A stretch of DNA of 47,107 nucleotides from Prevotella sp. (GCA_016283605.1 JAEENF010000079.1:1-47107), one strand, 5' to 3'. Positions 1 through 47,107 are shown, counted from the first letter of the stretch. The notes: generated from the sequence alone by a model not told the origin. Numbers and translations are program-made.

Positions 1-2
1 GA

Positions 3-824
3 GGCTATAACGGTTATATGCGGGAATATGTCGACCATCAGTTCGGTGCTGAAGTGAACTACGGCTATCGCAGTGAGACATTCGGCAGTGTCAACAGTGC
101 GGCTTTCACACATGGTACAGAGTATGTCTACGGTACTTACAAATACGAGCCAGGACGCTATTTCCACAATAAATACGGTTTCACGACACATAACCGTCTA
201 CATACTGGCAACCTGTTGCATTCTGCTGACGCCGCCATCACCTACGAAGAGGGGTATGCCAATGAATATCGTCAGGAGCGTATCAGTGTCACAGACAGTG
301 TTACGGGTTTCAACTCCGTCAGCTGGAATACGGTTTTGGAGTACCGCAAGCGCTATCAGTTGAAGAAAACTGACCTCTCGCTGCACTACCGTTGTTCCTT
401 TGTCGAGGATCAAAACATCAATGGATATATTGGCGTCGAGGCCTATATCACCAACGTCAGCAACAAACATCTGCTGAATACCTCGGAGTTAAAATATGCC
501 ACCACCCTCGCTCAACTGGAGGGCGGTATCTCTCTGGCTCGTCTTCTGTCGATTGAGGCCAAGGCCGGCTATAACTTCTCCAACAAAGCCGAACTCTCTT
601 TAGCTGACACCTCTACAGACTATGCACAAGCCGTACTCCTGCCAGATATGGACATCTTGAACAAGGACTATTTCACGGGGAGTATGAAACTCACCTGTCA
701 ATTGCCCATCACCATCGAGAAGAAGACACGCAACTGGTTTGTTTCGGCCTACGGCAACTATATCTCTGCCAAAAGCGACCTGAACCGCTATCAGATTGGC
801 TGTTCTGTGGGTCTCTATTATTAA
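3..824 (+). CDS. Outer-membrane beta-barrel protein, DUF6850-like (5' end outside window)
   Basis: The frame is open from base 3 (GYNGYMREY...). Alternating Tyr/Gly-rich beta-strand pattern and C-terminal aromatic barrel signature (IGCSVGLYY). The family name is from recognition, not a search. Confidence 0.6.
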   Translation, partial: GYNGYMREYVDHQFGAEVNYGYRSETFGSVNSAAFTHGTEYVYGTYKYEPGRYFHNKYGFTTHNRLHTGNLLHSADAAITYEEGYANEYRQERISVTDSVTGFNSVSWNTVLEYRKRYQLKKTDLSLHYRCSFVEDQNINGYIGVEAYITNVSNKHLLNTSELKYATTLAQLEGGISLARLLSIEAKAGYNFSNKAELSLADTSTDYAQAVLLPDMDILNKDYFTGSMKLTCQLPITIEKKTRNWFVSAYGNYISAKSDLNRYQIGCSVGLYY

Positions 825-855
825 AAAAGGTACATATAACTAATTCAATAACGAT

Positions 856-1980
856 ATGAAGACAATGACAAACATCAAGACACTTTGCATCATAGCCGGA
901 CTGGCTATGACAACCACCGCCTTTGCAGGTGACGGTACAAAAGAAAATCCTTACACTATAGCAGAACTCAATGCACAGAAAGACGCGCTGGCAGCTTCTG
1001 GCACCACCGTATGGGTAAAAGCCGACCTCAAAGGCCTTGGTGAAGATGGTACAAGAACAGACAATGGTGACTATGAAGATGCTGACAAAAAGGTCCATCA
1101 TCGTATGGCAGGTCTTTTCGAGGATGGGACAGGAACCTTCGTAGCCTATAGTTATCACATCCTCAGCCAGATTAGAATGAGTGACTGGACAAATACCAAG
1201 AATCTACTCATTGCATTGACATATGGTACAGAAGGCCACCCTTACGGGAACCTGCAGAACCCGAAATATGCTGAGAGCCTAGAACCTACAGAAGCTCACT
1301 TCTCACTGGAAGAGGTGCATGGTGCCTTGACTCTTGAAATCAAAAACGGCTTCCGCGGCTATCATATCGGCAGCTGCTATATTGTGCCGCAAGGTGTCGC
1401 AGCCGCAACGGTAACTTCAAATTACACCAGTAAAAATGGTGCAACTATCAGTTACAAATATTACAATGGCTCCGAAAATTCCTATCTCATTCCCAAGCAC
1501 TCCGCCATGGTTCTTATCGCTGCTGATGGGACTTATGACTTCGTGTTAGGCACAGGTCTCTACGAACAGCCTATCACCAATTCCAACTCGTTGAGTGGAG
1601 GTGTAGGTCCTGGTGAGAATGTCAATTCCAAGGCCGATCGTTGGCACTTCCGCTTTGTATCCACACCAGATAAAGTCGGTTTTGAGCGTAACAGCGACGA
1701 TCCGCAGCGAGTCATCCTTGAATCTGGCGATGAAGTGATTCTTACCGTCGTATCCAAAACCGATCACTTTGCTGGTAACTGGAAGTGGGAGACAGACGAC
1801 AAGAAATGGATCTCATGGGGTGGTCAGAGTGCTGCCGACTTCGGCTTCACGACTGGTATCAATACAGCTAATACCTCTACAGAAAGCGATGATGCCATCT
1901 ATGACCTGACCGGTCGTAAGATTACACAGCCTGCTCAAGGCCTCTACATCCAGGACGGCAAGAAATTCATCGCCAAATAA
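856..1980 (+). CDS. Secreted protein of unknown function with T9SS-type C-terminal sorting domain
   Basis: Signal peptide (…AMTTTAFA), N-terminal GDGTKENPYT motif, and C-terminal TGINT…AIYDLTGRK…GLYIQDGKKFIAK typical of Prevotella T9SS cargo. Confidence 0.75.
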   Translation: MKTMTNIKTLCIIAGLAMTTTAFAGDGTKENPYTIAELNAQKDALAASGTTVWVKADLKGLGEDGTRTDNGDYEDADKKVHHRMAGLFEDGTGTFVAYSYHILSQIRMSDWTNTKNLLIALTYGTEGHPYGNLQNPKYAESLEPTEAHFSLEEVHGALTLEIKNGFRGYHIGSCYIVPQGVAAATVTSNYTSKNGATISYKYYNGSENSYLIPKHSAMVLIAADGTYDFVLGTGLYEQPITNSNSLSGGVGPGENVNSKADRWHFRFVSTPDKVGFERNSDDPQRVILESGDEVILTVVSKTDHFAGNWKWETDDKKWISWGGQSAADFGFTTGINTANTSTESDDAIYDLTGRKITQPAQGLYIQDGKKFIAK

Positions 1981-2013
1981 GACAAGCTTGGATGAAGATT
2001 AATGCTTCTAATG

Positions 2014-2052
2014 AACAACGGGCTGGCACCAAATGATGCCAGCCCTTTGTTT
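2014..2052. terminator. Intrinsic terminator between convergent genes, possibly bidirectional
   Basis: Perfect 9-bp stem GGGCTGGCA(2020-2028)/TGCCAGCCC(2037-2045) followed by TTTGTTT, with AACAA on the other side. Confidence 0.8.
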
Positions 2053-2064
2053 GATATGATTTGA

Positions 2065-3396
2065 TTAACGATAGAAATCAAGTATGCGTTGACGAATGAG
2101 ATACTCGTATTTGCTCTGTACGGCATCCTGCTGGGCCTTTAGGTACTTCTGCTGGGCTATAAGCAGGTCGAATACGCTGCCACGTCCGGCATCATATCTA
2201 TCCTGCTCGTAGCTGACACTAACGGCTGCCGCCTCGACGGCCTTCTGTGCCGATGTCATCTTATCAAGTGCCACAACCGCATTGGTGTATGCTTTATGCA
2301 TTTCCGTGCGCAAGTTCTGCCGTGCATCGTCGAGTGCTAACTGCTGGTCCATGACGTCGAGCTTAGCCATGCGGATATTGCTGCGCGTCTGGAATCGGTT
2401 GAAGATGGGAATGCTGAGATGCACGCCAACAACTTCGTTTAAGTTGTTGTTGAAGTATTGCTTTCCAAAGTCTCCCCATCCATAGTTCTGATGGAACATG
2501 TTGACGTAGAAGGTGCGCAAGCTACCCTGTAGGAACAGTGTGGGATAGTAGTCGGAACGTGCGACCTCGATGAGGGCCTTTTTCTCTTCGATGGAGGACT
2601 TGGCCGAAAGGATGGATGGCCACTTCTCGACGACATCGTCGTAGTTAGCGGGCATTGCTGGCTGACCGGCTGTGGTCACGTCGATGGGAGCCACGTCGAA
2701 ACCTTCGGCCGAGGGAAGGTTGAGCAACTGCACAAGATCGTTAAGGGCGAGTGTGAGTTCGCCCTTGGCCTGTGTCAGGGTGTATTCGTCGCCAGCTACG
2801 GTAGCCTCAATATCCTTCAGTTCGCTGAGTGGGCGTTTACCCTCGTCAACGAGTATTGAAGCGCGTTGACGTAATTGTTGGCTGACGGCCAGTTGTGAGT
2901 TGGCTACGTCGACCAGGCTCTTGTTACACAGACACTCCATAAAGTACACGGCAATCTGGATTCCGATGTCCTTACGGGCCTTCTCAAGGTCAGCGGTAGC
3001 TGCGTGGAGGCTGTAACGGTCGGCTTTCATCCGGTTCTTGACCTTAAAGCCGTCGAACAGGTTCATCTTGGCTGTAATCTCGCCCGTGGTGTAGGCCAGA
3101 TCATAGTTGGTTCCTGTACTATTGCTTTGCATGGAGCCTGTAGTGGAGTTGTAATTGCCGAAACTGAACTGCTCGCCCAATTGTGCGCTGACTTCTGGCA
3201 GCCATCCGTTTGAACTGGTTTCGAGGTTCACCTGGCGTTTCTGTATCTGTAGTGCCCTTTGCTGGATGTTGATACTATGCGTCGTTGCATATTCAATACA
3301 CTGGTCGAGTGTCCACGGCTGTTGAGCATCGGCAACGGAGAAGCCAATGGTCAGCAGGGTGCAAAGCGACAGGGTTCTGATGTTCTTTGTCTTCAT
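2065..3396 (-). CDS. TolC-family outer membrane efflux protein
   Basis: Signal peptide, WTLDQCIEYA start, two OEP repeats (LFDGF…; YYPTL…SIPIFNRF), end RYDAGRGSVFDLL…YEYLIRQRILDFY. Confidence 0.93.
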   Translation of the reverse strand: MKTKNIRTLSLCTLLTIGFSVADAQQPWTLDQCIEYATTHSINIQQRALQIQKRQVNLETSSNGWLPEVSAQLGEQFSFGNYNSTTGSMQSNSTGTNYDLAYTTGEITAKMNLFDGFKVKNRMKADRYSLHAATADLEKARKDIGIQIAVYFMECLCNKSLVDVANSQLAVSQQLRQRASILVDEGKRPLSELKDIEATVAGDEYTLTQAKGELTLALNDLVQLLNLPSAEGFDVAPIDVTTAGQPAMPANYDDVVEKWPSILSAKSSIEEKKALIEVARSDYYPTLFLQGSLRTFYVNMFHQNYGWGDFGKQYFNNNLNEVVGVHLSIPIFNRFQTRSNIRMAKLDVMDQQLALDDARQNLRTEMHKAYTNAVVALDKMTSAQKAVEAAAVSVSYEQDRYDAGRGSVFDLLIAQQKYLKAQQDAVQSKYEYLIRQRILDFYR

Positions 3397-3432
3397 TGAA
3401 GTATGGTCTGTTATTGAATGAATGTCATTAGT

Positions 3433-4533
3433 TTAACGTTGAATGCCACGAAGTCTGTCTTCCTTCTTGATGCCCGACTTTACAGCCACATAGATACCGT
3501 CGGAAATGCCAAGTTCAACAGGGCGGCGCTCCCACTTCTGGTTATCAACATCTTCGGGGGCGGAGGTAAGTACATATACATAAGTCTTACCATCGGCGAA
3601 TTCGACGGCGGTCTCTTCGCAGGAGAGGACGTTCTCTTCCCTGGCAATGACAATGCAGGCATTGGCACTATATCCCGAACGGATGTTGACATCGCTCGGA
3701 ATATGGGCCGAGGCTTTCAACTCGAACATCTTGGCACCGTTCTGCAGTTCACCCTCTGGAGCGATGTAGTCGAGGGTAGCGGGAATCTTGACATCCTGCA
3801 TAGAGCCAAGCGTGAGTTCCATCTCCATGCCCAAGTGTAGTTTAGCCACCTCGGTCTCATCAATATAACCGCGGAAGATGATGTCGCCCATGTCGGCAAT
3901 CTTGGCTATGGTAGTGCCCTCAGTAAATGCGCTGGTTCCTGATACGGAAGCGCCGACCTTAACAGGCACATTGAGCACCACGCCACTAATGGTAGAGCGG
4001 AGACTGGTGATATTGACATCGCCCGAGCGGCTGGACTGACCCTTGGTGATGACCTCCACCTGCGTCTGGGCGGCCTTGAGGCCCTCTTTGGCAGAAGCCA
4101 GCTTGGACTCTTTCATCTCAAACTCTTCCCGGCTCACGACCCCCTTGTCGTAGAGCGTCTTGATGCGGTCGTACTCGCGCTGCTCTTCGCTCAATGTGAT
4201 GCGCGCTGATTCCACCTGCCCCTTAGCCTGATTGAGTTGCGCCATGTCGGGAATGATCTTGATGGTGGCGATGACGTCGCCCATACGGACCACTTTTCCC
4301 GGTTGCACCATCAGTTGGCTGATGACGCCCGTTGCCAGCGGCTTAACCTCTACCTGGTTGCGGGCTTCCACACTGCCCGTGGCTGTCGTGATCTTGGAGA
4401 TGTCGCGCTGTTGCGGCTCGATGAGTTCGTAGACCACTGGTGCCGGCTGCGACTGCTTCCACAAGAAATAGAACGTGTAAACAACGAAAAGCCCCACAAG
4501 GCTCCATCCTGCAATTTTCAATACCTTTTTCAT
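3433..4533 (-). CDS. Efflux periplasmic adaptor (MacA/HlyD-type membrane fusion protein)
   Basis: N-terminal TM, ATGSVEARNQVEVKP…GVISQL…GKVV..GD lipoyl half, coiled-coil hairpin, IDETEVAKL, VELGISDG. Confidence 0.92.
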   Translation of the reverse strand: MKKVLKIAGWSLVGLFVVYTFYFLWKQSQPAPVVYELIEPQQRDISKITTATGSVEARNQVEVKPLATGVISQLMVQPGKVVRMGDVIATIKIIPDMAQLNQAKGQVESARITLSEEQREYDRIKTLYDKGVVSREEFEMKESKLASAKEGLKAAQTQVEVITKGQSSRSGDVNITSLRSTISGVVLNVPVKVGASVSGTSAFTEGTTIAKIADMGDIIFRGYIDETEVAKLHLGMEMELTLGSMQDVKIPATLDYIAPEGELQNGAKMFELKASAHIPSDVNIRSGYSANACIVIAREENVLSCEETAVEFADGKTYVYVLTSAPEDVDNQKWERRPVELGISDGIYVAVKSGIKKEDRLRGIQR

Positions 4534-4577
4534 ATCGTTATTATTTTATTTATTATCGTTTTTATTTTGATTATAGC

Positions 4578-5834
4578 CTATTCTTCCCTCAGTGCCTCAA
4601 TGGCCTTGATGGCGAGTGCCCGTTTAGCAGGTAGCCAGCCTGCGAACAAGCCACCGAGGACGAGGACGACGAGGGCTGCAATGGCAGGCAGGAACGGAAC
4701 GTAGGGATTGGTGAATACCGATGATCCATCATCTGGGAGTGCGTTGCGCAGGGCACTCAATGCATAGGTGCCCATCCCCAGTCCGAGTATGCCGGCAGAG
4801 ATGGTAAGAACCAAGCTTTCGCACATGATTTGTCGGATGATAACTTCAGGCATAGCTCCCAAAGCCCTGCGTACACCGATTTCCTGGGTGCGTTCCTTCA
4901 CTGTGATAAGCATGATGTTGGAGATACCTATCAAACCGGCTAGCAGTGTACCCAACCCCACAATCCAAATAAGAATGTTGAGGCCGATAAAAAGATAGCT
5001 GTATTGATTGAGCATGTTAGCCAAATTAAACGTAATCAGTGCCGACTGGTCTTTAGGATGAATCTGATGGAGTGATTTTACCAGTGTCTGTAACTTTTCC
5101 TGATAATCGGATGCCGGGAACTGTTTTTGGAGCGTGATAATCATCTGTCCGATTTTGTCGCCTTTACTGTAAACCTGCTGCTCGGTGGTCAATGGCAGCT
5201 GTATGCCTTCAGCTGGGTCTAACTCGATGATAATCATACTATTGGTATTTTTAACAACACCGACTATCGTGTATGTTACGTTGTCGATAGTGATCGGTCG
5301 GTTGATAGGATCTTCGTTGGGAAAGAAATTCTTTTGTACCTCAGTTCCTATGACACAAACTTTTCTTGATTCTTGAATGTCGATTTCGTTGATAAAGCGA
5401 CCCGCTATCAGTTTCTGGGGAATGTTGTGAAGATAGGACGGCATGACTCCTACAACTTTGTATTCTCCGTTGCGGTTGTTATGAGTGATGAGTTGTGTAG
5501 AACCTGGATGTACATAGTCGATCAATGTGATATTTGAAATCTCCTTAGGGAAGGCGCGCTTAAATATGATAGTGTCGCGCATGTTGAGATTCCACAATCG
5601 TCCCTGACTGAAGCCCTGATAGGACATGCCCGTTTCACTGGGTATTAGGAAAATACTGTTGGTTGGCAGTTCCATCATCTTTCCTACAAGACCGTTGTTT
5701 AATCCCATTCCTGCACCGATAAGTATTACCAGCATGAAGATGCCCCAAAATACTCCGAAGGCAGTCATCAGACTACGCCATTTCTGGCTTAGCACGGTAT
5801 CCCATATCTCTGACCAAAAATCCTTATCAAACAT
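4578..5834 (-). CDS. ABC transporter permease (MacB/FtsX family)
   Basis: RSLMTAFGVFWGIFML, large periplasmic domain (GRFINEID…KVCVIG), GISNIMLITVKERTQEIGVRRALGA, PAKRALAIKAIEALREE. Confidence 0.93.
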   Translation of the reverse strand: MFDKDFWSEIWDTVLSQKWRSLMTAFGVFWGIFMLVILIGAGMGLNNGLVGKMMELPTNSIFLIPSETGMSYQGFSQGRLWNLNMRDTIIFKRAFPKEISNITLIDYVHPGSTQLITHNNRNGEYKVVGVMPSYLHNIPQKLIAGRFINEIDIQESRKVCVIGTEVQKNFFPNEDPINRPITIDNVTYTIVGVVKNTNSMIIIELDPAEGIQLPLTTEQQVYSKGDKIGQMIITLQKQFPASDYQEKLQTLVKSLHQIHPKDQSALITFNLANMLNQYSYLFIGLNILIWIVGLGTLLAGLIGISNIMLITVKERTQEIGVRRALGAMPEVIIRQIMCESLVLTISAGILGLGMGTYALSALRNALPDDGSSVFTNPYVPFLPAIAALVVLVLGGLFAGWLPAKRALAIKAIEALREE

Positions 5835-5874
5835 CTTTATATCTATTATTCTCTTTTTTCATTTTTAACCATAT

Positions 5875-7113
5875 CTATGCCGCTAGCGCGTCTACTAGTT
5901 TGCAATTGATAGCTTTCTTGGCTGGCACATATCCGGCAATTATGCCTGCAAGCAGCATCACGACATTGGCCGCAAAGATAATACCCAGTCCTACAGTTGG
6001 AGCACCGAATATAGCCGATCCGCCAAAAGCTGCCAGAACAGCGGAAAGCAGTTGGGTTAGACCAATGCCAAAGAGCAAACCCACGTAGCCGAAAATCAGA
6101 GTGATAATGACCGACTCGACAAGTACCAGTGCCACGATGTGTTCGTTTGATGCGCCCATGGCCTTTCTTACACCCAGTTCACGGGTACGCTCCTTCACGG
6201 TAATCATCATGATGTTACTAACGCCTACGACGCCTGATACCATTGTTGCCAAACCAATGATTACAATAAACAGATAGATTCCTTTCAGAATGGTCATGAT
6301 GTCAAGATAGTTCTCATAGTCAGACTTCAGACTTATTGCTGACAGGTCTTCAAGATGGTAGTCTTTCTGCCTGGCTAATTGCTTACGAAGGTTAGACTCG
6401 AAAGTGCGGTTTGATTCCAAGTCATCCAGATTCCTCGTCATGATGCTGATTTTACTCAGATGGTTTTCCGGACAGAAGGTGTGCAGTGCCGTTGTGTATG
6501 GGGTATATACTGTACGAAGTGTACCTCCGATGTCGACATTGGGCTCATAGATGCCCACTACCAGGAAACTGATACTACCGATAGTTACTTGTTTGCCAAT
6601 GAGCTGCTTTTCTTCTGGGAATATGATATCAGTAAGACTCGACGACATAACACATACCTTTCGGTTGGAATCAATGTCCCACTGATTAATGCTTCGACCA
6701 TGAGTAATCTTAATATGCTCTATTCGCTCGAACCCCGTCTGTTGACCCTCAATAGAAGCTGCAGTCTTGATCTTTCCACTCGAAATGCTTGTAGTATCGC
6801 TGAGTGTGTATTTAATATAGGCAACGTGTTCAGGAAAGGCTTTCCTTATTTTGATCGTATCGTCAGGGGTGAAAAAGATCGCTTTGTTCTTGGGCTGTCC
6901 TTTATATACCATCGAAGTCGTGCCTGGTATGATGGTATATATATTGTCTGTTGAATTGGAAAAATTTGACATCATGCCCTTGAGCAGACCATTACCTGCA
7001 CCCAAGAGAACGATGAGGATAAAAAGTCCCCATCCAATGGAAAAGCCGGTTAAGGCAATTCTCATCTTGTTGCTCTTCATAGAGGTAAACACCTCTGACA
7101 AAATATCTCTCAT
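5875..7113 (-). CDS. ABC transporter permease (MacB/FtsX family)
   Basis: RIALTGFSIGWG, periplasmic domain, GVSNIMMITVKERTRELGVRKAMGA, PAKKAINCKLVDAL. Confidence 0.93.
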   Translation of the reverse strand: MRDILSEVFTSMKSNKMRIALTGFSIGWGLFILIVLLGAGNGLLKGMMSNFSNSTDNIYTIIPGTTSMVYKGQPKNKAIFFTPDDTIKIRKAFPEHVAYIKYTLSDTTSISSGKIKTAASIEGQQTGFERIEHIKITHGRSINQWDIDSNRKVCVMSSSLTDIIFPEEKQLIGKQVTIGSISFLVVGIYEPNVDIGGTLRTVYTPYTTALHTFCPENHLSKISIMTRNLDDLESNRTFESNLRKQLARQKDYHLEDLSAISLKSDYENYLDIMTILKGIYLFIVIIGLATMVSGVVGVSNIMMITVKERTRELGVRKAMGASNEHIVALVLVESVIITLIFGYVGLLFGIGLTQLLSAVLAAFGGSAIFGAPTVGLGIIFAANVVMLLAGIIAGYVPAKKAINCKLVDALAA

Positions 7114-7119
7114 GAGTAA

Positions 7120-7140
7120 CTTACACTATTCACTTTTCAC
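7120..7140 (+). repeat. Degenerate 7-nt tandem repeat across the ABC ATPase stop codon
   Basis: CTTACAC TATTCAC TTTTCAC. Confidence 0.5.
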
Positions 7141-7815
7141 AGGTCCACGCTCGTCTCTTGCGATAACGCCGTCCTTGAAGAAGATACGACGATCGGTCTG
7201 GTCGGCAATGTCCTGTTCATGCGTGACGATAATCACCGTTTGTCCGTTCTTCCTATTCACATCACGAAGCATATCCATCACCTCCTGGGTGGTCTTCGAA
7301 TCGAGTGCGCCCGTTGGCTCATCGGCAAGAATAATCTTCGGGTGAGATATAAGCGCACGGGCAATGGCCACGCGTTGGCGCTGGCCACCAGACAATTGCA
7401 TGGGCAAGTGGTCCCAGTGCCCAGCTAGCCCTACTTTATCCAAATACTCCATAGCCATATCGTTACGCTCTTTTCGTCCCACGCCACGATAATAGAGTGG
7501 CAGGGCAACATTCTCCATGGCGTTCTTGAAGTTGATCAGGTTGAACGACTGGAAAATGAAGCCAATGAGCTGATTACGGTAGCGGCATCCTTGTCGCTCT
7601 GTAATATCCTTGATCAGGTTACCTGCCAGATGGTACTCCCCTTCATCGTAGTCGTCCAGGATTCCCATCACATTGAGCATGGTAGACTTGCCTGAGCCGG
7701 AAGGGCCCATGATACTGACCAGTTCTCCTTCATCGATATGGAGATCCACCCCCTTCAGCACGTGAAGGGGCTGGGCTCCAGGATAGGTCTTATGAATTCC
7801 TTTCAGGTCAATCAT
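7126..7815 (-). CDS. ABC transporter ATP-binding protein (MacB/LolD-like)
   Basis: Walker A GPSGSGKST, signature LSGGQRQR, Walker B ILADEPTGALD, H-loop VTHE. Start placed at ATG 7815 (MIDLKG), 1 nt after the NRPS stop. Confidence 0.95.
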   Translation of the reverse strand: MIDLKGIHKTYPGAQPLHVLKGVDLHIDEGELVSIMGPSGSGKSTMLNVMGILDDYDEGEYHLAGNLIKDITERQGCRYRNQLIGFIFQSFNLINFKNAMENVALPLYYRGVGRKERNDMAMEYLDKVGLAGHWDHLPMQLSGGQRQRVAIARALISHPKIILADEPTGALDSKTTQEVMDMLRDVNRKNGQTVIIVTHEQDIADQTDRRIFFKDGVIARDERGPVKSE

Positions 7816-7816
7816 A

Positions 7817-8610
7817 TTATTGAATGTTATCAAATACAAACTGAATATACGATGCCACACACGCCTCGCTCAACATGCTCATGTGGTCGCCGTCGGCCTT
7901 CTGCCAGAGAAGATCGCTACGGAACTGCTTCCATAGTGCCACATTGTCTAACTCACGTTGCGGAATGATGGCTTTCCTTAATTGATCACTATCCATCTGG
8001 AGCATTGACAATATCTGTTCTTCAGAAATCCTCAGTTTCTTAGACAGATCTGCCAAAATATTCTCCTTTTGGGCGGCACTGATCAGAATAACTTTACCAA
8101 GAAGTGGAGCGGGGTTACCTTGGCAGTTCAGACGGCTGTACATGTCAAGGATCTCGTCCTGTTCATTGCTCATAACACCTATTTCCTTCTGCATGCTCTC
8201 TGGGAGCAGGCTGAGGGTAAGGTCAAGCTGCGGACGCTTCAATTGGCGGTTCTGGTCTACCCAGAACGAGTCGAGCATACAAACATTAGGCTTCTGGTCG
8301 GGATAATCCTGTTGCCAGCGAACTGCCAACCTGTAAGAAAGGTCGGCGCCAAAACAATGACCCGTAAACAGCTCAACCTTGTTGATTCCAGCTTCTAACA
8401 GCTTGACGTCGAGTAGCGTGTAATAGAATTCTATGGCCTCGTTAATATTGTCTTCCTTGAAGAGATACTCGAAATGAGTGGTGATGGCCTCAACAGTCAA
8501 CACGTTGTAACGTTCTTCAAGCTTCTCCATGTAAGGAATCAGGTCGTTATAGCGCGTCTCACCCTGTACAAGAACGGCCACAGGCTTAGTTGCATCAGGC
8601 TCTTTGTGCC
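7817..8610 (-). other. NRPS terminal thioesterase domain with Cys nucleophile
   Basis: GHCFG (Cys codon 8354-8356), MLDS (Asp 8270-8272), DGDHMSML (His 7883-7885). Confidence 0.82.
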
Positions 8611-11600
8611 ATGCCATCAGTTGCTGATTCAAAGCCAATACGGCGCGAATGGACTTGGTCCTCATGAAGTCGTCGACCTTAATAAGGATACCCTCGGTGC
8701 ATGCTTTGGCTACCATTCGTATAACCAATAACGATGTCATGCCAAGTCTCATCAGGTTATCGGTCACACCGAAGTCTTCGTGTCCAAGCAGTTCCTTGAC
8801 AATGTCGAAGAGTTTCTGTTCACGCTTCGTTGATGGTGGTATGCCTTCCGTTTCCTGTTTGATATCGGGAATGGGGAGTTTCTTACGGTCGATCTTGCCA
8901 TTGGGAGTCATTGGCATGGATTCCATCTTGACAAATGTTTCAGGAACCATATAGTCTGTCAATGTCTGTGACATGTTCTCGCGTAGTGCTTCGGTATCGA
9001 TATCGCGGTCAGCGGTGTAGTATAGACACAAGTGCTGTGTGCCGTTTACGGTCTTGACATCGGCAACGACGGATATCATACCCTCGAATGCCTTGGCACA
9101 CTTCTCGATTTCTCCCAGTTCTATACGGTATCCGCGAAGCTTAACCTGAGTATCAATACGGCTGATGTATTCTAACTCACCGTCTTCATTCCATCTGCAC
9201 AGGTCGCCGGTATGGTACATACGAACCTTGCGACCCCACTGATCCTCAGAAACGAATGGACAATCAACGAACGACTGAGCGGTACGTTCGGGTAGACGCC
9301 AGTAACCGCGTCCCACCTGAATACCAGCGAAGCACAGTTCTCCTGCAACGCCCTGTGGCAGCAACTGTCCGGCATCGTCGATAATGAAGTTCCAGTTGTT
9401 GGCTACAGATTTACCGATAGGAATCTCCTCGATATGCTGACCAGGAGCGATAGCATAATACGATGTATCGTCAGTACACTCGGTCGGACCGTAGACGTTG
9501 ATAATTTCGATGTGGTCACTGTAAACACCAGCCATCTTCTCACCACCACCGGTAATGAAGCGAATGGGCAGATCATCGAATGTGTTCAGCAGCAGACAGG
9601 TAATGGCCGTAGAATAACCGCCACCAGTAATCTTGTGCTTGAACAGGAAGTCTCGAATTGCCCCCAGGTCTTTACGAATTTCTGTTGACATGATATGGAA
9701 CGAGCCACCTAACGTCAATATAGGATACATGTCCTCAATATGAGCATCGAACGAGAATGAACGGTGACCGCTGATTCTGTCATCGGCTGTGAGCTTCTCC
9801 ATGTCGATAACCACAGAGATAAAGTTTCTCAAACCGGCCTGATGAAGCATAGCGCCCTTAGGCTTTCCTGTAGAACCTGACGTGTAGATCATGTACGCAA
9901 GTCCATCTGGCGATGAAAGGTCAATAGGCTTGACTTTTTTCTTCGTTAAGCCCTGTACATCATCGCTGTTCATGAAGTCGTCAATATAGAAGATCGTAAC
10001 ATTGCCGACATTGAACTCGCCTTCTGTCTTCTTAGCTTCCAACACCGCATGGGTTGTAATCATAACCTTTGCTTCAGAGTTCTCCAACATGTAAAGCAGA
10101 CGGTCATTTGGATACTCAAAGTCTAATGGAGTATAGGCCGCACCTGCCTTATGAATACCTAAGACAGAAAGTGGGAATTCTTTCATTCGGTCAAGTAAAA
10201 TGCAAACGAAGTCGTTGGGTTTGATGCCTATCTCAACAAGTTTATGAGCTATCAGGTTTGAATAGCTGTCCATGACAGCGTATGTCAACTGACTTTCCTT
10301 GTCAACCACAGCAGGAGCATTTGGCGTCCGGCATGCCTGCTCCGTGAACAGATTGGCGAACGTCTTGGAGATATCAACCTTAAGATCTTTGCCTTTTGAC
10401 AGTACGAGCACTTCTGCAGTTGCCTCATCATCAAGCAGGGAGATGGCATTTAAATCACCTGTCTCGATGCTCCGCATTGCAAATGTACGCAGTGCAGATG
10501 CAAGGCGGCTCATGTCTTTCTGATTATATAGAGAGCCGTCATATTCCAGTACCAGCGCATAGTTGTCTGTGCCAGTCGGGTAGACCGTCATCGTGATGGG
10601 CAACTTTGCCGTATCAAGGGCCAAGGTAATGGCATCGCCATTCCTTTGGTTGTTTCCACCTTCTAAGCCGCCTTGGTAAACATACATGATTTCCGGACGG
10701 ATGTTGTGGCGTTCAACCATCTTTGTGAAGGGATAGAAACTGTTGGCCTTCGTGTTGAAGAACTGCTCCTGTGTCTTTTTTACTGCGGCCGACATGTTCT
10801 CTGCCTTCAGTGGCTTCTCCCATGTGCTTGTTACTGGCAGAGTCTTTACGAACATTCCGACACAATCCAGTAAGTTTGTTTCAGAACGTCCATTATCTAT
10901 GGTCGTAATGTACAACTGCTCTTCACGGGTTGTTCGATGCAGTACCTGTAGCAGAACGGTCATAAAGAAGTTGCTCTCAGTGAAACTGTTCTGGCGACAC
11001 CATGACTCAATATCCCGCCGTTCAATAGTAACTTGCAATTCCTGATTTCCTGAAGTTGTATCCTTTGTCGAACGCGGATAAATGGCAAGTTCAGCCGAAG
11101 CAAGCATCTCATCGAAGTAGCCTTCAGCCTCCATGTACTGCACAGATGTTGTCATCGACTGTTCATAGAGGGCTTGGTCGAAGGCAGAGAATTGTTCCTT
11201 CTCCAGTGTTTCGCCGTTAAGAGCCCTATTCAAGTCTCTTAGGAATACCAGACCAGAACCTCCGTCGAAGATAATGTGGTGCATGTCCATAAACAACCAC
11301 ACGGTGGTAGGTGTCTGGTAAACTTTCAGACGGTACAGGTCATCATTGAATAAATCAAAGGGGCGAATCTGCGATTGGAAGAACTGAGTATCTGGTTCGC
11401 AGTCCGTCTGTTCTATCGTCACGGTTACGGTCGCGTCGTCACGGCGCAGTTGAGCAACATCATCATGGCGTAGCGTCAGACGTGTCTTCATGTAGGCGTG
11501 AGCTTCAATGGTCTCGACGAGAGCATTGCGTAGCTGCTCTGCCGAAATGTCACTGAACTCTTTCACAAACGGAATGTTGTACTGCGTCGTACCACGATTC

Positions 11601-14600
11601 AACTCCCAGTCAATGTAGACACCACGTTGGTTCTCCGTCAGTGGATAATAGTCGCGTTTCTCGTATGAACTGATTTGTTGCTCCTGAAGTGTTCCTGTCA
11701 GTGCAGCCAATTCTCTAACCGTAGGATGCTGTAGAATGTCCTTTGTAGGTAAGTGCAGATTCAGCTTCTGCTTTGCAATGGATGAGAATCTCATGGCCAA
11801 GAGCGATGTGATGCCCATGGAAATCAAGTTGGTAGTTACACCAAACTGGTCATTCTTGAGCAGGTCAAAGGCAATGTCCAGCAACTCTTTCTCCATCTCA
11901 TTTTCAGGTGCTACGATCTCCTCAGCCTTGATAACAGGTAAAGGCAGTGCCTTACGGTTGATCTTGCCGTTTGGTGTCATTGGCATGACATCTAATCGCA
12001 TGTATGCATCGGGCACCATATATTCAGCAAGACTTTCACTTAAGTGTTGCTTTAGCAAGCTCACATCCACCTCTTTCGTTTCTGTGTAGTAGAGGCAGAG
12101 GTGTTCTGCACCGTTTACTTTCTTCACCATGACGGCAACCTGCTTGATGCCATCAAACAGCATTGACCGGTTCTCAATCTCACCCAGCTCGATGCGGAAA
12201 CCACGTAGCTTCACCTGATTGTCGATACGTCCGATGAACTCCAGTTCACCATCCTCGCGATAGCGTACCATATCTCCAGTGTGGTACATACGCACTTTTC
12301 TGCCCCAATGATCTTCGGAAACAAACGGACAATCGCCGAATACCTCAGCCGTTTTCTCTGGAAGATTCCAATAGCCACGTCCAATCTGTATACCTGCAAA
12401 GCAGAACTCACCGGCAATACCTACTGGCAGTAGTCGTCCATACTTGTCAGTAACAAAGCCCCAGTTGTTGGCCGTAGGACGACCGATAGGAATGGTATCG
12501 TAGTGATGACCGGGCTCCACAATGAAGTATGTTACTTCACAAGTACACTCCGTAGGACCATAGGCATTGACAATGGTGTATTTGTCGCTGTACAGTCCAT
12601 CCATACGCTCACCACCCATGGAAATGAGGCGCAATGGCAACTCTGGGTAGTTCAGTACGATTAATGAGCCGATGGCTGTGGGGAATCCCACTTCAGTAAT
12701 CTTGTTCTCTCGTATGAATTCCACAGTCATCTCCATATCCTTTCTGATTGAAGATGGCATAATAAAGAGACTGCCTCCCCGTAAGAGAACAGGATAGATA
12801 GATACGACATGCGCATCGAATGAAAAAGCGTAGAATACACCCACTCTGTCGTTTTCAGTGATGCTTCGCTCGTCGGCAACCACCTCTACACAATTCATGA
12901 GTCCGGCTTGATGCAGCATAGTGCCTTTAGGCTTGCCCGTAGAGCCCGATGTGTAGATCATGTATGCCAAGTTCTCTGGTTTGGCAAGGCAGATGGGTTC
13001 GCAATCGACATCAAGCTGAAGGTCATCGATAAAGATAATCTTTGTGTGGCTTTCATCAATTTCAATGTTGTCAGCGCTGCACTTGTTCTCGAACACTGCA
13101 TGGGTCGTAAGCAGAACCTTGGCCTGACAATCTTCAATCATGTACTGCAGACGGTCTGATGGATAGTCAATATCCAAAGGAGCGTATGCGGCAGCAGCCT
13201 TATGGATAGCATGCACACAGAGAATAAACTCCTTGCAGCGTTCCAGCATGACGCAGACGAAGTCGTCAGGACATACACCATTCTCAATAAGACAATGTGC
13301 TAGTGCATCTGACTTCTTGCTGAGTTCACGGTATGTGAATTGACTGTTCTCATCTGCAACAGCCAGCTTGTCAGGTATGCGTTGGGCTGTTTCGGTAAAC
13401 AATTGGATGAAGGTCTTGTTGATGTCCACATCTAAATGCTTACCCTTGCAGAAGTCAGTCATTGCCTTCTCTTCATCAGGTGACAGAAGAGACACTTCTG
13501 AGAGTTTTGTTGCAGTCAGGGCTTGTTCTGAAACTTGTTTCAGCATGGCCCCCAAGCGTTCCATGTCCTTCTTGGAATAGAGACTATTGTCATATTCCAG
13601 TTCCATATCGTATTCGTCTTTCCCATTAGGAGTAACCTTGATGGTGAGCGGCAGTTTCGACTGGTTGAGTGTGAGATTTATTGCATCGTTTTCATTCTCT
13701 TCACCACCCGAAGGCTGATAGACAAACATTATTTCCGGACGCAGGTCGTAAAGCTCCACCATCTTTGTGAATGGATAGAAATCACGTGATTGTGTCTCAA
13801 GTACCTGATTCTGTATTTTCTTGGCAACTGTAGCTATGCTCTGCAAACCGTCGGCAGAGGTACTGACCACTGGTAAGGTCTTGACGAACATACCCATGAT
13901 CTCCATCATCCTTACATCGGCACGACCGTTGTTGATGGTAGTTATCGTGATATCGTCTTCTCGTGTTACTGAATGTAACACATGCATCAATACGGTTAGG
14001 AAATAGGAATTAGGTGTCAGGGCCTCCTGTTGGCAGAACATGGTAATGTCTTGTCCACTGACAGTTAGTGACAAGTGTCCTTCGTTACCTTCAGCCACAC
14101 CATTCAACTCCTTAGAGTGCGGATAAACGGCAGTAGTAAGACCGTCGAGCAGTCCTTTGAAGTAGTTCTCTGCTTCAGTGTACTTCTCAGACTTCGTCAA
14201 CCGTAGTTCATCAAGAGCAAAGTCGAATGCTGTGTAAGACTCCGACTTCACTTCTTCATCATGGTAGGCCTTGTCAATGTCTGATAGGAGAACCAAAGAG
14301 GAAGCACCATCGTAGATGCTATGGTGTATGTCAATGAATAGGTACACATCACCACCATAGGTGTATATCTCCAGTCGATACAGTGTGTCACGGTACAAGT
14401 CAAACGGACGAATACGGCTCTGGAAGAAAGCGGTGTCAGGTTTTTCCGCCAGTGCTTCCATTAGTATCTCTGCAGGCTCTTCGTCACGGCGTATCTGCAT
14501 GATGTCACCCTCATGTTGGACGAAACGCGTCTTCAAATACGGGTGTGCATCAATCACTTTGACCAATGCTTCATGTAGCTTCTCTGCGTTGCCCCCCTTC

Positions 14601-17600
14601 ATTACATGCACCTCTGGCACGTTATATTGTGTGGTGTCACGGTTCATCTCCCAGTCGAAGAATACACCACGTTGGTTCTCGGTAATGGGGTAATAATAGA
14701 GGTGAGATGTGAAAGGTGAGAGCTGAGAGGTATTATCGGCCATTGGAGTCTCCGTCTGGCCTTTCTTACCATCAATAATTGTTGCGATGTCACGAATGAC
14801 AGGGTTCTGCAGTACATCCTTGACAGTGATTTCAACACCAAACTCAATGTGGATGGCCACTGTAAAGCGCATGGCTGACAGCGAGGTTAGACCCATTGTG
14901 ATCAGATTGGTGGTAACACCAAATTGATCGTGTTTCAGAGTCTCCGATGCCATCTTGAACAGCTTTTCCTCCGTTGGGGACTCCGGACTGACAAATTCTT
15001 CTACGCCAACGCTTGGGTTAGGCAGAACCTTGGTGTTAACTTTTCCGTTCGGCGTTAGTGGCATCTCGTCCAGCTGTATGTAGGCAGTTGGAACCATATA
15101 GTCTGTCAGTTGTTCGGCTAGGTAATTACGGAGTGCCTCCTTGTCAATCTCCTTATCAGCGGTGTAATAAGCACACAAATGCTGTACGCCACCAATCTCA
15201 CGTACTTGTACGGATTCCATTTGGATGCTTTCATAATTACCTATGAGTGTCTCGATTTCACCGAGCTCGATTCGGAATCCACGGAGCTTAACCTGACTGT
15301 CTATACGCCCCATGTACTCAATCTGCTGATCAGCGTTGTAACGTACCAGGTCACCAGTGTGATAGACTTTAACCTGTTGGCCGTCGATAGTCATGTTTGC
15401 AAATTTCTCTGCCGTCAGGTCTTCACGCTTCCAGTAACCTGAGGCTATCTGAGGACCTGCCATGCAGAGCTCACCAGCCATACCCTGTGGTAACAGATGA
15501 CCACAAGGATCTACTACATAAGCAGAAAGGTTGTAAAGCGGGCGTCCGATAGGAATGTTTTTGTATTCCTTGCCTTTCTCCAATTCAAAGAATGTTGCGT
15601 CAACGGTGAACTCGGTAGGACCGTATGTATTGATAAGACGACACTTGCAGTCTGGATTGACAGTCATCTTCTCGCCGCCTACGACAAGGTAGTCAACCGG
15701 CAGGTCCGGGAATAGCTGTAGCAACATCTGTCCCAGCTGTGTGGTATAGCAACCACCCGTGATGCCGTTGTTGATAATAAAGTCGTGCAGCAGTGTGAGG
15801 TCCTTACGGGCATCCTGCGGGACGGTATAAAGTGTACCACCTACTGTGAGCACAGGATACAAGTCTTCAATAGAGGCGTCGAACGAGAATGAAGAGTGAC
15901 AGCAGATGCGACTCTTTGACGTATGTCTCCATTCACGGGCAATGAACTGCACAAAGTTCGCCTTAGCCTTATGAGAGATCATCACTCCCTTTGGCTTTCC
16001 TGTTGAACCGGAAGTGTAGATCATATAAGCCAATCCGTCAGGTATCGCATGGTTGAGTGTCGTGTCAACTTTATCAATGGTGATACCTTGAATATAGTCG
16101 TCAATAAAGAAAATGTTCTTGGCCTTAAATTCTCCATCAGCGTTCTTCTCCATAAAAATTGCGTGGGAAGTGATGAGCACTTGGCTTTCAGAATCCTCCA
16201 ACATGTAGAGAAGACGTTCGTTCGGGTAGTCATAGTCCAATGGAACATAGGCACCGCCTGCTTTCTCCACGGCGATGGCTGCGACTAGGAATTCTTTCTG
16301 ATAGCCCAGCATGATGCTGACAAAACTGTAAGGCTTGACACCTAAGGCAACCAACTTCTTGGCTACGGCAGCAGTCAAGGCATTCAATTGTCCGTAAGTG
16401 TACTGTCCTAACTCATCAACAACGGCAGGAGCATCAGGATTCTCTGCAGCTCGCTGCATGAAAATACTAACAAATGTCTCGTTGGGGTCAATTTGCTGTT
16501 GCTGGCCAGTTGACTGCAATGCTATATGATGCTCTTCCTCTGCGCTAAGCAGTGAAACGTTTGCAAGACAATTGGCTGAAGCTGCGGAGACAGAGAAATT
16601 GGCAATGCTTTGCGCTAATTGACGCATATCGGCTTCGCCATACAGTCCACCATCATATTCCAATGCTATCGTGTATTTCCCGTCTGCTTCAGGGTAGATA
16701 GATACCGACAGTGGCATTTTGACGGTGTCCAGTTGGATGGCTTCTTCTTTCTCCATGCCTGCATCATCAATACTGCCTTGATAAGCATACATGATTTCCG
16801 GTCGGATGCCGTGACGTTCAACCATTTCGGTGAATGGGTAGAAGCTGCGTCCTTGTGTCTCCACAAACTGCTTCTGCATATCAGTAACAGCTTCTGCCAT
16901 TGACTTCTTATAGGCTTCTTCAGTTGTGAAGTTGCTAACCACAGGCAATGTCTTGACAAACATACCCATGATATTCATCATACGGACATCGGTACGTCCG
17001 TTGTCAATACTTGTAATATAGATACTCTCTTCACGAGTCGTACGGTGTAGTACCTGCATGAGAGCCGTCAGGAAATAGTTGCTGACGGTTACTCCATATT
17101 TCTGACAGAACTCGCTGATAGCCGAGCCATCGAATGTGAGACTCAACTCCTGATTACCACTACCGGTAACTACATCGGAATGAGGATAGACAGCCATCTC
17201 AATCCCTGGTAGCAACTGGTCAAAGTAAGCTTCTGCCTCCTTCCATGTGGAAGTACCTTTCAGTGCCTCTTCGTCCAAGGCACGTTCGAAGGCCGTGTAC
17301 TCTTCTTTCTCTAGCTTCTCACCATTGTAAGCACGTCTCAAGTCCTGCATCAGAACGAATGATGAAGCACCATCATAAATGATATGGTGAATATCCATAA
17401 ACAGCCAGAGGGTATAAGGCGCCTGATAGATCTCGAACCGATAGAGGTCGTCTGTGAACAGGTTGAACGGGAGAAGTCTTGAGCGGAAGAAATCCTTCGT
17501 CGGTTCTTTGTCCAGTTTAGTCAGAGAGACCGTCACAGGAGCATCGTCACGCCGTTGTTGTCTGACATCACCATTCTCTCTAACAAGACGAGTTTTCAGG

Positions 17601-20600
17601 TATGGATGTGCTTCGACCACAGCTTCTAATGCCTTCTTTAGCTGTTCGCCGTCTTTTCCGGTAAAGTCTACAACAAATGGTATATTATACTGCAGTGCTT
17701 CACGGTTCATGTCCCAGTCTACATAGACACCTCGCTGGTTCTCTGTCAGCGGATAGGTGGAACGGAGTGAGTAGTCGACCTCGGGCTGTGCGTCAGCAGC
17801 AACTTCCTGTATCTTAGCCAGTTTGCGAATGAACGGGGTAGCTAGAATATCCTTTGTGGGTATCTTTAGACCGTATTTCTGGCTGAGCTGTGCAGAGTAA
17901 CGCATAGCCGACAGCGATGTCATTCCAATAGATATGAGATTGGTGGTCACGCCAAATTGGTCTGTCTTCAGGAGTTCGACAGCAATCTCATAGAGTTGCT
18001 TTTCCGTTTCAGTGGCAGGCGCAACATTTTCGCCGCTTTCCACCTCCGGTGTCGGGAGAGCCTTGCGGTTAATCTTTCCGTTGGGGAGCAGAGGCATTGC
18101 GTCAAGTGGCATGTAGATCTCCGGCATCATATATTTTGCCAGTGAAGTAGCATCCAAATGAGCAGCCAGTTCGGTGTGGCTTATCTGTTTTCCTTCTTCT
18201 TGGGTGTAGTAAAGCACAAGATGTCTGCTCTCATTAACTTCCTTGACGAGAGCTGCTGCCTGACGTACAGCGGGGTGCTGCATGGCATTGGCTTCAATCT
18301 CTCCGAGTTCAATGCGGAAACCGCGGAGTTTTACCTGTCCGTCAATACGTCCGAGGTACTCTATCTGTCCGTCTTCGTTGTATCTGGCCAAATCGCCGGT
18401 ATGATAGAGCGTGCCTTCTCCGAACGGATTGTCTACGAATACCTTTTCTGTCTGCTCTGGTAAGTGCCAATAGCCATAACCTACTTGTACTCCGGAGATG
18501 CAGAGTTCGCCAGGAATGCCTTGTGGGAGCAGGTTCCCGAACTGGTCTGTGATATAGCTGTTCGTATTTGGCAAGGGGCGTCCTATGGGAATGTTTTCAT
18601 ACTCATCTCCCGGATTAATAACGAATAGTGTGGAGTCGTTGGTACACTCTGTAGGTCCATAGAGATTGACGATGTGCATCTTGTCACTCTTCACACCCGA
18701 CAGCTTTTCGCCTCCGGCAGTAATGAACCGCAGAGGCAGCTCATAGTCGTTAATAAGGAGCATCATTAGTGACGTGGTGCCACCGAAACCAGTAATCTTA
18801 TGGTCAACCAGGAACTTCTGGATTGCGCCAAGATCCTTGCGGATGTCCGAAGGCATGATGTGAAGTTCGCCCCCTGCGAATAGGATGGGAAAGAGGTCAT
18901 CGACATGTGCGTCGAATGAGAATGAACGGTGGCTGGCAATACGGTCGGAGGCCGTTAATTGCAAAGTCTCCATGTGGGTGCAGATGAGGTTCATCAGTCC
19001 ACGTTGGTGGAGCATTACTCCCTTGGGCTTTCCTGTTGATCCCGACGTATAAATCATATAGGCAAGATTGTCTGGTGTCGTCAGGCAGACGGGTTCTGTC
19101 TGGCTATTGAGATCTATTTCGTCGAGTAAGATTACCTTAACCTTGTTCCTGTCTATCGTCAGTCCGTTAGCATGCTTTTCAGCCAACACGTCTCTTGAAG
19201 TGAGAAGAACCTTCGACTCACTGTTCTCAAGCATGTACTGTAGGCGATTCACAGGATAGTCCACATCTAACGGAGAATAAGCTGCGCCCACTTTGTGAAT
19301 GGCATGTACAGCCAGCACAAACTCTTTCCGGCGTTCCATGAGCACGCATACAAAAGTGTTAGGTTTGACACCTTCGGCAATGAGTCTATGTGCAAGCGCG
19401 TTACTATGCTGGTCGAGTTCGCCGTATGTATAGTGGCTTGTGCTGTCCACTACGGCGATGGCTTCCGGTGTGGCCTTGGCGTTCTCAATGAACGACTCTA
19501 TGAAGGTCTTGCTCAGATTAAACTTCTTACGTTCTCCAGCAGAGAGTTTCAGGACGTCCTTCTCTGTTTCTTTGTCAAGAAGCATCAGGTTGGCAATCTT
19601 CTCGTCGGCATTTGCTATAATACCACGAACCAACTGGTGGAGTGTATGAAGCGTGTCCTTGGCGAGTTGTTCAGAATACTTCTGATTGTTGAATTGCAAC
19701 TGCAGAGCCATCCGTCCGTCCTCACCGATAAAGACTGTTAAGCTGATGTCATCGAAGTTCTCTTCCTTCGTGATAACTGGTTTGACAACAAAAGGCCATG
19801 ACTGTGCAGGAGCCTCTTCTGACGGATAGTTTTCAAACACTACCGTGGATTGATAGAGCTCTGTTCCTAATTCGCTTTGCTGTTGCACCTCACTCATGGA
19901 GAGGTAGTCGTGCTTATTGGTCTCGACAGCTTGTGCTTGAACACGCTGTAAAGCATCGAGCACCGTATCGTCATTTTCTATTTTAATACGTACAGGTACA
20001 GTATTAATAAATATACCTATAACATCGCTGACATCCTCGTTAGTATTGTCACGTCCTGATACAATTTTGGCAAATACCGCATCATTTACGTGGTTATATC
20101 TTTGTAGGAGTAGACCCCATGCCAATTCAACCACGGTATTGGGGGTTGTCTGGGTTGCTTGGCACAGGTTGTTAAGTGCATGCTGCTCGTCAAGCGACAG
20201 TTCTGTAATCAGTGAGTCTTCCTTCGTCTGGTATTCTTCTTTGACAGTACCAAACGACGGGATAACGGCTTGGGCTTCGTAGCCTTCGAGGAGATTACTC
20301 CAATAGGCTAATGAGGCCGTATTATCTTTTGAACGGATATTACGGACGTAGTTTTCGTAACGTCCTGTTCCGGTAGATTCAACTTTTGACAACTTCCCTG
20401 CTATTTCGTCAGCCAGCATGTTAAAGAAGTCTTTTTGTATAATAGGTAGACACCAACCGTCTTCAATAATGTGGTGGAATACCAAAAGCAGTGTGCAAGA
20501 TGTGTCACTAGTCTTCAGACAAACCATATTGAAAAGCGGCTTGGATTGCAAGTCGAAAGCGCTGTTAAGCAAATTCTTGCGGATGTCTGCTATAGCTTTA

Positions 20601-23600
20601 TCCTTATCGTCCTCCCCTGATATATCCATCATTGTGAGTCCCAACTGACGTCCGTTTACAATGGCCTGACGATATTCGTGTACACCCCGATAGATGACGG
20701 ACGTACGTAATACCTCGTGTCGTTCTGCTAGACTGTCAAGAGCACTTCGTAATTGCTGCTCTGAGGGTAACATATTCATCTCCACTGCGAATACGAGGCG
20801 GTAGGCTACCGATTCAGGTTCAAGGACAGCCTTCAGTACCATGCCTTCCTGCATAGGAGTCAGGGGGTAGATACGACTTAGATGTTCACCACGTGCTTCA
20901 AACTCCTGATAAATCTGAGTGAATTCCTCATCGTTCCATTCAAGTTCTCCGAGGTCTGATGCCGTTGGCATGGCCTGCTCGCACGATGTGGTTAGGTTGA
21001 TGATGTCGTTCAGTTGACAGACAAAGGCATTGGCAAGGTCTTGAGCCTTATCGGATCCCCAGATGTCGGTATCGTATTTAAAGTGAACCTGTAGAGTGCC
21101 ATTGTTTACCATAGCATCAATTGTCAGTCCTGGACCATAAGTGTTTTCTGTTGCCACCATCTGTCCTGCACCTAGGTCGGAAGTAGGCACAAATGTGATG
21201 TCTTTCGTTGCTTCGTTACCAAACTCGCCTAAGTAGTTGAAGCATACCAATGGCTGCATAAGGATATCCATTCCATATAACTGCCCGTAGCCAAGTCCTT
21301 TGTTAGGGATATGACGGAGAGTTTCCTTTACGTGGCGAAGGTCATGGCTTAAATCACCGCCCAGTTGGGTGAGGACAACAGGGAAGATACTCGTAAACCA
21401 GCCTACGGTACGGTCGATGAACAGTGGTTCACCAATGGGTTCGCGACCATGGCCTTCGAGCTGTATGCTCAGCATGTCACGGCCTGATTGTTGCTGGTAG
21501 GCACGTCCCAAAGCAGTCAGTAGCAGGTCATTGATTTCCGTATTGAACGCGCGTGAGGTCTCAGTCAGCAGCTGATGCGTCTTTGCGTTGTCCAGACTAA
21601 TGTCCAGGCTTTCAAACGTGCGACTGTAGTCACAGCCGTTTGACATCGGCATCGTCTGCATTTGTTTTCTCACCTCATCCCAGTACTCTGTCTCTTTCTT
21701 AAGAATATAGCTGTCCTTATAATGGTTTAAGCCCTCAACATAGTCCTTATAGGAATGTGTCTTGGCAGCAAGCTCTATAGGAGTGCCGTGGAGAGCCTGC
21801 TGATAGACGGTATTAAGGTCTTCGGCAATGATTCGCCACGATACGCCGTCAACCACCAAATGGTGAGCCACAAGCAGCAGATAGTCGTTTCTGTCACAGT
21901 GCATGAGGGCAGTCTTGAAGATGGGACCTTCTTGCAGGTTGATTGAGGCGTTCAACTCGTTGGCTGCCTGTTCAACCTTCTGCCGGGCATCAGCATGGCC
22001 ACGGAAGTCGTATACTTTCATGGCATACAAGTTCTCGGCATCTGTTGTTCTAATCTCAAGCTGTCCATTGGCTACTACTGCACGCAACATGTCATGGTGT
22101 ATGACGAGTGCTTGCAGACTCTGTCTCAGATCTTCCTCATCAACAGATGTCTGGGCACAAAGCATGACCGCTTGATTAAAGTGTTCTGGCTTTGGTAACT
22201 CAAGATCAAAGAAATACTGTACGATGGCACTGTTGGGCAACGTTCCGCTCCATGCCTCCTGACTCACTTGTGGCAGGTCGTTGTCACTAGCTGCAGCAGC
22301 AATAGCCCGCACAGTCTTGAGTTTCATGATTTGTGGAACCTGTAGGCTTATGCCTTCCTTTCTCAGTAGAGATACCAGACGGATAGACTTGATGGAATCA
22401 CCGCCCAGTGCATAGAAACTGTCAAGTGCACCGACAGGGATTGAGAGTCCAAGTACAGAGGCGAAGCCTTCAGCAATGGCTTTTTCTGTAGCTCCCTCTG
22501 GTTCTACATATTCCGTGTCGCTCTTAATCTCAGGCAGAGGAAGCTGCTTGCGGTTAATCTTACCATTCGGCGTAATGGGCATCACGTCAAGTTTCATATA
22601 GGTGTCGGGCACCATGTAATCTGCCAATGATGACTCCTCGAGCGCCTGACGGATGCTGTCGTCAGTAACTTCTGCGCCTTCTGTCAGTGTATAATATAGA
22701 ATAAGGTGTTCAGTTCCCATCACCTTCTTCACCTCAGCTGCCGCCTGCAGGATGCCTTCCAATTGCAATACCTTACTCTCTATCTCACCTAACTCAATGC
22801 GGAAACCACGCAGTTTTACCTGGAAGTCAATACGGCCCATGTATTCCAAATCTCCCTGCTCATTCCAACGGCAGAGATCTCCGGTATGATACATGCGAAC
22901 CTTGCGTCCCCAGCGGTCTTTTTTGATGAAGGGACAGTCAACAAATGACTGTGCCGTGCGTTCGGGTAGACGCCAGTAACCGCGGCCAACCTGAATGCCT
23001 GCAATGCACAATTCGCCCATCATCCCACGAGGAACCAGATGGCCAGAGTCGTCGACAATGAAGTTCCAAGTGTTAGCCACTGGCTTGCCAATGGGGATAT
23101 TCTCCACACGTTCGCCTGGAGCAATGCTGTAGTAAGAGGTGTCGTCCGTACATTCGGTCGGTCCGTACACATTGATGATTTCTATGTGGTCACTGTAGAC
23201 ACCATCCAGCTTTTCACCACCTGCCGTGATGAAACGTACGGGCAGGTCGTCATAGGTATTGAGCAGCAGGGCTGCGATGGCTGTTGAATATCCACCACCA
23301 GTAATCTGGTGCTCGAAAAGAAAGTCGCGTATGGCTGCCAGGTCCTTGCGGATATCCGTCGGCATGATGTGGAATGAGCCGCCCAGTGTCAGAATGGCAT
23401 ACATGTCCTCAATATGGGCATCGAAGGAGAAGGAACGATGTCCCTCGATACGGTCTGCTGCCGTCAACTTCTCCATATCGATAACAACGTTGATGAAGTT
23501 CCACAGACCGGCCTGGTGAAGCATAGCTCCCTTCGGTTTGCCCGTTGAACCTGACGTATAGATCATATAGGCCAGGTTGTCGGGGGTGGTCAGGTTGATG

Positions 23601-25327
23601 GGCTTGGCTTCTACGCTGAAATCTATGTCCTCGATGAAGATTATCTGTACATTGTTAGTTTCGAAATCACCCTCAGCCTTCTTGGTTTCCAATACCGCAT
23701 GGCTGGTGATGAGTACCTTCGACTCCGAATTTTCGAGCATGTACTGCAAACGCTCGTTAGGATACTCAAAGTCCATAGGTGTATAGGCAGCACCGGCTTT
23801 ATGGATGGCAAGTACCGACAGTGGAAACTCTTTGAAACGGTCTAACATAACACAAACGAAGTCGTTAGGCTGGACGCCTGACTTGACGAGCTGGTGAGCC
23901 AGTATGTTCGAGCGTCGTGATAGTTCAAAGTAGGTCAGGCTGCTGTTCTTGTCGGCCACGGCTATATTGTTAGGCACCAACTTGGCGCGCTCCTCAAATA
24001 CTTGTGCAAATGTCTTGGTGATGTCTACTTCCAATTGTTTGCCGGCAGAGACTTCCATGATGTCCTCCTTCTCTTTTTCACCGATGATGCTGATGTCACC
24101 AATCAGCTCATCGGCCTGTTGCATCATAGAAAGTGTGGCTGCCTGAATGGCGTTGGCTAGCATCCGAAGACGCTCACGGCTGTTCTGAGCATCGCTGGCG
24201 TCGAGTCGTATCTCGTAGTTTCCTTCCTTAAGATAAATGATACATGCCAAGGGCTCGTCAGACAATCCTTTTGGCAACTGTCGGCTCTGGATGTGCAGAC
24301 CGTCTAGTTCAACGAATTCTTGCATGGACACTCCTTGGAAACCGAACGAGATGTTGGGCGTCATCTTCAGGTCACGACAGAAGTGGTTGAAGGGGTACAC
24401 ACCGTAGCGAATTGTCGACATTAACTCTCTACGGAATCCTTTAATAAAGTCAATGACAGGTTGCTTCGAGTCAACGTCTGCCAGAATGGGCACTGAGTGG
24501 ACGAACATTCCGTAAGCGTTCATCAGTCGCTTGTCCATGCGGCCATGGTTAAGGGCGTGGTAGGCTACCCGCTGTTCGCGTGTCAGTCTCGACACTACAA
24601 GGCTAAAAGCAGCCATAAACAGCAGATTACTGCTTGTACCGTGTTCTTTGCACCAGTCGTCAACCTGTTGCACAGGGATGTAAGCCGACTCGCGGATAGA
24701 ATTACCCCATGCATCGGCATTGCTTTCCGTGAGATTTGCAAAGTCCAAGCCTGCAAATTTCTCTCGGTAGTAGTCGGCTGCACGCTGATACTGTTCGGAG
24801 CCAATCGTAGCCTCTTCGTCTTCGGCATATTGGTACATATCGTAGTTGATCTCCTCGAGCTTATTACCATAGTAGGCGGCTGGGATGTCCTTGATGGTCA
24901 GGTTGGGAGAAAGGGTAAGACCGTCACCTATTGTATGGTGAATCTCTAACAGCATGTAGTTGTACTTTGGAGCATCGATAATCTCCATTCTGCAAAGTGG
25001 TTGGTTGCCCAGCGGATCATAGGGACGTACAAAGCGATTGTCTATATAGTCTTTTGCCTCCTCCTCACTCATTTTGTGAATAAGAATGGGTATTTCCATA
25101 CTATGGTCACAATATTGCCGAGGATTTCCATCCTCATCGAGCATAAAGCGTGTATGCAACTCAGGACGGGCATCGATGATACGTCTTAACATCTGCTCGA
25201 TTCTCTTGACTGTTATCGACTTTGGAAAAGGTGTAAGCGTAGGCAGATTATATTTTGTCATCGACGGCATTTGGAGCCACTCTAAGAATATGCCGAGTTG
25301 TGATTGGAGTAAGGGATAAGTCTTCAT
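7817..25327 (-). CDS. Five-module non-ribosomal peptide synthetase, C-A-T-E-C-A-T-C-A-T-C-A-T-C-A-T-TE (5836 aa)
   Basis: Five YMIYTSGSTGKPKG/YGPTE/YHTGD/QVKLRG(F/Y)RIELGEIE adenylation sets, five HHxxxDG condensation motifs, one epimerase, five carrier Ser motifs and a C-terminal alpha/beta-hydrolase. Confidence 0.97.
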   Translation of the reverse strand: MKTYPLLQSQLGIFLEWLQMPSMTKYNLPTLTPFPKSITVKRIEQMLRRIIDARPELHTRFMLDEDGNPRQYCDHSMEIPILIHKMSEEEAKDYIDNRFVRPYDPLGNQPLCRMEIIDAPKYNYMLLEIHHTIGDGLTLSPNLTIKDIPAAYYGNKLEEINYDMYQYAEDEEATIGSEQYQRAADYYREKFAGLDFANLTESNADAWGNSIRESAYIPVQQVDDWCKEHGTSSNLLFMAAFSLVVSRLTREQRVAYHALNHGRMDKRLMNAYGMFVHSVPILADVDSKQPVIDFIKGFRRELMSTIRYGVYPFNHFCRDLKMTPNISFGFQGVSMQEFVELDGLHIQSRQLPKGLSDEPLACIIYLKEGNYEIRLDASDAQNSRERLRMLANAIQAATLSMMQQADELIGDISIIGEKEKEDIMEVSAGKQLEVDITKTFAQVFEERAKLVPNNIAVADKNSSLTYFELSRRSNILAHQLVKSGVQPNDFVCVMLDRFKEFPLSVLAIHKAGAAYTPMDFEYPNERLQYMLENSESKVLITSHAVLETKKAEGDFETNNVQIIFIEDIDFSVEAKPINLTTPDNLAYMIYTSGSTGKPKGAMLHQAGLWNFINVVIDMEKLTAADRIEGHRSFSFDAHIEDMYAILTLGGSFHIMPTDIRKDLAAIRDFLFEHQITGGGYSTAIAALLLNTYDDLPVRFITAGGEKLDGVYSDHIEIINVYGPTECTDDTSYYSIAPGERVENIPIGKPVANTWNFIVDDSGHLVPRGMMGELCIAGIQVGRGYWRLPERTAQSFVDCPFIKKDRWGRKVRMYHTGDLCRWNEQGDLEYMGRIDFQVKLRGFRIELGEIESKVLQLEGILQAAAEVKKVMGTEHLILYYTLTEGAEVTDDSIRQALEESSLADYMVPDTYMKLDVMPITPNGKINRKQLPLPEIKSDTEYVEPEGATEKAIAEGFASVLGLSIPVGALDSFYALGGDSIKSIRLVSLLRKEGISLQVPQIMKLKTVRAIAAAASDNDLPQVSQEAWSGTLPNSAIVQYFFDLELPKPEHFNQAVMLCAQTSVDEEDLRQSLQALVIHHDMLRAVVANGQLEIRTTDAENLYAMKVYDFRGHADARQKVEQAANELNASINLQEGPIFKTALMHCDRNDYLLLVAHHLVVDGVSWRIIAEDLNTVYQQALHGTPIELAAKTHSYKDYVEGLNHYKDSYILKKETEYWDEVRKQMQTMPMSNGCDYSRTFESLDISLDNAKTHQLLTETSRAFNTEINDLLLTALGRAYQQQSGRDMLSIQLEGHGREPIGEPLFIDRTVGWFTSIFPVVLTQLGGDLSHDLRHVKETLRHIPNKGLGYGQLYGMDILMQPLVCFNYLGEFGNEATKDITFVPTSDLGAGQMVATENTYGPGLTIDAMVNNGTLQVHFKYDTDIWGSDKAQDLANAFVCQLNDIINLTTSCEQAMPTASDLGELEWNDEEFTQIYQEFEARGEHLSRIYPLTPMQEGMVLKAVLEPESVAYRLVFAVEMNMLPSEQQLRSALDSLAERHEVLRTSVIYRGVHEYRQAIVNGRQLGLTMMDISGEDDKDKAIADIRKNLLNSAFDLQSKPLFNMVCLKTSDTSCTLLLVFHHIIEDGWCLPIIQKDFFNMLADEIAGKLSKVESTGTGRYENYVRNIRSKDNTASLAYWSNLLEGYEAQAVIPSFGTVKEEYQTKEDSLITELSLDEQHALNNLCQATQTTPNTVVELAWGLLLQRYNHVNDAVFAKIVSGRDNTNEDVSDVIGIFINTVPVRIKIENDDTVLDALQRVQAQAVETNKHDYLSMSEVQQQSELGTELYQSTVVFENYPSEEAPAQSWPFVVKPVITKEENFDDISLTVFIGEDGRMALQLQFNNQKYSEQLAKDTLHTLHQLVRGIIANADEKIANLMLLDKETEKDVLKLSAGERKKFNLSKTFIESFIENAKATPEAIAVVDSTSHYTYGELDQHSNALAHRLIAEGVKPNTFVCVLMERRKEFVLAVHAIHKVGAAYSPLDVDYPVNRLQYMLENSESKVLLTSRDVLAEKHANGLTIDRNKVKVILLDEIDLNSQTEPVCLTTPDNLAYMIYTSGSTGKPKGVMLHQRGLMNLICTHMETLQLTASDRIASHRSFSFDAHVDDLFPILFAGGELHIMPSDIRKDLGAIQKFLVDHKITGFGGTTSLMMLLINDYELPLRFITAGGEKLSGVKSDKMHIVNLYGPTECTNDSTLFVINPGDEYENIPIGRPLPNTNSYITDQFGNLLPQGIPGELCISGVQVGYGYWHLPEQTEKVFVDNPFGEGTLYHTGDLARYNEDGQIEYLGRIDGQVKLRGFRIELGEIEANAMQHPAVRQAAALVKEVNESRHLVLYYTQEEGKQISHTELAAHLDATSLAKYMMPEIYMPLDAMPLLPNGKINRKALPTPEVESGENVAPATETEKQLYEIAVELLKTDQFGVTTNLISIGMTSLSAMRYSAQLSQKYGLKIPTKDILATPFIRKLAKIQEVAADAQPEVDYSLRSTYPLTENQRGVYVDWDMNREALQYNIPFVVDFTGKDGEQLKKALEAVVEAHPYLKTRLVRENGDVRQQRRDDAPVTVSLTKLDKEPTKDFFRSRLLPFNLFTDDLYRFEIYQAPYTLWLFMDIHHIIYDGASSFVLMQDLRRAYNGEKLEKEEYTAFERALDEEALKGTSTWKEAEAYFDQLLPGIEMAVYPHSDVVTGSGNQELSLTFDGSAISEFCQKYGVTVSNYFLTALMQVLHRTTREESIYITSIDNGRTDVRMMNIMGMFVKTLPVVSNFTTEEAYKKSMAEAVTDMQKQFVETQGRSFYPFTEMVERHGIRPEIMYAYQGSIDDAGMEKEEAIQLDTVKMPLSVSIYPEADGKYTIALEYDGGLYGEADMRQLAQSIANFSVSAASANCLANVSLLSAEEEHHIALQSTGQQQQIDPNETFVSIFMQRAAENPDAPAVVDELGQYTYGQLNALTAAVAKKLVALGVKPYSFVSIMLGYQKEFLVAAIAVEKAGGAYVPLDYDYPNERLLYMLEDSESQVLITSHAIFMEKNADGEFKAKNIFFIDDYIQGITIDKVDTTLNHAIPDGLAYMIYTSGSTGKPKGVMISHKAKANFVQFIAREWRHTSKSRICCHSSFSFDASIEDLYPVLTVGGTLYTVPQDARKDLTLLHDFIINNGITGGCYTTQLGQMLLQLFPDLPVDYLVVGGEKMTVNPDCKCRLINTYGPTEFTVDATFFELEKGKEYKNIPIGRPLYNLSAYVVDPCGHLLPQGMAGELCMAGPQIASGYWKREDLTAEKFANMTIDGQQVKVYHTGDLVRYNADQQIEYMGRIDSQVKLRGFRIELGEIETLIGNYESIQMESVQVREIGGVQHLCAYYTADKEIDKEALRNYLAEQLTDYMVPTAYIQLDEMPLTPNGKVNTKVLPNPSVGVEEFVSPESPTEEKLFKMASETLKHDQFGVTTNLITMGLTSLSAMRFTVAIHIEFGVEITVKDVLQNPVIRDIATIIDGKKGQTETPMADNTSQLSPFTSHLYYYPITENQRGVFFDWEMNRDTTQYNVPEVHVMKGGNAEKLHEALVKVIDAHPYLKTRFVQHEGDIMQIRRDEEPAEILMEALAEKPDTAFFQSRIRPFDLYRDTLYRLEIYTYGGDVYLFIDIHHSIYDGASSLVLLSDIDKAYHDEEVKSESYTAFDFALDELRLTKSEKYTEAENYFKGLLDGLTTAVYPHSKELNGVAEGNEGHLSLTVSGQDITMFCQQEALTPNSYFLTVLMHVLHSVTREDDITITTINNGRADVRMMEIMGMFVKTLPVVSTSADGLQSIATVAKKIQNQVLETQSRDFYPFTKMVELYDLRPEIMFVYQPSGGEENENDAINLTLNQSKLPLTIKVTPNGKDEYDMELEYDNSLYSKKDMERLGAMLKQVSEQALTATKLSEVSLLSPDEEKAMTDFCKGKHLDVDINKTFIQLFTETAQRIPDKLAVADENSQFTYRELSKKSDALAHCLIENGVCPDDFVCVMLERCKEFILCVHAIHKAAAAYAPLDIDYPSDRLQYMIEDCQAKVLLTTHAVFENKCSADNIEIDESHTKIIFIDDLQLDVDCEPICLAKPENLAYMIYTSGSTGKPKGTMLHQAGLMNCVEVVADERSITENDRVGVFYAFSFDAHVVSIYPVLLRGGSLFIMPSSIRKDMEMTVEFIRENKITEVGFPTAIGSLIVLNYPELPLRLISMGGERMDGLYSDKYTIVNAYGPTECTCEVTYFIVEPGHHYDTIPIGRPTANNWGFVTDKYGRLLPVGIAGEFCFAGIQIGRGYWNLPEKTAEVFGDCPFVSEDHWGRKVRMYHTGDMVRYREDGELEFIGRIDNQVKLRGFRIELGEIENRSMLFDGIKQVAVMVKKVNGAEHLCLYYTETKEVDVSLLKQHLSESLAEYMVPDAYMRLDVMPMTPNGKINRKALPLPVIKAEEIVAPENEMEKELLDIAFDLLKNDQFGVTTNLISMGITSLLAMRFSSIAKQKLNLHLPTKDILQHPTVRELAALTGTLQEQQISSYEKRDYYPLTENQRGVYIDWELNRGTTQYNIPFVKEFSDISAEQLRNALVETIEAHAYMKTRLTLRHDDVAQLRRDDATVTVTIEQTDCEPDTQFFQSQIRPFDLFNDDLYRLKVYQTPTTVWLFMDMHHIIFDGGSGLVFLRDLNRALNGETLEKEQFSAFDQALYEQSMTTSVQYMEAEGYFDEMLASAELAIYPRSTKDTTSGNQELQVTIERRDIESWCRQNSFTESNFFMTVLLQVLHRTTREEQLYITTIDNGRSETNLLDCVGMFVKTLPVTSTWEKPLKAENMSAAVKKTQEQFFNTKANSFYPFTKMVERHNIRPEIMYVYQGGLEGGNNQRNGDAITLALDTAKLPITMTVYPTGTDNYALVLEYDGSLYNQKDMSRLASALRTFAMRSIETGDLNAISLLDDEATAEVLVLSKGKDLKVDISKTFANLFTEQACRTPNAPAVVDKESQLTYAVMDSYSNLIAHKLVEIGIKPNDFVCILLDRMKEFPLSVLGIHKAGAAYTPLDFEYPNDRLLYMLENSEAKVMITTHAVLEAKKTEGEFNVGNVTIFYIDDFMNSDDVQGLTKKKVKPIDLSSPDGLAYMIYTSGSTGKPKGAMLHQAGLRNFISVVIDMEKLTADDRISGHRSFSFDAHIEDMYPILTLGGSFHIMSTEIRKDLGAIRDFLFKHKITGGGYSTAITCLLLNTFDDLPIRFITGGGEKMAGVYSDHIEIINVYGPTECTDDTSYYAIAPGQHIEEIPIGKSVANNWNFIIDDAGQLLPQGVAGELCFAGIQVGRGYWRLPERTAQSFVDCPFVSEDQWGRKVRMYHTGDLCRWNEDGELEYISRIDTQVKLRGYRIELGEIEKCAKAFEGMISVVADVKTVNGTQHLCLYYTADRDIDTEALRENMSQTLTDYMVPETFVKMESMPMTPNGKIDRKKLPIPDIKQETEGIPPSTKREQKLFDIVKELLGHEDFGVTDNLMRLGMTSLLVIRMVAKACTEGILIKVDDFMRTKSIRAVLALNQQLMAWHKEPDATKPVAVLVQGETRYNDLIPYMEKLEERYNVLTVEAITTHFEYLFKEDNINEAIEFYYTLLDVKLLEAGINKVELFTGHCFGADLSYRLAVRWQQDYPDQKPNVCMLDSFWVDQNRQLKRPQLDLTLSLLPESMQKEIGVMSNEQDEILDMYSRLNCQGNPAPLLGKVILISAAQKENILADLSKKLRISEEQILSMLQMDSDQLRKAIIPQRELDNVALWKQFRSDLLWQKADGDHMSMLSEACVASYIQFVFDNIQ
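8640..11665 (-). other. NRPS module 5: C - A5 - T5 (approximate bounds)
   Basis: YPLTENQRGV and HHIIFDG. A5 FDAHIED/YGPTECTDD. T5 LGMTSL with Ser codon 8732-8734. Confidence 0.88.
11700..14700 (-). other. NRPS module 4: C - A4 - T4 (approximate bounds)
   Basis: YPITENQRGV and HHSIYDG. A4 FDAHVVS/YGPTECTCE. T4 MGITSL with Ser codon 11804-11806. Confidence 0.88.
14698..14730 (-). repeat. Degenerate 7-nt tandem repeat inside the NRPS T3-C4 linker
   Basis: Minus strand CTCTCAG CTCTCAC CTTTCAC ATCTCAC CTCT, encoding SQLSPFTSHL. Confidence 0.65.
14770..17770 (-). other. NRPS module 3: C - A3 - T3 (approximate bounds)
   Basis: YPLTENQRGV and HHIIYDG. A3 FDASIED/YGPTEFTVD. T3 MGLTSL with Ser codon 14882-14884. 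Confidence 0.88.
17800..20890 (-). other. NRPS module 2: DCL-type C - A2 - T2 (approximate bounds)
   Basis: YPLTPMQEGM and HHIIEDGWC (DCL-like). A2 FDAHVDD/YGPTECTND. T2 IGMTSL with Ser codon 17915-17917. Confidence 0.88.
20950..25327 (-). other. NRPS module 1: starter C - A1 - T1 - E (approximate bounds)
   Basis: HHTIGDG (~24920-24940). A1 FDAHIED/YGPTECTDD. T1 LGGDSI with Ser codon 22394-22396. E motifs HHLVVDGVSW, EGHGRE, RTVGWFT, PNKGLGYG, FNYLG. Confidence 0.9.
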
Positions 25328-25340
25328 CGTTATTAACTTT

Positions 25341-27119
25341 TTAATTATTTTGATTGTTCCAGATTAGATACATCATGTTCTGTCCATACATATATTTATA
25401 GTCGACCTCATCGCAGCGGCCGAATATGATTTTCATACCAATCTTTTTCTTTTCTTCATCGATAGTCAGAGGGTTGAAAGGGCGGCCTTCGTACTTCATG
25501 GAAACAGTAAACGAATCCTTGTTTTGCACGAAACGCACATCGGAATAATGGCCGTTACCCTCAATACCTGAATGTTGGATGGTATTCAGGAGGGCTTCTT
25601 CCACGCTATTGCTGATCCTGATCTGCTGATCCTTGCCTAAATCGAACTGTGATAAAACATCTGGCATGCTCTCCATGAACTGTATGAAAGACGACTTTTC
25701 GTTCCGAAGCGAAGTCTCGTACAGTCGGTCGCTGTTGGTAAGCGGCAGTAGTGTCAGGTGGGTCATCAGCGTGGAACGCTCTTTAAAGCGGATTACCTCC
25801 GATATCAGGAAGGTGCCCACAAACGCGAGTCCTCCGCTCACCGGGAATGCATACCACAGCAAAGGAGTGTGAGCAGTGGCGTCTGGTGACGGATCCCAAG
25901 TGCTAAACAACTTCATCATCGTCAGCAGAAATACCGGAATCAACAATATCAGAATGGGCGATAGGACAATCTTGCCTATCATCTGGTAGTGGTTAGCCAT
26001 CGTAATCACCAGACAGAAGGGCGCCAGACAAACGATGAACACCCGTATGCCTGAATTTGCGAGCTGCTCCAACTCAGGCGTGTTGGCTCCAAACAGACGT
26101 GTCACCACGCCAGGCGCCACCTCCACAAACAAGGTAAATGTCAGGGTGACGGCCAGAATCGACAGCAGACATCTATTCACCAGAAATCTCACGCCCACAT
26201 AGTCGCGCTGTCCGAACAGGAATCCGCCCAGCGCTGTGATGGTGCCTCCAAAGCCATTACCCAGCATCAACCCGATCATAAAGATATTCATACATACCGA
26301 CATGACAAACATGCCGTTGTGTCCCAGGTTGCTCTGAACCATATTATTCATGGCATAGAACATGAAGGTGAGTACGACATTGCTGATGAGCATCGGGATA
26401 CCTTGTAACAGGTTAGGTCCAAGATACCTGACGAGGCCTGACGGTGCCAGTTGGAAATGGATGCCCGAGTGTTTACCAAACAAATGACTACACAGGTATG
26501 AGATGCCGCAGACGTAGGCAATTATGGTGGCAATGGCCGAACCCACGATGCCCAAGAAGTAAACCAGCACAAAATCGAACAAGATGTTTGTTACGCCGAT
26601 GATGGCCATTGACTTCGTCACCTTCTTGGGGAATCCGTCGATTTCAACACACTCGTTGAAAAACGTGTTGAGCATCATGGCCACCGCACAACCCGTCATC
26701 ACACTCAGATAGGGTACCAGCAGCGGATATAAATGCTCGTCCTGTGTGAGCAGCAAGGCTATCTTATCGCCGAAAACGAAGCCTGCAACGGCAAAACATG
26801 CCCCAACTGCCAGGATCGACAGCAGGGCCGTTGAGAGAATGCCATTCACGACATCCTTGTCACGCCTGCCAATGGCCTTTGTCGCGATGATGCAGGCACC
26901 GATTCCCAGCAAGGTGGTAAAAGCCGTGATGACAAGATTCATAGGAAGGAACAACGTGATGGCCGACAGGGCATCGGGCGACACCATATGGCTTACGATA
27001 ATACCATCAATCGTTGTTACCAACTGGCCAATGGCCATCGTTAACACCGAAGCTATCAGGAAATACTTCAGCGCTTGGTTGATGAGATATGGCTTTCTCG
27101 TCTCTTTCATTTGTCCCAC
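25341..27119 (-). CDS. MATE-family efflux transporter fused to a C-terminal RsbW-like HATPase_c domain
   Basis: About 12 hydrophobic segments with MATE motifs (IDGIIVSH…ALSAI; NILFDFVLV…GIVGSAIAT). Soluble tail with EEALLNTIQHS, KYEGRPFNP, IGMKII…DEVDYKY…GQN. Confidence 0.85.
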   Translation of the reverse strand: MGQMKETRKPYLINQALKYFLIASVLTMAIGQLVTTIDGIIVSHMVSPDALSAITLFLPMNLVITAFTTLLGIGACIIATKAIGRRDKDVVNGILSTALLSILAVGACFAVAGFVFGDKIALLLTQDEHLYPLLVPYLSVMTGCAVAMMLNTFFNECVEIDGFPKKVTKSMAIIGVTNILFDFVLVYFLGIVGSAIATIIAYVCGISYLCSHLFGKHSGIHFQLAPSGLVRYLGPNLLQGIPMLISNVVLTFMFYAMNNMVQSNLGHNGMFVMSVCMNIFMIGLMLGNGFGGTITALGGFLFGQRDYVGVRFLVNRCLLSILAVTLTFTLFVEVAPGVVTRLFGANTPELEQLANSGIRVFIVCLAPFCLVITMANHYQMIGKIVLSPILILLIPVFLLTMMKLFSTWDPSPDATAHTPLLWYAFPVSGGLAFVGTFLISEVIRFKERSTLMTHLTLLPLTNSDRLYETSLRNEKSSFIQFMESMPDVLSQFDLGKDQQIRISNSVEEALLNTIQHSGIEGNGHYSDVRFVQNKDSFTVSMKYEGRPFNPLTIDEEKKKIGMKIIFGRCDEVDYKYMYGQNMMYLIWNNQNN

Positions 27120-27124
27120 TATTA

Positions 27125-28765
27125 TTAATGATAGAGGAAACGCCGGATACTCTTTTTAGGCGTTTTCTCGAATTCTTCATAACGTTGCTCCAACTTTGCC
27201 AGCTGACAGTATTTGGGCAGATGCTGGTTTATTTCCTGACGAATGGCTTCAAGGTCGAGTGATTCGCGATTCGTCTCTGCAGCCTTGAGAGTAAGGTCGG
27301 AGACGTAAACCAACGCTACGAGCTTCTCGTCACGCTGTACCACTACACATTCGTCGAAAATAGAGTAGCTAATCACCTGGTCTTCTGCTTCCTCGGGATA
27401 GATGTTTTGCCCGTTGGCTCCTAACAGCATATTCTTCTTGCGGCCACGGATATAGACGAATCCGTCTTTGTCGATCACGCCAAGATCGCCTGTATGTAGC
27501 CATCCGTCTTTGTCAATGGCTTCTTGGGTTGCCTCAGGATTCTTGTAGTAGCCCATCATCGTGTTGATGCCTTTCGTAACAATCTCACCTGGCTCGTGTT
27601 GAGGGTCATCACTCAAGATCTTTACTTCCATATTCAAGGCAGCCTTTCCACAAGATCCCGCACGTAATTCTCTCCAGTCAGCGTAGGTAATGATGGGCCC
27701 GCATTCAGTCATGCCATACCCTACAGTAAACGGAAACTTCACCATTCTTAGCACCTTTTCCACCTCTTTGTTTAGGGGGGCACCGCCCATTATAACTGAA
27801 TGGAAGTTACCACCCAGCGCCACGGATAGCTGATTCCGGAACTTGCGACAGATGAATTGGCGAAAACCAGGTGCTTTCATCATGAACCGGATGCTGGGTT
27901 TGTTTAAAACGGGCAACACCTTTGCCTGTATGATTTTTTCCATCACCAAGGGCACACAAAGGAAGTAATCTGGTTTTATAAAGGCAAATGCTTTAATCAA
28001 TACCCCGGGCGCTGGTATTTTAGTTAGAACATATAAGTGGGCACTCAGCATGATGCCATAGAGGAAGTCGAACGAGAACCCGAACATGTGAGCCATAGGT
28101 AATATCAGTAACAACTGCATACCCGGCTTGTAAGGAAGGGCATCGCTTGCAAACATTTGGTTCGACCACAGGGATTTGTACGACAACATGACCCCCTTTG
28201 GATTACCAGTACTTCCACTGGTGTAACTCAGAAGCATCAGTGCGTCAGGATCTTCGGCTTCATAGCATACGTCTTCTCGGGTATATCCGTTGGGATGATT
28301 TGTTCTGAATCGGTGGAAAGCCTCTTCTTCAACCTTATCGGTAGCAGTATTGGGGGTCATGGTGAGCAGATCCTCCGTATCAAGCAAATACATCGGACAT
28401 TCTCCTTCTTCCCAAAGTGTTGAAAGCTGACGGTTACCAATCATGAATTTGGCATCACAGTGCTCGCAAAGCATTTTGAGTTGCTGCTTGCTGTAATCAG
28501 GCAATAAGGGCACTGCTACGGCACGATAGGTAATAATGGCCAACATGGATATAGCCCAGTTCGAACAGTTCTTATCGCAAATGGCAATCTTGTCGCCAGG
28601 TTTAATGCCTAATACATCGAAAAGAGAATGAATGAAACACATGCGTGTTGCAACATCTCCATACTTATAAGTGATGTTGCTGCCCCAGTCCGTCAGAGCA
28701 GGCTGCTCCCACGATTTGCGAAAAACATTTTCAATTCTCTTTATTAAACTCTTGTTGTATCCCAT
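27125..28765 (-). CDS. Long-chain fatty acid--CoA ligase (FadD-like AMP-binding protein)
   Basis: YTSGSTGNPKG, LPMAHMFG, GYGMTECGP, GYYKNPEAT, GWLHTGDLG, GRKKNMLLGANGQNIYPEE, KTPKKSIRR. Confidence 0.88.
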   Translation of the reverse strand: MGYNKSLIKRIENVFRKSWEQPALTDWGSNITYKYGDVATRMCFIHSLFDVLGIKPGDKIAICDKNCSNWAISMLAIITYRAVAVPLLPDYSKQQLKMLCEHCDAKFMIGNRQLSTLWEEGECPMYLLDTEDLLTMTPNTATDKVEEEAFHRFRTNHPNGYTREDVCYEAEDPDALMLLSYTSGSTGNPKGVMLSYKSLWSNQMFASDALPYKPGMQLLLILPMAHMFGFSFDFLYGIMLSAHLYVLTKIPAPGVLIKAFAFIKPDYFLCVPLVMEKIIQAKVLPVLNKPSIRFMMKAPGFRQFICRKFRNQLSVALGGNFHSVIMGGAPLNKEVEKVLRMVKFPFTVGYGMTECGPIITYADWRELRAGSCGKAALNMEVKILSDDPQHEPGEIVTKGINTMMGYYKNPEATQEAIDKDGWLHTGDLGVIDKDGFVYIRGRKKNMLLGANGQNIYPEEAEDQVISYSIFDECVVVQRDEKLVALVYVSDLTLKAAETNRESLDLEAIRQEINQHLPKYCQLAKLEQRYEEFEKTPKKSIRRFLYH

Positions 28766-28790
28766 ATATTCTATTAAACTGATATGGCAT

Positions 28791-28798
28791 CAAAGATA
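28791..28798 (-). promoter_or_regulatory. Candidate Bacteroidetes -7 promoter element proximal to the ligase/NRPS operon
   Basis: TATCTTTG on the minus strand matches TAnnTTTG, about 25 nt upstream of ATG 28765. No clear -33 element. Confidence 0.45.
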
Positions 28799-28814
28799 AG
28801 CAAATTCACTTACA

Positions 28815-28904
28815 TTATTCCACGTTAGAGCACGAGGTCAAAATAATCGCTGTGAAGCCGCAGGTCAGGATGGCGGCAAGCATACATATTATATTCATTT
28901 TCAT
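28815..28904 (-). CDS. Small ORF (29 aa) consisting of a lipoprotein signal peptide plus CSNVE; possibly a gene remnant
   Basis: Hand translation gives MKMNIICMLAAILTCGFTAIILTSCSNVE*. Hydrophobic core and LTSC lipobox. Alternative ATGs at 28910 and 28898. Below the ORF-track size cutoff. Confidence 0.5.
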   Translation of the reverse strand: MKMNIICMLAAILTCGFTAIILTSCSNVE

Positions 28905-28974
28905 TGACATTGTTTTATATTAGTTATACCTTAATTCTGGTCGTTTTTAATCATTGTTCTACATTCGAACGATG

Positions 28975-29009
28975 CAAAGATACAATTTTTTCCCTAATTA
29001 AAAAACAAA
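28975..29009 (-). promoter_or_regulatory. Candidate Bacteroidetes promoter driving the small ORF and the cluster
   Basis: Minus strand TATCTTTG(CA) at 28982-28975 and TTTG at 29009-29006. The 23-nt spacer is slightly long; AT-rich context. Confidence 0.55.
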
Positions 29010-29155
29010 AAAGCGTTTTTTTTGCTTATTTATCTTTGTTTTTTTGTGGGATGTGTGTTTACACTTTTAACTCTTTTCACTTGTTGTGAGAAGAAGAATT
29101 TGCACCAATGCTCACTTTTTTCCAGGCAAAAGCTTAAACATTCAGCTTTTTTGTG

Positions 29156-29163
29156 TACTTTTG
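29156..29163 (+). promoter_or_regulatory. Candidate -7 promoter element for the S8 protease
   Basis: TACTTTTG(CA) 12 nt upstream of ATG 29176. Confidence 0.55.
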
Positions 29164-29175
29164 CAGACGAGAGCG

Positions 29176-31395
29176 ATGAGAAAAGCAGGAATAACCGTCA
29201 TATTGGGGTTTATCTTTCTGTGCATGATGGCGCAGGGCGCGGACTACAGGAAGATGTCGAGGCTGGTGCAACAGGCCGCGAGGGAGACAATGCGGGCCGA
29301 GGCGAGAGTCAAGGACAGCAAGCAGCCCTTCGACATCAGGGACCGCAACAAACCCAGCCTCATCGCCTTTGTACGAATAGACCAGAAGGAGGGCGATGCC
29401 ATCCTCCGCGACTACGGATGCAAGCCCTTGGCCAACAAGGGTGACATCACCATCGTCGAGATCCCTCTAAACAGACTGACGGCCCTGTCGGAACACCCTG
29501 CAGTCCATCGCATCGAAGCCGGCGAGCGGGCCAGTATCTGTCTCGACACGACGGCCAGCATCATCAACGTCCTGCCAGCCTACACCCCAACTGCCAGTCA
29601 TCGGGCCTTTACAGGCAAGGATGTGGTGGTAGGCCTGATGGATATCGGCTTCGACCTCACCCACCCCACTTTCTACGACGTAACGACAAATCAGTACCGC
29701 ATCGGGGCGTTCTGGGATATGTTGTCGAAGGACACCGTAGGCAGTCCGTGGCCGGTAGGACGCGATATCGTCGGCTATGAAGCCGTGAGGGCCTATGGCC
29801 ACTCCACCGACGGGAAGACCCAAAAGCATGGCACCCACACCCTGGGTATCGCAGCGGGCAGCGGTTACGACACCAACTATCGCGGCGTAGCCTACGAGAG
29901 CGACATCTGTTTAGTGAGCAATGCCGTATCCAGTGATAAAGAATACATCGACTCCACAGACTACTACAAATATACCACAGCCGTCGACGCCCTGGGTTTC
30001 CAGTATCTGTTCGACTATGCCGACCGTCAGGGAAAGCCTTGTGTGGTCTCGTTCAGCGAGGGCTATGCCCCTTACCTCGACGAGGAAGACAGCCTCTATG
30101 TCGCCTATCTCGACAGTCTGACGGGCCCCGGCCATATCCTCGTGGCTTCGGCAGGCAACGAGAATCTGGAGAAGACCTATATGGAAAAGCCCTATGGCAC
30201 TGCTAAGACGGGCGCATTCATCAGAGTATACAAAGAGAGTGCGCTCTATAAAGTCAAGACCGACGGGCCACTATTGATCAGACTGCTGGCCTATGAAGAC
30301 GGTTTCGTCGTCCCCCATGACACCATCACCATCTCAACATCCGATGCCAGACTCGACTCACTCTTCAGTGACACCTTGTTTTTTAACAAAGACACCTGTA
30401 CAGTTGAAGCCATACGCTATCCTTCACCCTTTATCGGCGACACACTTTGTCTGGTAGCCTTTTCCGCCACCTCCACCTTAGATAAACTGCCCAAGATAGC
30501 CATTGTCCTGGAAGGTCAGGAGAGTCATGCAGAACTTTTCGGCAGTTCACACTATGCCCTCACCAGCAGAAACATTGATCCCCGCTGGAATGCGGCAGAG
30601 AAAGGACATAACATCATGGCGCCCAGCTGTTTCTCTTCGGTGATCAGTGTCGGTTCCACTTCCCACCGTCTGCGTGTCATCAACTATCTCGGCGAAGAGC
30701 AGAACTATGCGGCAGGCGAGACGCCCGGTGTGGTGAGTCCCTTTTCATCGAGAGGCCCTACGATGAACGGCAACGTGAAGCCCGATGTCCTTGCGCCAGG
30801 CGCGAACATCATCTCTTCCGACAGCGAATATACCTATGCCATGGACTCTACAGCCAACAGGAATGAGATTATCGCCTTCTCACAGTTTGAAGGGAAGGAC
30901 TACCCTTGGAGCTTCAACTCCGGCACCTCGATGTCGGCACCCTTTGTGGCAGGCACGATAGCACTCTGGCTCCAAGCCAAACCCGACCTCACGCCACAAG
31001 AGGTGATGGAAGTTATCCGACGTACCAGCAGCCATCCCGAAGAGGGTATCGACTACCCGAACAACGACTACGGCTACGGACTGATCGACGGCTACCGAGG
31101 ACTGTTAGATATCCTCGGACTCACGAAGATTGAGCATGTGGGGCTGTCAGAACCACTTAATCTGCAGGTCATCCCCAAGGAAGATGGTCTGCACTTTCTC
31201 TTCCATGAAAAAACAGAGCAACCTGTCAAAGTCAGGCTTTACGCACTGACAGGTGCTCTGTTGGATGAACGGCAACTGATGCCGATAAACACTGAGGTCG
31301 TCATGTCCCTACCATCAGCCCTCAAAGGTGTCATCCTGGTGCAGACGGATAGTCAGACGAGAAGTCTGACGGGTTCACGACTCGTCAGACTGTAA
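29176..31395 (+). CDS. Secreted S8 (subtilisin-like) serine peptidase
   Basis: Catalytic motifs VGLMDIGFD, HGTHTLGIAAG, SAGNE, KPDVLAPG, GTSMSAP. Signal peptide from ATG 29176 (MRKAGITV…). Short T9SS-like tail (VRLYALTGALL). Confidence 0.9.
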   Translation: MRKAGITVILGFIFLCMMAQGADYRKMSRLVQQAARETMRAEARVKDSKQPFDIRDRNKPSLIAFVRIDQKEGDAILRDYGCKPLANKGDITIVEIPLNRLTALSEHPAVHRIEAGERASICLDTTASIINVLPAYTPTASHRAFTGKDVVVGLMDIGFDLTHPTFYDVTTNQYRIGAFWDMLSKDTVGSPWPVGRDIVGYEAVRAYGHSTDGKTQKHGTHTLGIAAGSGYDTNYRGVAYESDICLVSNAVSSDKEYIDSTDYYKYTTAVDALGFQYLFDYADRQGKPCVVSFSEGYAPYLDEEDSLYVAYLDSLTGPGHILVASAGNENLEKTYMEKPYGTAKTGAFIRVYKESALYKVKTDGPLLIRLLAYEDGFVVPHDTITISTSDARLDSLFSDTLFFNKDTCTVEAIRYPSPFIGDTLCLVAFSATSTLDKLPKIAIVLEGQESHAELFGSSHYALTSRNIDPRWNAAEKGHNIMAPSCFSSVISVGSTSHRLRVINYLGEEQNYAAGETPGVVSPFSSRGPTMNGNVKPDVLAPGANIISSDSEYTYAMDSTANRNEIIAFSQFEGKDYPWSFNSGTSMSAPFVAGTIALWLQAKPDLTPQEVMEVIRRTSSHPEEGIDYPNNDYGYGLIDGYRGLLDILGLTKIEHVGLSEPLNLQVIPKEDGLHFLFHEKTEQPVKVRLYALTGALLDERQLMPINTEVVMSLPSALKGVILVQTDSQTRSLTGSRLVRL

Positions 31396-32616
31396 TTCGG
31401 ATTTATCTTCTTTCGGCAGAAGGAGATTCAGCAACACACCGACAACGGCAGAAAGTCCTATGCCGCTAATGGAAAATGTCTTGAAAGATAATACTGCGCC
31501 ACCAATACCCATCGTCAGCGTGACAGAGACGATGATGATATTACGCGTCAGGCTCATATTTACCCGATGATTGATCAGGTACTGGACACCCACCGAGCCA
31601 ATCGTTCCGAAAAGCAACAGCATGATGCCGCCCAGCACGGCCTGAGGGATGCTCTGCAGCAGGGCACTAAGCTTACCTATGACGGAGAAGACAATGGCCG
31701 TGGCGGCAGCAATGCGGATGACTTGAGGATGACGGACACGAGTGATCTGCATAGCTCCCGTGACCTCGCTATAGGTAGTCACCGGAGGACCACTGAAGAG
31801 GGATGCGAAGAGACATGCAAGACCATCGCCCAACATCGTGCGATGGAGACCTGGAGACTTCACAAAGTCTTTCTCAGCCACGGCACTGACCACATAGACA
31901 TCACCGATATGCTCAATCACCGGCGCCACAGCCACAGGAATCATGAACAGGAACGGCGCCCAGGCAAACTGCGGCATATGAAAATGGACGATACCGTCTG
32001 GCAGAGCGAACCAGGGCGCAGCAGCCAGGACAGAAAGATCGACAACGCCCATGAAAAGGGCTACCATATAACCGATGATGAGACCCATCACCACAGGCAC
32101 TAGCTTCAACAGTCCCTTTCCGAAGGTGAGCACGATGATGGCTGTAATCAGTGAAACAAAGGCCAGAGGCCAGTTTTCCTTCGCCATGTTAACGGCTGAG
32201 GGAGAAAGCGACAGACCGATGAGGATGATGACAGGACCCACCACTACTGGTGGGAAAAGACGGTCGATAAGACGACGCCCCTGCCACTTAATCAGTGCCG
32301 ACATGATGAAATAGACCAATGCCACGCCAACAATACCCGCAACCGTTCCTGGCATACCCCACAATTGGGAGGCGGATATAATCGGTGCGATAAAGGCAAA
32401 ACTTGAACCCAGGAAAATGGGCACCTCTCCTTTGGTGACTATATGGAAGATCAGTGTGCCTACACCTGCCGTAAAAAGTGCTGTAGCGGGATCCAAACCA
32501 ACAAGTAGAGGTACGAGCACTGTCGAACTAAAGGCCACAAACAGAAACTGAACGCCAACGATAGTCCTTCTTACCGTTGAAAGTTCTTGATGACTCATAT
32601 GATGATCATTATCCAT
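31375..32616 (-). CDS. uraA: Uracil/xanthine permease (NCS2/UraA family)
   Basis: GVQFLFVAF, PIFLGSSFAFIAP, FPPVVVGPVIILIGL, EHIGD, PVTTYSEVTG. Start placed at ATG 32616, just after the upstream stop. Confidence 0.88.
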   Translation of the reverse strand: MDNDHHMSHQELSTVRRTIVGVQFLFVAFSSTVLVPLLVGLDPATALFTAGVGTLIFHIVTKGEVPIFLGSSFAFIAPIISASQLWGMPGTVAGIVGVALVYFIMSALIKWQGRRLIDRLFPPVVVGPVIILIGLSLSPSAVNMAKENWPLAFVSLITAIIVLTFGKGLLKLVPVVMGLIIGYMVALFMGVVDLSVLAAAPWFALPDGIVHFHMPQFAWAPFLFMIPVAVAPVIEHIGDVYVVSAVAEKDFVKSPGLHRTMLGDGLACLFASLFSGPPVTTYSEVTGAMQITRVRHPQVIRIAAATAIVFSVIGKLSALLQSIPQAVLGGIMLLLFGTIGSVGVQYLINHRVNMSLTRNIIIVSVTLTMGIGGAVLSFKTFSISGIGLSAVVGVLLNLLLPKEDKSELQSDES

Positions 32617-32618
32617 GA

Positions 32619-33341
32619 TTAAAAGTTCCACTTGATACCGATGGTGGGATTGACGAAGAATGTTTGATCATCATATGTGTTATAGATGAAGTTATTGCTG
32701 ATCTCGCACTCCGTACCGATACTGAAGTGCTCTGTAGCATTAAACCAGAACTGGGGTTCGGAGAGAATAACCAGCTGTCCGTGTCCATTGGCCTTCTCAC
32801 CACGCCAGAAATCAATAAAACCTGAAAAGGTACACTTTTTGTTGGCAAAGGTCGTACCCCAAACACCTGTCAGCTGAGCACTATGATACGCACTGTTGGC
32901 ATTGGCATCTTTGAAGAAGGCCTTATACAATAGCTGGACAGACCATGTCGTAGAGAAATCCGAATTATGTCCGTTATAGGCGAAACCTGCAAGACCTGAC
33001 TGCTGATAGCTGCCAGAGGTAGTACCTGCAAGTCTGGACCCTAGTCCGCCGTCATATTCTACATGAAGGGAAAAAGGCGACTGCTGACTCAACTTGAACT
33101 CACGCGAAATCTCGGTATAGGCACCTTTCGTTTCCTTTCGACTCAGGTCTACGTCAACGAAGTAATACCACGAACCCCACTTATCGGCCTTGAATTGTTC
33201 AAGTGTCAATGTCACTTTCTGACGGCCTGCCTCCTGGTCCGGATAGAGGTTACGTCCGAAATCATAATGTAACTGCACGTTCTGTGCGTAGGCAGTGAGG
33301 ACGGCAACAGCCGTCATAGCCATCAATAAAAACTTTCTCAT
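32619..33341 (-). CDS. DUF5020-family outer membrane protein (Tsx-like nucleoside channel)
   Basis: Signal peptide, QNVQLHYDFG, EQFKADKWGSWYYFVD, YTEISRE, SEPQFWFN, C-terminal KWNF. Confidence 0.78.
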   Translation of the reverse strand: MRKFLLMAMTAVAVLTAYAQNVQLHYDFGRNLYPDQEAGRQKVTLTLEQFKADKWGSWYYFVDVDLSRKETKGAYTEISREFKLSQQSPFSLHVEYDGGLGSRLAGTTSGSYQQSGLAGFAYNGHNSDFSTTWSVQLLYKAFFKDANANSAYHSAQLTGVWGTTFANKKCTFSGFIDFWRGEKANGHGQLVILSEPQFWFNATEHFSIGTECEISNNFIYNTYDDQTFFVNPTIGIKWNF

Positions 33342-34468
33342 AAGGATCCTTTATTTAGAAGTGAATAAATCATTTTTGCAGCATTGTCTGGAGCCTTCTG
33401 ATCACCAAGGAGTCGCCAGATTTCCTCATAACCCTCAAGCATATTCTGACGGGCAGGACCGCCAAGAATCTTATCCAGTTCTGCACGGAGACGATCCAGT
33501 GTGAAGGCGTCTGCCACGAGTTCTGTCACAACCTCACGGTCAGCAATGAGATTTACCAATGAGATATACTTCACCTTCAGCACCCATCTACGGAGCCAGC
33601 CAAACAGTTTTGCCAACGCTGTTCCGTAACAGACCACCTGTGGAACACGGAAGAGTGCAGTCTCAAGGGTAGCTGTACCACTGGTAACCAAAGCAACATA
33701 AGCTTGGGAGAGCAGCGGATAGGTCTGGTTATAGACAATGTCTACGTTCTTACCACTTATGAACTGCTCGTAATAGTCTTTCTCAATACTTGGAGCCCCA
33801 GCCAACACCACCTTATAATCTTGCATATAGGGTTGCACTGCCTCGATCATCACGGGCAGATTATCCTTGATCTCCTGCTTTCGACTTCCTGCCAACAGTG
33901 CAATAATGTTCGCAGAAGGGTTCTTCTCTTGACACTTTCCACCTTCTACCTTCCACCATTCACGGACTTCATCTGCCGTGGGATTGCCGACATAATGAAT
34001 GGGATAACGATGTTTTCCTTCGAAAAATTCTACCTCGAAGGGCAAGATGGAGAAGAGTTCGTCCACATCACGTTTGATGGCCTTAATGCGATATTCCTTC
34101 CAAGCCCATATCTTCGGAGAGATATAATAGTAGACGGGAATGTTTGTCTTCGATTTTACATATCTGGCAATCTTCAGGTTAAACCCTGGATAATCTACAA
34201 GAATCACACAGTCAGGTTGCCATGTCGTAATATCGCGCTTGCACATCTTCATATTCTTGAGGATCGTTGGCAAATGCAGAAGCACAGGAAAAATGCCCAT
34301 ATAGGCCAGTTCCTTATAATGTCTGACACGAGTTCCTCCAACGGCTGTCATCAAATCTCCGCCGAAGAAGCGGAACTCTGCCTCTGCGTCAATATCTTTC
34401 AACGACTGCATCAGATGCGATGCGTGAAGGTCTCCAGAAGCCTCTCCAACAATCAGATAGTACTTCAT
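33338..34468 (-). CDS. lpxB: Lipid-A-disaccharide synthase
   Basis: GEASGDLH, VDYPGFNL, YYISPKIWAW, ILPFE, YVGNP, LAGSRKQEI, SGTATLE, ISLVNL. Confidence 0.96.
   Translation of the reverse strand: MKYYLIVGEASGDLHASHLMQSLKDIDAEAEFRFFGGDLMTAVGGTRVRHYKELAYMGIFPVLLHLPTILKNMKMCKRDITTWQPDCVILVDYPGFNLKIARYVKSKTNIPVYYYISPKIWAWKEYRIKAIKRDVDELFSILPFEVEFFEGKHRYPIHYVGNPTADEVREWWKVEGGKCQEKNPSANIIALLAGSRKQEIKDNLPVMIEAVQPYMQDYKVVLAGAPSIEKDYYEQFISGKNVDIVYNQTYPLLSQAYVALVTSGTATLETALFRVPQVVCYGTALAKLFGWLRRWVLKVKYISLVNLIADREVVTELVADAFTLDRLRAELDKILGGPARQNMLEGYEEIWRLLGDQKAPDNAAKMIYSLLNKGSL
33931..33963 (+). repeat. Degenerate 7-nt tandem repeat inside lpxB
   Basis: GACACTT TCCACCT TCTACCT TCCACCA TTCAC, encoding EWWKVEGGKC on the minus strand. 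Confidence 0.6.
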
Positions 34469-35238
34469 AATCCCCAGGATTTAATCTTATCCATCGCCTG
34501 ATAGGCCGTGATATCAATCTGTGTAGGGGTGATAGCCACATAACCATGTGTCAAAGCCCAGTTATCAGTATCCTCAGCCTCCGGCTCGTCATTGGTATAG
34601 CTACCTACCATCCACCAATAGTCATATCCCCGGGGGTGATGACACTTGGTAACCTCCTGTCCCCAAGTTCCTTTCGCCATCCTGCACACCCTCACACCTT
34701 TGTACCCACTTTCCTCTAACAATGGGAAGTTCACATTCAGACAGACCCCCAAAGGCAGTCCCTCATGAAGCACACGCTGAATGATTTCATGGATTAGAGG
34801 ACGCAACGGCTCGAAATCAGCATCCTCTCGATGATCACATAACGAAAAGGCTACCGACGGGATATATTTCATACAACCTTCGAGGGTAACACCCATTGTA
34901 CCACTATAATGTGCATTGACAGAGGCATTGTCACCATGATTAATACCCCCAATCACCAAATCTGGCGTTCGTGGCACAATCTCTGCCAACGCCATCTTCA
35001 CGCAGTCCACTGGCGTACCAGTGCAAGACCATATCTCCACCCCGGGACGTTGCGCACGACATTGAAGCCTCAACGGAGCCGTTGCCGAAAAAGCACAAGA
35101 AAAACCACTGCGCGCATCTTCAGGGGCACAGACGATGATATCGCCAAGGTCGGAAAGCATCTCCACCAAGCAGTTGATACCTTTCGCCAGATAGCCGTCA
35201 TCATTGGAAATGAGCAGTAAGGGTCGTTTAATTTCCAT
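34465..35238 (-). CDS. surE: 5'/3'-nucleotidase SurE
   Basis: ISNDDG, GTPVDCV, GINHGDN, YSGT, LNVNFP, GYVAITP. Confidence 0.96.
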   Translation of the reverse strand: MEIKRPLLLISNDDGYLAKGINCLVEMLSDLGDIIVCAPEDARSGFSCAFSATAPLRLQCRAQRPGVEIWSCTGTPVDCVKMALAEIVPRTPDLVIGGINHGDNASVNAHYSGTMGVTLEGCMKYIPSVAFSLCDHREDADFEPLRPLIHEIIQRVLHEGLPLGVCLNVNFPLLEESGYKGVRVCRMAKGTWGQEVTKCHHPRGYDYWWMVGSYTNDEPEAEDTDNWALTHGYVAITPTQIDITAYQAMDKIKSWGL

Positions 35239-35259
35239 AAAATATCAATGATTTGGGTG

Positions 35260-35317
35260 CAAAAATACGAAAAAAGGTTTAAATGGGCGTATTTCTCAGC
35301 AGAAATATGTAACTTTG
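35260..35317. promoter_or_regulatory. Divergent Bacteroidetes promoters for surE (-) and parA (+)
   Basis: Minus TATTTTTG at 35267-35260 and plus TAACTTTG at 35310-35317; both match TAnnTTTG. Confidence 0.65.
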
Positions 35318-35359
35318 TGCCCAAATTTCTCAATAAGACAGGTATAAAGAAACAAAAAT

Positions 35360-36124
35360 ATGGGTAAGATTATTGCATTAGCAAACCAAAAAGGTGGTGT
35401 AGGAAAGACAACGACAACTATCAACCTTGCTGCCTCACTCGCCACACTCGAGAAGAGTGTACTGGTAGTAGATGCCGACCCTCAGGCCAATGCCTCCAGC
35501 GGTCTGGGTGTTAACATCCAAGAGGTAGAATGCTCACTCTATGAGTGTATTGTCAACAATGCAGACATCCGTGATGCCATCTACACCACAGATATCGACG
35601 GACTGGACATCATTCCTAGCCACATCGATCTCGTTGGCGCTGAAATAGAAATGTTGAATATGGATAATCGTGAGAGGGTCATCAGAGACTTGCTGTTACC
35701 CATCCGCGACGAATACGAATATATCCTGATAGACTGTTCGCCGTCATTAGGACTGATTACCGTTAATGCCCTGACAGCAGCCGACTCCGTGATTATCCCC
35801 GTTCAGTGCGAGTATTTCGCCCTTGAAGGAATCAGCAAATTGTTGAACACTATCCGCATCATCAAACAGAAACTGAATCCAACACTGGAGATTGAGGGTT
35901 TCCTTCTGACGATGTATGACAGTCGTCTGCGTCTGGCTAACCAGATCTACGATGAGGTGAAGCGTCATTTCCAGGAGCTGGTCTTTAAAACTGTCATCCA
36001 ACGCAACGTAAAACTAAGCGAGGCACCTAGTCACGGCCTGCCCGCCATTCTTTACGATGCTGACTCGACAGGAAGTAAGAACCATTTGGCACTCGCCAAG
36101 GAAATTATCAACAAAAACAAATAA
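35360..36124 (+). CDS. parA: Chromosome partitioning ATPase ParA/Soj
   Basis: [39 protein letters not shown]. Confidence 0.96.
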
Positions 36125-36133
36125 ACTTTAACT

Positions 36134-37072
36134 ATGGCTGTACATAAAAAATACGACCGTAATGTGTTGGGCAGAGGCCTCGACAATATCGGTACGGGAA
36201 AAGGCAGAGGCCTTGACGCACTGATACAAACCGGAGATGTTCAAACAGAAGGCACATCCAACCTCAATGAGATTGCACTCAACCTGATAGACCCCAATCC
36301 GAATCAGCCCAGACGGGAGTTTGATGAGGATGCCATGCATGAACTGGCGGCAAGTATCAAGGAGATTGGCATCATTACACCAATCACCCTGCGTCAGATG
36401 ACGGACGGCAGATATCAGATCATCGCCGGAGAACGCAGATGGCGGGCATCACAACTAGCAGGACTGATGTCTATCCCTGCATATATCCGTACAGTAGAGG
36501 ATGAAAATGTGATGGAAATGGCATTGGTGGAGAACATCCAACGCGAAGACCTGAACGCCATTGAAATCGCTTTGGCCTACCAGCACCTGGTGGACACTTC
36601 CGGACTCACTCAGGAGAAAATCTCCGAGCGTGTCGGCAAGAGTCGCGCGGCCATCACCAACTATCTGCGTCTGCTGAAACTGCCGGCACAGATTCAGATG
36701 GCCCTAAAAAATCACGAGATGGATATGGGTCATGCACGAGCATTGCTCGCTTTAGACAGTCCCTCAGCACAAATCAAAGTGTTTAAGGATGTCCTGAAGA
36801 ACGGCTATTCTGTCAGAAAGGTGGAAGAACTAGTTCAATTGATTAAAAATGGTGAAGACGACCAGACTGCTAAAAAGACTATCGCCACTAAGACACAACT
36901 CCCCAAAGAGTTCGTCGTACTAAAGAAAAGACTGGCTGACTTTTTCAAGACCAAGGTACAGATGACTTACTCCTCTAAAGGCAAGGGTAAAATCAGCATC
37001 CCCTTTGCTAATGAACAGGAATTGGAAAACATCATGAACGCAATTGATGGAATAAAACATGCAGAAGATTAA
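36134..37072 (+). CDS. parB: Chromosome partitioning protein ParB/Spo0J
   Basis: LGRGL, PNPNQPRREF, IIAGERRWRA, ENIQREDLN, HTH GKSRAAITNYLRLL, GHARALL. Confidence 0.96.
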   Translation: MAVHKKYDRNVLGRGLDNIGTGKGRGLDALIQTGDVQTEGTSNLNEIALNLIDPNPNQPRREFDEDAMHELAASIKEIGIITPITLRQMTDGRYQIIAGERRWRASQLAGLMSIPAYIRTVEDENVMEMALVENIQREDLNAIEIALAYQHLVDTSGLTQEKISERVGKSRAAITNYLRLLKLPAQIQMALKNHEMDMGHARALLALDSPSAQIKVFKDVLKNGYSVRKVEELVQLIKNGEDDQTAKKTIATKTQLPKEFVVLKKRLADFFKTKVQMTYSSKGKGKISIPFANEQELENIMNAIDGIKHAED

Positions 37073-37769
37073 GAACTGGATCGCAACAGCATTGCTTTTC
37101 ACAGGAACGGTTTCCCTCTACGCACAAGAAACGGTTCCCGATACGATTTCTGTTCCTACAGACAGTCTGATTGAAGAAAGCTTTGCTCCTGCAGACAGTT
37201 TGAAAAGTATCCTGCTGACAGACTCTATTTCAAAGCCCTTGAAAGTTAAGAAAGACTGGTCACAATGGCAACCTGATCCACAAAGGGCACTGTGGCTGGC
37301 TCTCGTCATTCCTGGAGGTGGACAGATTTACAACCGGAAATACTGGAAACTGCCACTCGTCTATGGCGGATTCATCGGTTGCTTGTATGCCATGAACTGG
37401 AACAACAACATGTATAAAGACTACTCTCAAGCTTATCTCGATATCACAGACAACGACCCCGGAACGGCCAGCTACAACAAGTTCCTGCATCTGGGTATGC
37501 AGATTACTCCAACTAATGAAAATCGATATAAGGAAATTTTCAAGAGTCGTAAAAACAAATACCGCCGTTGGCGCGATCTGAGTTTTTTTGTACTATGTGG
37601 TGTCTATGCTCTCTCTGTTATCGATGCATATGTCGATGCGGAGTTGTCAGTCTTCGACATATCGAGGGATCTAAGTCTACGGGTAGAACCGACAATCATG
37701 GACAATCACTCGTCACGGAACCCGTTGGATGCCTCATCCATAGGCCTGCAGTGTAGTCTGAACTTCTGA
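37059..37769 (+). CDS. DUF5683-domain membrane protein
   Basis: PGGGQIYNRKYWKLPLVYG and IDAYVDAEL..FDIS.DLS; usual position after parB in Bacteroidales. Confidence 0.8.
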   Translation: MQKIKNWIATALLFTGTVSLYAQETVPDTISVPTDSLIEESFAPADSLKSILLTDSISKPLKVKKDWSQWQPDPQRALWLALVIPGGGQIYNRKYWKLPLVYGGFIGCLYAMNWNNNMYKDYSQAYLDITDNDPGTASYNKFLHLGMQITPTNENRYKEIFKSRKNKYRRWRDLSFFVLCGVYALSVIDAYVDAELSVFDISRDLSLRVEPTIMDNHSSRNPLDASSIGLQCSLNF

Positions 37770-37797
37770 GAAAAAAGTAAAAAAGAAAAAAGAAATA

Positions 37798-39237
37798 ATG
37801 AAGAAAAAACTATTATGGATGCTCGTCGCAATGCTATTCATCGGCAACTGTAAACTTCAGGCACAGACGGTGATAGAAGATGATGAGGAAGAAGAAGAGG
37901 ATGATGTAGAAATGGCACTCGGAGAAGACGAGTTTGCCGTCACTGATGAAGAAGGTAACGAGGAAGTCATCGAGTTCCCAGAGGCGATGACGTATGATCT
38001 CGACAGTCTGTTGAATCTCTATATGTCGAAGACTTATCTGAGTGGTGATAACGACTGTGAGATGAAGAATGTCAACCCTGTATATCCCAGAGAGGTGTTT
38101 ATCGAACGACTCAGCCGTATACCGTCAGTCATGGAACTGGCCTATAACGACGTGGTCCAGAAATTCATCGACCGCTATAGTGGACGTCTGCGCTACTCAG
38201 TCAGTTATATGTTAGGTGCATGTAATTTCTACCTCCCAATCTTCGAAGAAGCATTGGAAGCTTACCAGTTGCCATTGGAACTGAAATACCTACCCATCAT
38301 TGAGTCGGCCCTAAACCCCAAGGCTGTATCACGAGCCGGAGCAACTGGCCTATGGCAGTTTATGATTGGTACCGGCAAACAATATGGTCTGGAGGTCAAC
38401 TCCCTCGTCGATGAACGCAGGGATCCCGTAAAGTCTTCCTATGCCGCAGCACGTTATCTCAGGGATCTTTATAAAATCTTCGGCGACTGGAACCTGGTCA
38501 TTGCGGCTTACAACTGCGGTCCGGAGAATATCAACAAGGCCATCCACCGAGCCAACGCATCTACAGGACAACCACAGGAAGGTGAGAATGCCATGCCCAT
38601 CAACAAAGACTATTGGCATATCTATCCATACCTCCCTGCCGAAACCAGGGGATATGTACCGGCATTCATTGCCGCCAACTATATCATGACTTACTATTGC
38701 GAGCACAACATCTGTCCGATGACCACCCGTCTACCAGCACAGACTGACACCATCGTCGTCGACAGAAACGTCCATCTTGAACAAATCGCAGCGGTCCTGA
38801 ATCTGGATCTCGACATGCTCCGTTCACTGAACCCGGAGTATCGTCGTGACATCGTTCCTGGACTCACAAAACCCTCTGCCATCCGACTGCCGATGGCTGA
38901 TACAGGCCGTTTCATAGACAATGCGGACTCCATCTATGCCTACCGCGCCGATGATCTGCTGAGCAAACGTACCGAAGTGGCCATCAACGATGATGTACCA
39001 ACCTATACGACGCGCACTAAAGTTAGCCGTAGAAACTCAAGAGCGACACGCAATAGCCGTTCTGCACGTAGAGGCAGAGGAAGAAATAGTCGCGGCGGTA
39101 GTTCTGTAACCATACAACGTGGTCAAACCCTGTCACAGATTGCCAAGCGTAACGGCACTACCGTCGCTAAGCTCAAGAAATTGAACGGCATTAGAGGTAA
39201 TAAAATTCAGGCTGGTAAGAAAATCAGAGTCAGATAA
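37798..39237 (+). CDS. mltD: Lytic murein transglycosylase (MltD-like) with LysM domains
   Basis: SLT motifs IIESALNP, AGATGLWQFM, AAYNCG, ETRGYVP; C-terminal LysM GQTLSQIAKRNGTTVAKLKKLN. Confidence 0.88.
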   Translation: MKKKLLWMLVAMLFIGNCKLQAQTVIEDDEEEEEDDVEMALGEDEFAVTDEEGNEEVIEFPEAMTYDLDSLLNLYMSKTYLSGDNDCEMKNVNPVYPREVFIERLSRIPSVMELAYNDVVQKFIDRYSGRLRYSVSYMLGACNFYLPIFEEALEAYQLPLELKYLPIIESALNPKAVSRAGATGLWQFMIGTGKQYGLEVNSLVDERRDPVKSSYAAARYLRDLYKIFGDWNLVIAAYNCGPENINKAIHRANASTGQPQEGENAMPINKDYWHIYPYLPAETRGYVPAFIAANYIMTYYCEHNICPMTTRLPAQTDTIVVDRNVHLEQIAAVLNLDLDMLRSLNPEYRRDIVPGLTKPSAIRLPMADTGRFIDNADSIYAYRADDLLSKRTEVAINDDVPTYTTRTKVSRRNSRATRNSRSARRGRGRNSRGGSSVTIQRGQTLSQIAKRNGTTVAKLKKLNGIRGNKIQAGKKIRVR

Positions 39238-39257
39238 AATCTTAGAAGGAATTGACT

Positions 39258-41525
39258 ATGGATGAAGAGCAAATCAGACAAGAGAGTGCAGATGAGAAGT
39301 TGATTAATGACGCCTTCCAGGAACTGCTGGACGACTATCTTTCTTCACGCCATCGCAAGAAGGTCGACTTAATCACAAAGGCCTTCAACTTTGCACGACA
39401 AGCCCATAAGGGAGTACGCCGTCTGTCTGGTGAGCCTTACATCATGCACCCCATTGCCGTGGCTTACATCGCCTGCCATGAAGTAGGGCTGGGGTCTACA
39501 AGTATCTGCTCTGCACTGCTTCATGATGTTGTAGAAGATACTGACTACACCGTCGAGGACATCGAGAACATCTTCGGTTCCAAGATAGCTCAGATTGTTG
39601 ACGGATTGACCAAAATCAGCGGTGGTATCTTCGGAGAACATGCCTCTGCCCAAGCAGAGAACTTCAAAAAACTCCTGTTGACAATGAGCGATGACATCCG
39701 CGTGATCCTCATCAAGATTTGTGACCGTCTGCATAATATGCGGACGCTGGACTCACAGCCCGCCAACAAACAATACAAAATTGCAGGCGAGACATTGTAT
39801 ATCTATGCACCTCTCGCCAACCGTCTGGGTCTTAACAAGATCAAGTCGGAATTAGAAAACCTCAGTTTTAAGTTTGAGCATCCTGCAGAGTATACCTCCA
39901 TCTCTAAGAAACTGGAACATACCCAACTGCAACGTGAACAACTGTTCGATCAATTTACGAAACCCATCAAAGAATCTCTCAACAAGATGGGTATCCAATA
40001 CGAAATCAAGCAACGTGTAAAGACACCCTACTCTATATGGAGTAAGATGCAGAACAAACACGTGTCATTCGAGGAAATCTACGATATCCTGGCTGTACGT
40101 ATCATCTTCACCCCACGTATCAGGGAAGAAGAGGTTAACGAATGCTTCAATATCTATGTCGCCATATCAAAAATATACAAATCACACCCCGACAGGTTGC
40201 GTGACTGGCTCAGCCATCCAAAGGCTAACGGCTATCAGGCACTACACGTCACTTTGATGTCAAAGACGGGACAGTGGATAGAGGTACAGATACGTTCTGA
40301 CAGGATGGACGAGACGGCTGAACAGGGTTTTGCCGCCCATTGGAAATACAAGGATGGTCTGGAGGATGAAGAATATACAGAGGATGAGGCCGAGCTCAAC
40401 GACTGGTTACGTACCATCAAGGAGATTCTCGATGACCCACAACCTGATGCGATGGACTTCCTCGACACCATCAAACTCAACCTCTTCGCCAGTGAGATCT
40501 TTGTCTTCACGCCGAAGGGTGAGATCAAGACGATGCCAGCCGGGTGTACAGCACTTGATTTCGCATTCTCCATTCACACCTTCTTAGGTAGCCATTGCAT
40601 CGGTGCAAAGGTGAACCACAAACTGGTTCCCCTTTCCCACAAGCTGCAGAGTGGTGACCAGGTGGAGATCCTTACCTCTAAATCGCAACATGCAAGTCCG
40701 GCATGGATCAACTTTGTCTCCACAGCGAAGGCAAAGGCCAAGATACAGGCTATCCTCAGACGTGAGAACCGCGAGATTCAGAAAAAAGGCGAGGAGATTC
40801 TCCAGGAGTTCCTCAAGAAAAACGGTTTTGAGTCATCGTTCAACATCATTGACCAGTTGGCAGAATTTCATGAGATCCATAAACGTAACGAGTTTTTCAT
40901 TGCATTGGGCGAAAAAACCGTTCTTTTAGGTGAAAAGGATATCGACGAACTCAATGGCAAGAACAAAAAGAGTGAGAATAAAGGAGGCTGGCGGAAATAT
41001 GTACCGTTTATTAGCTCGAAGAAAACCGAAGAGGATGAGAAACAGGATCTGTTTGTTGTTCCGGAGAAGTTCAATAAGAAGAAACCGATATTCATCTCTG
41101 AAGGAAATATCAATCAATATAAGTTCCCTGGTTGCTGCCATCCTATCCCTGGGGATGACGCTCTAGGCTACATCGACAACAAAAATCAGATAGAGATTCA
41201 TAAACGTACCTGTCCTGTGGCGGCCAAACTCAAGAGCAGCTACGGCAACCGCATTCTTGACATCAAATGGGATATGCACAAGAAACTCTACTTCGATGCC
41301 ACCATCCGTCTGAGCGGTATTGACAGGATAGGTCTGCTCAACGAGGTGACACAAATCATCTCTTCACAGATGAATGTCAATATCCATACCGTCAACATCA
41401 CTTGCGAAGAGGGCATCTTCGATGGAAGCATCGAGTTACGAGTCCATGACCGTGAGGATGTCAAGAGCATTATAGATAACCTCAAGTCTGTGACCGACCT
41501 CAAAGAGATATCACAAATCATGTAA
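39258..41525 (+). CDS. relA: Bifunctional (p)ppGpp synthetase/hydrolase (RelA/SpoT family)
   Basis: HD motif ALLHDVVED, DRLHNMRTL, synthetase NGYQALH/EVQIR, TGS DFAFSIHT, CCHPIPGD, C-terminal ACT. Start may be TTG 39252 or ATG 39258. Confidence 0.93.
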   Translation: MDEEQIRQESADEKLINDAFQELLDDYLSSRHRKKVDLITKAFNFARQAHKGVRRLSGEPYIMHPIAVAYIACHEVGLGSTSICSALLHDVVEDTDYTVEDIENIFGSKIAQIVDGLTKISGGIFGEHASAQAENFKKLLLTMSDDIRVILIKICDRLHNMRTLDSQPANKQYKIAGETLYIYAPLANRLGLNKIKSELENLSFKFEHPAEYTSISKKLEHTQLQREQLFDQFTKPIKESLNKMGIQYEIKQRVKTPYSIWSKMQNKHVSFEEIYDILAVRIIFTPRIREEEVNECFNIYVAISKIYKSHPDRLRDWLSHPKANGYQALHVTLMSKTGQWIEVQIRSDRMDETAEQGFAAHWKYKDGLEDEEYTEDEAELNDWLRTIKEILDDPQPDAMDFLDTIKLNLFASEIFVFTPKGEIKTMPAGCTALDFAFSIHTFLGSHCIGAKVNHKLVPLSHKLQSGDQVEILTSKSQHASPAWINFVSTAKAKAKIQAILRRENREIQKKGEEILQEFLKKNGFESSFNIIDQLAEFHEIHKRNEFFIALGEKTVLLGEKDIDELNGKNKKSENKGGWRKYVPFISSKKTEEDEKQDLFVVPEKFNKKKPIFISEGNINQYKFPGCCHPIPGDDALGYIDNKNQIEIHKRTCPVAAKLKSSYGNRILDIKWDMHKKLYFDATIRLSGIDRIGLLNEVTQIISSQMNVNIHTVNITCEEGIFDGSIELRVHDREDVKSIIDNLKSVTDLKEISQIM

Positions 41526-41529
41526 CGAT

Positions 41530-42483
41530 ATGAAAAAACTACTGACAACTACTCTACTACTTCTCTCGCTGACAGTTTCTGCTGCTGGCAAGTATGATAA
41601 TCCGGATACCCTTGTAGTGGCTCGCGATGGCACAGGAGAATTCCGTACTATTGATGAAGCCATTGAAGTCTGCAGGGCTTTTATGGACTACCATAAGGTC
41701 ATTTTTGTCAAAAAAGGAATCTACAAGGAAAAACTAGTTATCCCATCGTGGCTACAGAACATAGAAATCTGCGGAGAAGATGTCAACGAGACCGTCATCA
41801 CCTACGATGACCATGCAAATATTAATAAAATGGGGACCTTCCGCACCTATACCCTTAAGATTGAAGGCAACGATATCACACTTAAGAATATCACAATAGA
41901 GAATAACTCCGCCCGTTTGGGACAGGCCGTAGCGCTCCATACGGAAGGGGACAGAATCAAAGTGATTCATTGTCGGATCATCGGGCACCAAGATACAATC
42001 TATACGGGTGTGGCGGGCACACGGCTCTTTTTCCGGGATTGTTATATCTGTGGCACCACAGACTTTATCTTCGGACCTTCTATTGCATGGTTCGAGGGCT
42101 GCACCATCGAGAGTCTCGTCAATAGTTACATCACTGCGGCATCCACACCTAAAGATCAGCCTTTTGGATATATCTTCAACAACTGTCGCCTGACTGCTAA
42201 GGAAGGTGTGAATCAAGTATATTTGGGCCGACCATGGCGCGACTATGGCTATACCTTATTCATGAATTGTGACCTCGGCAAGCACATCCGTCCTGAGGGA
42301 TGGCACCATTGGGAAAAACAACGTGAACAGACTGCACGCTACTTGGAATATAACAACCACGGTGAAGGGGCTTCCACCAAGGAACGCGTTGTATGGAGTC
42401 GACAGCTCACCAAAAAAGAAGCTGTAGTTATCACTCCCGAAACGGTATTTTCTATCAGCGACAGATGGAATCCTGTAAAATAA
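41530..42483 (+). CDS. Pectin methylesterase (CE8)
   Basis: VARDGTGEFRTIDEAI, GIYKEK, QAVAL, QDTIY, DFIFG, YLGRPW; signal peptide. Confidence 0.92.
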   Translation: MKKLLTTTLLLLSLTVSAAGKYDNPDTLVVARDGTGEFRTIDEAIEVCRAFMDYHKVIFVKKGIYKEKLVIPSWLQNIEICGEDVNETVITYDDHANINKMGTFRTYTLKIEGNDITLKNITIENNSARLGQAVALHTEGDRIKVIHCRIIGHQDTIYTGVAGTRLFFRDCYICGTTDFIFGPSIAWFEGCTIESLVNSYITAASTPKDQPFGYIFNNCRLTAKEGVNQVYLGRPWRDYGYTLFMNCDLGKHIRPEGWHHWEKQREQTARYLEYNNHGEGASTKERVVWSRQLTKKEAVVITPETVFSISDRWNPVK

Positions 42484-42496
42484 AACAGAAGAGGTT

Positions 42497-42847
42497 TTAT
42501 TGCAGACCGTCGAACTGACGTTTCAGGGCCTGTAGCTGATCACGTACACCCATTAATGACTCTAACACGTCAGCCTTCTTGTCGGCACCCTTACGGTTCT
42601 GACTCAGAATCTTCTTAGCGGCGGCTATCTTGAAACCACGTACCTTTATCAGGTTATGTATCACGCGGATCTCCTCAATATCCTTCTCCTGATACTGACG
42701 GATCTTAGCGGGACCGCTGGTTTTCGGTTTCAGATATGGAAACTCCTGCTCCCAATAACGGAGCGTACTCTCGTTTAATCCAAACATCTTGGCGACTTCC
42801 CCGATGTTGTAGTACAATTTGAGTTTTTTATTCAGATTCAGTGCCAT
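42497..42847 (-). CDS. MerR-family transcriptional regulator
   Basis: YNIGEVAKMFGLNESTLRYWEQEF…RQY…RGFKIAAAK. Confidence 0.9.
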   Translation of the reverse strand: MALNLNKKLKLYYNIGEVAKMFGLNESTLRYWEQEFPYLKPKTSGPAKIRQYQEKDIEEIRVIHNLIKVRGFKIAAAKKILSQNRKGADKKADVLESLMGVRDQLQALKRQFDGLQ

Positions 42848-42867
42848 AACTACTTATATTTATTATC

Positions 42868-43782
42868 TTATATCAAATCGCACCAGCGATAGTGCATCAG
42901 CAGGTGTCCCCATCGTCTGATACGCTGATTCTCACCCATCAGTTCACCCATTAGGAACTGACCTTCGTGTTCCATCGGTGCCAAAGGGAGGTTCTTACCA
43001 TCAAGCGCAAAGACGGTCTGCATCATCCACATCACACCACCCGAGAAACGCGACAGACGCAGGGACGTCAGTACTTCCTCGACAGTAGTACGCGGAAAAT
43101 TGAACTTCTTAGAACTATCCTCAGACCAACGTAGAAGGAAGAACAAGTCCATGAGGTCACGCATAATCAGCCGTCCACTGATATACTGGTTGTAGAGGTA
43201 GACCATTTGAAGAATAACAACAACCGCATAGGAGGGAACTGTCAGTTCACCGGCCTTCCTGAAAAGCTGGTCATCATTCTGCAACAACCATCTCTCCAAC
43301 TTCCGGCTTCGTTGAGAAGATTTGCCAACCTTAACAGAATCACAAAGTCTCACATCCATATCCGACCATTCTTTAAGATTGACTTGATGAACATCACCAC
43401 GGACATAGAGATCAGAGCCATTCGACTGACGCAGCGTCTGCAAATCCTTATCATAGAAACGAGCAAGGACAGCACCGGTCAGAAAAGAGGAACGGACGCC
43501 ATGTCCTTCCAGTTCCTGTTGCAAGGCCACAAGACGTTTGGCAGTACCTCTGTTCTGTTCTTTCAGATCCTCCGCCTCCGCCATCCAGTCAAGAGACAAA
43601 TCCTGAGGAGCACGAAGACCATACTCGAATAAAGCGACTACACTTCGATAACAGATAGCTGCCACCGACTGTTGTTGTGCTAAGGTATACAACTCCTGCC
43701 ACTCTTCTGGCGATGGACCACGTTCAACGCAGTCGAGTTGTCCTACGGCAACCTGCATTATTTCGAAAAACAGTTTGTTCAT
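42868..43782 (-). CDS. Nucleotidyltransferase-family (NTP_transf_5-like) protein with degenerate active site
   Basis: EEWQELYTLAQQQSVAAI N-terminus, LTG..LARFY…R…SDLYV, MRDLMDL, GGVMWMMQTVF resemble Bacteroidales NTP_transf_5 proteins. Start placed at ATG 43782. Confidence 0.6.
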   Translation of the reverse strand: MNKLFFEIMQVAVGQLDCVERGPSPEEWQELYTLAQQQSVAAICYRSVVALFEYGLRAPQDLSLDWMAEAEDLKEQNRGTAKRLVALQQELEGHGVRSSFLTGAVLARFYDKDLQTLRQSNGSDLYVRGDVHQVNLKEWSDMDVRLCDSVKVGKSSQRSRKLERWLLQNDDQLFRKAGELTVPSYAVVVILQMVYLYNQYISGRLIMRDLMDLFFLLRWSEDSSKKFNFPRTTVEEVLTSLRLSRFSGGVMWMMQTVFALDGKNLPLAPMEHEGQFLMGELMGENQRIRRWGHLLMHYRWCDLI

Positions 43783-43811
43783 ATCCTCTCTGGATGTTTT
43801 AATTTCGGGTA

Positions 43812-43923
43812 CAAATATACGAAAAAAAAGTGAAAAAAGAATCGCGAATAAGGAAAAAATATTGCTGAGTACTAAATTTATCATATATCATTTCTCATTT
43901 CTCATTTAAAATGACTACTTTTG
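43812..43923. promoter_or_regulatory. Divergent Bacteroidetes promoters
   Basis: Minus TATATTTG at 43819-43812 and plus TACTTTTG(CA) at 43916-43923. Confidence 0.6.
43881..43908 (+). repeat. Degenerate 7-nt tandem repeat (4 units)
   Basis: TCATATA TCATTTC TCATTTC TCATTTA. Confidence 0.7.
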
Positions 43924-43931
43924 CAGCGGAA

Positions 43932-44282
43932 ATGAAAAGACAAGGTAAAAGGATTGCATCAGCTTGGCTATTATTATCGGTATTCGTATCGATAATCCTA
44001 CTCTCGGGACTGCACCGTCATGAGACCATAGCCAATGTCGCAGCCGACTGTGTGGAATGTGCACACCACGTGCATCACTCAGGCCACTTTACCGTGGCAA
44101 CAGATCACATGGACGACTGCGTACTCTGCCAGTTCCTTACGCTTGTCTATACCGCAGCTTCGGCAACACTGCTGACGCTTTTCATCAAACACACACAGAA
44201 GGGACGGTTTATATTTTGTCAAGCATTAGTGCTACAAGAACCATCTATTCTGTGTACCCGTGGTCCTCCATTCATGATGTAA
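43932..44282 (+). CDS. DUF2946/CruR-like small protein with His/CxxC cluster and C-terminal RGPP motif (candidate regulatory leader ORF)
   Basis: N-terminal hydrophobic segment, HRHE, CVEC-AHHVHHSGH, DHMDD-CVLC, and RGPP three residues before the stop; directly upstream of a TonB-dependent receptor. Confidence 0.72.
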   Translation: MKRQGKRIASAWLLLSVFVSIILLSGLHRHETIANVAADCVECAHHVHHSGHFTVATDHMDDCVLCQFLTLVYTAASATLLTLFIKHTQKGRFIFCQALVLQEPSILCTRGPPFMM

Positions 44283-44333
44283 TTCCCCCAAAAGAGTTAT
44301 TACACATTATTTATTATAATAAGGATTTACAGA

Positions 44334-46427
44334 ATGAAGAAACTATATTTCATCCTGTCATTGTTGTGTATGAGCATGGCGATGACAGCACAAGACGAAC
44401 ATCAACATAAACATTGGAACCATGAACATCCCAACGATTCTACAGACGTTTTCTTTAAACATCTGAAGTTGAATGAGTTGGTTGTCACTGGCGTGACTGG
44501 TGACACAAAATTGAAGAACTCCACAGCCCCTATCTCAATAGTCTCGGGCAAGACCCTGCGACAAACCACCTCTACGAACATCATCGATGCCATTGCCAAG
44601 CAACCCGGCATCGCACAGATTACCACAGGCAGCGGTATCTCGAAACCCATCATCCGAGGACTCGGCTATAACCGCATCATCGTCATGAATGAGGGTATCC
44701 GACAGGAAGGACAGCAATGGGGTGATGAACATGGCATTGAGATTGACGGTCAGAATGTAAACTCTGTAGAAATTCTAAAAGGTCCAGCCTCACTGATGTA
44801 TGGCAGCGACGCCATGGCCGGGGTGATGATCCTGCACGGAGCGCCAATCCTGCCCGAAGGAGACATGAAGGCGCAGGTCTCAACGGAGTATCAAACGAAC
44901 AACGGACTCTTCGACTACTCACTGAACTTCGCAGGCCACAAACAGGGATTCGTATGGGATGCCCGTTTCACGGATAAGATGGCTCACGCCTATAAGAACA
45001 AATACGACGGTTACGTCCCTGGATCGCAGTTCAAGGAAAGGGCTGCCAGAATGATGATCGGATTGAACAAATCCTGGGGACATTCCCATTTGGTGGGTTC
45101 TGTCTTCCATCAGACGCCTAGCATCATCGAGGGTGAACGTGACGAGGTGACAGGAGAACTGGAATGTATCACAGACAATATCAAAACCTATTCCAAGGCA
45201 CTCCCATTCCAAAAGATCAATCATTATAAGGCGGTTTGGGATAACTCCTTCAACCTTCCTAAAGGCTGGCTGAAGGCCATCTTCGGCTACCAGCAGAACC
45301 AACGACAGGAGTTTGAAGAATCTGACGATGACTATGAACTCTACTTTAAACTCCACACCCTGACCTACGACCTCCGCTATCTCTCCCAGGAGTGGAATGG
45401 TTGGAAAATGGCTGGCGGTATCAACGGCATGTGGCAACAGTCATTAAACCTGGGTGAGGAGTCGTTGATTCCGGAATATAAGCTCTTCGACATCGGTGGC
45501 TATGCTACGGTCAGTAAGGCAATGGATCATCTGACACTTAATGGAGGTCTACGCTACGACAACCGTCACATCGACTTTCACTCACGCAATTTCGGGAGCA
45601 TTTCCGGTAGTATTGGCGCAGTGTGGAATGTCTGCGAGCATACGAATGTCCGCCTGAACATCGCCCGTGGATTCCGTGCACCGAATATGAGTGAATTGGG
45701 ATCTGATGGTGTACATGAGGGGACTATCCGTTATGAGACTGGCAATGCTGACCTGAAGCCTGAATACAGCTGGCAAGCAGACCTCGGTCTTGACATCTGC
45801 TTACCACTGGTCTCTGCACAGGTTGCCCTCTTTGCGAACCGCATAGAAAACTATATCTTTGCCAAACGCATACCTCAAGTCATGGAAGAGGGGTATCTGA
45901 CCTATCAGTACACGCAGGGCGACGCCAGACTCTTGGGTTTTGAGGCCGGCTTCGACTTCCACCCCATACACAGAGTACATTTCCAGAACACCTTCTCGTA
46001 TGTCGACGCCAGACAGATGCATGCCTCTTCTGAAGCAAAATATCTGCCGATGACACCGGCACCACGCTGGAATTCGGAACTGAAATACGAGTTCACACAC
46101 CACAACCACAAAGTGCTCAACAATGCTTTTGTGGCAATCGGTATGGAATGTAACCTCGCACAGAACCACTATTATAAGGTAGACGATACAGAAACACGCA
46201 CGCCTGGTTACACGCTGCTGAGTCTCTCAGCTGGTACCGACCTGAATATAAAACACAGAAAAGTCGCAGAATTCTACATCACAGCGGATAACCTATTGAA
46301 CAAAGCCTACCAAAACCATCTAAGCCGACTGAAGTACTGCGACATCAACAATGCCACAGGACGTCAGGGCGTCTATAACATGGGACGCAACATCGTGTTC
46401 AAAATGATACTCCCAATATCTATGTAA
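44334..46427 (+). CDS. TonB-dependent receptor, probably metal uptake
   Basis: Signal peptide, His-rich DEHQHKHWNHEH, TonB box ELVVTG, plug KPIIRGLG/VEILKGPASLMYGSDA, RGFRAPN, DNLLNKAY, GRN terminal strand. Confidence 0.92.
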   Translation: MKKLYFILSLLCMSMAMTAQDEHQHKHWNHEHPNDSTDVFFKHLKLNELVVTGVTGDTKLKNSTAPISIVSGKTLRQTTSTNIIDAIAKQPGIAQITTGSGISKPIIRGLGYNRIIVMNEGIRQEGQQWGDEHGIEIDGQNVNSVEILKGPASLMYGSDAMAGVMILHGAPILPEGDMKAQVSTEYQTNNGLFDYSLNFAGHKQGFVWDARFTDKMAHAYKNKYDGYVPGSQFKERAARMMIGLNKSWGHSHLVGSVFHQTPSIIEGERDEVTGELECITDNIKTYSKALPFQKINHYKAVWDNSFNLPKGWLKAIFGYQQNQRQEFEESDDDYELYFKLHTLTYDLRYLSQEWNGWKMAGGINGMWQQSLNLGEESLIPEYKLFDIGGYATVSKAMDHLTLNGGLRYDNRHIDFHSRNFGSISGSIGAVWNVCEHTNVRLNIARGFRAPNMSELGSDGVHEGTIRYETGNADLKPEYSWQADLGLDICLPLVSAQVALFANRIENYIFAKRIPQVMEEGYLTYQYTQGDARLLGFEAGFDFHPIHRVHFQNTFSYVDARQMHASSEAKYLPMTPAPRWNSELKYEFTHHNHKVLNNAFVAIGMECNLAQNHYYKVDDTETRTPGYTLLSLSAGTDLNIKHRKVAEFYITADNLLNKAYQNHLSRLKYCDINNATGRQGVYNMGRNIVFKMILPISM

Positions 46428-46432
46428 CATTT

Positions 46433-46454
46433 ATCCCCGCCGATTGGCGGGGAT
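46433..46454. terminator. Hairpin between the convergent TonB receptor and alaS genes; probable terminator
   Basis: ATCCCCGCC-GATT-GGCGGGGAT, a perfect 9-bp stem with AT-rich flanks. Confidence 0.75.
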
Positions 46455-46459
46455 TAATA

Positions 46460-47107
46460 TTATAGATTTGCTAACTCTATCACTTTATCGACTGCAGCAC
46501 TGAGTCCGTCGACATTTTTACCACCAGCTTGGGCAAAGTGGGGCTGACCACCACCACCACCCTGGATGAGTTTGGCGGCTTCACGAACCATCTGACCAGC
46601 GTTGAGTCCGTGGTCGCTCACCATATCGTCGCTCATCATAATCGTAAGTTGAGGTTTCTGATTGTCGTGAGAGCCGATGACGCAAAGCAATGAGCCCTCA
46701 ACAGCAGCGCGAATCTTGAAGGCGAGGTCCTTGGCAGCGGCAGGAGCCATAGGCGCTACAGCGGTGATAACCTTGACACCATTCACCTCGCGAGCCTTCT
46801 CAACGAGACGCTGGGCAGCACGCTCGACGGCCTGAGCCTGGAAACCTTCAATTTCCTTCTTCATGGCGTCGTGCTCATCGATATATTTCTGGATAACGCC
46901 TTGCAGGTCCTTCGCATTGTTAAAGAACGATTTGATGGTCTTGAGAATATCCTCCATCTGGTAGAGACGCTCTTCGCAATCCTTACCGGTAGTGGCCTCA
47001 ATACGACGGATACCAGCAGCAACACTGCTCTCAGAGAGAATTTTGAAGAAACCGATACGACCGGTTGACGAGGCATGGATACCACCGCAGAACTCGCAAG
47101 AGGGACC
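46460..47107 (-). CDS. alaS: Alanine--tRNA ligase, C-terminal part (5' end outside window)
   Basis: The frame is open to the window edge: EFCGGIH, ESSVAAGIRRIEA, DHHA1 GGGGGQPHFAQAGG. Confidence 0.96.
   Translation of the reverse strand, partial: GPSCEFCGGIHASSTGRIGFFKILSESSVAAGIRRIEATTGKDCEERLYQMEDILKTIKSFFNNAKDLQGVIQKYIDEHDAMKKEIEGFQAQAVERAAQRLVEKAREVNGVKVITAVAPMAPAAAKDLAFKIRAAVEGSLLCVIGSHDNQKPQLTIMMSDDMVSDHGLNAGQMVREAAKLIQGGGGGQPHFAQAGGKNVDGLSAAVDKVIELANL

Follow-up and report, generated by a model that had tools for sequence, protein, structure and literature searches.

A five-module nonribosomal peptide synthetase cassette of rumen Prevotella with a cysteine thioesterase and a putative cationic lipopeptide product

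What could a Prevotella species make and export with an eight-gene cassette built around a nonribosomal peptide synthetase (NRPS), and has such a system been described? The cassette lies at 2065-28765 of JAEENF010000079.1:1-47107 (Prevotella sp., GCA_016283605.1), and the window refers here to that whole stretch of 47,107 nt. All eight ORFs are on the minus strand and were unbroken on inspection. Gene families were assigned with Pfam and NCBIfam, which identify an acyl-CoA ligase (AMP-binding, 546 aa; 27125-28765; PF00501, E 3.9e-66), a MATE protein with a C-terminal, anti-sigma-kinase-like HATPase_c_2 domain (25341-27110, GTG alternative start at 27119; PF01554 and PF13581), an NRPS of 5836 aa in one open frame (7817-25327; recognized by its motifs, with approximate domain boundaries), a MacB-type ABC ATPase (229 aa; 7126-7815; PF00005), two MacB/FtsX permeases (5875-7113 and 4578-5834; PF12704 and PF02687 in each), a MacA/HlyD-type periplasmic adaptor (3433-4533), and a TolC-family outer-membrane channel (2065-3396; PF02321, E 1.4e-52). 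From ligase to TolC, the intergenic gaps are 5, 13, 1, 12, 40, 44, and 36 nt, the first being 5 nt to the GTG start of the MATE gene and 14 nt to its ATG. Both the gene identities and the co-directional spacing of 1-44 nt proposed in an earlier note on this DNA hold up.

An assembly chimera or pseudogene was ruled out. A single 21,903-nt contig from an independent DNA run (X10) spans 12000-29667 with 20 differences, two metagenome loci match the last NRPS modules and the exporter at 93-100%, and the NRPS protein belongs to a 90% identity cluster of 42 members; because these sources agree, we conclude that the NRPS is not chimeric. Repeats in the window reflect module-to-module likeness only (60-80%), and Rfam gave no match anywhere in it. 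A secreted subtilase gene adjoins the cassette at 29176-31395. We rejected it as a cluster member, as full-length relatives (37-48%) occur in 10/18 same-genus genomes and none was seen beside other family cassettes among the loci inspected.

The cassette had also been said to be bounded by a terminator at 2014-2052 and promoters at 28.8-29.0 kb. A hairpin at 2014-2051, between convergent genes, has a folding energy of -26.9 kcal/mol (z -5.95; 0/200 shuffles as stable) and a better U-tail on the + strand, which suggests a real and likely bidirectional terminator. The promoters are weak candidates: the minus-strand motif TATCTTTG, which we take to be the Bacteroidota -7 element, occurs at 28791-28798 and 28975-28982, but its frequency in the window is that of chance (22 observed vs 22.7 expected), and no exact TTTG (-33) box was found 14-22 nt upstream of either site. 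RNA-library contigs from rumen metatranscriptomes covered 18-29 of the 30 bins of 1900-21800 at low depth (about 2-7), in libraries that are unstranded and possibly include DNA, and two runs (X18 and X19) gave identical contigs. Among the contigs listed, none reaches at least 31 letters into both of two adjacent genes. The subtilase gene had no RNA contig cover in run X15, which carries no evidential weight.

The NRPS has the domain order C-A-T-E-C-A-T-C-A-T-C-A-T-C-A-T-TE, with five A domains, five T serines, six C-fold domains, and catalytic motifs that are all intact. Module 1, encoded like the rest on the minus strand, consists of a first-position condensation domain of a family-specific clade (C1, HHTIGDG; 24038-25327), A1 with an acidic pocket (code DAEGTGVDDK; 22538-23995), and T1 (GGDS, Ser978) followed by an epimerization domain (20978-22504; HHLVVDGVSW, EGHGRE, RTVGWFT, PNKGLG, and FNYLG). 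Each later module contains a C, an A, and a T domain, the A codes being DADGTGLNDK in module 2 (17813-20890), DAECVGTVDK, for Arg or Lys, in module 3 (14777-17770), DAVGSGACEK in module 4 (11702-14710), and DAEGTGVDDK, identical to that of A1, in module 5 (8633-11662). The thioesterase (TE) has a Cys nucleophile (GHCFG; 7820-8620). The second C-fold domain carries E motifs and comes after a GGDS-type T domain, and a tree placed the third (C2) in the post-E (DCL) clade, which supports the earlier proposal of a D-residue at position 1. Colinear C-A-T modules running from a C domain with an intact active-site motif to a terminal TE are, at the level of sequence, the arrangement of a lipopeptide NRPS. 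An unlinked Sfp-type PPTase gene, whose product would prime the carriers, is on another contig (C119) of the same genome.

We consider it an even call that this five-module line yields an N-acyl pentapeptide that begins with a D-residue, is mostly basic, is closed as a lactam by the Cys TE, and is exported. The cassette ligase, or a housekeeping one, would supply an acyl-CoA, and C1 would join the acyl group to residue 1. The E domain would convert that residue to its D form and the DCL-type C2 would accept it, a step for which motifs and clade are in evidence and the chemistry is predicted, and modules 2-5 would then add four L-residues. X1 and X5 would be the same residue because the A1 and A5 codes are identical, X3 would be Arg or Lys, X2 may be Arg-like, and X4 is uncertain. 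The Cys-Asp-His TE would close a side-chain lactam via a Lys or Orn amine, most plausibly that of X3 or X1, and the product would cross the inner membrane through the MATE protein before a MacAB-TolC-type pump moves it outward.

The TE gave no Pfam thioesterase match, and a search with its single sequence had no match at all in either Pfam or the PDB; it was detected with an alignment profile and a predicted fold. The model (pLDDT 92) adopts the type I TE fold, with the NocB TE as the top Foldseek match (E 6.7e-9) and 4zxi as the top match in VIA-align (Z 19.8, rmsd 4.2, 222 aligned), and alignment and fold predict the triad Cys5658-Asp5686-His5815. No reductase Pfam match was found in the NRPS, whose C-terminus is an alpha/beta-hydrolase TE by predicted fold. 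Cys TEs comprise about 2% of known TEs, and the macolacin enzyme MacB-TE cyclizes only via a Dab amine, its Cys-to-Ser mutant hydrolyzing instead (PMC13288461). Identity of the Prevotella TE to solved structures is only 8-16%, and therefore the analogy with MacB-TE comes down to the nucleophile. Release of the same cationic N-acyl pentapeptide as a linear molecule, by hydrolysis or transfer to a free amine, is a doubtful but serious alternative. The A3 code suits Arg and Lys equally, and with Arg at X3 there would be no amine at that position for the ring. A ring from X3 would span three residues only. Other Cys TEs yield products that are not macrolactams, for example beta-lactones and beta-lactams. 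Among 52 complete lines of the family, 30 have a Cys TE, and the other 22 have a Ser TE that shares its fold and is accompanied by the same kind of export cassette. Even so, 30/30 Cys-TE lines keep an A3-like module upstream, where other positions vary, vs 12/22 Ser-TE lines, which argues for a ring; this association has a single origin on the TE tree and hence amounts to one independent pair, which precludes a statistical test. Linear release is also at odds with the characterized polymyxin-type Cys TE, which yields a cyclic product only (PMC13288461).

All five A pockets carry net acid, so the product is likely cationic, and A3 points the same way with 8/10 matches to Lys (DAESVGTVIK) and Arg (DAESVGAVDK and DAEDVGTVSK) codes. 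A2 matches the Arg code DADDVGLVDK at 7/10, tied with a Phe-labelled code, and A4 reaches a weak 6/10 (Lys DAGPSGAVDK, Arg DADDSGAVTK). For A1 and A5, which are 72% identical, the best published codes agree at 6/10, in a tie of Arg, Tyr (DAEGIGAVMK), and Glu (DAKDIGVVDK). Compared by eye, no code had an exact match in the Orn, Lys, Pro, Arg, Glu, Gln, Asp, Asn, Thr, Ser, Tyr, Phe, Trp, Dab, Dap, and His tables of PMC12283262, and a paper-text search with the window's A-domain codes returned no NRPS paper. The ties of A1/A5 and A2, together with a best match of A1 among plasmid records of only 38.6% identity, favor a different and rather unlikely reading, that some pockets are misread and take Tyr, Gln/Glu, or modified ornithines, in which case the product would not be polycationic and could be a signal or metal binder. 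Against this, Glu239 and Asp330/Asp331 resemble the Arg consensus and Dab/Dap codes ending in DDK, and the eight genes include none for a hydroxylase, a formyltransferase, an acetyltransferase, or a TonB receptor.

C1 had been likened to the acylating starter of surfactin SrfAA, a comparison that fails by descent. In the tree, C1 groups with the elongation domains of its own family, and forcing it among classical starters was rejected (p-AU 0.00126, 36-row quick tree), a test in which the classical group was represented by six N-terminal C domains from Paenibacillus, Brevibacillus, Aquimarina, and unnamed proteins, labelled by position, not assay. The closest solved relatives of C1 are likewise elongation domains (TycC and LgrA). 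First-position C domains of the family form their own clade (SH-aLRT 100), and where a line has a second subunit, its leading C domain clusters with internal C domains. From its position, intact HHxxxDG motif, dedicated clade, and accompanying ligase, we infer that C1 N-acylates residue 1. The best NCBIfam match of that ligase is long-chain-fatty-acid--CoA ligase, below cut-off. It is 43% identical to two housekeeping ligases encoded in tandem on contig C177 and groups with the upstream ligases of loci G076 and L007 (66-72%, support 1.0), which share with the window a ligase upstream of the cassette. Of the 27 cassette loci whose flank extends to 7.5 kb, 9 have a ligase downstream, vs 0/6 distant-ABC loci, and none was seen near the cassettes of G257, G125, and G366. 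The ligase is thus present in some family cassettes only, and these ligases apparently derive from two ligase groups. Such a distribution, in which 18/27 cassette loci with a long downstream flank have no ligase found nearby (upstream being unseen for most), fits a product with no long fatty tail, made by a C1 that is idle or adds a short or other acyl group, with the ligase a passenger; the position of C1 outside the classical starter clade and the altered histidines of some family first-position C domains (HxxxDG matched in 61/69, missed in 8/69) fit it as well. We regard this as improbable, given that the HHTIGDG of C1 is intact and that the ligase gene is co-directional, 5-14 nt from the next gene, with clade mates in the same place in G076 and L007. 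Finally, module 1 might build an N-acyl-D-amino-acid prodrug cap that is later cleaved off, as the colibactin and amicoumacin lines do. Its C-A-T-E layout and the adjoining subtilase gene suggest this role, which was rejected as highly improbable, since the A1 code differs from the Asn code DLTK(I/V)GEVGK, no beta-lactamase-type (ClbP-type) peptidase is among the eight genes, the subtilase is common in the genus and not seen beside other cassettes, and E is on module 1 in only 15/52 complete lines.

For the cyclic N-acyl pentapeptide that we favor, the cassette appears to supply its own exporter. The exporter type adjoins an NRPS in 40/44 informative metagenome loci vs 0/16 for more distant exporters, and separate housekeeping paralogs are present: the ABC ATPase is 60% identical to a housekeeping copy on contig C176 and 80-99% among cassette loci, the adaptor is 45% identical to a housekeeping copy on C72 and 57-83% within the cassette type, and TolC is 32% identical to a C72 paralog. 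We therefore rejected the idea that the exporter is housekeeping efflux machinery lying beside the NRPS by coincidence, since housekeeping copies lie elsewhere in the same genome and an NRPS is absent from four genus housekeeping loci and three other-family loci. The HATPase_c_2 domain of the MATE protein (PF13581, E 5.9e-7; 30 bits vs a cut-off of 27.4) has a G1 box of YEG instead of DxG, as in 34/69 relatives, and no MATE-HATPase paralog was found in the same genome at E 1e-10. MacAB-TolC homologs export Pseudomonas lipopeptides (PMC10928948).

The claim of an undescribed system stands in that no characterized match was found, and gives way in that the cassette belongs to a family and is not a one-off. 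Neither NRPS half passed an NCBIfam equivalog, the best match of A1 among plasmid records stops at 38.6%, named proteins outside the family are 28-32% identical, and our literature search, which covered few subscription journals, found no paper on the cassette or on a Prevotella NRPS product. A genome-contig search with the E-C2 region returned one locus. The rumen Prevotella family, which ends in a TE and has 2-7 modules, E domains, and a MacAB-TolC exporter, includes 52 complete lines encoded by a single gene, among which 30 module strings can be told apart, and cultured Prevotella communis carries one line (WP_091854111.1). Large NRPSs had been called uncommon in such hosts, which is borne out for the large TE-ending type (cassette-type adaptor in 13/400 genomes) and not for NRPSs generally, whose genes occur in 83/300 genomes of the genus. 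The common Prevotella two-module type shares a C-domain clade with the TE-ending family (SH-aLRT 99), and A domains are exchanged between the two, at 76-78% identity to A1. A rumen survey tallied NRPS clusters of Prevotella, observed their expression, and counted 934 NRPS clusters in Bacteroidaceae (PMC8241843); the supplements of rumen surveys probably include such clusters among their antiSMASH calls.

Each step's chemistry has precedent, and therefore we do not propose a new kind of system. Surfactin assembly uses the SrfAA starter C domain and acyl-CoA ligases. The Prevotella line resembles it in the proposed start from ligase-made acyl-CoA and in E followed by DCL, but its C1 is not of the classical clade, its pockets are acidic and not of Leu/Glu types, and its TE uses Cys. 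With polymyxin and macolacin of Paenibacillus (MacB-TE and PmxB-TE; PMC13288461), it shares an N-terminal C domain, E-derived D-residues, predicted basic residues, and a Cys-His-Asp TE. Those lines have ten modules in three genes, whereas the Prevotella NRPS has five in one gene, a different first-C clade, and an anaerobic Bacteroidota host, with cyclization predicted; Dab codes (Table S21) match its A domains at ≤5/10, and polymyxin-type Dab codes are absent. Pseudomonas cyclic lipopeptide clusters with PleABC (PMC10928948) likewise run from a first C to a TE and carry a linked exporter of the MacAB-TolC type but use dual C/E domains in place of separate E and DCL domains, and the Prevotella cassette differs in its split ATPase and two permeases, MATE-HATPase fusion, acyl-CoA ligase, and lack of a LuxR gene among its eight genes. 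Ruminopeptin of Ruminococcus bromii (PMC12327764) and mru0068/mru0351 of Methanobrevibacter ruminantium (PMC2812497) represent gut and rumen C-A-T-C-A-T(-R) NRPSs, which share with the Prevotella cassette a first-position C, a MATE neighbor, and anti-sigma-type partner-switching parts; the C-clade comparison used the Prevotella two-module type. The TE-ending Prevotella family differs in its TE, E domains, 2-7 modules, and MacAB-TolC exporter, and the ruminopeptin-type terminal reductase is absent from the NRPS of the window.

What is newly recognized here is the Cys thioesterase, the five acidic pockets, the separate first-C clade, and the reshuffled rumen family. A bolder reading, less likely than not, is that rumen Prevotella make an undescribed, reshuffling class of lipopeptides, with dozens of different products of 3-7 residues, in which the window would encode a very small antibiotic, a cationic cyclic lipopeptide resembling polymyxin. 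Such a class might keep its export cassette, a starter C that arose separately from classical starters, and its Cys cyclase fixed while a small A/E palette is reshuffled, and the window could conceivably be its all-basic extreme, in a strictly anaerobic member of the bacterial genus that dominates in the cow. The dozens of natural Cys-/Ser-TE pairs on one scaffold and a first-position C clade unlike classical starters are of interest for enzymology, and the natural record of module swapping is useful for NRPS engineering. The family also offers short, synthesizable peptide targets and a cultured host in Prevotella communis. In the rumen, the product likely acts on membranes or serves in competition. 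Should the family prove to make cationic cyclic lipopeptides, these would be antimicrobials native to the rumen, with an influence on its communities, and leads for alternatives to feed antibiotics.

All eight genes of the cluster (2065-28765) lie on the minus strand, co-directional and separated by gaps of 1-44 nt, as the earlier note had described. Pfam and NCBIfam models assign their products as an acyl-CoA ligase, a MATE transporter that ends in a HATPase_c_2 domain, an NRPS, an ABC ATPase, a pair of MacB/FtsX permeases, an adaptor and TolC. The NRPS occupies a single frame of 5836 aa with the order C-A-T-E-C-A-T-(C-A-T)3-TE, in which five A domains have motifs A3, A4, A5, A8 and A10 all intact, five carriers retain their serines and six C-fold domains retain HHxxxDG. 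We propose that the cluster operates like lipopeptide NRPS clusters and that its product, which can be predicted in outline, is released in a polymyxin-like step. Membership in the polymyxin, classical-starter, ruminopeptin or prodrug families was ruled out by the features tested, and a literature search that covered few subscription journals and no rumen-survey supplements found neither the cassette nor its product described. A strong hairpin at 2014-2051 matches the terminator claimed earlier and probably serves both convergent genes; the promoters claimed upstream of the cluster remain weak candidates, as their motifs are no commoner than chance. The window is an entire contig of a genome that is 81% complete, and the genes flanking the cluster are by Pfam ordinary Bacteroidota genes (lpxB, surE, parAB, relA and others). 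Other genes in the window include a subtilase gene divergent from the cluster (29176-31395, +), which is common in the genus and shows no cassette linkage, and a stand-alone nucleotidyltransferase-family gene (PF14907; 42868-43884, -) adjoining a MerR-type HTH gene. A 374-aa protein (856-1980, +) begins with a signal-like stretch and matches nothing in Pfam, and its C-terminal tail, likely a secretion tail, is the sole matching part in 30 relatives.

The cluster is real, and RNA-library contigs suggest that it is probably expressed. A 21,903-nt contig from an independent DNA run (X10) reproduces 12000-29667 of the window with 20 differences, and overlapping contigs of a further run (X9) tile most of the same interval. 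The 90% cluster containing the NRPS has 42 members, and the 14 listed members examined all showed the same module types along their length. The runs in which cluster DNA was found come from gut metagenomes, and some of them carry a bovine or sheep label. In four RNA-library runs, contigs covered 29, 24, 18 and 18 of the 30 bins into which 1900-21800 was divided, at a depth of about 2-7; these contigs are unstranded, give no readout of level or co-transcription and may include DNA carry-over. Runs X18 and X19 carry different study codes and contain identical contigs here, so they were counted once, which leaves at most three RNA data sets. A Sfp-type PPTase is encoded elsewhere in the genome, on contig C119.

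We next consider the C-fold domains, of which the second has epimerase motifs and is preceded by a GGDS carrier. The usual carrier motif is GGHS. Across the family of rumen Prevotella NRPS lines to which this gene belongs, GGDS was found in 97 of 127 carriers before E domains (30 were unmatched by the pattern) versus 7 of 273 other carriers. Carriers T2-T5 of the window, which have no E domain after them, read G[ML]TS or GITS, as across the family. In a tree with outside references, the window E domain joined the E group and C2 the DCL group, which upholds the proposed succession of E and DCL domains. Family C domains form four clades (E, post-E, internal and first-position), and where a second subunit opens with a C domain, that domain falls among the internal ones, so the first-position clade is a specialised class rather than an effect of position. 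The likeness of C1 to a surfactin-type starter was not borne out: C1 fell apart from six reference starters and inside one rumen clade with internal domains (SH-aLRT 99), in a quick tree of 36 selected rows with one long branch, where the reference starters were labelled by position and one carries fusaricidin codes. Constraining C1 to the classical starters was rejected (p-AU 0.00126). With a C1 profile, the best solved relatives were elongation domains of TycC and LgrA (137 and 116 bits), and entry 7c1k, which we take to be the rhizomide starter, scored 85 bits. From the intact C1 active site, the cassette's lack of an upstream carrier or second NRPS and the presence of the ligase, we infer that C1 acylates the first residue. 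Ligases upstream of the cassette in the window, genome G076 and locus L007 form one clade (support 1.0); in 9 of the 27 loci whose flanks are long enough, a ligase of a different, weakly supported group lies downstream, and none was seen near the cassettes of genomes G257, G125 and G366.

The peptide itself is likely to be mostly basic, a prediction from A-domain codes that extends to overall character and to no exact sequence. Code extraction recovered known Thr, Asn, Ser and Dab codes from reference proteins, and the window codes were compared by eye with the tables in section 11 and supplement parts 9-11 of PMC12283262. In those tables, A3 (DAECVGTVDK) agrees at 8/10 positions with one Lys and two Arg codes; A2 (DADGTGLNDK) reaches 7/10 to Arg, equalled by a Phe-labelled code; A1 and A5 (both DAEGTGVDDK) reach 6/10 to several Arg codes and likewise to one Tyr and one Glu code; and A4 (DAVGSGACEK) reaches 6/10 to one Lys and one Arg code. 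Each of the five pockets is net acidic. By pattern match, the window's line is one of 3 among 52 complete lines (from the best 120 of 1111 long proteins) with no Leu/Val-type or DADTM-type module.

Although Pfam returned no TE match for the C-terminal domain of the NRPS, a 32-row alignment of this domain matches NocB and other TEs. Its model (pLDDT 92) resembles NRPS/PKS TEs, with NocB at E 6.7e-9 by Foldseek and 4zxi at Z 19.8 (rmsd 4.2, 222 aligned) by VIA-align. The nucleophile is a cysteine, Cys5658 (GHCFG), and the Asp and His are invariant across the alignment. Cys is the nucleophile in 30 of the 39 distinct TEs taken from loci and in 41 of 74 from the best 120 of 1111 long proteins; one report puts Cys TEs at about 2% of known TEs and describes MacB-TE, which closes the ring through a Dab amine with no hydrolysis and whose Ser mutant hydrolyses only (PMC13288461). 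Among the best 120 of 1111, every one of the 30 complete lines with a Cys TE (18 distinct strings) had an upstream A3-like module, versus 12 of 22 lines with a Ser TE, an association that is only a hint because the Cys TE type has one origin on the tree. We consider release as a lactam the likelier outcome, with release as a linear acid a less probable one.

By sequence comparison, the export cassette is dedicated and distinct from housekeeping copies in the same genome, which encodes an ATPase and a permease on contig C176 (60% and 37% identity to the cluster copies), an adaptor and TolC on C72 (45% and 32%) and two ligases on C177 (43%). Cassette-type adaptors (57-83% identity) were found in 13 of 400 same-genus genomes, the next class reaching at most 48%; NRPS genes adjoin the exporter in 10 of these 13, and the other three loci are truncated by contig ends. 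An ATPase search gave 80 metagenome loci, one of which was dropped because it had no called ATPase ORF. Among loci with 1.5 kb or more of upstream sequence, an NRPS lay upstream of the ATPase in 40 of 44 loci at 80% ATPase identity or more (a group that includes kin and near-copies, with 33 distinct ATPases) versus 0 of 16 below. Among 400 genomes sampled across the order, the best adaptor reached 51%, and three loci of that kind were without NRPS; among 400 sampled across the phylum, one genome matched the first-C profile at E 1e-60 (220 bits versus 716 for the window). Taken together, these searches found the family, among the genomes searched, only in Prevotella and rumen-type metagenomes. 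Gene order around the family NRPS varies and the exporter is constant. Some cassettes are rearranged: the two permeases are fused into 818 aa without an adjacent ATPase in G257:C4 and G177:C214 (L026), the permeases of G125:C33 have no neighbouring ATPase, and L117 fuses a MATE-like fragment to the ATPase. At L100:1-18494, a cassette-type exporter adjoins three divergent NRPS-like genes with unusual codes, and this locus also carries a glycosyltransferase-2/GH3 fusion and a PPTase.

MacB-type pumps can draw substrates from the periplasm, which makes export in two steps, by MATE and then MacAB-TolC, a plausible route. MacAB-TolC homologs secrete Pseudomonas lipopeptides (PMC10928948). The anti-sigma-kinase-like domain of the MATE protein (25341-25760, -) keeps its N box, and its G1 box reads YEG, with Tyr in place of the ATP-binding Asp, which suggests that the domain may serve in binding and not act as a kinase. 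The same replacement occurs in 34 of 69 relatives, among which one subgroup keeps DDG and another is without the N-box Asn. A possible partner is an unlinked partner-switching module at G000:C62:3936-7779 (-) (L154), which encodes a TPR-SpoIIE phosphatase, a HATPase_c_2 kinase, a STAS protein and a HATPase_c protein; the related locus L118 has a STAS gene and a PPTase within the cassette. NRPS, MATE and anti-sigma parts are likewise associated in Methanobrevibacter ruminantium, for which PMC2812497 gives the products as unknown.

The earlier note considered large NRPSs uncommon in such anaerobes, and this holds only for large TE-ending lines: 83 of 300 same-genus genomes encode C domains, which together with published surveys and protein sizes indicates that NRPS genes as such are common in the genus. 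Of 20 smaller loci examined, most hold a gene with two modules (C-A-T-C-A-T, about 2430 aa) next to a MATE gene, and among the matches listed (59 further matches lie beyond these) proteins longer than 5000 aa occur only in G076 (7268 aa) and the window. A rumen survey counts 934 NRPS clusters in Bacteroidaceae, with Prevotella clusters among those differentially expressed (PMC8241843), and another puts the mean for Bacteroidia at 1.15 clusters per strain (PMC9248904). Of the best 120 of 1111 long proteins scored, which span lengths of 3209-10213 only, 98 reach at least 400 bits on family C profiles and 52 of those are complete, with a first-type C through TE in one protein; these 52 have 3-6 modules and 30 different code strings, and their lengths and E positions combine into 10 patterns. 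Split lines reach 7 modules, and cultured Prevotella communis has a five-module member with a Cys TE. A small palette of A-domain codes recurs at different module positions across the family, and on sequence the window NRPS gene is itself a mosaic. Among the matches listed, A1 and A3 are nearest to P0003 (93% and 91%), A4 to P0002 (85%), A5 to P0002 and P0050 (83%) and A2 to P0044 (72%), and locus L138 places the codes of window modules 3-5 immediately after a first-type C domain. The two-module family also contains A1-type domains at 76-78%. Such a domain (DAEGTGVDDK, 76-78%) is the last module of some two- and three-module NRPSs (L029, L047, G175:C49, G201:C93) in which the other A domains are about 35% alike, which points to domain exchange between cluster families. 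The window's genome has a second NRPS of 1686 aa at G000:C41:846-5906 (-) (A, C, A, T and a Ser-type TE), whose first A domain is without the amine-binding Asp235 and whose two flanking genes resemble TPR/TonB-receptor proteins. Outside the phylum, the Firmicute NRPS P0118 (Sporomusa sp. KB1) has C, DCL and E domains that resemble those of the family (430-487 bits), together with reductase-type Pfam domains, and is a possible link to the family's origin. Precedent exists for every chemical step, and it was already known that NRPS clusters are numerous in rumen Prevotella; what sets this cluster apart as a variant is its host, its Cys TE, a starter of separate descent and how far the modules have been shuffled.
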